From: a virus
Taxonomy: Duplodnaviria; Caudoviricetes
IMG/VR virus record: IMGVR_UViG_3300021062_000003
Span: 1 to 52,078 of that record
DNA length: 52,078 bases
Strand: one strand, 5' to 3'
The notes below the pieces were generated by a model, which was not told the DNA's origin, did no database searches, and was given only the letters and a program-made list of their open reading frames with translations. Each line of letters opens with the position of its first letter. Position 1 is the first letter of the stretch. A program made the translations under genes and the position numbers. Below are positions 1 through 52,078 of the stretch, in pieces.

Positions 1-127
1 ATAGCAGACCACAAGCTACGCCGCATCTGCTCGACGCGGACCCTCGAACGTGCGGCCCGTCATCGCACGGCCGGCGCGTCGATGAATGAGATCAAGGCCG
101 CTTACTTCGTGTCGTGGTCCGAAGATG
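1..127. repeat. 127-bp terminal direct repeat, copy 1 (circular assembly overlap)
   Basis: Identical to 51952..52078; lies mid-gene, and 127 is a common assembler k-mer length. Confidence 0.97.
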
Positions 128-162
128 AGAAGGCCAAAGCTCGGGCTGGGGGTGCGCTGTGA
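1..162 (+). CDS. 3' end of the AAA+ ATPase that starts at 51043 (wraps the join)
   Basis: Frame continues IADHKLRRICSTRTLERAA...GGAL to TGA at 160-162, overlapping the next GTG start. Confidence 0.88.
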   Translation: MADHKLRRICSTRTLERAARHRTAGASMNEIKAAYFVSWSEDEKAKARAGGAL

Positions 163-1001
163 CCTATCGCAGCATTGCATTTCCATCACTGGATGCGATG
201 ATCGACTATCGCAAGAATGCCCCGTTCGCCTGCGAAGCCAATCGGCTAATCTGCGAGGCATCCAACGCACACCATCACGCCAAAGGCGACAACGCCAAGG
301 GCAAGTTTTGGAACGGACACACGCCAGAATCATTGCTCCGAGACGCATTGACGCCACCAGCCGAGCTTGTGCAGCGGGTGGGGGATTTTCGCGATGAATT
401 GCTCAAAACGATCGACCTGCCTCCCATTACTAAGCGGAAGCGTGTCATGTATCAAGAGCAGGGAAGCGAGCTTGACCCTGAAATGGTGTCGAGACGCCAG
501 CCGAACCCGTGGGAGGATATTCGCCGAGTCCAGCATCGACAGGCAAGAGTTTTGAATGTGGGCGTAAATCTGGCCGTGGCATGGAACGCGCCTCCATCGG
601 CGACATTCTGGCGAGGCGCTGCGGTTGCGGCCATATGCGACATTCTCACCGATCGCCATTGCAGCGTAGGCGTAACCGCATTTGCGGCAGTTGAAAGAGC
701 GGCAAAATACGATCGGAACTCCGACCATCTTATAACCTGCACCGTCAAGCGCCCAGACATGCCCGTAGACATCGGTGCAATTTCAATGTGCCTTGCTGAA
801 ATCGCGTTCTATCGAATTGTGTTCATCATGTCCAGAGTCAAGCATATGCCCGTTCGATCTACCAGCCACACGGGAATAAGTCGATTACTGACGCCGACCG
901 AATCGACTGGATTCGATGTCATCGTTGACCATGATTGCATGACCAAAACCGCAGCAATCAAAGCTATCACCGAGTCGGTTTTATTCGCCCAAAATGTTTG
1001 A
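159..1001 (+). CDS. VWA-like partner protein of the MoxR/CbbQ-type AAA ATPase
   Basis: 280 aa, coupled to the AAA gene (GTGA overlap); segment VLNVGVNLAVAW...RGAAVAAICDIL resembles degenerate VWA folds found next to phage AAA genes. Confidence 0.6.
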   Translation: MTYRSIAFPSLDAMIDYRKNAPFACEANRLICEASNAHHHAKGDNAKGKFWNGHTPESLLRDALTPPAELVQRVGDFRDELLKTIDLPPITKRKRVMYQEQGSELDPEMVSRRQPNPWEDIRRVQHRQARVLNVGVNLAVAWNAPPSATFWRGAAVAAICDILTDRHCSVGVTAFAAVERAAKYDRNSDHLITCTVKRPDMPVDIGAISMCLAEIAFYRIVFIMSRVKHMPVRSTSHTGISRLLTPTESTGFDVIVDHDCMTKTAAIKAITESVLFAQNV

Positions 1002-1009
1002 TCTTCCCC

Positions 1010-1037
1010 TTGCCTGATCGCCGATTGGAAGTATACT
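1010..1037 (+). promoter_or_regulatory. sigma70-like promoter
   Basis: TTGCCT-16 nt-TATACT upstream of AGGAG RBS and ATG at 1078. Confidence 0.65.
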
Positions 1038-1077
1038 TTCCTCACAAGCAACCTTTTTCATCAGGAGTAGGAACCCG

Positions 1078-2379
1078 ATGGCAACCATGACGACAATGCA
1101 GGCCCAAGCCTTGCAGCGAGTGCAAGCCGGAATAAGCACAACAAACTATGAACGTATCACTGCGGGCCTCTGGGCCAAGGGGATTCCTCTTGATGACATC
1201 AAGCCGCGTGAAAACGTGTTTACGTTCCACGCATGGAAGGCGCTTGGCCGATCCGTCCGCAAGGGCGAGCATGGCGTCAAGGTTCAGACTTGGGTTGAGC
1301 GGTTCGACAAAGACAACCCGAGCAAGCTGATTGCTCGCTTCCCGAAGCACACGACCGTTTTCCACATTTCACAGACTGATATCACCGGAGAGCCGATGGA
1401 CCCAGCACCGACGACCAACGAGCCGACGCCCAGGCCATCGCGATCATCGCCGGCCGACAAGCTCCGCAGCCAATGCGAGACGATCGCGGCCAAGATCAAA
1501 GACCTTGAAGCGCCGCGACGGGAGAACACGCCCAAAAGAGCGCGTGAGGGCATGAGCCGGCGACTGGATGCCGCGAATCTGGAGCGTACACGCCGCGCCA
1601 TGATCGCACTGGCCGAAGCGTGGGACGCGGGCAAGTGCCCCGAGAACCTGCAAGACCTGAAAACCCGGTCGGCGATCGAGCCGATGGTTAGCAAGCTGGC
1701 CGACACCAGCCGCGGCTACTACGTCGTCGTGGAATCCAGCAAGTATCGAGACGACGGCCCGCAGGCCCAAGCGTTGCGGCAGTTCGTCGCCGAATGGACT
1801 GGCGACAAGCACTCCGCACAGGACGCCGAACAGGCCAAACGTGATCGCATCCGCAAGATGGAGGACGATATCAAGTTCCAAAAGATCGACGGATTTTTCC
1901 CGACACCGCTATCACTCATCATGCAGATGATCCATCGTGCGAAGATTGAATCGGGAATGAAGATTCTGGAGCCCTCGGCTGGCAAGGGTGATATCGCGGA
2001 AACCATCGGCGGCAACGTGCATTGTTTCGAGCTTCGCCCCTTCCTGGCCGACATCATCAAGGCCAAGGGCATTTCGTGCGAATGCTGCGATTTTCTGGAC
2101 ATGACGCCAGAGCCGATCTATGACCGCGTGTTGATGAATCCGCCGTTTGAGAAGCTGCAAGATATCGAACACGTCCGCGCGGCGTTTGATTGGCTCAAGC
2201 CCGGCGGCCGGTTGGTGGCGATTGTCTCGGCATCGTTCGAGTTTCACCAGCGGGCCGCATGGTTCCGTACATGGCTCGAAGAGGTTGTCGCCGAGGTTCA
2301 TTCCAACGCTCCCGACGCCTTCAAGGACGCTTTCCGCTCAACTTCGGTACAAACCCGCATGTTGGTCATCGGCCGTTGA
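1078..2379 (+). CDS. ArdC-like N-terminal ssDNA-binding domain fused to an amino (N6-adenine type) DNA methyltransferase
   Basis: N-term TFHAWKALGRSVRKGEHG...VFHISQT (ArdC-N pattern); C-term FFPTP, ILEPSAGKG (SAM binding), MNPPF (catalytic), LKPGGRLVAI. Confidence 0.8.
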   Translation: MATMTTMQAQALQRVQAGISTTNYERITAGLWAKGIPLDDIKPRENVFTFHAWKALGRSVRKGEHGVKVQTWVERFDKDNPSKLIARFPKHTTVFHISQTDITGEPMDPAPTTNEPTPRPSRSSPADKLRSQCETIAAKIKDLEAPRRENTPKRAREGMSRRLDAANLERTRRAMIALAEAWDAGKCPENLQDLKTRSAIEPMVSKLADTSRGYYVVVESSKYRDDGPQAQALRQFVAEWTGDKHSAQDAEQAKRDRIRKMEDDIKFQKIDGFFPTPLSLIMQMIHRAKIESGMKILEPSAGKGDIAETIGGNVHCFELRPFLADIIKAKGISCECCDFLDMTPEPIYDRVLMNPPFEKLQDIEHVRAAFDWLKPGGRLVAIVSASFEFHQRAAWFRTWLEEVVAEVHSNAPDAFKDAFRSTSVQTRMLVIGR

Positions 2380-2422
2380 ACAGCCCAACCCCGCCACGGC
2401 CGAAAGGCTCTGGCGGCGGATT

Positions 2423-2438
2423 GTCCCCAATTGGGGAC
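2423..2438. repeat. GTCCCCAATTGGGGAC palindrome, copy 1 (intergenic)
   Basis: Perfect match; extends to TTGTCCCCAATTGGGGACAA; just upstream of the RBS of the gene at 2461. Confidence 0.98.
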
Positions 2439-2460
2439 AATATCAGGAGAACGAAATGCC

Positions 2461-2766
2461 ATGACCACCCAAGCACAAAAGCAGTACAGGGCGGACCGCC
2501 TCAGCTTTGCCGTGTCTGATGCTGGCGAAGCGATGGCAGCCGCAAGCGGGCACGGCCTGGAGCTGCGCCGCTGCGGATCGTATCACTACCAGATCAGGCC
2601 AGTCCAAGGCCCGGAATGGATCATCAACCTCTGGCCGTCAACGGGCAAGATGCACTTTGACGACATACCCGAGGCCGGCAAGGCTGGACGGGCGCCGCGG
2701 ATTCAGCCCAAACAGAAATGGACGCTGCTTGATATTGTGCAACTTGTGATAGGAGCAAAGCAATGA
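2461..2766 (+). CDS. hypothetical phage protein
   Basis: ORF with AGGAG upstream, in the + early cluster. Confidence 0.7.
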   Translation: MTTQAQKQYRADRLSFAVSDAGEAMAAASGHGLELRRCGSYHYQIRPVQGPEWIINLWPSTGKMHFDDIPEAGKAGRAPRIQPKQKWTLLDIVQLVIGAKQ

Positions 2767-2809
2767 GAAATCTCGCGTCCGAGCCGTTGATGGGGTGGGA
2801 GGGGGAACG

Positions 2810-3034
2810 ATGAAAACTAAAGGCATCATCGGTCAACGCATCGTCGAGATTCGACAGACGAAGCATCCGGCGGACAAGGAACACAATCGTCCCGCGTGCG
2901 TGGAAGTAACGCACATCGTCCTAGAGAACGGCACCACACTGATTCCCAACGTAATCGAACGTGAGGACTACTACGCGACGGAGTTTCTGGTCATCAAGAA
3001 GCCTCGTGGTGGAAAGGCGGCCCCCCATGCGTGA
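2810..3034 (+). CDS. hypothetical phage protein
   Basis: GGAGG RBS; overlaps the next start. Confidence 0.65.
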   Translation: MKTKGIIGQRIVEIRQTKHPADKEHNRPACVEVTHIVLENGTTLIPNVIEREDYYATEFLVIKKPRGGKAAPHA

Positions 3035-3404
3035 GAACAACGCTAGGGCGGAACATACGCCTGGACTGCTCCATATCGAAGAGCCGCACGAATCCACCTT
3101 TCAAGACACTATTGCAATCATGGGAGGCGAGACTGGAGAGGCACAGATTGCCGCCGTGTACCCAATGGGTGATGACGACGAGGTTGGTACCAAAGAGTGT
3201 CGGTATCACGCCGAATCTCTCGCCAACGCCCGCCGCCTCGTCACCTGCTGGAACTGCCACGACGATTTGGTCGCGGCGTGCCGAGAGGCGTTGAAGGTCG
3301 TTGACGAATGTTATGAAGCGACCGGCCACATCCACGTAGCCAAAACTTCTAATCAGCGGATGCTCATCGACGCCGCCCTCGCGAAAGCAGGGCGGCAGAC
3401 GTGA
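3027..3404 (+). CDS. hypothetical phage protein
   Basis: Overlap-coupled; ANARRLVTCWN...DLVAACREAL pattern common in small phage early proteins. Confidence 0.7.
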   Translation: MRENNARAEHTPGLLHIEEPHESTFQDTIAIMGGETGEAQIAAVYPMGDDDEVGTKECRYHAESLANARRLVTCWNCHDDLVAACREALKVVDECYEATGHIHVAKTSNQRMLIDAALAKAGRQT

Positions 3405-3829
3405 CGACGTTCGACCCGAACAAGCCGGTGCAGACGCGCAATGGACGCAAGGTCAAGGTGTTCATGACCGATGCCGGTGGCACACATCCGATCCTGGGAG
3501 CCATCAAATTGGACGCTTCCATGTGGGGGTCGGCGCGATGGGCCGAGAATGGATGCTATTGCTGCGATGGCAGAGAACACTTCTACGACCTCATCAACGT
3601 CCCCGAGCCGGTGGTGAGCTATCAGGTGGTGTGCGCCCGCGTTGGCGAAGGCTCGGTTCCCTATATTGGAATGCCGTACACGTCAATTGAAACAGCGAGG
3701 CTCGATGCAAAGGGGCTGGCTAATCGCGGCCATTATCCCGCCTTCATCCTCAAGCTCACCCGCACCGGCCCCGCCTCCGCGCCGAGCGTGAGCGTGGAGC
3801 GGGTGGAGTTGGAAGGGGGTGTCGCATGA
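3401..3829 (+). CDS. hypothetical phage protein
   Basis: GTGA coupling; FDPNKPVQTRNGRKV N-terminus typical of a small phage family. Confidence 0.7.
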   Translation: MTTFDPNKPVQTRNGRKVKVFMTDAGGTHPILGAIKLDASMWGSARWAENGCYCCDGREHFYDLINVPEPVVSYQVVCARVGEGSVPYIGMPYTSIETARLDAKGLANRGHYPAFILKLTRTGPASAPSVSVERVELEGGVA

Positions 3830-4083
3830 ACTACGACACTTGCACGATTGATGAACTGCGCGATGAGTTGGCGCGGGTCAAGATTGAGGCATCGAATCTT
3901 CGAGCTAGCAATCGACAACTGCAAATCGACCGCGATGCCCTGCTTGCGCTTACCTCCAAGATGGAGAGGTCGGAGCGTTTGATCGCGTGGGTGGTTAATG
4001 ATCGGCAGATTGAGTTCATTCAGAGCGGCGTCGTGCGTGATCGCATCAAGCAATGTCTTGTGAAGGACCAGCCCCATGCCTAA
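3826..4083 (+). CDS. hypothetical coiled-coil protein
   Basis: ATGA coupling, heptad-like composition. Confidence 0.65.
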   Translation: MNYDTCTIDELRDELARVKIEASNLRASNRQLQIDRDALLALTSKMERSERLIAWVVNDRQIEFIQSGVVRDRIKQCLVKDQPHA

Positions 4084-4423
4084 CCCCACGCCCGAGCAAG
4101 TCGTCGTCGCGATGGCGCAGGCGTGCGAGGACGCTTGCAACGCTGGATATTCATTGCCGCAGGATGTGGAGATTCTGGCGGGAGCCAAGCGTCGAAGCGA
4201 TGAACGTGTCGCCCGAATGTACCTCACTCTCGCCCCCGTAGCCGCGCTGATGCGTGCGGCGGAAGCGGTCAGAGACTACCACCTGATGCCAGCGAACGAG
4301 TTTGACGCCAAGTATCCCCACTGGGCGACTCTTGACGAAGGCGACGTACTGATGCTTCAACTCGACCAAGCCCTCGCCGCCCTGCACGCCATCGCGAAGG
4401 AGTCCCCCCATGCCAAACAATGA
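4076..4423 (+). CDS. hypothetical phage protein
   Basis: Overlap-coupled ORF with AAGGA upstream. Confidence 0.65.
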   Translation: MPNPTPEQVVVAMAQACEDACNAGYSLPQDVEILAGAKRRSDERVARMYLTLAPVAALMRAAEAVRDYHLMPANEFDAKYPHWATLDEGDVLMLQLDQALAALHAIAKESPHAKQ

Positions 4424-5597
4424 AAACGCCGGGCCGGTCGAGTCGATTCTTACAGAGAGCGATTGGGTAAGCCTCAACTCCATCGCGAGAAGTCACGGCT
4501 TCAAGAAGCGGCTTGACGCATTTCGCGCCTCCCTCGCCCGCCAAGCCGACGAGGCGACCGTGCCGACGGATGTGGCGATGGAGACGGTAATCGAAGAGTT
4601 GGAAGCGTGGAAAGACGGCCGCAAGTCTTGGACCAACCTCGGCCATCCGCCTGATGTCATCGCCACAATGGACGCGCAGGAGGTCGTGAAACTCTCTGCA
4701 TACATTCAGGCCCGTGCCGCCCTCATCCGCCCATCCGCCCCTGCGGAACAACCGCGATACCCGCATGGCGTCGATCGGGATGGGCATTGCAAACGGTGCG
4801 GCCTCAAGGATGAACCCGACGAGGAGTCGATGGAGCCGCATGTATGTCCGCCTGGATTCTCATCCGCCCCTGCGGGCGATGTGGCGATTGGCGATGAGCA
4901 GTTGAACAAATGGCTGCAACTGGCTGACTCAGCCACGATGGGGCCGTGGTACGCATCTGCCAACCGCCCAAATCAGCCAGAAGATCATTGGGGCGAATGG
5001 TCGGTGGATTCAATGGCGGCCGATGACAAGATCATCGCGCAGAACCCTGCCAGAGACCGGCTTGAACGGGAGAACGCCGCTCAGGCCACGATTTCGGACA
5101 ACTTCTACGCCAAGGCAGACGCCGAATTCTGCGCCGCCGCTCGTAATGCAATGCCTCGCCTTATCGCCGAGGTTCGTCGTCTCGCCGCCCTCATCCGCCC
5201 CCACGTCACGGACGCGGGGTTGCGGGAGGCGTTGGAGGAATGCCATTCCGCACTTTTTGTGCTTTTCAGCGATCGTGATGGAAACTTTCCAGAGAAGGTG
5301 AACACGCCTCTTGGCGTTCCCATGAAACTTCGCGACATCGTCGAATCCGCCCGCCGCGCCCTCACCGCGACCGCGAGCGGGGGGCAGTGGCGGTCGATAT
5401 CTGAAGCGCCGAAGGATGGGACGCAGGTAATCATCGGCAGCACCAAATGCAACGCGGTGATGCTCTCCACCTACTCGCCCGGCGCTGATTGGTGGCGAGG
5501 CTGGGGACCGCAAAAAGGACCGACCCACTATCAACCGCTCCCCCTCCCGCCCGCCCCAGCCACGGCGGAGCAGGGCACGAAAGGCGGTGCCGATTGA
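4410..5597 (+). CDS. mosaic Ead/Ea22-like protein with C-terminal DUF551-like domain
   Basis: LADSATMGPW...ADAEFCAAARNAMPRLIAEVRRL (Ead/Ea22-like); WRSISEAPKDGT...PTHYQPLPLPP (DUF551-like). Confidence 0.7.
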   Translation: MPNNENAGPVESILTESDWVSLNSIARSHGFKKRLDAFRASLARQADEATVPTDVAMETVIEELEAWKDGRKSWTNLGHPPDVIATMDAQEVVKLSAYIQARAALIRPSAPAEQPRYPHGVDRDGHCKRCGLKDEPDEESMEPHVCPPGFSSAPAGDVAIGDEQLNKWLQLADSATMGPWYASANRPNQPEDHWGEWSVDSMAADDKIIAQNPARDRLERENAAQATISDNFYAKADAEFCAAARNAMPRLIAEVRRLAALIRPHVTDAGLREALEECHSALFVLFSDRDGNFPEKVNTPLGVPMKLRDIVESARRALTATASGGQWRSISEAPKDGTQVIIGSTKCNAVMLSTYSPGADWWRGWGPQKGPTHYQPLPLPPAPATAEQGTKGGAD

Positions 5598-5812
5598 TCC
5601 AGTTCCAGCAAAAACACGACGCGAATCTGGACGAAGCCGTTGATATCATGCTGGCCGGCGGCCTTCATTGTCCACGCTGCGGCGGCTTCACGCCCAAGCA
5701 CAAGCTCGAATGGCGAGTGGTTCACAAGTCCCTTGACCGCGACCAGCCCGACGACACAGAGCCCGTGTGTCAGCATTGCAACCGGACGTGCGACGAATCG
5801 AACATTCTGTGA
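5594..5812 (+). CDS. small zinc-finger protein
   Basis: CPRC...CQHC; TTG start overlapping the upstream TGA. Confidence 0.55.
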   Translation: MIQFQQKHDANLDEAVDIMLAGGLHCPRCGGFTPKHKLEWRVVHKSLDRDQPDDTEPVCQHCNRTCDESNIL

Positions 5813-5831
5813 TATAGTTGCTTGACAAACA

Positions 5832-6038
5832 ATGGAACGAACACTAAAAACAAAAGACGTTGCCGCCAAGTGGCGATCGAGCCTGCATTGGGTTCGGATG
5901 CGGCGGGCAATCGTGAGCGACAAGCTCGGCCGGCAGATCGGCGAGCAACGCGAGCGTAGGGAATGGTGGTTTTCACCCGCCGAAGTGGCCCTGATGGCGA
6001 CGGATCAGCCACGCGGGCGGCCCAAGAAGCAAGAGTAG
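5832..6038 (+). CDS. small HTH DNA-binding protein with RGRP tail
   Basis: TKDVAAKW HTH-like start, WWFSPAEV, C-term PRGRPKK; extended -10 TGATATAGT at 5810-5818. Confidence 0.6.
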   Translation: MERTLKTKDVAAKWRSSLHWVRMRRAIVSDKLGRQIGEQRERREWWFSPAEVALMATDQPRGRPKKQE

Positions 6039-6058
6039 CCGGTAAATAGCCCGGCATG

Positions 6059-6086
6059 AAACCCCGGAATCGCCACCGGGGTTTTT
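6059..6086. terminator. intrinsic terminator between convergent operons
   Basis: AAACCCCGG-8 nt-CCGGGGTTTTT hairpin. Confidence 0.8.
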
Positions 6087-6963
6087 ATTCGGCCGTGTCG
6101 AAAATGTGCCGCAGCACCGTGTTCCGGTCGGCTTTGGCCTTGACGATCCACTCCCGAACGTCCTTGAAGCCCTCTGGCGGCCAGCAGAGCCGAACCGACC
6201 GGCAACCCGGCTTCAATGCCTCGACGAGCGCCTTGGCCCCTTCCTGGCCCGCACACCGGCCGAGCTTGTCGGGCTTGTCAAAGTCGCCGATGACGACGGT
6301 TTCCCGATCCCGGCACATGCGGATACAGGGCACGACGCCGCCCCGGCAGTGTGGTCGGCCGATGGCTTGGAATCCGAGATCGAGCAAGGCCGCGCAATCG
6401 CTGGCACCCTCGACGATGACGGCGCCCCGCGTCAGATCATGGTCGTGAGCGTAAAACAAACCTTCCCGACTACCTGTGACGCTGTATTTCTTGCCATGAT
6501 CCGGCCGAAGCCTGACCCCGACGACCTGCCCCGGATTGCCGTCCACCATTTCCAGCCGCATCGGGTATGCCCAGCAGCCGCGGGCATTGCAAGGTGTGTT
6601 GATGGCCTGTAGTTCGGCTTGGGGTGCCCATCCCGTCCGCAGCCGGTGCAGGCTTGGGAACGCAACCCCAAGACGTTGAGCATGTTTCAGCAAATGTTCA
6701 GGCTCGCATTCCTGAAACCATTTCTTTGCCAAAGGCGCGAAGTTCGGTGGCGGCAACGGTGGCGGCGGCTGATATCTCGCCCGCGGAATGCTGGCGTCGA
6801 GAACGTGCATGTAGCCGCCAAACTCGCCGTGCTTGTCTTTCAGCGGCCGATCGGACGGGACGCGCATGCACTTGGCTTCACGGCCATCGTCGGTGTACGT
6901 ACACCATGTATCGTGGTCGCACACGGGGCAATGGTGTGATCGACTGACTCGCTTGTACCTCAT
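6085..6963 (-). CDS. DNA primase (Zn-binding domain + TOPRIM)
   Basis: CPVC..WC...CMR Zn motif; IVEGASD and IGDFD TOPRIM acidic motifs; KDVREW. Confidence 0.8.
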   Translation of the reverse strand: MRYKRVSRSHHCPVCDHDTWCTYTDDGREAKCMRVPSDRPLKDKHGEFGGYMHVLDASIPRARYQPPPPLPPPNFAPLAKKWFQECEPEHLLKHAQRLGVAFPSLHRLRTGWAPQAELQAINTPCNARGCWAYPMRLEMVDGNPGQVVGVRLRPDHGKKYSVTGSREGLFYAHDHDLTRGAVIVEGASDCAALLDLGFQAIGRPHCRGGVVPCIRMCRDRETVVIGDFDKPDKLGRCAGQEGAKALVEALKPGCRSVRLCWPPEGFKDVREWIVKAKADRNTVLRHIFDTAE

Positions 6964-8636
6964 ACTCCAACCGGCTCTTGTTCAGGCGAAAGTTTTTTCC
7001 AGCCATTCTTCGACAGTGCGTTCATATATGCACCCGCCTTTTGGAAGCTCCAACTTGCCGCATCTTCGTACCCCTTGTTCACCAGGAAGCGGGCTTGCTT
7101 GAAGGTGCAAAGGCCATTGGCTCGGCGTTCTTTGAAGCCATCAATGAGCTTGCTCGCCTCGGAGAACGTCAGATTCGCTGGGTTGGGCACGCCAGCATTC
7201 GTCAGAACCTCGATCTGACGATCTGTGGGCTTGCGTCCCTTGTGCCACGCGGCTTCGCGGCCCGGCGTGATGTCCAGCACATCGAAGGGGTTCATGTCCT
7301 GCACGCGGAACTTGGCCTTCGCCTTGATGGCTCGCCGCTTGGCCTCGCTGATATCACGCTCGGCTTGCTCCAGGGCCGCTGCCATGTCAACTTCTTCGTT
7401 GCCCTTCTTCTTGGCGATGTCGCGGGCCTTGGCAACCACCTCATCCGACAGTTTGCCGCCCAAGATGTCTTCCGGCGCAATCAGCTTGTGCCGACCGCTG
7501 TTGCCCACAAAGTCAAGGATCAAGCATGACGGCTTGGCCGACCCCGCAATCCGATTCTTTCGCTGGGCAGGATCGGCAACGTGGTCGATGACGCCGGGCA
7601 GAATTCGCATTCCCCGGCCGGCCATCTGAGCGTACAACGCCCGGCTCTTGGTCGGACGGGCCATGACGACGACTTCAATGCCCGGCGAGTCGAAGCCTTC
7701 CGTGGCGACCCCGACGTTGCAAAGGGTCTGAAATCGGCCGGCCGCATAGTCCGCGAGCATCTGTCGCCGCTCATCCTTGGGTGTCCCGCCGTGGACGATC
7801 CGGGCCGACTGGGGATTGTGGCGGTTGAATATCTCGCTGATCCGCTCGGCTTGCTTCACCGTTCCGGCAAAGACCAATGTGCGACGGTTGCCTGCTATCT
7901 CGATTGTCGGATTGACGACGCCATGAAGATTTGATTCCTCCTCCAGCAGTTCAGCCAGATCGGCGCCGTTCAGGTCGCCCGCCGTCGTTCGCACGTTCGA
8001 GAAGTCCAAGCCATCGACAAACACCTGCCGACTCTTGACCGGGACCAAGTAACCGCCGTGGATCGCGTCGAGGATGCCATATTCGTAGGCGACCGACTGG
8101 TAAATCTGGCCCAACGCTTCTTCATCGCCCCGATCCGGCGTGGCCGTGACGCCCAGGTGCTTGCATTGCGGGTTCGAGGCACAGAAGTAATCCGTGACCT
8201 TGCGATACGTTTCGGCGGTCGAGTGATGGGCCTCATCGGTCCAGAATAGGCAGAAGTCTGACGGACGGAATCGATCCATCCGGCCGCCTCGACTCATGGA
8301 AAGCGTCTGGACCGTGGCGAACACGACGCGGGCCGGATCGGCTCCGAACATGCCCGGAGTTTCGTCTGACCACTGATCGGCCATTTCGATCGCGACATGC
8401 TCGCCCGTGATTTTCTCGATCGCCTTCGCGCCCTGAAAAATCAGTTCTTCTCTGTGGGCGATGCACATGACCCGCTTGCGTGGGTTGGCGTCAAGGTGTC
8501 GTCGGATGATTTCGGCCGCCGTGACGGTCTTGCCGCATCCAGTGGGCAGCGTAACCAGCGTCGATTGCACCGTCTGGAACTGATCCATGACGGCATCGAC
8601 GGCCTCCTGCTGGTAATCACGCAAGCTGATGGTCAA
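6960..8636 (-). CDS. superfamily 2 DEAD/DEAH-box helicase
   Basis: LRDYQ, PTGCGKT, DEAHH, TATPDR, TEGFD, QMAGRGMR motifs. Confidence 0.93.
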   Translation of the reverse strand: MTISLRDYQQEAVDAVMDQFQTVQSTLVTLPTGCGKTVTAAEIIRRHLDANPRKRVMCIAHREELIFQGAKAIEKITGEHVAIEMADQWSDETPGMFGADPARVVFATVQTLSMSRGGRMDRFRPSDFCLFWTDEAHHSTAETYRKVTDYFCASNPQCKHLGVTATPDRGDEEALGQIYQSVAYEYGILDAIHGGYLVPVKSRQVFVDGLDFSNVRTTAGDLNGADLAELLEEESNLHGVVNPTIEIAGNRRTLVFAGTVKQAERISEIFNRHNPQSARIVHGGTPKDERRQMLADYAAGRFQTLCNVGVATEGFDSPGIEVVVMARPTKSRALYAQMAGRGMRILPGVIDHVADPAQRKNRIAGSAKPSCLILDFVGNSGRHKLIAPEDILGGKLSDEVVAKARDIAKKKGNEEVDMAAALEQAERDISEAKRRAIKAKAKFRVQDMNPFDVLDITPGREAAWHKGRKPTDRQIEVLTNAGVPNPANLTFSEASKLIDGFKERRANGLCTFKQARFLVNKGYEDAASWSFQKAGAYMNALSKNGWKKLSPEQEPVGV

Positions 8637-9010
8637 AACGGCACTCCTGAGATATCAACGTCTTGAGCCCGCCGCGTGTTGGCCTCGGCACAGTTGCGGG
8701 AGCGGGTTTTCTTCACCAGATGCCGAGGATTGCAGCATGACGGGTAAAGGCACTGGTGGTCGATCTGCCAAAGCTCCGGTATGGTTGCCACGAACACGGC
8801 ATATGTGACCCGATGCACCCACAACGGCTTGCCCTTGATCTTGATTCGTCCATATCCCTTCGCATCCTTCGCGCCCTGCCACTCCCAGCACGGCCCCAAC
8901 TTGTGCCCCCGGTCCACCTGCCTGATCTTCGACATCATCCGCAGAAGATCAGGCAGGTCCAAGTGGAGCCGCAGCCGCTTGGCGGGTTTGATGCAGCGGG
9001 CACGGCTCAT
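8633..9010 (-). CDS. HNH endonuclease (His-Me finger)
   Basis: CWEWQG...GYGRI...VHRVTY...IDHQC..PSCCNPRHL; start placed at the ATGA overlap (9010). Confidence 0.85.
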   Translation of the reverse strand: MSRARCIKPAKRLRLHLDLPDLLRMMSKIRQVDRGHKLGPCWEWQGAKDAKGYGRIKIKGKPLWVHRVTYAVFVATIPELWQIDHQCLYPSCCNPRHLVKKTRSRNCAEANTRRAQDVDISGVPF

Positions 9011-9786
9011 TTCTTCTCGGGCTGTAGTTCTGCGATCTTCTTGGGCAGATAGCCCGTGTTGCGACACTCCTTGCATCCCTCGCCCTTGCAGGCTTTGCAG
9101 ACGACGTGAGGCATGCCGAACTTCATTTCATGGATGATCTGATGGAACAAGCTGGCGACGTTCTGGACGTTGATATACGCCGCCGCCCGCTTGTTCTTCG
9201 CAAAGAACTCGGCAACCTCATCACGCAGGCCGCCGACTTGGCGCGAGAACGATAGGTATTGCGGCCGGGTGGCGAAAATCTTGCCCATGCCATCCGCCTT
9301 CACCGGGTTCTTTTCGCCGTCGAGGATGACGGGCTCGGGCTTGTCGGGATCAGGCTCATCAGCCAATACCTTGTTGGCCGCCTCTGACAGCACCGCCGCC
9401 GTCAGCAACACGTTGCCAGTGTCGGGGTCCGTCGCCATCTTGACGGCCTCGCGAAGCACTTGCCGCCGCTTGGGCTTGGGCACTGTCTGGATGACACGGG
9501 CCTGCGCCTCGTTGGCAATGCCAACGTCCCCAATTGGGGACACTTCTTCGGCCACCTTTGACGCGTCGATCAGGCGGTACGCCTGCGATCGTCCCCATCC
9601 AAAGTGGTACTTGCAGAACTCGTCGAAGCTGTCGAACTCATCCCGGTACAGCTTGGACTTTTGAAGCTCCACCAGCGCCTTTCCCGCTTCAACGAAGCTG
9701 AGATTGTTGGCGTGGACAATCGCCATCAGCTTCTCTTTTTTGTTCTGCTCGGACTTGCTCAATACGATTTCGGTTGTGGTAGTCAT
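9007..9786 (-). CDS. predicted HTH DNA-binding protein with C-terminal Cys4 zinc finger; gene contains a palindrome copy
   Basis: FVEAGKALVEL..SKLYR..FDSFDEFCKYHFGWGRSQAYRLIDA helical/HTH pattern (DUF3102/ParB-HTH-like), then SPIGD, NEAQAR; C-term CKACKGEGCKEC. Confidence 0.7.
   Translation of the reverse strand: MTTTTEIVLSKSEQNKKEKLMAIVHANNLSFVEAGKALVELQKSKLYRDEFDSFDEFCKYHFGWGRSQAYRLIDASKVAEEVSPIGDVGIANEAQARVIQTVPKPKRRQVLREAVKMATDPDTGNVLLTAAVLSEAANKVLADEPDPDKPEPVILDGEKNPVKADGMGKIFATRPQYLSFSRQVGGLRDEVAEFFAKNKRAAAYINVQNVASLFHQIIHEMKFGMPHVVCKACKGEGCKECRNTGYLPKKIAELQPEKK
9526..9541. repeat. palindrome copy 2 (inside the HTH gene, encodes SPIGD)
   Basis: Perfect match; S-P-I-G-D are residues 83-87. 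Confidence 0.98.
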
Positions 9787-9795
9787 GGTTGAAGT

Positions 9796-10125
9796 CTAAT
9801 CAAAAAAAGCCACGTCGCCAGCCTCATCGGACATCTTTTCCTCAACTGGCATGTTCGTCGGCTTGAATGGCGGCGTTGGCTTCGCTACGGCGGGCTCCAG
9901 CGGCAAAGGCAACTGGTCAGGGTTGTCGTCCTTTGGCTTTTCGACCGAATGCTGGCGACCATTACGAGACTCGATCAGGGCCAGGACGCTGCCCAAAGTG
10001 GCGGCCCGCTCGGCGAAGATTCGGTATGCCTGCAACTGGCGGGGCGAGAGCTTGGCGCCGTGTTCGGCCATGTCGGCAGCGGCTTCTTTGTGAATATCGA
10101 ACAGCTTGAGGGACGTGAGGCGCAT
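9796..10125 (-). CDS. hypothetical protein
   Basis: ORF collinear with the replication operon. Confidence 0.6.
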   Translation of the reverse strand: MRLTSLKLFDIHKEAAADMAEHGAKLSPRQLQAYRIFAERAATLGSVLALIESRNGRQHSVEKPKDDNPDQLPLPLEPAVAKPTPPFKPTNMPVEEKMSDEAGDVAFFD

Positions 10126-10260
10126 GATCGTCTGCCTTTCGGGAATGGCCTGTCGGGTCCGCTGATTGAGGACCGGACCCGACAGGCTGGCACGGACGCC
10201 CGTGCCGATTTTGGTGGGAAACCGCCGACCGCCGACGAAGGCGGCCAGCGGGAGTAAGAA

Positions 10261-11529
10261 TCAGAACCGCGGCTCGCCCTGATCCGGCGGACTCAACACG
10301 TCATCCCATGCCTTCGTCTTGCGGATGGCCGATCGCAAGGCTTGGAACTTGGTCAGATCGGCGAAGTCGGACGGCGCGATCTCCAGCGCCTTCATCATTG
10401 CGAACACGCGATCGAAGCTGGAGTGGGCATTGGTGGTGTCGTCAGTCGCCAATGCCTGCAACTCGAACCACTTGTCGCACGCATCCTTGATCCGAGTGAA
10501 CTTGCCTTCGTCCTCAATATCCATCGGCTTGCAGCCGATCATCTTCGTCACTTCGTTCAAGGCCCATGAACGATCCTTGGGATCAACGGCCTTCATGTGC
10601 TTCGTGAAGGTGGCCTTGAGGACTTCCAAGCGAGCAACGGCCGCGTCGGAGAACTGCGGCTTGTTGCTGGCGGCGGCCTTCGGAGCTTCATCCTTCTTGT
10701 CGGCCGCAGGAGCGGGCTCATCTTTCTTGGTTGTGGTCTTTTTGCCGCCCTTAGGCTTGGTATCAACCACTTCGCCGGTTTCCGTGTCAACCTGTTCGCC
10801 CGTGGTCAACACAGTTGTCTTGTCCGGCTCGGCCCCGGCCGCCGATTCTGGAGCGAACTTCTTTCGGGCCTCGTCCGTGCGACTGACCGGCTTGTGATCG
10901 ACCGGCGTGCCCGCCGCGATGATCGGCTGTCCATCTTCTCCAAGCTGTTCGATTTGGACGCCGTAATCCTCGACTTCCTCGCGGACTTGCAGACCACGGA
11001 GAACGTCGGGGAAGGCATCGCGAAGCGCGAATGACCGGGCTCGCATCTGGAGCATCCGCGTTGGATTCGTGACCCACGGTGTCGGAGTGTTGTTGTAGCC
11101 GCGCTTCATCCAAAGCCCGGCTGTCTTGGCGTCGGCCACCGAGAACTTGCGAACCACCGGCGTTTTCTTGCCCTTGCGAGTCACAGTACAGACGGCTTCC
11201 ATCGCATCGCCTTCGCCCTCTAGCACTTCCTCAATTTCCTCCAACTCGCGGCTGGCATGACACAGCCCCAACACGGCATCGCCCCAAATAGTCGCACGGT
11301 TGTTGACGACCATCACGTTCTGGAGCGACTGCATGAAGCTCAGGCCCGCCTCCATGCCGGCCGCCGCCGCCACCAGAACCTTTTCCGGCGTATCGCAGCC
11401 ATAGGGCCGTATCTGCGACGTGCAGACCACTTGACACATGCGATACAGACCCTCGAAGTCCGTGGGCTGCAAACACCCATGAACGATCGACACCTGTGCC
11501 TTTTGAACGATTGCAGTTGAATCCGCCAT
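10261..11529 (-). CDS. RecT-like ssDNA annealing protein
   Basis: GMEAGLSFMQSLQNVMVVNNRATIWGD...FSVADAKTAGLW...RMLQMRARSFALRDAFPDVLRGL; follows the YqaJ exonuclease; AAGGAG RBS before ATG 11529. Confidence 0.85.
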   Translation of the reverse strand: MADSTAIVQKAQVSIVHGCLQPTDFEGLYRMCQVVCTSQIRPYGCDTPEKVLVAAAAGMEAGLSFMQSLQNVMVVNNRATIWGDAVLGLCHASRELEEIEEVLEGEGDAMEAVCTVTRKGKKTPVVRKFSVADAKTAGLWMKRGYNNTPTPWVTNPTRMLQMRARSFALRDAFPDVLRGLQVREEVEDYGVQIEQLGEDGQPIIAAGTPVDHKPVSRTDEARKKFAPESAAGAEPDKTTVLTTGEQVDTETGEVVDTKPKGGKKTTTKKDEPAPAADKKDEAPKAAASNKPQFSDAAVARLEVLKATFTKHMKAVDPKDRSWALNEVTKMIGCKPMDIEDEGKFTRIKDACDKWFELQALATDDTTNAHSSFDRVFAMMKALEIAPSDFADLTKFQALRSAIRKTKAWDDVLSPPDQGEPRF

Positions 11530-11533
11530 TGCC

Positions 11534-12427
11534 TTACTCCTTTGGTGGTTTTGCTTCCTTCGCCTTCGTGAACCGCAGTTGCCGGTACGAAGTGGGCTCC
11601 ACGACGTAACCGGCCCGGTTGATGAGCATTCGCTTGACCTTGCCGAGATTGCACAGGCCAAGCTCGGCCTCGCCCATCTGCACCATGACTTCGGCGGTGA
11701 ACAGGTCGGCAAGCTCCTCGGCCTTTTTTGCCGCCTCCTTTGCGTCTCGCCATTTTCGCACTAGGTCATCGGGCAACTGGCACTCGGCCAGCGGCGTCAC
11801 GATGACACGTCGCAAGGTGTCCACCGTCGGTCCTTGCTTTTCCTGATCCGGCACCACACCGCCCACGACATGCTTCTGCCACCATGCGAGAGCCCGTTTC
11901 TCGATCGCATCACACAGGGCTTGGTCGCGGGGAATGACATACCACTGAGGCCCACGGCGGCCAGTCAGCAGGGCAGGCACGCACACACGCTTGAGCGATG
12001 GACAGGCGATCATCTGCCCGACGCACTGGATGAGGACTCGCATGGGAACCATGTCGCTGTTGTTGTCACCCCACGCCTCCAGATCGGCGAAGGGGTTGTA
12101 GACGCCGGCCGACTTGGCCTCGATGCCATCTTCGTCATCAGTGGTCATCGCGTCCAGGGTGGCCGCCATGACGCCATTCTCGGCGACACGCCATTGATTG
12201 CGCTTGATCGGCTTGCCCAGCTTGGCCGAGGCGAACTTGACCAGCCCATCCTCGACATGATTGCCAAACTCGGCCGCCTCGCCGGCCTCATCCGGCTCCG
12301 TGGGCATGGTCTTTTCCACCCACACGTCGCCAGCCGTCTTGAACTGGTTTTCATTGAAGATCGCACTCAAATCCGAAGCCGTAAGGTACTTTTTCCGCCG
12401 CTCCAGATGCTCGGGTGTCATCGGCAT
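11534..12427 (-). CDS. YqaJ-like viral recombinase exonuclease
   Basis: RRKKYLTASD, VWVEKT, GNHVE, ATLDA...IEAK, IQCVGQM (lambda-exonuclease family). Confidence 0.88.
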   Translation of the reverse strand: MPMTPEHLERRKKYLTASDLSAIFNENQFKTAGDVWVEKTMPTEPDEAGEAAEFGNHVEDGLVKFASAKLGKPIKRNQWRVAENGVMAATLDAMTTDDEDGIEAKSAGVYNPFADLEAWGDNNSDMVPMRVLIQCVGQMIACPSLKRVCVPALLTGRRGPQWYVIPRDQALCDAIEKRALAWWQKHVVGGVVPDQEKQGPTVDTLRRVIVTPLAECQLPDDLVRKWRDAKEAAKKAEELADLFTAEVMVQMGEAELGLCNLGKVKRMLINRAGYVVEPTSYRQLRFTKAKEAKPPKE

Positions 12428-12759
12428 GACTTTGACTCCGCTCGCGAGTGATCGACAATCGCCGCAAGACTGTTATCTTCGCCAAAGAACACTTCGACCC
12501 AATCGTTGTAATGGCCGTCTTTGTGCAACTGCCGAAGCCGCTCTTTGAGACGATGACGGCGATCGTCGCCTTGACTGGATTCGTCCCAGCCCTCTTTGCT
12601 TCCATCTGGAGGAATGAAGAAAGAGCAATACCCGTTTATCATCGCCGGCGATAGATCGCTCGCGGATGGAACGATCGCCTTGGCTTCTGCGTGAACCCGC
12701 TTCGCATCTGCCTTACAGATTACCGTGACGACAATGGCGTGATGCCTGATGTAACCCAT
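12418..12759 (-). CDS. conserved hypothetical phage protein
   Basis: First gene of the leftward operon, AGGAG RBS; MGYIRHHAIVVT...PDGSKEGW. Confidence 0.7.
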   Translation of the reverse strand: MGYIRHHAIVVTVICKADAKRVHAEAKAIVPSASDLSPAMINGYCSFFIPPDGSKEGWDESSQGDDRRHRLKERLRQLHKDGHYNDWVEVFFGEDNSLAAIVDHSRAESKSCR

Positions 12760-12778
12760 CGGTTCTTACTCCTGATGC

Positions 12779-12794
12779 GTCCCCAATTGGGGAC
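12779..12794. repeat. palindrome copy 3 (operator-like position)
   Basis: Perfect match; between the leftward -10 and the RBS of the first gene. Confidence 0.98.
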
Positions 12795-12805
12795 TGGCTG
12801 CAAGC

Positions 12806-12833
12806 ACTATATCGTCAGTCTGGAGGCGTGCAA
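12806..12833 (-). promoter_or_regulatory. leftward sigma70-like promoter of the replication/recombination operon
   Basis: TTGCAC-16 nt-TATAGT on minus, next to an AT-rich tract at 12834-12861. Confidence 0.65.
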
Positions 12834-12864
12834 CAAGAAATCACAACTTTTTATAAAAAATCGT

Positions 12865-12893
12865 TTGCACATTCGCCGACCATCGGATACTCT
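12865..12893 (+). promoter_or_regulatory. rightward sigma70-like promoter (probably leaderless transcript)
   Basis: TTGCAC-17 nt-TACTCT, ATG 6 nt later at 12900. Confidence 0.55.
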
Positions 12894-12899
12894 CTCGGC

Positions 12900-13052
12900 A
12901 TGTCCAAGGAAGCCGAGAAGTTCAAGTCGCTGCCGGTGAAGCCTGCCACGCACAAGAAGATCAAGGCGATACACGCCAAAACTCAGCTTCCGCTGTACGC
13001 CATCGTGGATCAGGCGATCGATGCATTCATCAAACAAGGAGCCAAACCGTGA
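12900..13052 (+). CDS. small ribbon-helix-helix-like regulator
   Basis: 50 aa; KSLPVKPATHKKIKAIHAKTQLPLYAIVDQAIDAF fits a beta-helix-helix pattern. Confidence 0.6.
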   Translation: MSKEAEKFKSLPVKPATHKKIKAIHAKTQLPLYAIVDQAIDAFIKQGAKP

Positions 13053-13288
13053 TCGTTCCAACATATGTCGAGTCCAAGAAGCAAGAGCAAGAACGTACCA
13101 AGAACTTCGTGTACCACGCCCCAAAGCCGGGTCAGGCTGAGCGGTACACGCACATTCGAGACACTGCCGGCGCCTTTGCCAAGATGGTCAACGAGCAGTG
13201 CCCGCCAAGTCGCGAGCTATCCGTGGGAATTACGCTCTTGGAGCAAGCCGTGTTTTGGTTCAACGCGGCAATCGCCAGAAACGAATGA
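13049..13288 (+). CDS. Tad1/Acb2-hairpin family protein, candidate immune-signal sponge
   Basis: NFVYHAP...RY..IR...CPPSRELSVGITLLEQAVFWFNAAIARNE resembles the SRE-x4-T-x-(L/V)E-x-A-x2-W hairpin of Tad1-type proteins. Confidence 0.65.
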   Translation: MIVPTYVESKKQEQERTKNFVYHAPKPGQAERYTHIRDTAGAFAKMVNEQCPPSRELSVGITLLEQAVFWFNAAIARNE

Positions 13289-13289
13289 C

Positions 13290-13490
13290 ACGTTTTCGCG
13301 GCGGCTATCAAACGCACGGGTTGTTCCCGTGGCCGCCGCTTTTGCCCGCAAGGGCGCAAGTCCTCGGACACACGACTAATCTCGGCAACCCGGAGCTAGC
13401 AGGTTGGATAAATGCCGATGAACGAGGGTCCAGAGTCGTGCGTGAACGTCAACGTCATGGCGTGACAGCCCGGAGAGACGGGCGTTTTAC
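13290..13490 (+). ncRNA. structured intergenic RNA candidate
   Basis: Multiple stems: GCGGCGGC/GCCGCCGC enclosing CACGGG/CCCGTG; GCCC-GCAA-GGGC; CACGACT/AGTCGTG; GCCCG-GAGAGA-CGGGC. Confidence 0.35.
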
Positions 13491-13508
13491 CCCAAGGAGC
13501 CCGGAAGC

Positions 13509-15488
13509 ATGAAACCCATCTATTACGTGCCCGAGAAATACCAGCGACCGGACGAATCGTTCGGGTCCATCCCCGACACCGAAGATCGCAAGCTGATGTC
13601 CACGCTGGACTACATCGGCGCGAAGCCGATCATTATGATCTATCAAGGGTCATTCATGGACGAGTCGAATGTGGTGATATTCGACAAGTTCAAACAGGCC
13701 GTCAATGATCAGGTGCCGATCGACTACCGCGGCCCGGTGTGCATCGACTTGGAGGAACCGTACTCGCCCAAACTCGTTTCGACCAATCGCGAGGAGCGAG
13801 AGGCGACGATTGCTGTCTACGTGAAGCTGCTCAAGATCGCCAAACAGATGCGGGCATTCTGTCAGTGGGGCTTCTACGGCCTGCCTTGGGCTTCCACCAG
13901 CGAAGGTGTGACTTACGAATGGCGAAAGAAGATCGCCCAGTACGCGGCGGTTCTGAAAGAATCCAGCATGCTTTGCCCGTCGCTGTATATGGACTTGCCG
14001 GCCGAGTCGCAGCACGGATCGGCGTTCCTCAACCAGCGGTACGCTCGTCAGATCGTCAAGGAGTCGCTGCGGCATTGTCAGACGGTGTTTCCGTTCTACA
14101 CGCCGCGATTCCGTGCCAGCAACGAGCCGTGGGACTTGGTGACAATCGGATCGCTGGAGTTTATCTCGCATGTCGCGGCGGCCGATGCGGCTGGGGCGCA
14201 TGGCGGCATCTACTGGGGCGACGACGGCTACAACTTCATGCGGATCGGATCGTACCCGGTGTTCGAGGAAGGCAATCCCAACTACGAACACCAGCGGCGA
14301 TGCAAGGCAGTCATGCTGCGGGAAATTCCATTCCTGAACAAGTTCGGCTCTCGCTCGATTTCATCTATTTACTGCCAAATGTTCGCCAGTAAAATGTCAG
14401 AAATGCACTTGGCATTCAACGGTCGGTATCTGCCGGTCGGACACGGCCACGGCGGTAGGTTCTTTGTGACGCCGGAGCCTGAGAAGGTGGAGCCGGAAGT
14501 GGACGAAACCAAGATCGAGCCGCCGATCAAGATGGAGGTCATCGAGAACGACACGCTCAAGATCGAATACCCCGGAGGGGCGCGATATCAGCCGATCACC
14601 GGCCCCTCAGATGTCCGAATCGACATTCTCCAAGCGATCATCGAAGATTGGAAGTCCGGCATCAACCCCAAGGGAACGTGCGGCATCGACGATCTTCTGT
14701 TGCTCATCAATCTGTGGAATGCTCCGATCCACCAGAGCGGCGGCGCGAGCATGGATCCGGTCGTGGACTTGCACGACGAAGATTTGAATAACGCCATCGT
14801 CTACTGCGCTGACAACAAGATTCGCAAGGGAATTCGCATCAAGGGTCAGTGCGAACTGGAAAACGTGCTGATCGTCGGCGCGTTCATGGCGATCGACATG
14901 CGGACCCAAACGGGCCTGGACATTGGCGGCAAGGTGACGGCGATCCGCTGCCAAACCTTCAACGCCGACGATCCCACCGATTCCCCGATCGGCCAACAGG
15001 GCGACCAAGGCGGTTACGGTCTGTGGGCTGAGGGCAAACAAATCACCTTCAAGCCCGGCGCTACCCTCAAGATGTCGCTTCGCAATGACACCAGCAAGCA
15101 CCGAGCCGGACAGTATTCCTGCCGCACCGACGATACCCAGTGGATCATGGACCCCACATCGTCGGCCTATTTCTATGGCGCCGATGGCAAGGACTACACC
15201 AGTCGCATGACGGGCTCTGAGGGCAATGTGCTTCACAACTGCCATTTCTTCGGCGACACCGTGAGCTTCGGCGGCACGGCCGGAGGCAACCCGTCCGAAC
15301 ACCGTCAGTTCTCCGGCGACATCTACAAACCGCACTTCCATCTGATGCCCGGCAGCAAGGTCAAGGTCCAGCCCGGCGTTGATGGCCTGCGGTTCCATGA
15401 TGTCATCGCCAGTTCCGACAACTGGCTGGAAACCGATTCACAAGCACAGAACGTCACTCACACGATGGCCACGCAAGTCGTGTCATAA
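13509..15488 (+). CDS. GH56 hyaluronidase-like glycoside hydrolase with dockerin-like motif and C-terminal beta-rich domain
   Basis: GPVCIDLEE, QMRAFCQWGFYGLP, LCPSLY, AAGAHGGIYWG parallel, in order, the GH56 motifs GLAVIDWE, LRPxxxWGFYGFP, LYPSIY, GAAGVVLW; GTCGIDDLLLLINLWN is dockerin-like. Confidence 0.65.
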   Translation: MKPIYYVPEKYQRPDESFGSIPDTEDRKLMSTLDYIGAKPIIMIYQGSFMDESNVVIFDKFKQAVNDQVPIDYRGPVCIDLEEPYSPKLVSTNREEREATIAVYVKLLKIAKQMRAFCQWGFYGLPWASTSEGVTYEWRKKIAQYAAVLKESSMLCPSLYMDLPAESQHGSAFLNQRYARQIVKESLRHCQTVFPFYTPRFRASNEPWDLVTIGSLEFISHVAAADAAGAHGGIYWGDDGYNFMRIGSYPVFEEGNPNYEHQRRCKAVMLREIPFLNKFGSRSISSIYCQMFASKMSEMHLAFNGRYLPVGHGHGGRFFVTPEPEKVEPEVDETKIEPPIKMEVIENDTLKIEYPGGARYQPITGPSDVRIDILQAIIEDWKSGINPKGTCGIDDLLLLINLWNAPIHQSGGASMDPVVDLHDEDLNNAIVYCADNKIRKGIRIKGQCELENVLIVGAFMAIDMRTQTGLDIGGKVTAIRCQTFNADDPTDSPIGQQGDQGGYGLWAEGKQITFKPGATLKMSLRNDTSKHRAGQYSCRTDDTQWIMDPTSSAYFYGADGKDYTSRMTGSEGNVLHNCHFFGDTVSFGGTAGGNPSEHRQFSGDIYKPHFHLMPGSKVKVQPGVDGLRFHDVIASSDNWLETDSQAQNVTHTMATQVVS

Positions 15489-15542
15489 TCAGGCGTCTTT
15501 CTCTAAACGGCCTACCGTCGCCGAAAGATTACGGTAGGCTTT

Positions 15543-15896
15543 ATGAAGATCATCCACATTCCACTCCAGCTTGTGAGCGAGGCCAATCAACGGGAAAGCC
15601 ACTGGGCCAAACATAGGCGGAAGAAGGGCCAGCAGGAAATCGCTGCGGCCTATCTGCGGCAAGAGAACATCGACGGCTTGCGGCCCACCCGTATCGGGCT
15701 TACTCGCGTCGTTCCGGCCAGCGGCAAGCACGCCGGAAAGCTAATGGACGACGACAACCTTGCCGGCTGTTTCAAGCACGTCCAAGATGCCATCGCCAAG
15801 GAGCTTGGCATGGACGATGGTGATATCAAGTGGAGCTATCACCAGATTCGGCACGGCTTGGAACACTTTGTTGATGTTGTGATGGAAATACCCTGA
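15543..15896 (+). CDS. RusA-like Holliday junction resolvase/endonuclease
   Basis: SEAN...MDDDNLAGCFKHVQDAIA...DD catalytic pattern. Confidence 0.7.
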   Translation: MKIIHIPLQLVSEANQRESHWAKHRRKKGQQEIAAAYLRQENIDGLRPTRIGLTRVVPASGKHAGKLMDDDNLAGCFKHVQDAIAKELGMDDGDIKWSYHQIRHGLEHFVDVVMEIP

Positions 15897-15906
15897 AAGG
15901 AGTTGT

Positions 15907-16407
15907 ATGAAGTCTATTTTGCAAGATTGGGTCATGCGCCTCGGCTTGAGACACCAAGGCGTCCTTGTGTCGGCGGTTCGCGGCTGCGACGACGAGCCAA
16001 GAAACTCGCCGACCAAGATACTCACCAGATGCCTGCGCGATGCGATACTTGAGGCGCATTGCGGCGACAACGCCAAGGCCGCGACGTTCATGGAGCGGGT
16101 GAGCGATGAGGAATTGCTTCGTCGCATGGACATGGTTCGCAAGGACATGGATCACTTGCCGCATCATTTTGTGATGCACATGATTCATGCTGTCGAGATC
16201 ATCGGCTACAAGCATCCAAATCAGCACGTTGCCGGACTATGGAGGCAGTTCTACGAAAGACTTGTCCGGTGCCTCCACTTGCGGCCCGAAACCGAGGATG
16301 CTCTTGACGAACGACTGAACCGCGATGAGGCATCGTTTGCCCAAGAGGCCATGCGAACCAATGGCCTGCCATCGGGCAGTCGGGTTTCGATCGACTCAAA
16401 CGCATAA
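15907..16407 (+). CDS. conserved hypothetical phage protein (His-rich helical)
   Basis: AAGGAG RBS; SILQDWV...AVRGCD...LPHHFVMHMIHAVEIIGYKHP. Confidence 0.75.
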   Translation: MKSILQDWVMRLGLRHQGVLVSAVRGCDDEPRNSPTKILTRCLRDAILEAHCGDNAKAATFMERVSDEELLRRMDMVRKDMDHLPHHFVMHMIHAVEIIGYKHPNQHVAGLWRQFYERLVRCLHLRPETEDALDERLNRDEASFAQEAMRTNGLPSGSRVSIDSNA

Positions 16408-16409
16408 TC

Positions 16410-16425
16410 GTCCCCAATTGGGGAC
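16410..16425. repeat. palindrome copy 4 (intergenic, before the GroES-like gene)
   Basis: Perfect match. Confidence 0.98.
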
Positions 16426-16441
16426 ACTGTGAAAGGAAGCC

Positions 16442-16807
16442 ATGAGGCTAATACCGAAAGAAGATTGGACCGTCGTTCAGCGGGTTGACGAACACGAGAG
16501 AACCGCCGCGGGCATCTTTCTGCCGCCGCCCAGTTCGGTTCAGGCCCAACTTGCACCAGTGTACTGCCGCGTCATGTCCGTTGGACCCGGTAAGATCACC
16601 ACCAATGGAACCCGCGTTCCGCTGGAGTGGAAGGAAGGCGACATCGTTGCCGTCATGCCAAAGAACAATGGCTTCATTGTCGAAATGGACAAGATTCTCA
16701 GCGCCGTGCCCAAGCCGGACGACATCAAGATGTTCGCCGTCCAGTCGATGTACGTGATTGGCGTCGTTGAGGTCGAGGCCCACGATGAGTTGCGGCTTGC
16801 CAAATGA
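16442..16807 (+). CDS. groES: GroES/Cpn10-like co-chaperonin
   Basis: LIPKEDWTVV...RTAAGIFLP...VMSVGPGK...NGTRVPLEWKEGDIV...VIGVVE. Confidence 0.8.
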   Translation: MRLIPKEDWTVVQRVDEHERTAAGIFLPPPSSVQAQLAPVYCRVMSVGPGKITTNGTRVPLEWKEGDIVAVMPKNNGFIVEMDKILSAVPKPDDIKMFAVQSMYVIGVVEVEAHDELRLAK

Positions 16808-17232
16808 GACAGACCCCGCTCAAACGTGGTACGTCAAGGCTCAAGCGGACGCGACTGCGCTCCGTGGGCAAGAAGAAGCCCACGGAGTCGCCGCTTTCGC
16901 TTGAGCATGAGGCGATACTGATGCGGTTTTGGGCCATTGCCGGATCGGGGTTCAGACTTTTGATTCTTGGCGAGCTTCAACGGATCGCTGCCTTGCCCGG
17001 TAAGAAACGCTGTGCCCGCAACCACTTCAGCCGGCTCAAGGCTGCTGGGCATTTTGGCGTCAAGGGGCGCAAGTGCGTGTGTTGTGGCACAGCGGCTCAA
17101 GTTCCGCATCACATCATCCCGCTGTGCAACGGCGGCCCGAACCACAAGCTCAACATCGCGCCCGTGTGCAATCGTCACCACGAACTGATCCATCCACACC
17201 TGAAAGAACGCCGCAATGCCCCACGAAGATGA
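16804..17232 (+). CDS. HNH endonuclease
   Basis: CVCCG...HHIIPLCNGG.NHKLNIAPVCNRHHELIH. Confidence 0.85.
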   Translation: MRQTPLKRGTSRLKRTRLRSVGKKKPTESPLSLEHEAILMRFWAIAGSGFRLLILGELQRIAALPGKKRCARNHFSRLKAAGHFGVKGRKCVCCGTAAQVPHHIIPLCNGGPNHKLNIAPVCNRHHELIHPHLKERRNAPRR

Positions 17233-17482
17233 AAAGCCCCGCACTGTCCCGCTCGACGTGGCCGTTGGCGACATCGTGATATCAGACTACAAAATCACGG
17301 CGGAAGTGATTGAGGTTTGGGATTCCAAGCATACCGCCAACGGCGTTCAGTCCGTGAACCCAATGATGAAGATTCTTTTTCGACACGGTGGCACGCACTT
17401 GGTTTCACGGCTGTCGCCACTGTGGGACGTTCACAAGAAGGTCGAGCCCAAGCCGGCCGAGAACTTTGAAGGGTGGTTTTGA
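17216..17482 (+). CDS. hypothetical protein
   Basis: Overlap-coupled ORF. Confidence 0.55.
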   Translation: MPHEDEKPRTVPLDVAVGDIVISDYKITAEVIEVWDSKHTANGVQSVNPMMKILFRHGGTHLVSRLSPLWDVHKKVEPKPAENFEGWF

Positions 17483-17575
17483 TGCCGAGTGCGGCCGTGA
17501 GCTTGATCGGTCGAAAGACATCATCAAATGCGCGCCGTGCGGCATGGGATTGTCCGCAGCCGCGAAAGGATCAGG

Positions 17576-17764
17576 ATGACCCGCACTCGCTTTGAACTGC
17601 TGGATATGATCCGGGCCATAGACGAGAGCGATGATGTCTCACTGACGCCGTGGGAAATCAACTTCATCGCGGGCATGATCGACAATCCACCGTCACGTTT
17701 CACTGAAAAACAAGCGGCCGTCATCGAGCGAATCCATGACGGCCTTGGAAGGATCACACGATGA
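17576..17764 (+). CDS. hypothetical protein
   Basis: LTPWEINFIAGM...FTEKQAAVIERI, a common small phage protein pattern; ATGA coupling to the next gene. Confidence 0.65.
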   Translation: MTRTRFELLDMIRAIDESDDVSLTPWEINFIAGMIDNPPSRFTEKQAAVIERIHDGLGRITR

Positions 17765-18138
17765 AAGCTCAGTTTGACGCCGCCACTGAAACCTTGATGA
17801 TGTCAACTTCCGACATCGGAACTGCTCTGCGGATCGACGTTGACGCCTTGGCAATGGTCATCAGCGGTCGATGTATGCTTGGCGGCGGTCGGTTCTCGGG
17901 AACCTATGCCGACGCCGTTGCCTTCGCCCGCCATCTGCTCAAGTCGGCGGCGGTATGCCCGGCTCATCATCTTGGGGTCAGTCTCGGGGGTGAAGTCCAG
18001 CCGGCCGAGCCGCTGGCCGCCGCGGTCGCCGAGCTTCGTGGCGAGATCGCGGAGATTCGGGCCGATCTTGGGCTTGGCCGACCTGCCCCGGCTCCCTCGA
18101 TCCATGACGCCGTTCGGAAGGAACCGCTCCAAGAGTAG
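17761..18138 (+). CDS. hypothetical protein
   Basis: ATGA-coupled last gene of the + operon. Confidence 0.5.
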   Translation: MKAQFDAATETLMMSTSDIGTALRIDVDALAMVISGRCMLGGGRFSGTYADAVAFARHLLKSAAVCPAHHLGVSLGGEVQPAEPLAAAVAELRGEIAEIRADLGLGRPAPAPSIHDAVRKEPLQE

Positions 18139-18561
18139 CTTCCGCTGAGCCTCCACAGCGGCCCTGGGATCATCCACCAGCCCAATCAGGTCCGGAAGGT
18201 GCCTTTCGAGCCAAGAAGCCTTCCTGGGGTCAATGCGGGCCACTGGGCGGGAAGCCTTGCAGAGCTTCTGGGCGCGTTCGGCCTGGATCATCCACAGTTC
18301 CAGAGCCTCCCGGCTGGTGACCATCAGCCGGCGAAACAGCCGAACCGGCATTTTCATCCTGATGGGGCGGGTTTTTTGCCCGAATTCCCAAAAACGGCCG
18401 ATGTAAAGGCCGCATTTCACCCACCTGCGGAGGGTTTTGGGCGGGACGACCACCTTCCAGCGGGCTGCTATCACCCGCTGGACATCGCCGCCGTCCAAGG
18501 GGCACAGCAGCTTATGCCGCTCCAGGTCGATCGCCGGGGGGTCCAAGGGCAGCCGGATCAT
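17803..18561 (-). CDS. DUF1580-like (excisionase-type HTH) protein
   Basis: PKTLRRWVKCG...LMVTSREALELW pattern; ATGA-coupled to the upstream gene; 3' part overlaps the opposite-strand ORF. Confidence 0.5.
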   Translation of the reverse strand: MIRLPLDPPAIDLERHKLLCPLDGGDVQRVIAARWKVVVPPKTLRRWVKCGLYIGRFWEFGQKTRPIRMKMPVRLFRRLMVTSREALELWMIQAERAQKLCKASRPVARIDPRKASWLERHLPDLIGLVDDPRAAVEAQRKLLLERFLPNGVMDRGSRGRSAKPKIGPNLRDLATKLGDRGGQRLGRLDFTPETDPKMMSRAYRRRLEQMAGEGNGVGIGSREPTAAKHTSTADDHCQGVNVDPQSSSDVGS

Positions 18562-20690
18562 GTCCGCTGGCGGGGTTGGAGGCGGTATTGGCGATAGTAC
18601 CGGCGGAACGGGGGATTCGGCGGATCGCCGCCAGGGGGCGGGTTGGGATCGTCCTCGACGGTAAAGCACCAGATCGGGCCGGCCGTTGCCCCGAATGCGT
18701 TGATGTTGTAGACCTGCCAGTAGTACGTCTGCCCGTAAACCAACGTGACGGGCATGGCAAGGCTGTCGATGACCGCCCCAGGCCCATAGGTCGGCACGCC
18801 TTGGCCCAGCAACGCCGGGTCCGTGGAGAAGAACACCATGACTTCATCGGTGTTGGCGCCGTTCGTCCATTCCAATTCAGCCGTGTTTTGGGCGACATCA
18901 ACTTCGCAGTCGGCTTCGGCGCCAGGGCTGGGGTCAGTCGGGGCGCCCGGAACGCTTCCGCCCGCGGCAGCCGTCGTGAACGTCCATGTCGTGCTGTTGA
19001 CGAAGGTGCAGCCGTCGTATGAACGGATGAACCATCGGTATTGGCTGTTGAACTGGAGGGTGAAGGCCGTAAAGCCGGAAGTCACATTGGACAGGACGGG
19101 ATTGGCCGGCTGCGCGTCACCGACTTTCCAGATGAAGAAATCGAACTGCGGCGTGAAGGCGTTGGAGTCGAGGAAGCTGTACGTGGGATTGACCGAAACT
19201 CCGGTGGCCGCATTGGCCGGATTCGGGCTCGATGCCGCAGTCATGGCTGCACGGGTGGAGAAGCCCCAAATCGGACCTTCCGTTTCTCCGTCTTCGTTGA
19301 CAGCGACGATCTTCCAATAGTAATTCGTGCCCGACACCAGGGGCGGCGTCATCCATGCCGTAACCGTGATTCCGGTGGCGACCAATGGAGGATTGGGCGA
19401 CGTGCCGAAATAGACGTTGTAGCTGTCGGCTCCGCTGGATTCATTCCACTGGAGAGTCACGCCACACTGGTTTTGGCTGCCCGTGCCGTTGGTCGGCGAA
19501 ATGTAGGTGAAGCTGCCCGGCGGGGTGCCGGAAAACTCGACGACCAAGACTGGCCTCAGATCGGCGGCGGCTTCGGCCGAGGCGTGCTTGTATTTGCCGG
19601 TCGAGTCAACTTCATTCTGCCACTTGATGCGAAACCGGATGGTCGTTTGGCCGGCCGCCCGTGCAGCAATAATGAGATTCTTGAGGTTGACGGTTCGATA
19701 GGCGCCAAGGATCGGGTCCACCGATTCGTCCACGTCAAAGAGTCCGACCGCTTGGCCGGGAATGTCGAAGTCATTGGAACCGCCGCCCGGCGTCAACCAC
19801 GGCACGGTTCCGTCTCGCGTGTTCCAAGTCGCTTGCTGAGTCACTGACGACGGGATCAGGGCTCGGGCAATCTCCAAGGGCAAGTCGCTGTAAATGCCGA
19901 TCTGCGGACCCGGGGGCGGCTGGAAGCGAATCCAAGAGTCAGTGATGGTCCCACTGTCCGGCAGACTGGAAATGTCGGCCAGATAGATGCCACGCTGAAA
20001 CAGGATGCTGATGAACTGGAGCGGATTGGCCGCCGAATAATCAGTGTCGGGATCGTTGGCGTCGATCAGGGTGTCTTGCAGGCCGATTTCATACGTCAGA
20101 ACCGTTGCGCCCTCTTCGGCCATTGAGTATTGCACTTCGGCCTGAACATGATCGACGCGGGCGGTGACTGTCGATCCGTCGCTGAAAATGTCGCAGGCAA
20201 ACGCAAGGCCGAAGCTGGACGATCGGAAATCCGAGGCTTCCCACCCGTCCAAGTCAGAGCCGAAGAACACAATCTCATACACCGTTTCCGTGGACGGCAG
20301 CTTGCGAACCTGCGCTCGGTTGGAGGTCTGGACCACGCCATTCTTGACCAAGCGAGCGATCGCTTCGGTGGCATAGGTTCCAGCCACTACGTCGCTCAGC
20401 ACTTCGCTCATTTCGACGTAGAACACGACCACGAAGTTGTCGGTGTCATCGGGAATATCCGTCGTGTCAAACCCGAAGCTCGACGCCACCAGATAGTTTG
20501 TGGACGCACTCGCGGCTGTGGAGGCCGCCGTGGCCCGCGAGTTGTTGGAACTGACGATATTGCCCGGATTGCTCCACGCAACCGTTCCGACGCCGGTATT
20601 GTTGGCGCCAGCCCCGGCACTGTTGACGCCGGAACTTTCGGTCGGCAATTCCTCGCCGCTGTTGCTGGATAGCAGTGGCCAAAAGCTCAC
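18558..20690 (-). CDS. virion-associated adhesin-like protein (DNRLRE/CBM96-like domain + Fn3-like repeats)
   Basis: QDTLIDANDPDTDY...ATWNTRDGTVPWLTPGG...RPVLVVEF; three repeats of the type LxW...YxVYFGT...YYWKIVAVN...GPIWxF. Confidence 0.65.
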   Translation of the reverse strand: MSFWPLLSSNSGEELPTESSGVNSAGAGANNTGVGTVAWSNPGNIVSSNNSRATAASTAASASTNYLVASSFGFDTTDIPDDTDNFVVVFYVEMSEVLSDVVAGTYATEAIARLVKNGVVQTSNRAQVRKLPSTETVYEIVFFGSDLDGWEASDFRSSSFGLAFACDIFSDGSTVTARVDHVQAEVQYSMAEEGATVLTYEIGLQDTLIDANDPDTDYSAANPLQFISILFQRGIYLADISSLPDSGTITDSWIRFQPPPGPQIGIYSDLPLEIARALIPSSVTQQATWNTRDGTVPWLTPGGGSNDFDIPGQAVGLFDVDESVDPILGAYRTVNLKNLIIAARAAGQTTIRFRIKWQNEVDSTGKYKHASAEAAADLRPVLVVEFSGTPPGSFTYISPTNGTGSQNQCGVTLQWNESSGADSYNVYFGTSPNPPLVATGITVTAWMTPPLVSGTNYYWKIVAVNEDGETEGPIWGFSTRAAMTAASSPNPANAATGVSVNPTYSFLDSNAFTPQFDFFIWKVGDAQPANPVLSNVTSGFTAFTLQFNSQYRWFIRSYDGCTFVNSTTWTFTTAAAGGSVPGAPTDPSPGAEADCEVDVAQNTAELEWTNGANTDEVMVFFSTDPALLGQGVPTYGPGAVIDSLAMPVTLVYGQTYYWQVYNINAFGATAGPIWCFTVEDDPNPPPGGDPPNPPFRRYYRQYRLQPRQRT

Positions 20691-20702
20691 GGGCGATTTT
20701 CC

Positions 20703-21908
20703 TTACGAGGGCAGAAGCGGGAGCGTCCAAAGCTGGGTGGCCGACGATGCGAAGAATGTTGCGATCGTGTTCGCGGCCATTTCGATCGCTGCGTTGGCCG
20801 CAAGGCCATTGATGGCGACCCCAGTTTGACCGTAAACCTTCAAAACGGCGGCGGCGTTGTTCTTGACCGTGATCGAATCTCCGATCGGGATGGCACGAAG
20901 CTGGATGCCCTTGGTGGCATCAGCGGCCGTTGCCAACACGAACGAAGCATTCACGTCTGTCGCGTTGGCCTGTGCGTTTCCGGCAGCAGCGGCCGTTTCA
21001 TACGTCCGCGCTTCGTATGAAACGATCTTGGCCCCACCAGCCTCGACGCTCGCCAACGACGGATCGTAATAGCCGCCGTAAACCTCGATCGTCGAAGTGT
21101 CGTTGGCCCGGAGCGACCGGACGGAAGTGAATCCGCCTGTAACGGTGCGCACGTTGCAATTGAACAGGCGGCAGATGGAGTCCCCGCCAGTAGTGATGCC
21201 AGATGCGTCAATGTCTGGCTGGGCAGAAGGCTGAGTAAGGAATGTGCATCCATAGCATTCGGCCAGGGTGTTCGAGGTTGTGTCGCCGTCGCCGACTTCC
21301 AAGCAACTTGAGTTGAGCGCCGGGTTGCCGGGTGCGTAGTTCTCCCACTCGCACCCGAAGAACTTCATGGTGAAATAGTTGCCGTAAATGACGATCGTAT
21401 CGTTGTTCGGCGTGCCCGACGACGACTTGAACCGGCAGTTGTAGGCCCGCCACGTTCGCACGACGGTTCCGTTCACCGGGCCGTCGATGTAAAGCGAGTC
21501 CTCGCCGCACGTCAAGAACAGGTCGATGAAGGTGACATTATCGACAGTGTTTGGGTCGGTGGTCGGATGGTAATAGAACGTCGATCCCGTTGCCGTCGAT
21601 GCGAAGTTCTGGAAGGTCTGGTTTGCCCGCGGGTGGTAGCGGATGCCCGATTCGGGAGCCGTCACGACCCAGCGGGTTTCCGGGCCTGATCCAATGATCG
21701 TCGTGTTCGCCACGCCAACCACGTCGGCGGCAATCTCAAAGTCGCCCGGACCCATTTCCAACACGTCGTCGGCTACCAGATCGGCATGGGCCAATGCGAA
21801 CGCCAAGCCACGCGCGGCGTTGGAGTCCACGCTGGGAACATAGCGGGTCACGCCGCCGTTCTTGCCGCGACGAAGCACAATTCCAGGGTCGATGGCTGAT
21901 CCGCTCAT
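20703..21908 (-). CDS. tailspike-like pectin-lyase beta-helix protein
   Basis: DVLEMGPGDFE...TIIGSGPET start, then recurring YNCRF/FGCEW/YGCTF/FNCNV rungs. Confidence 0.65.
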   Translation of the reverse strand: MSGSAIDPGIVLRRGKNGGVTRYVPSVDSNAARGLAFALAHADLVADDVLEMGPGDFEIAADVVGVANTTIIGSGPETRWVVTAPESGIRYHPRANQTFQNFASTATGSTFYYHPTTDPNTVDNVTFIDLFLTCGEDSLYIDGPVNGTVVRTWRAYNCRFKSSSGTPNNDTIVIYGNYFTMKFFGCEWENYAPGNPALNSSCLEVGDGDTTSNTLAECYGCTFLTQPSAQPDIDASGITTGGDSICRLFNCNVRTVTGGFTSVRSLRANDTSTIEVYGGYYDPSLASVEAGGAKIVSYEARTYETAAAAGNAQANATDVNASFVLATAADATKGIQLRAIPIGDSITVKNNAAAVLKVYGQTGVAINGLAANAAIEMAANTIATFFASSATQLWTLPLLPS

Positions 21909-21925
21909 TGGACACTCCGAGTTTC

Positions 21926-21955
21926 AAAAGTCCCGCCGTCGTTGGTGGACGGCGG
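21926..21955 (-). terminator. intrinsic terminator after the lysis-like genes
   Basis: CCGCCGTC/GACGGCGG stem followed by a short U tract on minus. Confidence 0.5.
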
Positions 21956-21987
21956 CGGGTGGCAGGACATCCCTCGTAAGGGCTCGG

Positions 21988-22587
21988 TCAGATTCTCAGC
22001 CCCCGCCGGAAGCAACCAGCCGTTGTTTGGCAAGCGCCACTTCCGCGTCCCAGGCGGCATTGCTGACGCCAAGGCTGGCTTTCACGCTTTGCAGTTCTTC
22101 GGGCGTGATTTCGTTCTTGTCGGCCAAGATTTGTGCTTGGCCGATCGCCCAATTGATTCCCTGCGTAAGCGGGACGATCAGGGCCATCAGGGATTGGAAT
22201 TTCGGGTTCAAGTTTGGACTCCTTCAATGAGGGTGGCTGTGCCGATTGCTCGGCGATTTTGTTCAGGGCGGCAAGGACGATCTGCATGTAGCTCTCGAAC
22301 GACTTGCCGCCATCCGGCAACTGCTTTTCAGCTTCCGCCAGCGCCGAACGCGCCGACTGAGCGAACAGGTCAAGTTGCACCAGCGTCTTGTCGTCAATGT
22401 TGCCGACTTTGTGCTGGTGAAGGACCATCTTTTGTGACGTGTCAAGCGTCACGGCGGCCTGAGCCCATTTCTTCGACGGGGTGGCCCCGCAGCCGGAGAA
22501 CGCGGCGAGAGTCATCAGGCACAGAATCACGATGAAGCACAGTGACAGGATGGAAAACGGTCGCGACGCTGATAGCGAGCGGTTCAT
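21988..22587 (-). CDS. predicted lipoprotein (spanin-like position)
   Basis: Hydrophobic signal ending in lipobox-like AFSG-C; directly after the holin-like gene. Confidence 0.6.
   Translation of the reverse strand: MNRSLSASRPFSILSLCFIVILCLMTLAAFSGCGATPSKKWAQAAVTLDTSQKMVLHQHKVGNIDDKTLVQLDLFAQSARSALAEAEKQLPDGGKSFESYMQIVLAALNKIAEQSAQPPSLKESKLEPEIPIPDGPDRPAYAGNQLGDRPSTNLGRQERNHARRTAKRESQPWRQQCRLGRGSGACQTTAGCFRRGLRI
21996..22211 (-). CDS. small helical protein nested in the 3' end of the lipoprotein ORF
   Basis: TTG start with GAAGGAG RBS; different frame from 21988..22587. Confidence 0.6.
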   Translation of the reverse strand: MNPKFQSLMALIVPLTQGINWAIGQAQILADKNEITPEELQSVKASLGVSNAAWDAEVALAKQRLVASGGG

Positions 22588-22847
22588 ACAGAATCTCCTT
22601 GGTGGGGGGTGTGAAACTTGTCCAAGTGCCGCAGAAGATCGGCGCGTTGCTGGGCAAGCGCTTCGTTGTGCTTTGCTTCCTGTTGGGCCAGGGCGTCAGT
22701 GAACGACTTGCGGGTTTCCGGCCACATCTTTCCCAAGACGTACCAGAGCAGCCCGAGGGACATGCCGACAGAGCCGGCGCCGCCAACCGGGGCAACCCAG
22801 CCGGGCAAGTCTGACGAACTTGCAGCTTCGGCCAAAAACATCCACAT
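22584..22847 (-). CDS. holin-like single-TM membrane protein
   Basis: GGAGG RBS; hydrophobic VAPVGGAGSVGMSLGLLWYVLG followed by a coiled-coil tail. Confidence 0.5.
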   Translation of the reverse strand: MWMFLAEAASSSDLPGWVAPVGGAGSVGMSLGLLWYVLGKMWPETRKSFTDALAQQEAKHNEALAQQRADLLRHLDKFHTPHQGDSV

Positions 22848-22868
22848 GCAAACCTCCATCCATGAAGG

Positions 22869-25800
22869 TCACGCGGCGGGCTGCCGCTTTTCGTTCCGCT
22901 GGCGAAGGGCCGATCCGATGGCCCTTGCATAATCCGCCAGCCATTCCCTGTGCAGGGATAATACCCTGCTTTTCTCATCCGGTGCAAGTCCCTTGAGATA
23001 TGCCGGAATATCGGCCTTTTCCAGCTTGCCCAAGGGAGCCTTGTCCTGCATGGACGACTTCAAGCCCTTGATGACCTTCGCCAGTTCGGCCGGATCGTCG
23101 CCGATCGCCGCCAGGATCAGCTTGGCGGCCTCATCGGGCTGCTCGCGACTGATGGCCTTCGCCACACCGTCATGCAGCGGATTGATCTGGAAGTCCGTGC
23201 CGCTTTGGTTGTCTTTCCCCTGATCCTTGATCCACTTGCCGACGCGGGCTCGGGTCTGCTGGTAGCCCCGCAGCCGATCAGACTTCGCACGGTCGGCGTT
23301 GTCGATCAATCCCTTGACGGCCGGCGTGTTCCGCTTCTGCATGTCCGTCACGGAGTCGACCAGGTTGAACTTGCCGTATCGGCCCTTGCCTGTGACGGGT
23401 CCGGTCAAGGCATCGAACAGGTCCGCGATATACGACACCTTGGGCATCATCGCCACAGCCAGCTTTTCGGCGCTCGATCCGTTGCTCCAGTGGAAGGCGT
23501 CAACGAACCTCTGGGCCGATCCCATGACGCCAGCTTCCCACAGGGCCGACACTGCCATTTCCCAGTAGGCTTCGTCTCGCTTTTTGATTTCCTCGCCCTT
23601 GAACAGACGACGGAGTATCATCGCCGCCGCTCCGGCGCCCATCATGCCAACCAACAGCTTCGCCAGACCCTCGGCCGCATCGGCCATTCGCCTTGGGTCT
23701 TTGCTCTCGATCGCGGCTCGGGCCTCGTTGACGGCGCGGGCCGCTGACTTGGTGGTGCCCACGAAATAGCTGTTGTACGCGAAGATGAAGTTGAGGACCG
23801 GCACATTCTGGATCAAGGCGCGTCGATGCGGGTCCTCGGCCGTGTACTGAGTCACCTTGACGAGATTCTGAACGATCTTGTTCGCCGTCGCCTGAGATAT
23901 CACGCCCTTGCGAGCGTCGACAATCTCCGAACTCGTCAGGCGAAGCTCTTTGGCGATCTGTACCGACTTCATCGGCAGGCCGAACTTACGCCACTGATCG
24001 ACCATCGCACGACCCGCGTTGCCGATGGCGAGATTGTTGAACTGGTTCACCCAATGCGATCCCACGCCACGGGCGGCCACGTCGCGAGCGATCCGGGCGA
24101 TGTCCTCTGGAACATGGCCCGATCGAATCGTCCATTCCATGACGGATCGGTTGACGGCCCCCATTTCCGCGAGCGTTTGGGCTGAGGCCCGAGGATGCGA
24201 GATCGTTTCCATCAACCCCTTGGCGAGATTGACGAATCCGGTGTACCGCGGGCCTTGCACGGCGACTTGCGGAATGTTGGGGATCACGGCCGCCGATGTC
24301 TGTTGGCTGCCGATCAGGCCGTCAATGACACGGCCGGTACGCTTCCACCATGATCGCGGTTCGCCGCCGAGCCGGCCATACGGCCGCCCGTTCCATACAC
24401 GAATCACGTCATCGAAAGCGGCTTGCGATCCCTTGGCTCGGCCGTGGCGGGCTCGCAGTTCGTCCAGCAGCGTGTCGGGCTGATCCTTCGTGACTTGACC
24501 GAACTTTTCGATGAAGTAAATCCGCTGGGCCATGCGGCGGCCGGCCGACATGATCGACAGGTACGGATCGCTCTCCAGAATCGGCATCTGCGTCTTGCCG
24601 ACCGTGACGTGGCTGGCGAAATTCTTGATCTTGCGGTAATCCTCGATCGCGCCGACTTCCCGCACTGACGACGGATCGAACATTTCTTTCAGCGTGGCCT
24701 TTGCCTGCTGCGGAGTCGTGCCGTTCTCGTTGGCAACCATCGTCACAATGGCGTCATACAGCGGGCCGCTTTGAATGTGCATCGCATCCCAGGCGTCCGG
24801 CGTCAGTTCGCGGAGCATCCGGCCGCCCTTGGCCTTGGCGAACGGCGTGCCGTCGCTTCGCTTGACGCCCTTGGCGATCGCCTCATCGCCCGTCACGTCC
24901 ATCATCAGTTGGTAGGTGTCAAGCCATTTCTGGATGCGCGGGTTCGGGGCCGTCAACCGGCCGGCCGGAGTATCTTCGAGCAACCGCTGCTGATTCGAGT
25001 AGGTCGTGCCGCGTTCCACCTTGTCCAGCCATGCCCGATCGTCGGCCTTCAACCCCTTGTAGGCGTCGTGGGCCTGATTGGCGAACTTGCCGACCAGTGT
25101 TGCCGTCTTGCTGCTGGCGTCATCGAGAAAGCTGGCGACCAGTTTGCCCGCCCGCGTGTCGCGGATTCGCTCGGCCATTTCGCCGGTGAAGGCATTGGCC
25201 GCGATGTACGCTTGCTTCCCGGCCGCCTTGACGACATCGGTGATAGCACTGATGTCCACGAATCCGCCGCGGGCTCCAGGGTACAGGCCGCGTGTCCGAA
25301 GTTGACCCTCGACATCCTTGCGTGCCAACGCTTTCGTCTCTTTGGAGAGATTCGATTCCCCGGTGAACGGCAGAGCGTTTTGCTCGCCGGTGGCCGCGTC
25401 TACGGTCGGATTGCCGAACAGGTCGGGCTTTACCGCCGACGTGTCCCCAATTGGGGACAGCTTCGACGCCGAATCACTCCCTCCATCACTTGCCCCGGCG
25501 ACTCTCTCGCCTGAATCATTCTCATCGTCTGAAAGATCATCGACTTGTACTTCGCCACCTTGCGACCCTCCCGCCGCTTCTCCGCTTTGCGACTGAGGTA
25601 CTGTTGGACTGTCATCGTTGAGTTGGAATCCATCTTTGAACTTCCGCTTCTCCCCCATGACCGGCAGGCCGTAATCGTCGATGTCCTCAAGCTCTCCTTC
25701 AACCATTTTATCCGGTGCAGCCTGTCGCCGCGAGCCTTCATCCATCGGCACGGGCGGCAAGCCGTCAGTCGGGATAATCACGCCATCGGCCAGGACTTTC

Positions 25801-28100
25801 TTGCCATCCTTGCCCAGTGCAACGTCGAAGTCCTCTCCGAACATGGAGATCGTCGTGCCCAATGGCAGCTTGTCGGCGTCGATGAACTGCCGCTTGGCCT
25901 TGCGATCTTCCGGGCTGGCGGTCTGATACTTGTCATACAGGAAGGCGTTCAGCACGGTTTCCGGGTCGTGTTGATCGGGACGATCCAAGACGGCCAAGAC
26001 GAAATCGCGCCGTCGGCCGGCTCGGCCCTTCAAAGCGTCATTCAGCAGGTCGTCGGCCTTGTCGCCTGCATACGCCGACGAAGAGTTATCTTCGGTCGTT
26101 CGGATGCCCAAGCCCTTGACGCGCATCTTGCCCGACTTGCCGAGATTGCTCACGGTGTCGGGATGGAATCCGATCGTGTCTTCATCGCCGCTGGCCGCCT
26201 CTTGGGCCAGATAGTTCTCATAGGGGCTGGCCCCCATTTCCTTCGCCTTGTTGTCGAGATACCGGGCAACGCTGGACAGGGTGAGGCGGCGGGTGGTAGG
26301 CTGTTGGGGTGATATCAATTCCAGCTGACTATTTTGATTCTTACGACCAACCGATTGCGTTGAATCACCGACTTGCAATGTCGCAGCGGGAGGCTTTTCT
26401 TCGCGATTCGCTCGAATCTCTGCAACGCGAGCTTGGAGCTTCGACACCGGCGCCGCAACCCCGGCCTGTGACGGAGCCGCAAGCGACTGGCCTGTGACGG
26501 GGGTGGCGGGCCGGGCCGGATCGCGAATCTCCAGCCTTTGCCCGGACGGACCTGTGTAGCGGTAGTCATCCGGCAATGACGGATCGGCCTCGAAGGGCGG
26601 TGGGTCAATCAACGGAGGAACGGCTTCCGGGCTCGGGGCTGGAGATTCCACAGAACTGTCAATGGGGCCGAACTCAGGCAGAGCTTCGTCGCTCTCGACC
26701 ATCGCTTCGGCCTCGCGTGCAACATCGTTCGGCACGCCGCGGCCTTCGGAATCGAATGTCAAATCTTGCGAAGCTGGAAGCGCGTCGATCTGGCTCTTGT
26801 ATTTCAGGATGATCTTGCGAGCCTTCGTCTTGCTCAAGCCATATTGGTCGATGAGGTTCTGTTCAAGCTCATTCTTGAACATGCCCAGCACCCGCTCTTG
26901 ATCCAAGTCGCGGTATGCCTGCCGGTAGTTGCCATAGGTCGCCGCCGTCATGGCATGACGGGCATAATCCTCAGCTTCCATCCGGTTCGAGTCCGACTGC
27001 TGCTTTGCCGTCAGAGGGCTCGGCTCCGGACCTTGCTTGGGATAGAGCGATGATCGAGCCTGATCCTCAAAGACATTGACGGCCGGCGTGCCCGTCTCTC
27101 GCGGGGTTTGTGTCGGATTGTCGGCGGTCGGACGGGGCGGAGCGCTTCGGACGGCACCGATGGCTCCAGCCCCACCGACCAGCATTCCGCCAGCCACGCC
27201 GGCGCCGTATGCTTGTGGCACGCCTTGGCCCAGCGTGCGGCTTTCGTCGAAACCTTGAGCCATCGTGTTCTGAGCAAACTGCGTCAGGGCTTCTTCGATA
27301 CCCTCAGCCTGCCCGGCGCCAACCCAATGCCCAATGGCCGCCGCGGCTGCCTTGCGGTCGCCTGATAGCATGTATTGCCCGACCCTTGCCGCACCGCGTT
27401 CGCCGATCTTGCCCAAGACGCCAAGGCCCAGCCGCTCGGAAAGAAACTCGACGGCTCCATAGCCCAGGCCATACTCGAGCGCCTTGACCTCATCGGGCTT
27501 CATGCCCTTGGCGGCAAGGGTGTTTCGATAGTCCTCAGCACCGCCGCCCACGGCTTGCAGGGCATAGAACGCCGGAACGGCGGCCGTGCCACCTGATCCC
27601 AGCACCGCAACCGCAGTCGGGGCAATGCCGCCGACAATCTCGCCGGCCGTCCCCGTGATGCTGGAACGCTCTGCGGCCTGTCCCGTGGGCAGGTTGCCGT
27701 AAAAGGCCCTTGACTCGGCCGCACCCCTTCGGAGCGATCCAGCGGCCCCTGTGGCCCCCAGCGGCTCGATCAGGGCCGCCGCACCTTCCGCGATCTTGGC
27801 TCCGGGCTCGACCAGCCCGCCCTTGAGAATGCCACCAGCCAGGGCGGCTGGGTCCAGGTTCTCCGCGATGGCCTGCATCCGGGGCTTTTTCAGGCCAGCG
27901 TTGGCGTACCAGTCTTGCGGCTGATTGACGACCGGGCCATCGGCCGCCCGCATGCTCGGCATTTCGGGCCGGGGCTTGGGCGCGATTATGGAGTCCAGTG
28001 CCAGTTCCGCCGGGTCCATGCTGCCACCGCCCAGCAGTCGATCGAGTGCGTCGGCGGCCGGGTCGAAGGCGGGAGAGATTGTCCCGCCGGTGTAGGTCAT
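22869..28100 (-). CDS. large internal virion / DNA-ejection-like protein (1743 aa)
   Basis: Size, Ala/Gly-rich helical N-term with EGIEEALTQ pattern, position after smaller ejection-like genes. Confidence 0.65.
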   Translation of the reverse strand: MTYTGGTISPAFDPAADALDRLLGGGSMDPAELALDSIIAPKPRPEMPSMRAADGPVVNQPQDWYANAGLKKPRMQAIAENLDPAALAGGILKGGLVEPGAKIAEGAAALIEPLGATGAAGSLRRGAAESRAFYGNLPTGQAAERSSITGTAGEIVGGIAPTAVAVLGSGGTAAVPAFYALQAVGGGAEDYRNTLAAKGMKPDEVKALEYGLGYGAVEFLSERLGLGVLGKIGERGAARVGQYMLSGDRKAAAAAIGHWVGAGQAEGIEEALTQFAQNTMAQGFDESRTLGQGVPQAYGAGVAGGMLVGGAGAIGAVRSAPPRPTADNPTQTPRETGTPAVNVFEDQARSSLYPKQGPEPSPLTAKQQSDSNRMEAEDYARHAMTAATYGNYRQAYRDLDQERVLGMFKNELEQNLIDQYGLSKTKARKIILKYKSQIDALPASQDLTFDSEGRGVPNDVAREAEAMVESDEALPEFGPIDSSVESPAPSPEAVPPLIDPPPFEADPSLPDDYRYTGPSGQRLEIRDPARPATPVTGQSLAAPSQAGVAAPVSKLQARVAEIRANREEKPPAATLQVGDSTQSVGRKNQNSQLELISPQQPTTRRLTLSSVARYLDNKAKEMGASPYENYLAQEAASGDEDTIGFHPDTVSNLGKSGKMRVKGLGIRTTEDNSSSAYAGDKADDLLNDALKGRAGRRRDFVLAVLDRPDQHDPETVLNAFLYDKYQTASPEDRKAKRQFIDADKLPLGTTISMFGEDFDVALGKDGKKVLADGVIIPTDGLPPVPMDEGSRRQAAPDKMVEGELEDIDDYGLPVMGEKRKFKDGFQLNDDSPTVPQSQSGEAAGGSQGGEVQVDDLSDDENDSGERVAGASDGGSDSASKLSPIGDTSAVKPDLFGNPTVDAATGEQNALPFTGESNLSKETKALARKDVEGQLRTRGLYPGARGGFVDISAITDVVKAAGKQAYIAANAFTGEMAERIRDTRAGKLVASFLDDASSKTATLVGKFANQAHDAYKGLKADDRAWLDKVERGTTYSNQQRLLEDTPAGRLTAPNPRIQKWLDTYQLMMDVTGDEAIAKGVKRSDGTPFAKAKGGRMLRELTPDAWDAMHIQSGPLYDAIVTMVANENGTTPQQAKATLKEMFDPSSVREVGAIEDYRKIKNFASHVTVGKTQMPILESDPYLSIMSAGRRMAQRIYFIEKFGQVTKDQPDTLLDELRARHGRAKGSQAAFDDVIRVWNGRPYGRLGGEPRSWWKRTGRVIDGLIGSQQTSAAVIPNIPQVAVQGPRYTGFVNLAKGLMETISHPRASAQTLAEMGAVNRSVMEWTIRSGHVPEDIARIARDVAARGVGSHWVNQFNNLAIGNAGRAMVDQWRKFGLPMKSVQIAKELRLTSSEIVDARKGVISQATANKIVQNLVKVTQYTAEDPHRRALIQNVPVLNFIFAYNSYFVGTTKSAARAVNEARAAIESKDPRRMADAAEGLAKLLVGMMGAGAAAMILRRLFKGEEIKKRDEAYWEMAVSALWEAGVMGSAQRFVDAFHWSNGSSAEKLAVAMMPKVSYIADLFDALTGPVTGKGRYGKFNLVDSVTDMQKRNTPAVKGLIDNADRAKSDRLRGYQQTRARVGKWIKDQGKDNQSGTDFQINPLHDGVAKAISREQPDEAAKLILAAIGDDPAELAKVIKGLKSSMQDKAPLGKLEKADIPAYLKGLAPDEKSRVLSLHREWLADYARAIGSALRQRNEKRQPAA
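25443..25458. repeat. palindrome copy 5 (in CDS, SPIGD)
   Basis: Perfect match in a low-complexity linker. Confidence 0.98.
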
Positions 28101-28591
28101 TTGCAGATGATTCGCTGGAGCGTGGCCGAATCGGCTTGGTGAGCGTTGTAGAACTTGATCGCCGTCACGGCTTCCAAGGTGCCCGCGTCCATGTTCGGGT
28201 ACGTGAAGTCGCCGTACAGCTTCATCGTGCCGTTGCCTTGCGTGGCAATGGCGTCTGCCCCCAAGAACAGCGGCACGCCGGCCCGCATCGGAATCTGGTT
28301 CACATCGCTGGAGTCGGCTTCGTCGGTCGTTTCCAAGATCAGGATGCCGTCTTGGCTGGACACGAACGCCGCGAACCCGATGGTCGTGACTTGGTGCGAA
28401 TCGTCTTTGTCAAAGACCTTCGTGGTCGTGTCGGCGAGAACGGTCTGTTTACCGCAGTCGATCTTGTCCGATCCCATCGTCAGTTCGAGCGGATCGGTTG
28501 ATGCGTTGCCCGCCAATACGCCCTGCCAAAGCTCATGGTCGCCGTCGTTGACGCTGACCGAGGCCAAGATGCTGATTACGGTGTTCGCCAT
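28097..28591 (-). CDS. hypothetical virion protein
   Basis: Coupled ORF in the structural operon. Confidence 0.7.
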   Translation of the reverse strand: MANTVISILASVSVNDGDHELWQGVLAGNASTDPLELTMGSDKIDCGKQTVLADTTTKVFDKDDSHQVTTIGFAAFVSSQDGILILETTDEADSSDVNQIPMRAGVPLFLGADAIATQGNGTMKLYGDFTYPNMDAGTLEAVTAIKFYNAHQADSATLQRIICK

Positions 28592-29805
28592 TACTGCCGC
28601 GCTCCTTGCGTCTGTTGGGCTGCCATCGCCCGGATCATTTGCAACAACCGCTGCCGTGCGGATTGGTCGCCAGCCTGTGCCGCCGCCACAAGCTGCGGAT
28701 TCATCATAGCAACGGCTTGGGCCGCTTGCAGATGGACCGGGCTTGCGGCCTGCGGAGCCGGTGGCTGAGCTTGCGGCCCATTGCCGGCCGCCGTCGCCTG
28801 AATGTACTGATCGGCGTTCACAGGAGCCGGAGCCGTGTCCCCAATTGGGGACGGCTGGCTCGCCGCAGGCGGCTGGCCTTGCTGCGGAGCCGGCGGACCC
28901 ATCGGGCCGCCTTGCTGCTGGGGCTGGTAGACGCCGATCAATCCTTGGGCCGCCTGCTGTGCCGCTTGCTCGGCCTGCATCAGTTGCGGGTTGGGCTGGG
29001 CCAACGCCTGCTCATACTCAGCCTCAACTTGTTGCAAGGCGCGTTGCATGGCGTCGGGGTCAAACTCGTAAGCGGGATTGCTCTGGATGGCCCGGACCTT
29101 CATTTCAAACCGCTTGCCGAGCATTTCCCGCCGAGTCTGATCCATCTTGATGACCCGCTCCAGGTTGGAGTCGGCCATTTCCTTGCGGACCATGCCGGCT
29201 TGCACCTGATTGGGGTCGATTTGGTATTGCTGCTGCTGGGCGAACTTCTCTTGCTGCAAGTCAAGTTGCTTCTGCATCCTGATGTCGTCGATAGCCTTGT
29301 CCACGTCGCTTCCGTGGATAAGCTGCAACCGCAGCACTTTTTCGGTGAACTGCTTTTCGCTGATGCGGCCCGCCTCAAGCTCGTTGATGGATTGCTCAAC
29401 CGACGAACGGAGCCGCGTCTGACGGGCTGATTCCTTGGCAAGATCGGCCGCCGTGATCTGTCGTTGCTCGTTGAGCAAGTCGGCCGAGTCCTGCATGCGG
29501 TTCTCTCGCCGCACGTCGAGTCCGAACTGCCGTTCATCCATCTCGAACCGTCGATCGTTGTTCTGTTGGGTTCGGTCAAACTGCCGCTGATCGAACTCGA
29601 AACGACGGTCCCGGTCGGCGCGGGTGAGGGTGTCTTGCTCACGCTGGTATGCGTCATTGTCGAGCGTTCGATTCCATTGACGCTCCTGAGCTTGCCGCTG
29701 GGCGAGCATCTGCATGATCGCCATTTGCTGCTGGATACGCGCGCGGTCTCGCTCTTCGGCCATGCCGTATCCGCCCAAATAGCCACTGAGGAAGTCTTGG
29801 GGCAT
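28591..29805 (-). CDS. Gln-rich coiled-coil ejection-like protein
   Basis: Q/R/E-rich composition and position. Confidence 0.6.
   Translation of the reverse strand: MPQDFLSGYLGGYGMAEERDRARIQQQMAIMQMLAQRQAQERQWNRTLDNDAYQREQDTLTRADRDRRFEFDQRQFDRTQQNNDRRFEMDERQFGLDVRRENRMQDSADLLNEQRQITAADLAKESARQTRLRSSVEQSINELEAGRISEKQFTEKVLRLQLIHGSDVDKAIDDIRMQKQLDLQQEKFAQQQQYQIDPNQVQAGMVRKEMADSNLERVIKMDQTRREMLGKRFEMKVRAIQSNPAYEFDPDAMQRALQQVEAEYEQALAQPNPQLMQAEQAAQQAAQGLIGVYQPQQQGGPMGPPAPQQGQPPAASQPSPIGDTAPAPVNADQYIQATAAGNGPQAQPPAPQAASPVHLQAAQAVAMMNPQLVAAAQAGDQSARQRLLQMIRAMAAQQTQGARQ
28837..28852. repeat. palindrome copy 6 (in CDS, SPIGD)
   Basis: Perfect match in a Pro/Gln/Ala linker. Confidence 0.98.
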
Positions 29806-29811
29806 CGCGAA

Positions 29812-30477
29812 TCATCCGAATCCGTGCTGGTTTCCACCGCCGTACAGGTTGCCGCCAAAGATGCCGTAGCCGCCCGTGTTGCCCTGCAACTGCTGGAGGA
29901 GCAACTGATTCAGGTAGGCTTGTGAGTTGTTGGGGCCGGGGGCTCCGTTGTTGTAGACGTACTGGCCCGCGGCGGCGCCCAGGCCCGACGAAAGCTGGCC
30001 CATCGCTCCGGTGTAGTCGATCGGAGCTTGCTGCTGATTGGCGAATGCGGGCTGGGCTCCGGCAAGCTGCCAGTTGTAAGCCCGGTCGTTGAAGGACTGG
30101 ATCATGTTATCGCGGTTCATTACCGCGGCGTGCTTCATGTCCATCACGTCGCGACCGACGCCACGCTGGGCCACGCTCCGAGCCGTGGTGTTGCCCAAGC
30201 CCGACGCGACGGCGTTGTTCGCCTCGCGTGCCATTTCGCCGCGTCCATAGCGGTCGATCTGGCCGTTGATCCACTTGCTGTCGTAATGCTTCTTGAATCG
30301 GTCGCGGTCCCGCATCAGGGCCGCGAGCAAGCCATTGTTGCCCTGGCTGCCGTACAACTGCTGATAGTAAAACCGCCGCTGATTCTTCATCGGGTCGCCC
30401 TGCGATGAAGATTGCAGGTACGAGGCGCCGAGTGTGCCCGCCGCGCCTATTCCCGCCGCTGCAATGATCGCGCCCAT
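29812..30477 (-). CDS. Gly/Ala-rich pilot/ejection-like protein
   Basis: MGAIIAAAGIGAAGTLGAS N-terminus typical of small podovirus ejection proteins. Confidence 0.6.
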   Translation of the reverse strand: MGAIIAAAGIGAAGTLGASYLQSSSQGDPMKNQRRFYYQQLYGSQGNNGLLAALMRDRDRFKKHYDSKWINGQIDRYGRGEMAREANNAVASGLGNTTARSVAQRGVGRDVMDMKHAAVMNRDNMIQSFNDRAYNWQLAGAQPAFANQQQAPIDYTGAMGQLSSGLGAAAGQYVYNNGAPGPNNSQAYLNQLLLQQLQGNTGGYGIFGGNLYGGGNQHGFG

Positions 30478-31127
30478 TCTGAGCCTCCTTGCTCAATGAC
30501 GCCCGCCGCGTCCTCGATCCTCGACCAGTCCGTTAGGTCGGCACCCACCAGCTTAGCAAGTTTCACCGTCGTAGCGTATGGATTTTCCTTGAGTTTTTCC
30601 AGCGATATCACGGTTGTCGCGTCAACGGGCATGTCGCCAATCAGGCGGTTGCGGGCTTTGATATGCTCAATGCAGTTCATTCGGCCGTAAGTGTGGACGA
30701 TCGACCGGGCCTGATCTTCGGCGTCTCGCGTTGTCTTGATGAGGACAATTTGCTCGATGCCGGCCTTTTGGCTCGCCTTCAAAATCTCCGGGATGAACAG
30801 TGCGTAGACCGGGCACTTGACACCGATGGCGTGAAGCTCGTGGCCGTACATTTTCGCCAGCACAGCGCCCATGACCATTCGATGCTCAAGGTACTTTGGG
30901 AACCACTCCACAAAGTCATTGCGAGCCTCCCGGCACACTTCCTTGTCGTCCCACGGGAAGATTTCGTTCAACGCCATCGTCGCGTCAAAGCACTCCCAGT
31001 CCCATCGCTTGTCGGGATACACCGGCGGACAGACCGCCATCGCCATCGGCACGCCGAGCCGATGAAGAATCTGGCTCACGGCCGAAGTGCCGGTACGAAA
31101 CTGACCCGTGACGACGACAAGATTCAT
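30447..31127 (-). CDS. sulfotransferase-family protein
   Basis: VVVTGQFRTGTSAVSQILHRLGVPM (PAPS-binding loop pattern), WE, GVKCP. Confidence 0.7.
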   Translation of the reverse strand: MNLVVVTGQFRTGTSAVSQILHRLGVPMAMAVCPPVYPDKRWDWECFDATMALNEIFPWDDKEVCREARNDFVEWFPKYLEHRMVMGAVLAKMYGHELHAIGVKCPVYALFIPEILKASQKAGIEQIVLIKTTRDAEDQARSIVHTYGRMNCIEHIKARNRLIGDMPVDATTVISLEKLKENPYATTVKLAKLVGADLTDWSRIEDAAGVIEQGGSEWARSLQRRE

Positions 31128-31672
31128 GTCAACCCCGCGAACTTGAAAGCCCACACCGGCAGGCGCGGGATGATGAACAGCAGCGGCTCAGTACCCCTGG
31201 GCATCCCGAGCAATTCGGCGGCCACCGCGGAGTATGCGGCAGCGTTGGGAAGCACTTTGTTGTCCAGCATGCCTGTTATGATTGACAATGCCTGATGGTC
31301 AAGTGGATACTTTGACTCGATCAACTCGGCGACTTCCAGCCACGCCGGGTCGCATGTGCCTTTGAAGAACGAGTTTCCCCAGCCAGGAATCTTCTGCCCG
31401 GTTTGGCAGAAATACTTTTGTTCTTCGTCGTCTCGCTCGTATATGAAATGCCGGGCGTCGGCGATAGGCCCATGCCTATTCCCCAAACTCGCCAGCGCCG
31501 CGATCACGCCGCCGACAAAATCACCGCTGCCGGACGCGGCTTGCATGAAAGCGATATTGCTGATGTTCTCATTGGTAATTGCTGCTTGGGCATGAGCCTC
31601 GAACACGCAGTCGATCAGTTGGAGCTTGTCTTGCAGCGGAAGTTTGGAATGGCAAAGTTCGGTGAGGATCAT
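31124..31672 (-). CDS. truncated citrate synthase / citryl-CoA lyase-fold protein
   Basis: AALASLGNRHGP, KIPGWGNSFFK..DP, LPNAA, LFIIPRLPVW correspond to GPLHGG, GFGHRVYK..DP, PNVD, LFxxxRxxGW. Confidence 0.75.
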   Translation of the reverse strand: MILTELCHSKLPLQDKLQLIDCVFEAHAQAAITNENISNIAFMQAASGSGDFVGGVIAALASLGNRHGPIADARHFIYERDDEEQKYFCQTGQKIPGWGNSFFKGTCDPAWLEVAELIESKYPLDHQALSIITGMLDNKVLPNAAAYSAVAAELLGMPRGTEPLLFIIPRLPVWAFKFAGLT

Positions 31673-32604
31673 TTGAGGATTTCCACGCTAATCCAATCAC
31701 AAGTGACAACGTCGGCGTCGGTGGCAAGATCAACGTCGATTGTGAGGTTCTGGCTTGATGTGCTATCGACGGCCGAAGTGCCTGTGACCGGGGCCGTCGC
31801 GCCACGGGATTCCTCGCCATGAGCCCGCTGTGCCGACGCGCCGCCGTCGCCAAACAACACGCCTGATATCTTCGTCGTCGCAAGCGTTGTCGCCGCAAAC
31901 GCCAAGACCGTTGTGCCGCCATACTGCACCCGAAACGTGAGATTGCCCACTCCCGTCGTGCGGCGACAACGAAGCTCGAACCGAACGCCTCCAGTCGATC
32001 CCAGTGTTCCGCCGGGGATCGACACTGTTTGGCAGTTCTGGAAGTTCGCTCCCGTAACGGTGTTGTTGACACGCTGGGCGACAATGATGCCGGGCACCGC
32101 AAGATTGGCCCTCGCCCCCGCCGCCGTGCTGGCTCCAGTTCCGCCGTCCGCCACCGCGACATCGGTTCCACCGGCCGCGTACAGGGCCGCCGTATCGGCG
32201 ATGCCATGCACGCTGGTTGTGTCAGCCTCATGAGTCGCCAACAGCGAAGCGGCGGTTCCAGCCGCATCAACACCCAAGGTCGTTCGCTGGGCCGCCGCAT
32301 TGGCGTCATCAATCAAGGCGCGGCCCGCTGCCGTGCAAGTGATTTCCTCAATGGCTCCAGTTCCGGACGTGGACCTGCCCAGCAGCTTGTCGGTGGCAAT
32401 GGATGACAGCTTGCTGAGCGCGATAGCAGCGTCTGTGGCAATGTCAGCATTGTCGATCGAGGCCGCCTTCAAGCTCACCGTGCCACCAGAGCCAATCTCC
32501 AACTTCTCCACGTCCAGCCACCGGCCGGCCGCCAAATTCAAAATGGCCTGAGCAAGATGCTCATTTTTCCAGCTTTGGAGCCTTGCCCCTTGCAGCAGGT
32601 TCAC
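31669..32604 (-). CDS. tail fibre-like structural protein
   Basis: IATDAAIALSKL, AAAQRTTLGV, VADGGTGASTAAGARANL fibre repeats. Confidence 0.7.
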   Translation of the reverse strand: MNLLQGARLQSWKNEHLAQAILNLAAGRWLDVEKLEIGSGGTVSLKAASIDNADIATDAAIALSKLSSIATDKLLGRSTSGTGAIEEITCTAAGRALIDDANAAAQRTTLGVDAAGTAASLLATHEADTTSVHGIADTAALYAAGGTDVAVADGGTGASTAAGARANLAVPGIIVAQRVNNTVTGANFQNCQTVSIPGGTLGSTGGVRFELRCRRTTGVGNLTFRVQYGGTTVLAFAATTLATTKISGVLFGDGGASAQRAHGEESRGATAPVTGTSAVDSTSSQNLTIDVDLATDADVVTCDWISVEILK

Positions 32605-34958
32605 GACTTCACCGCCCGTCGAGCCGGGCCGATGTCAAAGCCCTCGACGATGACATTCTCCATCGCCCAAGATTCATCGAGCCGCGAGTTGGACAGGCGG
32701 ATGCCGAGCCGGGCTCCGGCGATGCGGCGATTGATCCGGGCCGTGTCGCCGGAGCCCCACCGTCGCAGGACATGCGGGCTCGCGTTGACCAAGCTCTTTT
32801 CGTCCTCGGCCGCAAGGATCGCGATGTCAACCGAATCGGTCGCATTATCCATTGTGCCCTCGACGGCAACGAGCATGGACCGGCCGCGCGGATTGTCGGC
32901 GAATCCGAATGGTGCGAACTCGACGTAGCTGTTGATGGCATATGGCTTCTTGGTGCCGTGGTCATGCTTGAGCGACGGATGGAACTCGCGGAGATATCCG
33001 TCACGACCGCCCAGGATCAAGGCCCGGTTCGCAGGATCATCGTCGTTGTAGTTGAGTACGGCCGTTGGGCCGGAAGCGACGGGAATCTGAATCGGATAGA
33101 ACCCATTGGTCCGGGCCGACCAAAAGTAATGTGTCGTCTCGCTCTCGCTGTCGATCGGCGTCACGAACACAATCACGCCTCGCCAGTCGTGGCTCCAGAT
33201 CAGCTTGATGTCGTTGGCGGCAATGTTGATGCTGCGAAGGGTCTTGTCGAGCCGATTGGCTGATAGCAGCCGCACGCGGTCGATGCTCAGGCCGTCCGTG
33301 GACATCTTGTAGAACCCGTCCGATCCCATGAAGTACGTCGTTCCGCTGGGGTCGATGCAGAATGCCCGCTTTCCGACAATGCCCACCTTGTCCATGAGCC
33401 GGTCCAGACTTGCCACGCCACCAGGGCCGGGGTTGCCCTTCAGCACCCAAATCTCTTTCTGGCACCCGAACACCAAAGGGCCGCGGGGATACGAGATCAG
33501 GCAGGTGATGATGTCGCCGATCTGGCCGAGCTGCGCGTTGTTGCCCGCGACGGCGGCGCCAATGTCGGTGTCGGTGTAATCGAAGTCGTTTTCGTCGCCG
33601 ACGTTTTGGAACTGCCGGCTCATAAACCAGTTGTGCGGCTCGGAGTCCACGCCGCTGTAAACCAGCCGTCCGTTCCATAGGCGGATGATCGTCGGTCGGT
33701 GGCCGGCCGAACCCGGCAGAGAGCCCGCACTGGCCGCAACGGCCGTGACAGCGTTGGTCGCGGGGTTGTAGACCCGCATGTTGGTCCCGGTGTCCACGAC
33801 GTAGAGCTTCTGGAACACGACTTCCGACTCGCACGCCAGGGCCAGGGCGTCGAAGGCGTCGGTCCCCCCGGAAGGGACCGCAAAGCCATCGGCCTTGGTT
33901 CCGGCGTACAAGTCGCCTTCGGTCACAACCACCAGCTTCGTGTCGCGGCCCGTGGTCGGCTGGAGGGCGTCGTAGACTTTCAACTGATCGAGCGTTGGCG
34001 CGGCCGTGTTGCTCGACCAAGTTCCCGAGCCCCGCTTGCGGTAATAGCACCAGCCGATTTTCCGGTGGCTTGTCGAATCGAAACCATCGGCCCCTGTGAG
34101 GGTCTGCTGATATTTCAACACGCCGTCCCAGTAGATTTCGACGTAATACTTGTTGACGCGAACTTCCAGGTCGTGCGATGACGTGTCAGCCGCGGCGGCC
34201 ACGGACGGCGTGCCAATCTGTGTGGAGCCAGAGTTTTGCTCCTTCCACATGCCAATTTCAAACGTGTTGCCGCCGCTGATCTTGTGCCATCCGCAGTTGA
34301 AGCACTCGTTGGCCGACGACTTGACGCGGATGCCGATGCCGAAGAAGTATTCGCCGCCTGAGTCGCCGATGATGGTTTCCACCCGCGTCTTGACAATGAA
34401 CTGGGCATCACGGTCATAGTCGTCCCCGGCCGCGTTCCAGAGCATCGAGCGGCCGGCATTGTCCGTGTCGGGAATGTCGGTCGTGGAGGCGACCGATCCA
34501 TCTTCGTTGTATTTGTTGGACAGGTCGATAACAACTTCATCGCCCGTCCGCAGATACCGGAAGTTGCCCGACACCGCGGCGGCATTGAACAGTCGCGGGT
34601 GGTCGCCGCCGATCGCCGGCTCATGGAACCACTCTTGCGAGTCCGAGGCGATCGGATAGGGCTGGGGTTGGTCGTTGAATGACCGGCTGTACAGTTCCTC
34701 GCCTTGAATGATCGACTGGGCATTGACGATGCGCGTGATCTGTGCAAGGTGCTGAATCGGATCGTCGGCACTGATCGGCGAATCGTAATACGTGCCGCAT
34801 CCTGATCGCTGGCCGCCGCGAGCCCGATCCTCGACCGGATCGAACGGAAGCACGTTCAATAGGCGCTGCGATACCGTTGGTGGCTGATCGCTGTAAGCGG
34901 CGTTCTCAGCCAAACCATCCTTGGGGAATCGCAGAACCAGCGGCTCGTTGCTGGGCAT
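32601..34958 (-). CDS. tail nozzle / tubular protein B-like (beta-propeller)
   Basis: 785 aa, beta-rich; WNGRLVY...WFMSR, GDIITCL, GIVGKRAF, YFMGSDGFY; position after the adaptor. Confidence 0.65.
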   Translation of the reverse strand: MPSNEPLVLRFPKDGLAENAAYSDQPPTVSQRLLNVLPFDPVEDRARGGQRSGCGTYYDSPISADDPIQHLAQITRIVNAQSIIQGEELYSRSFNDQPQPYPIASDSQEWFHEPAIGGDHPRLFNAAAVSGNFRYLRTGDEVVIDLSNKYNEDGSVASTTDIPDTDNAGRSMLWNAAGDDYDRDAQFIVKTRVETIIGDSGGEYFFGIGIRVKSSANECFNCGWHKISGGNTFEIGMWKEQNSGSTQIGTPSVAAAADTSSHDLEVRVNKYYVEIYWDGVLKYQQTLTGADGFDSTSHRKIGWCYYRKRGSGTWSSNTAAPTLDQLKVYDALQPTTGRDTKLVVVTEGDLYAGTKADGFAVPSGGTDAFDALALACESEVVFQKLYVVDTGTNMRVYNPATNAVTAVAASAGSLPGSAGHRPTIIRLWNGRLVYSGVDSEPHNWFMSRQFQNVGDENDFDYTDTDIGAAVAGNNAQLGQIGDIITCLISYPRGPLVFGCQKEIWVLKGNPGPGGVASLDRLMDKVGIVGKRAFCIDPSGTTYFMGSDGFYKMSTDGLSIDRVRLLSANRLDKTLRSINIAANDIKLIWSHDWRGVIVFVTPIDSESETTHYFWSARTNGFYPIQIPVASGPTAVLNYNDDDPANRALILGGRDGYLREFHPSLKHDHGTKKPYAINSYVEFAPFGFADNPRGRSMLVAVEGTMDNATDSVDIAILAAEDEKSLVNASPHVLRRWGSGDTARINRRIAGARLGIRLSNSRLDESWAMENVIVEGFDIGPARRAVKS

Positions 34959-34979
34959 CCTTGCCCTTCTGCCTACGGC

Positions 34980-35573
34980 TTATCCAGCATCACGCTTGGC
35001 CTGATCGGCCATCGTCCAACCACTCCGATATTCGAACCACGCTCCGTACAGCAGCAGGGCGTCGGTGGTGTGGGCGCCAGGCGTGAGGTTGATCGTCACG
35101 GCGTCGTTGCTGCGGATGTCCTGTCGCGACAGGTCGCATTCAACTTCCTGCAACGGCGTTCCCGACACGGCGGCACTGGCGTCGGCGTCCAAGGCGTCGA
35201 TCGTTTCGGCGGCACGGTGCCGAACACCATCGGCCAAAATGGTCGGGGCGTCGGTTCCGCCGCCCATCGCCACCAGCAAGATGATCTTGAAGTGATCCGA
35301 CTTGTCGGGGTCGTTCCGTTTGTCGAGGTAGTCGCCGGGAACGGGGATGCTGATGTTCACCGCCGCCGAGTCCGAGGCGGCCCAGCGGATTCGGAACGCG
35401 GCCGAGGAAAGTTCGATGATCGGCGTTGTGGAGCCCGTGAGGTTCTGGCCCGTGGCATCACGGATCGTTTGCAGCGGAATGGGGATTCGCTTGACGAAGC
35501 CGGTGCTGGGCTGGGCATCTTCGATTCGGTCGGCCAATGTTCCTACGCTGGTCATCGTGAACCTCTCATTCAA
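34980..35573 (-). CDS. hypothetical virion protein
   Basis: Coupled ORF in the structural operon. Confidence 0.65.
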   Translation of the reverse strand: MNERFTMTSVGTLADRIEDAQPSTGFVKRIPIPLQTIRDATGQNLTGSTTPIIELSSAAFRIRWAASDSAAVNISIPVPGDYLDKRNDPDKSDHFKIILLVAMGGGTDAPTILADGVRHRAAETIDALDADASAAVSGTPLQEVECDLSRQDIRSNDAVTINLTPGAHTTDALLLYGAWFEYRSGWTMADQAKRDAG

Positions 35574-36397
35574 TCGCTGGTCAATGCCACGCCGTCAATG
35601 TGCGTGACGCCTTGGAACCCATGATACAGCCGCGGATCGACATGAGCCAGTCCGCTTTCGCTGTTTGGCAACATTTGCCCAACCGTTCGCGGCCCAAACC
35701 GCTTGTCGCGTGATATCAGGGCTCGCATTGTTTCTTGCATTGAAGCCCATTGCACGCCGGCCTGATTCTCAGCGTTGCGTTCGACCACGGCCCGGACGCA
35801 TTGCTTGATAAGCTGATCGAACTCCGGGCCGGCGAAATGGCGATCGTTCAGGTTCCAGCCCGTCGCCATATAGGCGCGGATGCGGATGATGACCGTATCA
35901 TCGTTGGACGGGGCCGGCCAGAACAACGCCTCGAACTTTCCATCTTCCAAGTGCCGGAACGCGGCCATCGTGGGAAGTCCGGTGCTGCTGGAGCCAACCG
36001 ACCGCGCGGCCGTAATCTTCTCATGCGGCACGACGCGGATGCGGCCGGCTTGGGTGCCCGGACCATACAGCCAGTCACCCCGATACTCGCCGGTGAAAAA
36101 CCACGGCATGCGATACCGCCAGTTTTCGCCGTTGACTGCCAAGGGACTCTCGCCGTCCTCATTGAATGTCAACGAGAAGTCTTGCTCCATGAACCGCCAC
36201 GTATGCTTGCCATCGGCGGTCAAGATGATCTGGAAGGCTTCCTCGACAATCTCGCGGGCCTGTGCCAGATCATCAGCGTTCTCCGGCAACCCGGCCGACT
36301 TTGAGCCGTCGCCATATACCTGCATGCCCATATGCTGAGCCGCAAGTATGACGAAGCTCTCGAACGTCGCGCCGTGATTGGGTGTCCGAATCGTCAT
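35570..36397 (-). CDS. head-tail adaptor / tubular protein A-like
   Basis: Position after the capsid genes; HTWRFM, GLPTMAAF...LFWPAPS pattern of adaptor proteins. Confidence 0.6.
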   Translation of the reverse strand: MTIRTPNHGATFESFVILAAQHMGMQVYGDGSKSAGLPENADDLAQAREIVEEAFQIILTADGKHTWRFMEQDFSLTFNEDGESPLAVNGENWRYRMPWFFTGEYRGDWLYGPGTQAGRIRVVPHEKITAARSVGSSSTGLPTMAAFRHLEDGKFEALFWPAPSNDDTVIIRIRAYMATGWNLNDRHFAGPEFDQLIKQCVRAVVERNAENQAGVQWASMQETMRALISRDKRFGPRTVGQMLPNSESGLAHVDPRLYHGFQGVTHIDGVALTSD

Positions 36398-36399
36398 TG

Positions 36400-36432
36400 A
36401 AAAAGGCCGTGGCCGCCTTGACAGCCACGGCC
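36400..36432 (-). terminator. intrinsic terminator after the capsid genes
   Basis: GGCCGTGGC/GCCACGGCC stem + TTTTT on minus. Confidence 0.75.
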
Positions 36433-36455
36433 CAATCATCAGGAGCTTGCCGATC

Positions 36456-37616
36456 TTACTTGGCCTGCCGGACGATGATCCGGTCAATGTTCATCGTCTT
36501 GGCGACGGCTTCGCCGTTCTGGACGCCGAACGTGATGGTCATTTCCTCATCGTCGCAGATGTTTGTCGTGTGCGTCAGGAGCAACGCGAGGTTCGAGAAG
36601 TTGACGTTGGCAGCCGTGGCGTTGGTGTAGCCATACGCCTTGACGGCGCCAGTGCCGTCGAAGAAGAACGCCAGGGCAAGGTACTGGCTCGCCACCGCGT
36701 CCAACGTGGTATCGGCGTCGGTCTGCGTGCCATCCTTGTCGGTGTTGAAATCAATGTTGGTGTCGCCGTCGTCCTTACGGAACGTGATGCCGTCCTGTGC
36801 GGCAAGCGGCGTCGTGTCGATGACGTTGAGGCCGGCGATCCAGTCGATCTGGTCGTCGTCGTTGACCTTGAAGCGAATGTAGAAGAACAGCGGCTTGCCC
36901 GCCGCACACTTCCACTTCTCGCCTCGATGCTGCATGAAGCAAGCGTCGTCGTCGGAAGCGGCGTTGGTAAGCAGAAGCTCGCCGCCGACCGCATCCGCGA
37001 TAACCTGCGTTGCGGCGCCGGTTTCCGTCGTGATCCACGCCTCGGCGATTTCGTTGGCATCGAACTCCATGAAGTCGTTGTCGTAGACTTGAATGCGCTG
37101 GGCGTATTCCTGCGGAGTGACGACGATGCTGCCGAACTCGCTCTTGACCGTGCCTTCGGTGCTGGAGCGGTCTTGGGTTTCGTCGGCCCGAGCCCACACC
37201 TTGCCGTCGAACACGGCGCCCTTGACAAAGGCGTAGCTTCCGGGCTGGATGCCGAGCAGATCGCCGATGGTGATTGACTCATCGCTCCAGAGCGGCACTT
37301 TGGCGGCGAAGGCCCAAAACGGGATGATCTTGATGGTCCGCGCTCCGGTCGCCTCAAGCTGAGTCTTGGCGTTGTTGGGAGCAACCACGCCGAGGAAGCG
37401 GTTGAGGTTCGCGAACGACGGCTTGGCCGCCGCGATGCCGGACTGATCCGCCGGACGTGTGACGCTGCCGCCGCCGACGCCGGTTCCCGTCACGGTGTCG
37501 TCAATCGTGTTGACATCGCGGCACAGGGCATAGCCGGCCTTGAGCGTGTCCGAGCCGGTGTAGTTCACATCGATCGTCTCGGAGATAAAAGCGCCGGGGG
37601 TGGTGTGCATTGACAT
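36456..37616 (-). CDS. capsid decoration/cement-like protein with extra beta domain
   Basis: Directly after the major capsid gene and before a terminator; NYTGSDTLKAGYALC N-term. Confidence 0.6.
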   Translation of the reverse strand: MSMHTTPGAFISETIDVNYTGSDTLKAGYALCRDVNTIDDTVTGTGVGGGSVTRPADQSGIAAAKPSFANLNRFLGVVAPNNAKTQLEATGARTIKIIPFWAFAAKVPLWSDESITIGDLLGIQPGSYAFVKGAVFDGKVWARADETQDRSSTEGTVKSEFGSIVVTPQEYAQRIQVYDNDFMEFDANEIAEAWITTETGAATQVIADAVGGELLLTNAASDDDACFMQHRGEKWKCAAGKPLFFYIRFKVNDDDQIDWIAGLNVIDTTPLAAQDGITFRKDDGDTNIDFNTDKDGTQTDADTTLDAVASQYLALAFFFDGTGAVKAYGYTNATAANVNFSNLALLLTHTTNICDDEEMTITFGVQNGEAVAKTMNIDRIIVRQAK

Positions 37617-37663
37617 TGCCTTGCTCCATCTGAGGCCCGCGGGCCATTGCGTTCGTTCAAGTC

Positions 37664-37679
37664 GTCCCCAATTGGGGAA
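37664..37679. repeat. palindrome copy 7 (one mismatch; intergenic after the major capsid gene)
   Basis: GTCCCCAATTGGGGAA. Confidence 0.93.
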
Positions 37680-37683
37680 ACGG

Positions 37684-38793
37684 TTACGAAATCGGCGTGT
37701 GAATGACGAATCCGAACTCGCGGGGATTCTCGCCCAGCAGGTTGAAATACTCGTCAACTTTCGTGACGACGGTGGTGTGCTGGCCGGGATCGGTCATCGG
37801 CTCGGATTCGATCAGGACACGGCCGCCCTTGCCCATCATCACGGTGGGCCGGAACTTCTTCTTGTTGATCCCGTAGATCGGGTCGTAGGTCGCCGTGTCG
37901 AGCTTCTTCACCCAGGTCATCGGGACTTGACGGAAGCGAATCTTGCCGCCTTGGGGGTCCAGGTCCGAACGGAACTCGTCATAGCGAGCCCGCATGTACC
38001 GCTCGATGGCCCGGAAGGGGGTGTTGCCCATGCACAATTCGTACTGGGCGTTGTCCTTACCGTTGAAATCCTTGGCCCCAGCGGTTCCGCCAGGAATCGT
38101 GATCGGCGCGAACGACTGGAGGCGGAAGCAATCGGCGAGGGTCTGGACGAACGCCTCGTTGATCGTGCCGTTGTACGTCGCGCACAAATTACGATACTTA
38201 TCGTAAGTTGACCCGTTTATGCCGGCTCGGGTCGTGCTGGTCGTGCCGTCGCCGTAGCGGACGGTGTAACCTTGGAAGTCCGGGTCGGCGTCATCGAATC
38301 CGACCGGACCCATGCAAATCCAGTACGGGAAGCCGAGGGGGCCGTAAGGATCGTCGGCGTAGTCGGGCGTGTCCCAACCCTTCGACTCCTTTTCGTCCAT
38401 CATTTCCTCGTAGCACTTGATGCGGCGGGCATCCAGTTCGTCGGCCATGACCTGTCCAGGGTCGGCGCCCTGCATGGTCATCGCCTCGAACACGTCCATG
38501 CCCCACGAATTGCTCAGATGCACCCAGCCGATTCGCTGGGGCTTCATCAGTTGCTTCACGTTGGTCGTGGAACGCTGGAAGGGCAGACGCCACTCGACGT
38601 TGCCGTTGCCTTCCAGAACGATCATGCGCTCGATCGATGGGCCGGAGCCCTTCTTGCGGAGCTTGCTGTTGAAGAACATATCACAGAACACATGGTTCTG
38701 GAGGTTCCGTACAACTTCAAACTCTCGCGTTGGAGAGTCGGGCCGGACAGCGTTGATGATTCCGGTCAGATCACTGATTTCGATTCCGTTCAT
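37684..38793 (-). CDS. major capsid protein
   Basis: 369 aa after the scaffold, AAGGAG RBS; GSGPSIER, PLGFPYWI, RAGINGSTYDKYRN, IYGIN patterns. Confidence 0.75.
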   Translation of the reverse strand: MNGIEISDLTGIINAVRPDSPTREFEVVRNLQNHVFCDMFFNSKLRKKGSGPSIERMIVLEGNGNVEWRLPFQRSTTNVKQLMKPQRIGWVHLSNSWGMDVFEAMTMQGADPGQVMADELDARRIKCYEEMMDEKESKGWDTPDYADDPYGPLGFPYWICMGPVGFDDADPDFQGYTVRYGDGTTSTTRAGINGSTYDKYRNLCATYNGTINEAFVQTLADCFRLQSFAPITIPGGTAGAKDFNGKDNAQYELCMGNTPFRAIERYMRARYDEFRSDLDPQGGKIRFRQVPMTWVKKLDTATYDPIYGINKKKFRPTVMMGKGGRVLIESEPMTDPGQHTTVVTKVDEYFNLLGENPREFGFVIHTPIS

Positions 38794-38853
38794 AGCCCCG
38801 GCTCCTTCGCATCCATGCTTGGGATTGGTTGTTGTGCTTGCCTGTCACGAACC

Positions 38854-39939
38854 TTACTGTCCGATGATTCCCTTTTTTGCGAGAATCTTGTTGATCTTCA
38901 CAGCAGCGGCCGAGTTTGGCTCTCCGCTTTCCGGCTGCGGGATTGGACCGGCTCCGCTTCCCGGCCGGTTGCTCCTGAGCTTCGCGGCGGCGGCGGCCTT
39001 TTCGGCGGCGGCCTTTTCGGATTGCTTGCTCACGAAGTCCTTGTTCTTGATTTTGTGGGCGGCCTCGATCGCCTGCTGGACCGTGATCGGCTTTCCGCTT
39101 TGTGCCGCGCCTTTCAGCATGGCATTGGCGAACGAAGCGACATTCTTGCGTGCTTCAAGCTGGCCCTTGGACAATCCATGTCGCGGGCCTTTGCCGAACA
39201 CTTCATCGGCTCCGATGCCGTCAATGATCCCATCCACCATCTGATCGGCGAGATACTGGGTGAGGCTTTGAACTTGCTCCATCGCCTGACGGTGCTGATC
39301 GGCCATCGCCTTGATCTGAGTCGCCATCTGCCGCATCGGCTTGACGACGGGCTCGGACAACTCAGGGAAGTCTTTTTCAAGCTGAGCGATCTTGGCGTTG
39401 TCGATGCCAAAGTCGCTGAGATCGGGCTGATTCGCGTTGGCAGCCTGTTGGGCCGCAGTAGCCGCTTGAGCGTCCGCCTGTGCCTTTTGTGCGGCGGCGG
39501 CTGGATCGGGAGCCCCTTCATCCTTCGCGCCAGCGGCGGCCAGTTGCTCGAGCGCCGCAAGATCGGGCTCGGTCGAGGCGGCCGACTTTGCCATCAGTTT
39601 GTCGAGAAGCGACTTGGGCAGCTTCGCAATCTCGGCCACGTCAACGCCCGTCTCTTTCGCCAGATCGGCGTACTGAGCATTGTCGTCCGGCTTGGTGGCG
39701 GCATCGACGACCGGAGCGGCTTCGTCCGCTTTGTCCCCAATTGGGGACGCGGGAGCTTCTGTTTTCTTCTTGAAGATGTCATTGATGCGTGAAGCTGATC
39801 CGGCGTTGGGATCAGCGGGGAGCGCAGAAGAACCGCCACCGACGGGGTTATCGACGGTGGCGGTGTTCGTTTCGGCGGCATTTCCACCCGTCGCCGATCC
39901 ACCCAAGCCTGTGCTTGCACCAGCCTGTAACTGCGTCAT
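38854..39939 (-). CDS. capsid scaffolding protein
   Basis: Ala/acidic low-complexity helical protein between portal and major capsid. Confidence 0.65.
   Translation of the reverse strand: MTQLQAGASTGLGGSATGGNAAETNTATVDNPVGGGSSALPADPNAGSASRINDIFKKKTEAPASPIGDKADEAAPVVDAATKPDDNAQYADLAKETGVDVAEIAKLPKSLLDKLMAKSAASTEPDLAALEQLAAAGAKDEGAPDPAAAAQKAQADAQAATAAQQAANANQPDLSDFGIDNAKIAQLEKDFPELSEPVVKPMRQMATQIKAMADQHRQAMEQVQSLTQYLADQMVDGIIDGIGADEVFGKGPRHGLSKGQLEARKNVASFANAMLKGAAQSGKPITVQQAIEAAHKIKNKDFVSKQSEKAAAEKAAAAAKLRSNRPGSGAGPIPQPESGEPNSAAAVKINKILAKKGIIGQ
39733..39748. repeat. palindrome copy 8 (in CDS, SPIGD)
   Basis: Perfect match. Confidence 0.98.
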
Positions 39940-40008
39940 CCGTGACTCCTTCCAACGCATCCTTGCGTTGAGCAATCGCCGCTACCCTACATCTTGTGGG
40001 TCATGCGG

Positions 40009-40320
40009 TCAAGGGGCATCCCCGAAGATTTTTTTCACCCGCTTCAATTCCGATGGACTGCCCACCAGCAGCCGATCCTTGGAATCGAACCGGAAACCAA
40101 AGTCGCGCTCTTGCTGCTTTCGCACGGCGGGGCAAGGGGCTCCATAGCTTTCCAGGGCCAGTTCGCTCTTGAAGCAACCGATGTCCAGGCCCGGTTGCGG
40201 CACACGGTTCAGGTCAGGCATTTTGCACTCGGGACAGTCCACCAGGGCGGGGTCGGTCATCCGCTGCATTTCTTCCATGCGATGTCCGCAGGAGCCACAT
40301 TCGTATTCGTAAGTCGGCAT
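40009..40320 (-). CDS. FmdB-family zinc-ribbon protein
   Basis: MPTYEYECGSCGH...CPEC. Confidence 0.85.
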   Translation of the reverse strand: MPTYEYECGSCGHRMEEMQRMTDPALVDCPECKMPDLNRVPQPGLDIGCFKSELALESYGAPCPAVRKQQERDFGFRFDSKDRLLVGSPSELKRVKKIFGDAP

Positions 40321-40323
40321 GTT

Positions 40324-40521
40324 CTACCTCGCCAGCTTCAATATGGGTCCACAGTTTTCTTTGAGAGCAACACCGTTCAACTGAGCAACGGCCGCCGCTT
40401 TTCGGCGTGACAGTTCGATGCGAGTTCTCTCATTCTCTGCCAGGGCGTCGTCCAACTCTCGAATCTCAGACCGAAGCTGATCGACCAACTCGACATCGCT
40501 TGTTGATTCTGAGATTTTCAT
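40324..40521 (-). CDS. small coiled-coil protein
   Basis: ORF with GAGGA upstream. Confidence 0.55.
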   Translation of the reverse strand: MKISESTSDVELVDQLRSEIRELDDALAENERTRIELSRRKAAAVAQLNGVALKENCGPILKLAR

Positions 40522-40689
40522 TCAAAGTCCTCTGGCGGCTTCTCGCCACGCTTCCACCAATCGTCGGCCTCATCTTCCTCGCAGCGATGCGGCGCGTCGG
40601 TTTCTGGTGTCCACTCTGCGGGCTCGCCGCCATTTTTCCACCAGTCGCCCCGGGGCCAGGATCGTCGCCACTTCCAAAGACGCTCATGT

Positions 40690-42519
40690 TCAATACCTCT
40701 GTCGGCCAGCCTGCGATGCTCCCAACGTCGAGCCCGACATGGCCTGTGAAGAATACTTTCCGTTGGCGACCGTCGAGCTATCACGTCGCCCGCCCGCCAT
40801 CTGCGGAGCGGCGTTGGTGCTACGGTCCATCGACCGCATCGTTTGAGCCTTGCCGCCACCGCCACCAGAGAACGCTTGGGCCATTTCCTGCTGCTGTTGC
40901 TGCATCATTACCTGCCGATGCTCCATCATCCTGCGGGCGATGGTTTCTTGGTCACGGAACACGTCGGCGATTTCCGCGTCAAGCTCGATCTGCTGGGCCA
41001 TGTTGCGAATGAGCCGTTGGGCGCTGATGGCAAACTCGCTGATCTGCTCGGCCTGATAGCTAGCCGGGATGCCCTCGACCAAGAACTGCATCAGGCGGCC
41101 GAACTTCGTTTGCTCATCGGTGTATGGCTCTTGCCACGCCTTCACCTTGAACTGATAGTCGTAGAAGCTGCCTTGCCGAACTTGAGGGTTGTAATAAACC
41201 TCCATCGGCTCGCCCAACTGGTCCTCGATCGTCAGCGTTTCGTCAATGATCGGATCATGGTGCAGGTAGTATCCGCAATCCTCGGCGATCTCGGCACAGA
41301 ACTGATTGACCGCTCCACGGTGGGCGCTCAACCGTTGCTGAATGTTGCCCATGAGAATCTGAGACTGGCCGAGCGTCTTGGCGCCAGGCCCATTGCCGGC
41401 CGTCAGATCGATGTTGCCGGCCTGCTGGCTGAAAAGCTGCTGCATGAACGCCGATTCTTGGAACATGCTTTGCGAAGGGCCTTTGTACTCGATGGCCGCC
41501 ACGCTTGTCGGATTTTCCATCTTGACGATCGCGCCGTCCTTGGCGTCTTGGACAACCACCGCATCATCGTCGGCGCCCGGCTCGTACCCATACAGCGTCT
41601 TGGCCCGAGCAGTCTGCGACATGAACTTGCGGAAGTGCATGTTGATCGCTTCGTGCAAGTCGTGAATCACGCTCAATGGCGGCACGGGATACACATTGTT
41701 CGGCAGCGGGTTGAGCGAGAGGAACCGATACGGGCCATGCTTCGGGCCGCCCCAATCTTTTGTTGCGACAACCTCGAACCTGCTGGGGCTGTATCCCATT
41801 GTGACGATGACCTGATCGCGGGGAATGAAGCAATCAACCAGCGTGATGTAATCGGAGAACCGGCTTTCCTCGGAGTCAACGTCGGGATTGCCGATGCGGG
41901 TGACGTTCAATCGGTCGTCGCCCTCTCGGCCCGATGCCAGTTTGGTCAACTTGTCTTTGTCTGCCCCCTCGATCCCATAGGCATCGTCCAGGGGCATCCC
42001 ATACTTGTTGGCCGCCCAGGTCCACTTCTTCAATCCGCGAGCGTTGGGGTCGCACGCGAAGTCGTCCAGGTCGATGCGGTCGATGAAGATGCCGGCCGGC
42101 GACGGGAATCCCTGATAGTGCGGCGCGTTGTCGCTGTTGGTTGATCCGATTTTGACGATCGATAGTCCCGCTAGGGCGTCGGCCACGCACATCTTGTTGG
42201 TGTCGGGAAAGCAGTTGGCCCACCAGACCCGTTCGACTGTTCGGCCGTACACACGGGCGTCGGCGGCAAGGCCGGTGACCGTGGAAGTCATATTCAGCCG
42301 CGGCATGCCGCTCACCAGATTCGCCGAGAGCGTGTAGAACGTCGTGTTCATCAGGTTCAAGGGAATGGCGAGCCCCTTGTCATCTTTGAAGTACATCGAT
42401 CCAGCGACTTGCCGCAACAGCTTCTCGCGCATGGATCGGCGTTCATCCCAATGCTCGAAGCCGTTGTTGATGACCCGGCTCAGACGATCCTTGTTGACTT
42501 CAAGTGAGTATTTCGCCAT
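40690..42519 (-). CDS. portal protein
   Basis: 609 aa directly after TerL; IDRIDLDDFACDPNA, HGPYRFL, IHDLHEAIN, GAKTLGQSQIL, Gln-rich C-term. Confidence 0.8.
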   Translation of the reverse strand: MAKYSLEVNKDRLSRVINNGFEHWDERRSMREKLLRQVAGSMYFKDDKGLAIPLNLMNTTFYTLSANLVSGMPRLNMTSTVTGLAADARVYGRTVERVWWANCFPDTNKMCVADALAGLSIVKIGSTNSDNAPHYQGFPSPAGIFIDRIDLDDFACDPNARGLKKWTWAANKYGMPLDDAYGIEGADKDKLTKLASGREGDDRLNVTRIGNPDVDSEESRFSDYITLVDCFIPRDQVIVTMGYSPSRFEVVATKDWGGPKHGPYRFLSLNPLPNNVYPVPPLSVIHDLHEAINMHFRKFMSQTARAKTLYGYEPGADDDAVVVQDAKDGAIVKMENPTSVAAIEYKGPSQSMFQESAFMQQLFSQQAGNIDLTAGNGPGAKTLGQSQILMGNIQQRLSAHRGAVNQFCAEIAEDCGYYLHHDPIIDETLTIEDQLGEPMEVYYNPQVRQGSFYDYQFKVKAWQEPYTDEQTKFGRLMQFLVEGIPASYQAEQISEFAISAQRLIRNMAQQIELDAEIADVFRDQETIARRMMEHRQVMMQQQQQEMAQAFSGGGGGKAQTMRSMDRSTNAAPQMAGGRRDSSTVANGKYSSQAMSGSTLGASQAGRQRY

Positions 42520-42553
42520 CGTCGCATCCTTGCGTTCGCGGGCATGATATCAG

Positions 42554-44458
42554 TCAGCCTGTCCAGCGGGAAAGGTTTTCTTCTTTCTCACCGGGAATCT
42601 CAACCTTGATCCGCTTGCCCTCATCGTTCAATTCGTACATTTCCTTCGGAGGCCGGTAAACCTGGGCTTTCCGCATGGCTTCCCACAGAATGCCGACCGA
42701 CACCACCCGGTCGCCGTGATTCTTGCGGGCTCGCTCGGGAATCTCGACAAGGCCGGCCGGTCCAACCGATCCATCCTCGAAGTTCATGTAATCCTCTTGC
42801 TCGCGAAGCGTGTATTCGTCGGGGATGACAAACTCATCGGCGGCCTGTGCTTGGCGAAGTTGCTCCAGCAGCGTCAAGATCGACGTGGGATTGTTCCACC
42901 ATCCGAGCTTCTTTGATTTCTGCTCTGATCGCTGATCCTTGGCGACACGCTTATAGACATACGGCCAGTGGTACTTCATCACGATGCGGCCGAACACTTC
43001 GCCGTAGCCGTTGGCCTCCCACGCCAGGAACGCCGGCTTCTCATGCCCGCCAAACCAGATCGCGGCCTTGACCATTTCGCGGGCCAAGTCTTCCGGCAGG
43101 ATGTGCGATGACACGAAGTTCGCCACCAGCCGCTTATGCTCTTGACTGCCGACTTGGATGGCGCTGTTGGCGGCGCCGACGCCCATGCCGATGTCGGCGC
43201 CCATGACGTACTGATCGTCCTGCGGCGGCCTTCGCGTGAGCGGGAACCAAAGTTGCCATTTTCCATTCTCCAGCGGGACAAATTGAATGAACTTTGGAGT
43301 GCGTTTCTTGAACGTGATCCCCGTCTTGCCACTGTCGATGACCAGTTCGCCACGGATGCACGGATCGCATTGGAACTTGGCCCGGTGCTGAGCGATCATC
43401 ACAGACGGAAAGAACAAGTCGCCGGCCGAAGAGTGATCCATGTCGTAGTTGACGGCCACATACTTCGGGTCATGCGCCCAAATCTTGCACTGTTCGTCAT
43501 ACCAAGGGCTGTGCCACTTGCCATCTTCTCCGATGAAACGTCCGATCGCTTTCTCGGGGTGCCGCGACCAGTGCAGCGGAATCAATGTGGTCGCCGGGTT
43601 GTTGCGGATTCGCGTGAAAGCGATGCCGGTTTTGTCCGGCGTCGAGACGTGGAACTGGACCACAACCGTCTCGCCCATGTTGCGGCTGATGGCCTCCAGG
43701 TTCGGAATCTTCGCCGCCTCGTCGATCAGGCACGCCGCGGCACGCTGCGACTGGCCGGAGAACTGCGACGTTGTTTCGCCGGTGAACGTGTTGTTGTTGT
43801 TGAGGTTCGCCAGCCGGTTCTCGGCCCGGTTGATTTCCGGCCTCATCCAGCTTGGCAGGAAAGATATCATGTAATCGACTTTGCCGAACAGCGAGTCAAC
43901 TACGTAGCGGGTGTCAACCAACTCCTCTTTGCGCGAGAGCAAGATGAAGTTGCGGCCCTTGATGAACCGCCATTGGTGAAGCATGTACGCCAGCACCAAC
44001 CACGATGCCCCCATTTCGCGGCTCTTGTCGATGACACAGTTGCCGCCCTTGCCCTTTTCGCCAGCCTTGTAGGGCAGGTGGATCGCCATTTCGTCGATCG
44101 CATCCATCTGGCATTGCCAGAGGATGTAAGGCACGTCGATTGCCTCTTCGTCGGCGAGGACCGTGAAGCCTGATTCATCTTGCTCTCGCTGTCTTTTCGT
44201 CCATCCGAACAAGTTGATGAACAGTTGTGGCGACTCCCGGCATGCCAACAGCAACTCACGCTGGAACCCTTCATCCTGCTCGGCGTCGGCAAGGATGCGG
44301 GCTCGCTGGATTCGGACGGGGCATTTGGACGGGTCGCGGTTATTGACGGCCGTTCGGATTGCTATTCCCGTCGCCGGGCAACGCCACGGGTCGGGGAGCA
44401 AGACCGGGGATTTCGCCCATTTGCTCCACTCGATTTCGCGTTTGTTCACTGAGGACAT
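42554..44458 (-). CDS. terL: terminase large subunit
   Basis: KSREMGASW (Walker A type), CLIDEAA (Walker B), VSTP, GADIGMG and HGDRV nuclease motifs. Confidence 0.92.
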   Translation of the reverse strand: MSSVNKREIEWSKWAKSPVLLPDPWRCPATGIAIRTAVNNRDPSKCPVRIQRARILADAEQDEGFQRELLLACRESPQLFINLFGWTKRQREQDESGFTVLADEEAIDVPYILWQCQMDAIDEMAIHLPYKAGEKGKGGNCVIDKSREMGASWLVLAYMLHQWRFIKGRNFILLSRKEELVDTRYVVDSLFGKVDYMISFLPSWMRPEINRAENRLANLNNNNTFTGETTSQFSGQSQRAAACLIDEAAKIPNLEAISRNMGETVVVQFHVSTPDKTGIAFTRIRNNPATTLIPLHWSRHPEKAIGRFIGEDGKWHSPWYDEQCKIWAHDPKYVAVNYDMDHSSAGDLFFPSVMIAQHRAKFQCDPCIRGELVIDSGKTGITFKKRTPKFIQFVPLENGKWQLWFPLTRRPPQDDQYVMGADIGMGVGAANSAIQVGSQEHKRLVANFVSSHILPEDLAREMVKAAIWFGGHEKPAFLAWEANGYGEVFGRIVMKYHWPYVYKRVAKDQRSEQKSKKLGWWNNPTSILTLLEQLRQAQAADEFVIPDEYTLREQEDYMNFEDGSVGPAGLVEIPERARKNHGDRVVSVGILWEAMRKAQVYRPPKEMYELNDEGKRIKVEIPGEKEENLSRWTG

Positions 44459-44852
44459 CGCTCACCTTGTCTTGCGAAGCGCCGACGATGTGTTCCTGTC
44501 GCGGCTTGCCGAGGATGCGGTCCATGACGACTTGGCTGGCCTCCATGCGAATGTCGAGCGGAACAAGCTCCTCACGCATGACGGCAACCATCAGCGACAA
44601 GGCATACTCGGCATCATCGCCGTAGACAGTCTGGACCGACTTCTTGAAACGGACCACTTCACCCTTGGAGTCGCGGCGGCATTTCTTGAGCCGCTGCTGG
44701 CTGATGACGATTGAATCCTCGAACGTCTGGCAGCCGTTGAGTATCGGCGATCGGTCTTTTCCGCGAAGCGTGAACGCTTCCGGGCCGCCTTCATCTTCGT
44801 CCCCAATTGGGGACGCGAGATCGTCATTGTATCCATCATCTTCGGCGGTCAT
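44340..44852 (-). CDS. probable terminase small subunit
   Basis: Immediately upstream of TerL; RMEASQVVMDRILGKPRQ motif. Confidence 0.6.
   Translation of the reverse strand: MTAEDDGYNDDLASPIGDEDEGGPEAFTLRGKDRSPILNGCQTFEDSIVISQQRLKKCRRDSKGEVVRFKKSVQTVYGDDAEYALSLMVAVMREELVPLDIRMEASQVVMDRILGKPRQEHIVGASQDKVSDVLSEQTRNRVEQMGEIPGLAPRPVALPGDGNSNPNGRQ
44799..44814. repeat. palindrome copy 9 (in CDS, SPIGD)
   Basis: Perfect match in the acidic N-terminus. Confidence 0.98.
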
Positions 44853-44855
44853 GGC

Positions 44856-45518
44856 TCAGATCATCGCGTACAGGAAGTTCCAGGCGGTCAAGGTGTTCTT
44901 GGCCCCTTCGATTTCAATGTGCTGGGCGCCGCCGATGTCGAAGTAGCAGTACGCAGCGGCGTCGTCGGCCGCGGTCGGATGCTCGGTCGTTCCGAAGCCT
45001 GTGGTGTTCAGGCCGCGGTACACTTCACTGGAAAATGTGTCGCAATAACGCCAAAGCTCGCTGATCCGACCGCCGGACACTCCGGTTTTGGCGCAGGTCA
45101 CGGCTGAGAAGTGAACGATCGCGTCGGCCGTCCACTGGAGAATGTCGTTGCGATTCTTGGCGTCGGTGAAAATCTCACGCCATGCCCAAACCGCCATCGG
45201 GATGCTCACGCCATCGCCGCCCAGACCAATCGGCTTGAGCAACAGCCAGTTTGCCCCATTGACTTCCAGCACGATCCGGCCAGTGGTCGGGTCCGTAAAG
45301 TCCATCGGGCTCTTGATGGACGCGGTTGCTATCACGTCGGCCTTGTTGGCGGCAGTCGTGACGGACGATCCGGCGTTGGTCATGCCGTGGGCGGCATCGA
45401 CGGTGGCCCGGTTGGGGTATCCCAGCTGCCAGGACGGCTGAATTGTCGCCGGCCAGTGCGGAGGAAGGCTTGGAGACACGCTTTGGTGCAGCGGATAGGT
45501 TATAGTATTGCGTGGCAT
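44856..45518 (-). CDS. hypothetical protein
   Basis: GGAGG RBS; collinear with the packaging genes. Confidence 0.65.
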   Translation of the reverse strand: MPRNTITYPLHQSVSPSLPPHWPATIQPSWQLGYPNRATVDAAHGMTNAGSSVTTAANKADVIATASIKSPMDFTDPTTGRIVLEVNGANWLLLKPIGLGGDGVSIPMAVWAWREIFTDAKNRNDILQWTADAIVHFSAVTCAKTGVSGGRISELWRYCDTFSSEVYRGLNTTGFGTTEHPTAADDAAAYCYFDIGGAQHIEIEGAKNTLTAWNFLYAMI

Positions 45519-45581
45519 CGAAAGGATTCCTCCATGAATCACAAGCAACAGCGGCGCGAAGAGCGCCAGAAAGGCTCATCC

Positions 45582-46373
45582 ATGAGTCAACCGAACAATA
45601 GCACGACCCAGGCACCGACGCAAGGAAAACCCGCCATCACGGTCGAACAGGCATTCGCCGACTTTGTGGCGACCATCCCGGCCGAAAAGGCCAAGTTGAT
45701 TGAACTAGAGTTTGAACGGCGACAGCAGGTTCAGGCTGCCAAGCCTGCCAAGCCCGTCGCCGGAAAGCGGTTCGTTCCTGAATCGCTCACGCCTGAAATG
45801 ACCGATCGGGCCGTGGTGGACACGATCTACCAATGCACCCGCGAAACCGATCCGGCGGCGCATGAGCGGATCAAGGCGCCCAACGCGAAGGTTGAAGTGC
45901 TGGGCTACTACGACATCAGCGACTCGGCCGATGGCGACCTTGACGTGACTTGCTCGCCTGATCCGACTCGGCTTTCTGGCTCTCGGAAGGCCGCGATGAT
46001 CGTCCGCATCATCAACCCCGACCGAAAGCCGATGTTGGTGGCTTGGCTCAGCCCGCAGATGTGCATGCTGATGAAGTCCAACGTGCCCATGAGCGCGAGC
46101 GCGGAGCTTGGCTACGCCTACCGCATGATGAAGAAGCCGCACGACACTCGCAAGCTGATCCCCGGCATCGCCTTGAACGACTCGCCCGGCCGGCACATGG
46201 TCGGAGCCGGACCCACGATCGTCAACCGCAGCCGCGAATACGACGGGGGCCATCAGCCGTTCAAGCCCGATGGAAGCTATGGCGGCGCCAAGCCTGGCGA
46301 GGCGTCGAAGGCCCGGCAGATGCGTGAGCCCGTCAGCGTTCCCGCCTCGGCGATCGAAGGCGGCAACGAATGA
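45582..46373 (+). CDS. hypothetical protein, opposite to flanking late genes
   Basis: Long ORF with protein-like composition (alternative start 45534), followed by a terminator. Confidence 0.7.
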   Translation: MSQPNNSTTQAPTQGKPAITVEQAFADFVATIPAEKAKLIELEFERRQQVQAAKPAKPVAGKRFVPESLTPEMTDRAVVDTIYQCTRETDPAAHERIKAPNAKVEVLGYYDISDSADGDLDVTCSPDPTRLSGSRKAAMIVRIINPDRKPMLVAWLSPQMCMLMKSNVPMSASAELGYAYRMMKKPHDTRKLIPGIALNDSPGRHMVGAGPTIVNRSREYDGGHQPFKPDGSYGGAKPGEASKARQMREPVSVPASAIEGGNE

Positions 46374-46406
46374 TCGGTTGACTCCTTTCTCATCGTGAGA
46401 TTGGAG

Positions 46407-46455
46407 GAAAAGGGCCGGCCGCCCCCGAGAGTGGAGGCGGCCGGTTTTACTTTTT
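46407..46455. terminator. intrinsic, possibly bidirectional terminator
   Basis: CCGGCCGCC/GGCGGCCGG stem with TTTT downstream and AAAA upstream. Confidence 0.65.
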
Positions 46456-46656
46456 GGATTGCTGGGCCAACGCGATCCGCATTTGCGAAATGGCGCATGG
46501 CCGGGTTGAGCATTGAGTTTCCAACTCGCCGCATCGACAAGTCCAAACGACGCCGATCTGTCGGATTGACGCAACATGCGTCTTGCCGCTCACGGTGATC
46601 TTGACATGCTCATCGAGACGCGGCGATCGAGTTGTGCGGCGATAGCGGAGGTTCAC
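46447..46656 (-). CDS. small Cys-containing hypothetical protein
   Basis: Coupled ORF; WTCRCG...C...C. Confidence 0.45.
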   Translation of the reverse strand: MNLRYRRTTRSPRLDEHVKITVSGKTHVASIRQIGVVWTCRCGELETQCSTRPCAISQMRIALAQQSKK

Positions 46657-47027
46657 TTCGGGTCGCCGGTCGTAAAGCTCCAGATGGCGCCCTCGACGTA
46701 CTTGACTTCGCCCAAGTTATAGACGACCCAGTAGTACGTCGTGTTCGCCATCAGGTTGTCAACGTGAATGGTTTCGGTCCACGGACCAGAATGCAGCGGA
46801 ACCCCTTGCTCGATGTCCTTGGGGTCCGTCGCCATGAACACGAACACTTCCTTCGTGCCGGCCCCGTTGACCCAGCACAGGTCAATGCCGTCATCAGGCG
46901 AGATTCCAGTTGACGTGTCCTCGGGCAGCGGATTCGACGGACGATCAGGCGGTGGACCGACCAGGGCGACCATCATGCAGGCACACAACACCGACAGACA
47001 ACGAGCCTTCCACGTCAAGCGATTCAT
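46653..47027 (-). CDS. secreted Fn3-like single-domain protein
   Basis: Signal-like N-term; LMANTTYYWVV...EGAIWSFTT resembles the repeats in 18558..20690. Confidence 0.65.
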   Translation of the reverse strand: MNRLTWKARCLSVLCACMMVALVGPPPDRPSNPLPEDTSTGISPDDGIDLCWVNGAGTKEVFVFMATDPKDIEQGVPLHSGPWTETIHVDNLMANTTYYWVVYNLGEVKYVEGAIWSFTTGDPK

Positions 47028-47198
47028 ACAAACTCTCCTTTTCCTGTTTCAATCCCAAACCCACCATCGACCGGCGCAATTAGTCACTGAATCAACACCG
47101 GGCACGCAAAACGTACCATCCATTTTGGAAAAAACCACCGAACGACACCCTTACAAACCGACAATTAGGGAATTGTTTTTGGGACACGCAAGGCCGCC

Positions 47199-47214
47199 GT
47201 CCCCAATTGGGGAC
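47199..47214. repeat. palindrome copy 10 (long intergenic region)
   Basis: Perfect match. Confidence 0.98.
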
Positions 47215-47514
47215 AAAAAGATAGCTGGCCCGGTCATCTGATACATAACCGGGCCAGCATCGCCATCCGGCTCCACGCCATTCCGAGATCATCATGACAC
47301 GCTCCAGCCCGCCAAGCAAGCCCAAAATGCCGACATTCACACAAATTCTAGGGCGACTTTCCGATGGATTTAGCCTGAATCACGTCGTAAGTTGTTGTGT
47401 CAGTTGAGTTTGCCATCCACCCGCGCTTCCCCGGAGGGGAGCCTACAAGTCCTGATGGAACCCGCGACCGCCTCCACGCCGTCGCCATAATGCAAAGACC
47501 ATCAGGATTGAATC

Positions 47515-47539
47515 AGCCCGGACTTGTTCCGGGCTTTTT
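47515..47539 (+). terminator. intrinsic terminator
   Basis: AGCCCGGA-5 nt-TCCGGGCT + T tract. Confidence 0.7.
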
Positions 47540-48158
47540 CATGAGCAGCGGCCCGCCAAGTTCGTTCTGAATTCTTGCGGCAAAGCCTCTGGACAACTCC
47601 TCTCGCTCGAACTCCGATTCAGCCGTTGTCTCAATGAGGATGGGGCACCCGCGGAATCTGATGCCGGTGTCGATGATCCGCCGATTCGAGACAACCATGT
47701 ACTCAGCGCTTGGCATGTCGAGCTCCATTTTCAACCTCGCTGGGTCCAGGGCTCCCCGTGCACGGGTTTCGGCGCCAGTTCCTAGGTTTGGCGCCATCTG
47801 GACCCTCTTTGAGGTAGAAAAGCCGGACGGCTCACGGAAAATGAAGCCGTCCGGGCATCGGCAAAGGTCGCCGAGGGGTAATCGAAAAACGGGTCGGGGC
47901 TCCCTGTTGGCAGGTTTCGCCAGTGCGGCTCTAGAACGACACCGGCATCCGACCCTTTCGCGTAAGGGTTCAAAGCCCGCCGAAGCCGTGTCCAGCAAGC
48001 GGCGGATTTGGCACGCGAACCTTCTGGCAAGGGACACCGGCCAGAAACAGTTGAACGTGCCCAAGCCTCAGAACAGCGCGTCCGCCGTCGCTGAGTCATG
48101 TCCCGGTATTTGCCGGGACGGCCGTTGCCAGATTCTCTCCAACGGCACAGAAGTCAAT

Positions 48159-48194
48159 ATGTTACTTGACAAACAACCGGGTGTCAAGCACAAT
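48159..48194. promoter_or_regulatory. overlapping divergent sigma70-like promoters
   Basis: + strand TTGACA(48166)-17-CACAAT; - strand TTGACA(48187)-17-TAACAT; forms CTTGACA-N10-TGTCAAG. Confidence 0.6.
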
Positions 48195-48203
48195 GGAACC
48201 GGA

Positions 48204-48530
48204 ATGAACACCCCACCACCCAGCCCAGTCTACCAGATCATGCCCTGGCCCGGCCTGTTCAAGCTCCTGCCCTCCAACCCCGCCCCAGTCACGCTGCACG
48301 TCAGGACCACAGGTGCGACGATATGGTACCACCTAATACGGGGCCAATGGGTGCGGTATTCGGGCTTTATTGAGCACGGTAATACGCCAAATCGGCCATT
48401 GGAGGTGGGCGGGCATGGGAGAGAGGGCATTGTTCCCCTGCCGCCGCCGCCAACTGCAAACCCCGGCTTGTCGACACCCTACCCCCGGCAGTCTCCGAGC
48501 GGTGGACCGACCCCATTCTTGACCCAATGA
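48204..48530 (+). CDS. hypothetical protein
   Basis: ATG just after the rightward promoter. Confidence 0.4.
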   Translation: MNTPPPSPVYQIMPWPGLFKLLPSNPAPVTLHVRTTGATIWYHLIRGQWVRYSGFIEHGNTPNRPLEVGGHGREGIVPLPPPPTANPGLSTPYPRQSPSGGPTPFLTQ

Positions 48531-48553
48531 ACGCGGTTTTCGCCCGTTCGAGT

Positions 48554-48569
48554 GTCCCCAATTGGGGAC
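48554..48569. repeat. palindrome copy 11 (before the HTH gene RBS)
   Basis: Perfect match. Confidence 0.98.
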
Positions 48570-48588
48570 GAAAGGTGATAGCAGACCA

Positions 48589-48987
48589 ATGGCGCGTGGC
48601 AAGGCTGATCGTGGTGTGTTATCCCGCTTGGCGTGGGTAAAAACGCGGAATCGTGCCATTGCGGCCCGTGTGAAAGGGGGATACAGCATCACGCAAGTAG
48701 CCGCACGCTATCAACTGAGGCGTGAACAGGTCCGGGAGATCGTCCGGGCCGAGCTTGGGTATCTGCCGCCAGCCAGGAAGGGGAAAGGCTCTACTGCGGC
48801 CGTAATAGCGGGCTTGCAGGCCGGCAAATCGGTCGCAACCGTGGCGCGGGAAGGGTCGCTGGGACGGGATGCCGTCCGCCGAATCCGTGCCGAATGCATC
48901 GCCGCCGGCGTAATCCTATGCTATCACTGCACTTGCACGCCAAAGCACGTGTGCAATACAGCCGGAAACGTCAATCCATCCGCATAA
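48589..48987 (+). CDS. tandem HTH transcription regulator (Mor/sigma-region-4-like)
   Basis: RNRAIAARVKGGYSITQVAARYQLRREQVREIV and AGKSVATVAREGSLGRDAVRRIR. Confidence 0.7.
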   Translation: MARGKADRGVLSRLAWVKTRNRAIAARVKGGYSITQVAARYQLRREQVREIVRAELGYLPPARKGKGSTAAVIAGLQAGKSVATVAREGSLGRDAVRRIRAECIAAGVILCYHCTCTPKHVCNTAGNVNPSA

Positions 48988-49280
48988 ACGGATGATATCC
49001 ATTGATCCGGATGAACGGATTGAGGGCACGGGCCGGCCCTGTGGGCTGTTGAGTGGTGAGGGGGTATGTCGACCAGGGTATGAGGGCAGAGAGGGATTCT
49101 GGAGGCAATGCGGGGCTTGGATGAGGGCGAGGCGCTGCTGATGCGAAAACGCGATGGCGTGATCTGCTGCGGCTCCGATGTACCGATGTATGATACATTG
49201 GTACTTTTTGCCCACATCCGCGTTTTCGAACCCAAAAACGACAATCGGCCCGACTGGAGCCGGGGCCGATTGCAGGAGTT

Positions 49281-49296
49281 GTCGCCAATTGGGGAC
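49281..49296. repeat. palindrome copy 12 (one mismatch)
   Basis: GTCGCCAATTGGGGAC. Confidence 0.93.
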
Positions 49297-49300
49297 GATA

Positions 49301-49594
49301 TCAGGGATTGCCGGCCGTCGCGGCGTCCATGCAGCGTTCGTATTCGATGTCGACGAGGGTGCGGGCGGCCCAGTAGGCCAAGATGCAATCCAAGGGGTTG
49401 CCGCCGTTGGCAATGGTTTCTTGGACGCAATGCTCTTGCTCGGCCATGGCGGCCCGGATCGCCTCATTGGCGTCAAGGAGGCATTGCTCGTATGCCGTGG
49501 GCGGCGGCGGATCAGCCGCGGCGGGTTGGGGCTGGGGTGCGAGAAGGACGGCCGCGAAGATGGCGGCCCCGATGAGGGCGAGGGGTGTTTTCAT
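49301..49594 (-). CDS. small secreted Cys4 helical protein, probably leaderless
   Basis: Signal peptide MKTPLALIGAAIFAAVLLA; promoter TTGCCA(49630)-18-TATCAT 6 nt before the ATG. Confidence 0.7.
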   Translation of the reverse strand: MKTPLALIGAAIFAAVLLAPQPQPAAADPPPPTAYEQCLLDANEAIRAAMAEQEHCVQETIANGGNPLDCILAYWAARTLVDIEYERCMDAATAGNP

Positions 49595-49773
49595 GCCGGG
49601 ATGATAACAAGCGTTCGCCGGCCGTGGCAACCAGGAGGACGAGGAGGAGCGCCAGGGGGCTGTGCCCGACATGAAGGGCGACCACGATAGCAGCGGTGAG
49701 ACGGGGAATGCTCATAGCCAGCATCATCGGCATAAAAATGTTGCTTCTCAACAAATATTTTCAAGAATCCCCC

Positions 49774-49801
49774 TTGACCGGCCCGAATATCGTGATATCT
49801 T
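49774..49801 (+). promoter_or_regulatory. early sigma70-like promoter
   Basis: TTGACC-16-TATCTT with extended -10 TG and an AT-rich upstream tract. Confidence 0.6.
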
Positions 49802-49863
49802 ACTTGAGAAGCAACATTTACTCGGCAACGTGCTGGATTAGACCCCTCTTTGGAGATAGCGAC

Positions 49864-50076
49864 ATGATGAACCCAGCCTACAAAGTCGGCGAAATCGTCG
49901 AAGTGAAGCAGCATTACGGCTATCCACAGCCGGTCTGGCTTCCCGCTCTTGTGGTGCGACTGGAGCCGTATCTTGGGCAGCCCGGCTATTACGTTCACTA
50001 CACCGGCGCGACAGAGCAATGGGATTGTCACGGCGGATGGACGTTTGAAGCCCGCATGAGACGGCCGGCCGCCTGA
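49864..50076 (+). CDS. small early protein
   Basis: GGAG RBS; YKVGEIVEV start suggests an SH3/Tudor-like barrel. Confidence 0.7.
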   Translation: MMNPAYKVGEIVEVKQHYGYPQPVWLPALVVRLEPYLGQPGYYVHYTGATEQWDCHGGWTFEARMRRPAA

Positions 50077-50161
50077 CTCACCCTCACCCGCCTATGGCAA
50101 TAGGCATCGGCCAACCGGATCACAGGTTGGAGACAGCGGCGGGAGCCGCAAGGAGTGCCAG

Positions 50162-50413
50162 ATGACGACCCAAGTAACCAAGACAATCGTGGTGCGGTGG
50201 GAAAACGAGCTCGGCGGCCGGCTGATTGCAAGATGCGAGGAGGATCACACGCTCGACAGCAACACCGTCCGTTGGGCAGACCCAATCACAGCCAAGTCCG
50301 ACTCATGGGCTATCGCACACGCCGTAACCGAAATCAACGGCGCGGAAATCAGTGGCGTCGATCACGATGGCGACACAGTGATTGTAACGGTTGACGGCTC
50401 CGTGCAAGAGTGA
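50162..50413 (+). CDS. small early protein
   Basis: AAGGAG RBS. Confidence 0.7.
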   Translation: MTTQVTKTIVVRWENELGGRLIARCEEDHTLDSNTVRWADPITAKSDSWAIAHAVTEINGAEISGVDHDGDTVIVTVDGSVQE

Positions 50414-50498
50414 TCCGCATCCTTCCCCCGGCGCGTGCGTGACCGCGCCGGGGGTGTCTTTGAACCCTATGGCAATAGGCAGAACTGGAGATGGCACG

Positions 50499-50774
50499 AT
50501 GAGCATCGCATTAGAACTTGACATGGCTGAGAATCTTCGCGGCAAGCTGTCGGACGCTGTGAGACGACGACTGCTTGCCTATGACGCCAGCCCAACCAGC
50601 GAACTGTGGAACGACATTTATAGCATTATCGTCGGCCCGCATGGATTTACAGTGTGGCTGGCGTGGGTTGCCACTTCTGCGAACGCGCCGCAGCACAAGG
50701 ACGACAGTGGCCACTGGCCGCGGCACCCGAGCCGTCATGAATTCCGCCGCGCGTTGGCCTACGCCACCCACTGA
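50499..50774 (+). CDS. small early protein
   Basis: GGAG RBS; PTSELWNDIYSIIV...TVWLAW. Confidence 0.7.
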   Translation: MSIALELDMAENLRGKLSDAVRRRLLAYDASPTSELWNDIYSIIVGPHGFTVWLAWVATSANAPQHKDDSGHWPRHPSRHEFRRALAYATH

Positions 50775-50821
50775 CTCACCCTCACCCCGGTCAAGCGCTG
50801 GAGATCGCTGGAGATTCAACA

Positions 50822-51046
50822 ATGAGTACGTACACCGCATTATTTTCGATAGCCGTCAAGGCTGATAGCGAGGCCGAGGCAATGGAAAAAATAGATGCAA
50901 AACTCGATTCGTGCCAAGAGATTCGGCTTGTTGGGCTTTTCAAAGCGACTCCCGAGCAGGCGTCTGAGCGAGAAGTAATGCTAAACCACATTCGCAACGA
51001 CCTGGGGCCGACGTTGGCCGATTTGATTGGAGAGGATGAAGAATGA
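50822..51046 (+). CDS. small early protein
   Basis: GGAG RBS; AVKADSEAEAMEK pattern. Confidence 0.7.
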   Translation: MSTYTALFSIAVKADSEAEAMEKIDAKLDSCQEIRLVGLFKATPEQASEREVMLNHIRNDLGPTLADLIGEDEE

Positions 51047-52078
51047 CCGCACCCCTTCGCCTGTCAACTGATGACGGCTTCGACGGCCTTAGCGTAACCG
51101 AGTTGCGCACTCGCGTCCGTGCCCATATAAAGGCGCATTCGCTGCCGATCCGCGGTTCTGCCGTGGTATCGGCGCGTCGTGAGGACTTGCTATCACTCCT
51201 TCGGGGTGAAGTCTCGACGTTGGAGGATTCGACCATTGCCCAAGGCCAAAGCCTCGACGCGGTGATTCGTGCCATCGTCCGGGATGAAGTCTCGGGTATG
51301 GACCTTGAAGCCACCACGGCAAAGACCGTGTTGGAAGTGCGATTCGGCGACCGGCCAGTAGTTGAACTGGAAGGGACGCACCATGAAGCACTCAAGCCAG
51401 CCTTGACCCTGATCGGCCGTGGCGAGCAAAACCTATTCATGGTCGGCCCGGCGGGAACTGGCAAAACCACCTTGTCCCACGATATCGCGAGGGCGCTCAG
51501 TGTTGACTTTGGTTTCCTGTCTCTCTCGGCAGGCATCGGCGAGCATCATCTATTCGGCCGCGTGCTGCCACAAGCTGACGGATCATGGAAGCATGTCGCG
51601 GCCCGGTTCTGTGAAATCTACCAAAGTGGCGGCGTGTTCCTGCTGGATGAAATCGACGCAGCAGACCCGAACTTGATGGTTGCGATCAATGCGGCCCTCG
51701 CGAATGGGAAGATGTCCAACCCCGTTTCCGGCCAGGTCATTGAGCGGCATAGAGAGTGTATCATCGTCGGAGCGGCCAACACCTTCGGGCATGGCGCCGA
51801 TCGGCAGTACGTGGGACGCAACCAGCTTGACGCCGCAACCCTTGACCGCTTCACAATGGCGACGATCTTCGTTGACTATTCGCCGGCCATCGAATCGGCC
51901 ATCTGTGACAACGAGCAAATCATCGAATGGGTTGCGGCCGTCCGCAAGGTGATAGCAGACCACAAGCTACGCCGCATCTGCTCGACGCGGACCCTCGAAC
52001 GTGCGGCCCGTCATCGCACGGCCGGCGCGTCGATGAATGAGATCAAGGCCGCTTACTTCGTGTCGTGGTCCGAAGATG
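51043..52078 (+). CDS. MoxR/CbbQ/NirQ-type AAA+ ATPase (continues to 162 across the join; absent from the ORF track)
   Basis: Translated by hand: MVGPAGTGKTT Walker A, FLLDEIDAAD Walker B, AANTFG sensor, YVGRNQLDAATLDRF arginine finger. Confidence 0.9.
   Translation, partial: MTAPLRLSTDDGFDGLSVTELRTRVRAHIKAHSLPIRGSAVVSARREDLLSLLRGEVSTLEDSTIAQGQSLDAVIRAIVRDEVSGMDLEATTAKTVLEVRFGDRPVVELEGTHHEALKPALTLIGRGEQNLFMVGPAGTGKTTLSHDIARALSVDFGFLSLSAGIGEHHLFGRVLPQADGSWKHVAARFCEIYQSGGVFLLDEIDAADPNLMVAINAALANGKMSNPVSGQVIERHRECIIVGAANTFGHGADRQYVGRNQLDAATLDRFTMATIFVDYSPAIESAICDNEQIIEWVAAVRKVIADHKLRRICSTRTLERAARHRTAGASMNEIKAAYFVSWSED
51952..52078. repeat. 127-bp terminal direct repeat, copy 2
   Basis: Identical to 1..127. 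Confidence 0.97.

What the first reader, a model, noticed from the sequence alone, without database searches (positions are those of the whole stretch)
2423..49296. Genome-wide set of 12 copies of a 16-bp palindrome (GTCCCCAATTGGGGAC)
Seen: perfect copies start at 2423, 9526, 12779, 16410, 25443, 28837, 39733, 44799, 47199 and 48554; one-mismatch copies start at 37664 and 49281. They cover every module at 0.7-9 kb spacing and are densest at 44.8-49.3 kb. A given 16-mer is expected about once per 4^16 bases, so this is not chance. Flanks are unrelated, so it is not a MITE or CRISPR repeat. Established: 16-bp dispersed palindromes are the architecture of parS (ParB), Noc sites and mycobacteriophage stoperators. 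Inference: it is the site for a dimeric phage protein that marks the whole genome for repression, organisation, segregation or self/non-self recognition, although I see no ParA or ParB CTPase domain.
Basis: partly seen in the sequence, partly recalled or inferred. Interest (0 to 1): 0.9.

Follow-up and report, generated by a model that had tools for sequence, protein, structure and literature searches.

The report
Twelve ParT-type parS sites in phage
The repeated 16-base palindrome is most likely the docking site of the phage's own ParB-like (ParT-type) DNA-binding protein; related genes usually hold one such site inside themselves, but this phage carries twelve across its genome.

Summary
There are 10 perfect and 2 one-mismatch copies at the stated coordinates, against 0.04 expected. 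The window is a complete 52-kb soil phage genome.

One copy lies inside gene 9007-9786(-). Its product is 37% identical over 116 residues to ParT of the Streptomyces plasmid SCP2. ParT is a ParB-like protein without a CTPase domain. Experiments showed that it loads at an inverted repeat inside its own gene and slides away without CTP (PMC12260392). That published parS core matches the phage palindrome at 14 of 16 positions and sits at the homologous codons (S-P-I-G-D).

The family is large and mostly viral. In it, 28 of 49 distinct homologs carry a perfect palindrome of at least 14 bp at that spot, against 3.2% of control windows. Recognition-helix residues track the half-site bases.

The phage has no ParA, no ParB CTPase and no integrase. 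Its ParT-like gene sits with a helicase and a primase-like gene. Of 15 related virus records checked, only 2 have more than one perfect copy (5 and 2).

Best reading: a genome-wide array of loading sites for an orphan ParT-like dimer. What the array is for (replication, organisation or silencing) is inferred. It is a new variant of a known kind.

The parts
9007..9786 (-). ParT-like gene (259 aa), the proposed binder. It has an N-terminal ParB-type helix-turn-helix domain and a C-terminal helical domain with a CxxCxGxGCxxC zinc motif.
   Evidence: BLASTP against SCP2 ParT gives 37% identity over 116 aa, E 7e-15. Against a Streptomyces-type homolog it gives 38% over 132 aa, E 1e-16. The AF2 model has pLDDT 92.8. 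Residues 10-145 align to Spo0J/ParB DNA-binding domains at Z 9.1-9.6, Noc at 8.0 and KorB at 6.6. A homodimer is predicted. There is no Pfam or PHROG hit.
9526..9541 (.). parS-like palindrome inside the ParT-like gene; the ancestral, family-typical copy.
   Evidence: Perfect copy. It encodes V-S-P-I-G-D at residues 82-87, directly after the recognition helix. This is the position homologous to the tested parS in SCP2 parT.
2423..2438 (.). palindrome copy, intergenic
   Evidence: Perfect. It lies 43 nt after the stop of 1078-2379(+) and 22 nt before the ATG at 2461, just 5' of the ribosome-binding site.
12779..12794 (.). palindrome copy in the divergent intergenic region
   Evidence: Perfect. 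It lies 19 nt upstream of the start of 12418-12759(-) and 105 nt before 12900(+).
16410..16425 (.). palindrome copy, intergenic
   Evidence: Perfect. It lies 2 nt after the stop of 15907-16407(+) and 16 nt before the ATG of the Cpn10-like gene at 16442.
25443..25458 (.). palindrome copy inside the 1743-aa gene 22869-28100(-)
   Evidence: Perfect. In frame as S-P-I-G-D at about residue 881.
28837..28852 (.). palindrome copy inside gene 28591-29805(-)
   Evidence: Perfect. In frame as S-P-I-G-D at about residue 318 of 404.
37664..37679 (.). palindrome copy with one mismatch, intergenic
   Evidence: The last base is A instead of C. It lies between the stop of 37684-38793(-) and the start of 36456-37616(-).
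39733..39748 (.). palindrome copy inside gene 38854-39939(-)
   Evidence: Perfect. In frame as S-P-I-G-D at about residue 64 of 361.
44799..44814 (.). palindrome copy inside ORF 44340-44852(-), next to the large terminase gene
   Evidence: Perfect. In frame as S-P-I-G-D at about residue 13 of 170. Two relatives at 60% identity have ASATGD and EGPIPD at this place and align without a gap there.
47199..47214 (.). palindrome copy, intergenic
   Evidence: Perfect. It abuts the T-tract of a terminator-like hairpin on the minus strand, 47258-47224.
48554..48569 (.). palindrome copy, intergenic
   Evidence: Perfect. It lies 19 nt before the ATG at 48589 of an ORF with weak helix-turn-helix hits.
49281..49296 (.). 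palindrome copy with one mismatch, intergenic
   Evidence: The fourth base is G instead of C. It lies 4 nt after the stop of 49301-49594(-), between terminator-like hairpins at 49180-49204(+) and 49262-49246(-).
6960..8636 (-). SF2 (ResIII/SNF2-type) helicase, a conserved neighbour of ParT-like genes in phages
   Evidence: Pfam ResIII 4e-30 and Helicase_C 2e-16. A homolog matched in 8 of 54 viral loci; in the five whose coordinates I compared it lies directly downstream of the ParT-like gene.
6085..6924 (-). primase-like gene of the same module
   Evidence: PHROG 239, DNA primase/helicase, 1.9e-7. Homologs lie downstream in 6 of 54 viral loci.
8633..9010 (-). HNH endonuclease gene lying between the ParT-like gene and the helicase
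   Evidence: Pfam HNH_3 1.2e-6. It is absent from this position in the syntenic viral loci, with a hit in 1 of 54 that lies elsewhere. It is therefore probably an insertion and not part of the system.

Best explanation
The palindrome (Y)GTCCCCAATTGGGGAC(R) is a ParT-type parS, the specific docking site of a dimer of the phage's own ParT-like protein (gene 9007-9786). ParT-like genes normally carry one such site inside their own coding sequence, in the loop after the recognition helix. This phage kept that copy and acquired eleven more. They sit wherever the sequence is tolerated: in short intergenic gaps, and in variable protein segments where the frame reads S-P-I-G-D. By analogy with SCP2 ParT, each site would load a clamp-like dimer that escapes onto neighbouring DNA without CTP. 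Twelve sites no more than 9 kb apart could then keep the whole 52-kb chromosome decorated. No ParA is encoded, and the ParA-contacting N-terminal peptide of ParT is missing, so the array does not serve a phage-encoded ParA. The gene belongs to a conserved module with a helicase and a primase-like gene, so I favour a role in replication or in organising replicating phage DNA. Shown here: the sites, the homology, the family-wide palindrome inside the gene, and the link between helix residues and half-site bases. Inferred: binding in this phage, sliding, and the purpose.
For: 1. Homology. The gene product is 37% identical over 116 aa to SCP2 ParT (E 7e-15). The alignment covers helix alpha2 and the DNA-binding domain.

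2. Experimental anchor. ParT binds an 18-bp inverted repeat inside parT (ChIP-seq summit; BLI KD 680 nM) and diffuses without CTP (PMC12260392, sections 5, 7 and 13). The preprint's methods give a 22-bp parS sequence. SCP2 parT holds its 18-bp core at 3566-3583, encoding V-S-P-I-G-D. The phage 16-mer matches that core at 14 of 16 positions and sits at the homologous codons.

3. Family rule. 28 of 49 distinct viral homologs have a perfect palindrome of at least 14 bp within 180 nt after the recognition helix. Only 402 of 12,600 control windows do. About eight more have arms of 7-11 nt split by 1-4 nt. Against synonymous recoding, 24 of 49 reach p <= 0.05 and 15 of 49 reach p <= 0.01, so the DNA is selected, not only the peptide.

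4. Specificity. Helices with AYR go with CC at half-site positions 3-4, and AYQ with AC, AA or GC, with no exception among the palindromes read by eye (about 13 R-type and 14 Q-type; not tallied by a script). In one search, the two residues before AY track the next base: SQ with C in 7 of 8, AH with T in 5 of 6, QQ with A in 2 of 2, PR with T in 3 of 3, TR with G in 2 of 2. The phage protein has SQAYR, as do 6 of the 7 actinobacterial homologs listed there that carry the identical half-site.

5. Structure. The fold resembles the ParB, Noc and KorB DNA-binding domains (Z 9.6 to 6.6).

6. Dimer. Homodimer score 0.80 against a best control of 0.00. That mark was reached by 20 of 30 proteins solved as pairs of one chain and by 1 of 23 solved as single chains. 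The runs share at least 76% of contacts and pLDDT is at least 76. Contacts fall in residues 8-49 and 170-251. ParB dimers are solved, so the pass may partly reflect likeness to them.

7. A second case. Virus record G015 (77.7 kb, complete) has 5 perfect and 2 one-mismatch copies of its own, different palindrome. One is in its ParT-like gene and two are in other ORFs, in the same S-x-I-x-D frame.

8. Missing partners. There is no ParB_N, HTH_ParB, AAA_31 or CbiA match in six frames.
Against: No binding was measured for this protein. The sequence link to ParT covers only the N-terminal 116-132 residues, and the C-terminal zinc-motif domain is different. The structural Z scores (up to 9.6) are middling for a helical domain; a Rubisco assembly factor scores as high (Z 9.9), and Foldseek E-values were only 0.02-0.8. 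The residue-to-base association is not significant once relatedness is taken into account: there are 4 independent pairs on supported branches, all in the expected direction, sign test p = 0.125. Twelve of the 49 distinct homologs show no repeat of six or more base pairs in or near this loop, or only one more than 100 nt beyond it. Most relatives have a single site; only 2 of 15 records checked have more than one perfect copy. The reason for twelve copies is therefore unexplained, and sliding and genome coating are extrapolated from one plasmid protein. Four intergenic sites lie 16-22 nt before start codons, which would also suit a static roadblock or a translational role.
Confidence: 0.75

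Rival explanations
1. The ParT-like protein binds the sites, but as a static repressor. The sites would then be dispersed operators or roadblocks that control transcription, as with the twelve KorB operators of RK2, the P1 C1 operators or mycobacteriophage stoperators.
For: Seven of 12 sites are intergenic (P = 4e-6). Four sit 16-22 nt before start codons. One lies in the divergent region at 12.8 kb, one directly precedes a helix-turn-helix gene, and two lie beside terminator-like hairpins. KorB is a ParB relative with twelve 16-bp sites on a ~60-kb plasmid (PMC13768133 passage; PMC11790492 section 4).
Against: Five sites lie deep inside long genes. No site overlaps a promoter-like match, and such matches are not enriched over shuffles (8 against 6.5, and 7 against 4.8). 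However, the host's promoter type is unknown. The intergenic bias can equally reflect tolerance. Most relatives have only the copy inside the gene, which is not an operator position.
Confidence: 0.15
2. A different protein reads the sites, for example the helix-turn-helix ORF at 48589-48987 or a host factor. The copy inside 9007-9786 would then be a coincidence of the S-P-I-G-D motif.
For: A site lies 19 nt upstream of the 48589 ORF, which has weak HTH_7 and HTH_29 hits. Binding is untested.
Against: The palindrome inside the gene is a family-wide feature selected at DNA level. It has been shown by experiment to be the cognate site of ParT. The helix residues match those of homologs with the identical half-site.
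Confidence: 0.07
3. The copies are a small mobile or gene-converted palindromic cassette that inserts in frame, like the Rickettsia palindromic elements, and has no binding function of its own.
For: All coding copies use one frame: 5 of 5 here, the two copies in other ORFs of G015 plus the one in its ParT-like gene, and one more in another ORF of G011.
Against: The flanks share nothing beyond one base on each side. In the one coding copy that could be compared with relatives, the palindrome aligns without a gap there to similar peptides. The other three host genes were not compared. The other two frames would encode Trp, Cys or His, so selection on the proteins explains the frame bias.
Confidence: 0.03
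4. The element acts as a hairpin in RNA or single-stranded DNA, as a processing, stability or termination signal, rather than as a duplex binding site.
For: It can form a 6-bp GC-rich stem with an AAUU loop. Four copies lie just 5' of ribosome-binding sites. In other bacteria the same 16-mer occurs next to T-runs or inside longer hairpins with variable loops.
Against: The central AATT is invariant in 12 of 12 copies, and it is self-complementary across the family (AATT, CATG). A hairpin loop does not need this. There is no T-run after the phage copies. A homologous site is a proven duplex binding site.
Confidence: 0.03

Closest known systems
ParT-parS of Streptomyces coelicolor plasmid SCP2 (ParATS; PMC12260392)
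   Same: The DNA-binding domain is homologous (37% over 116 aa). There is no CTPase domain. The palindrome lies inside the protein's own gene at the same codons, and 14 of 16 core bases are identical. A dimer is predicted with N-terminal and C-terminal contacts.
   Different: This is a phage, not a plasmid. It has 12 sites; SCP2 has one validated parS (plus the exact window 16-mer once, in SCP2.15c). It has no ParA and no long N-terminal ParA-contacting peptide (residue 24 here aligns to ParT residue 85). The C-terminal domain is different and carries a zinc motif. The gene is linked to a helicase and a primase-like gene.
KorB and its OB operators on IncP plasmid RK2
   Same: A ParB-type helix-turn-helix protein. 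Twelve copies of a 16-bp palindrome are spread over a replicon of similar size (~60 kb), some far from promoters.
   Different: KorB has a CTPase domain, a ParA partner (IncC, recalled) and clamp-locking partners KorA and TrbA. None of these is found here.
Canonical ParB-parS and Noc-NBS
   Same: 16-bp palindromes read by a dimer through a similar fold. A parS inside the parB gene occurs in Bacillus (recalled). Noc marks many chromosomal sites.
   Different: The Pfam models ParB_N and HTH_ParB do not match. There is no CTP switch and no membrane or ParA link.
Lambda O protein and ori inside gene O (recalled)
   Same: A binding site lies inside the binder's own gene, in a tolerant linker, within a replication module.
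   Different: There is one palindrome rather than an array of iterons, and the fold is unrelated. A replication role is not shown.
Dispersed phage operators: mycobacteriophage stoperators, P1 C1 operators, phiC31 CIRs (recalled)
   Same: Many copies of one short site spread over a phage genome.
   Different: Those sites belong to repressors of temperate phages and are mostly asymmetric or tied to promoters. No integrase is found here, and no repressor was identified among the genes scanned.

Membership tests
ParT / ParT-type parS | Sequence homology to the ParT DNA-binding (M) domain and helix alpha2 | tested here: met
   BLASTP gives 37% identity over 116 aa, E 7e-15, against SCP2.04c. Against a Streptomyces-type homolog it gives 38% over 132 aa.
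ParT / ParT-type parS | No CTPase (ParB_N) domain | tested here: met
   No ParB_N match in six frames at E <= 1. There is no Pfam hit on the protein.
ParT / ParT-type parS | Inverted-repeat parS inside the protein's own coding sequence | tested here: met
   The copy at 9526-9541 encodes S-P-I-G-D after the recognition helix. The site is at the same place and is nearly the same as in SCP2 parT.
ParT / ParT-type parS | Constitutive dimer with a second, N-terminal contact (clamp) | tested here: met
   This is a prediction only. The score is 0.80 against a best control of 0.00, with contacts in residues 8-49 and 170-251. The pass may partly reflect likeness to solved ParB dimers.
ParT / ParT-type parS | Cognate ParA and a disordered N-terminal ParA-activating peptide | tested here: not met
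   There is no AAA_31 or CbiA match. tblastn with SCP2 ParA gives nothing below E 1.7. The protein starts about 60 residues later than ParT in the alignment.
ParT / ParT-type parS | Specific binding and CTP-independent diffusion on DNA | not testable with these tools
   This needs purified protein, with BLI, EMSA, ChIP-seq or optical tweezers.
Canonical type-I ParB / Noc / KorB | ParB_N CTPase domain and a match to the HTH_ParB profile | tested here: not met
   Searches give no match. The only resemblance is in fold (Z 6.6-9.6).
Pfam DUF3102 | Profile match | tested here: not met
   No match at E <= 10 in six frames. The family appears on only 16% of one nearby Atlas cluster.
Lambda-type initiator with internal origin | Array of iterons inside the initiator gene | tested here: not met
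   There is one copy inside the gene. The link to a helicase and a primase-like gene is present.
Host repeat (REP-like or uptake sequence) | The same motif is abundant in a plausible host at similar density | tested here: not met
   The scan of one genome for each of 185,579 species returned at least 120 loci, against about 139 expected by chance. Multi-copy genomes hold 3-14 copies per 1.1-3.1 Mb, and the four CPR-type genomes among them are low in GC (35-42%) and carry the 16-mer in a different, nested context. The true host is unknown.

The most novel reading that the evidence does not exclude
A nucleotide-independent ParB-like clamp has been taken over by phages as a whole-genome loading system. 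Thousands of phage lineages would carry a ParT-like gene with a parS inside it and a readable helix-to-base code. In this phage the parS has multiplied to twelve sites, so that clamps cover the entire chromosome. The clamps would work with the adjacent helicase and primase to start or organise replication at many places, or to mark phage DNA as self. That would be a ParB-family function outside segregation and without ParA.
Probability: 0.2. Interest if true: 0.85.

Novelty: new variant of a known kind. Interest (0 to 1): 0.62.

Why it matters
ParT was described in 2025 from one plasmid. That paper reports about 100 structural homologs, mainly in Actinomycetota and Cyanobacteriota. In the sections I read it names phage only as the phiBT1 integration site.

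Here the family appears far larger and mostly viral. There are 8,252 representative clusters at E <= 0.001, and the nearest Atlas clusters are 86-100% viral. It usually comes without ParA, and often next to a helicase.

The palindrome inside the gene gives each member a predicted cognate site. The residue-to-base pattern suggests that specificity can be read from sequence.

This phage is the extreme case and a natural test. It asks what a CTP-free sliding clamp does when it is loaded at twelve sites on a 52-kb genome with no partition ATPase.

Tried and rejected
**Relatives of the phage**
- Megablast of 25 kb against GenBank phages gave no match.
- The large terminase has no close relative in IMG/VR. 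Only 21 proteins match in the large protein set, the best at 69% identity on short contigs.
- tblastn of the ParT-like protein and of homolog P0058 against GenBank phages gave no match. I cannot explain this, given the size of the family.

**Motif elsewhere**
- The exact 16-mer occurs once each in 20 IMG/VR contigs, which is about chance.

**Ideas dropped**
- Depletion of the half-site hexamer outside the sites: a Markov expectation of about 9 does not support it.
- Even spacing of the sites: P = 0.065, not significant.
- Overlap with promoters: promoter-like matches are not enriched over shuffles and none overlaps a site.
- Significance of the residue-base covariation on a tree: 11 changes of each trait, but only 4 independent pairs on supported branches, sign test p = 0.125.

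**Family searches**
- The alignment profile against PDB sequences gave nothing meaningful.
- Pfam on 45 family members gave no shared family.
- PHROGs on 10 structural genes named the large terminase, and gave one further weak match (major tail protein, E 5e-5, on 18558-20690).
- No tRNA genes were found.

**Literature**
- A search for DUF3102 found 3 papers, none functional by the listing.
- A search for the octamer core plus 'phage' found only unrelated primer hits in the 15 of 176 papers listed.
- A search for ParT, parS and CTP-independent found 6 papers, 5 listed, none on phages by title or abstract.
- Supplementary files were not requested. The ParT paper's datasets of homologs might list phage or prophage members that I could not see.

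**Sequencing runs**
- No RNA holder is listed. Two soil-metagenome DNA runs hold the stretch, both kept as contigs and both possibly the source. I did not run read laying, because contigs cannot show molecule ends.

Full report
**Observation.** The 16-mer occurs 10 times perfectly and twice with one mismatch, at exactly the coordinates given. Shuffled sequence gives 0.04 matches. The window is a whole virus record of 52,078 bases with a 127-base terminal repeat, rated complete. No other 10-16-mer is comparably over-represented. The flanks are unrelated, except that base -1 is a pyrimidine in 12 of 12 copies and base +1 is a purine in 11 of 12.

**Placement.** I used a simple codon-usage gene map. 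Seven copies lie in the 6.9% of the genome that is non-coding (P = 4e-6). Four of these sit 16-22 nt before a start codon, and two sit beside terminator-like hairpins. Five copies lie inside genes, and all five are read in the same frame as S-P-I-G-D. Spacing is 727-9033 bp and is not significantly more even than random (P = 0.065).

**The lead.** A scan of one genome for each of 185,579 species found the exact 16-mer about as often as chance predicts (at least 120 loci, about 139 expected). Two subsets stood out.
- Small low-GC genomes, many labelled Candidatus Moraniibacteriota, hold 5-14 copies each. There the 16-mer is the centre of a longer nested palindrome with a variable loop. This is a different repeat, at roughly 18-fold lower density, in genomes of 35-42% GC against about 60% for the phage.
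- Streptomyces and relatives hold a single copy inside a conserved gene, in the same S-P-I-G-D frame, despite 70% GC. Five such genomes have that copy and no other within 2 mismatches, apart from chance near-matches.

The translated gene is homologous to the phage gene 9007-9786, which holds the copy at 9526 (38% over 132 aa, E 1e-16).

**The family.** An exhaustive HMMER search found 8,252 representative clusters at E <= 0.001 and 1,484 at E <= 1e-10. There is no Pfam, PHROG or PDB-sequence match. The nearest Atlas clusters are 86-100% viral. In an alignment of 154 members, the loop after the conserved helix 'AY(R/Q)LI' is very often S-P-I-G-D or a variant that can also be encoded by a palindrome.

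DNA for 54 viral homologs confirmed this.
- 28 of 49 distinct genes have a perfect palindrome of at least 14 bp within 180 nt after the helix. Only 402 of 12,600 control windows do.
- About eight more have arms of 7-11 nt separated by 1-4 nt.
- The general form has outer TGTC...GACA and a centre of AATT or CATG.
- Against random synonymous recoding, 24 of 49 reach p <= 0.05 and 15 of 49 reach p <= 0.01. The DNA itself is therefore under selection.

**Specificity.** Helices with AYR go with CC at half-site positions 3-4, and AYQ with AC, AA or GC, with no exception among the palindromes read by eye (about 13 R-type and 14 Q-type; not tallied by a script). In proteins, R pairs with P-x-G loops 63 times and with T-x-V once. 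Q pairs with T-x-V 10 times and with P-x-G twice. These are the 76 of 154 rows that could be classed.

The two residues before AY track the next base outward:
- SQ with C, 7 of 8
- AH with T, 5 of 6
- QQ with A, 2 of 2
- PR with T, 3 of 3
- TR with G, 2 of 2

The phage protein has SQAYR, like the actinobacterial homologs with the identical half-site. On a tree, each trait changes 11 times. Only 4 independent pairs rest on supported branches. All go the expected way, but the sign test gives p = 0.125. The code is therefore suggestive, not proven.

**Identification.** tblastn of the Streptomyces homolog against plasmids found 76 records. In the best ones the gene lies next to a ParA gene. In SCP2 it is SCP2.04c, which overlaps parA by 4 bases. 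SCP2.04c is ParT (PMC12260392; abstract and sections 5, 7 and 13 read). The paper reports the following.
- ParT is a ParB-like protein without a CTPase fold.
- It binds an 18-bp inverted repeat inside its own coding sequence (ChIP-seq summit; BLI KD 680 nM).
- It diffuses onto neighbouring DNA without nucleotide and gives a ChIP peak about 5 kb wide.
- It activates ParA through an N-terminal peptide.

The preprint's methods spell out a 22-bp parS. Its 18-bp core is the only long palindrome in SCP2 parT, at 3566-3583, and it encodes V-S-P-I-G-D. The phage palindrome matches it at 14 of 16 core positions and lies at the homologous codons. The phage protein is 37% identical to ParT over 116 residues (E 7e-15).

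**Structure.** The AlphaFold model is confident (pLDDT 92.8). Residues 10-145 align to the DNA-binding domains listed below.

| Structure | Z |
|---|---|
| Spo0J/ParB | 9.1-9.6 |
| Noc | 8.0 |
| KorB | 6.6 |
| SopB | 5.7 |

A Rubisco assembly factor scores as high (Z 9.9), and Foldseek E-values are weak (0.02-0.8). The fold evidence is therefore only supportive.

A homodimer is predicted with a score of 0.80 against a best control of 0.00. That mark was reached by 20 of 30 proteins solved as pairs of one chain and by 1 of 23 solved as single chains. The runs agree in at least 76% of contacts and pLDDT is at least 76. Contacts in residues 8-49 and 170-251 resemble the closed clamp that the ParT authors describe. 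Solved ParB dimers may contribute to the pass.

**What differs from ParT.**
- The phage encodes no ParA: there is no AAA_31 or CbiA match, and tblastn with SCP2 ParA gives E >= 1.7.
- It has no ParB_N or HTH_ParB match and no tyrosine integrase.
- The protein lacks the long N-terminal extension of ParT and has a different C-terminal domain with a zinc motif.
- In 8 of 54 viral loci a homolog of the phage's SF2 helicase matched; in the five whose coordinates I compared it directly follows the ParT-like gene. In 6 of 54 a primase-like gene follows as well. In this phage an HNH gene sits between them.
- Only 1 of 54 viral loci has a ParA-like gene upstream.

**Copy number in relatives.** I checked 15 virus records whole with a degenerate pattern.
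- G015 (77.7 kb, complete) has 5 perfect copies of its own, different palindrome, and 2 more with one mismatch. Two of the perfect copies lie in other ORFs, in the same S-x-I-x-D frame.
- G021 has 2 copies.
- The rest have one or none detectable by this pattern.

Twelve copies is therefore the extreme of a variable trait.

In the one coding copy that could be compared with relatives, proteins at 60% identity show similar peptides and align without a gap there. This argues for point substitution in a variable tail rather than insertion. The shared frame is best explained by protein tolerance, because the other two frames would give Trp, Cys or His.

**Reading.** The sites are ParT-type parS sites for the phage's own ParT-like dimer (confidence 0.75). 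If the protein behaves like ParT, twelve loading sites no more than 9 kb apart, each feeding clamps over kilobases, would decorate the whole genome. That step is inference. The purpose is open. I favour replication or organisation of replicating DNA because of the helicase-primase linkage. Static repression in the manner of KorB is the main alternative; RK2 has twelve KorB sites on about 60 kb. Hairpin, mobile-cassette and other-binder readings are unlikely, for the reasons given under the rivals.

**Verdict.** This is a new variant of a recently described kind. It also suggests that ParT-like proteins, each with a palindrome inside its own gene, are widespread in phages.

Noticed in passing
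L025, L026, L032, L034, L038, L040, L053, L056, L093 and others (genomes G001-G004): Small low-GC genomes, many labelled Candidatus Moraniibacteriota, carry 5-14 copies of the same 16-mer. There it is the centre of a longer nested palindrome (GGGACTAA, then the 16-mer, then TTAGTCCC), and the central four bases vary. It looks like a separate hairpin repeat family.
   Followed up: partly
L205 (SCP2) 14885-14900: Plasmid SCP2 holds the exact window 16-mer at the 3' end of SCP2.15c, a small helix-turn-helix gene, again read as S-P-I-G-D. It differs at two positions from ParT's own parS. L050, on another Streptomyces plasmid, has a similar gene end.
   Followed up: partly
L199-L202 (virus record G015), sites at 20417, 21811, 22183, 22229, 38114, 55332, 67101: A complete 77.7-kb phage has 5 perfect and 2 one-mismatch copies of its own ParT-type palindrome, which differs from the window's. 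Two lie in other ORFs, in the S-T-I-V-D frame.
   Followed up: partly
L204 (virus record G011), contig position 24144: In this phage the ParT-like gene has an S-T-M-V-D-type palindrome. The phage also holds an S-P-I-G-D-type palindrome, in frame, inside an unrelated 382-aa ORF.
   Followed up: no
protein P0162: One family member has three tandem S-P-I-G-type peptides (two S-P-I-G-D, one S-P-I-G-V) in the loop, which suggests three palindromes inside the gene.
   Followed up: no
window 13049-13288 (+): A small protein matches the Acb2/Tad1 hairpin domain (E 4e-18). That family is known, from recall, as sponges for anti-phage signalling nucleotides.
   Followed up: no
window 1078-2379 (+): A 433-aa protein has an ArdC N-terminal domain hit and weak methyltransferase hits. 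It may be an anti-restriction/methylase fusion.
   Followed up: no
window 51043-52078, continuing into 1-162, and 198-1001: An AAA_5 (MoxR-like) ATPase gene runs across the ends of the record and is followed by a DUF7192 protein. The record start is therefore arbitrary.
   Followed up: no
window 48569-48588 and 51943-51962: A 20-base stretch directly after the site at 48554 recurs at 95% identity inside the ATPase gene. A second, weaker repeat follows 74 bases on.
   Followed up: no
L195, L197, L192, L198 (virus records of 40-99 kb, three of them 92-99 kb): This is a subgroup of ParT-like genes with an S-K-I-F-D loop and an AAAATTTT-centred palindrome. L197 has a ParA-like gene directly upstream, so these may be phage-plasmids with a true ParA-ParT pair.
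   Followed up: no
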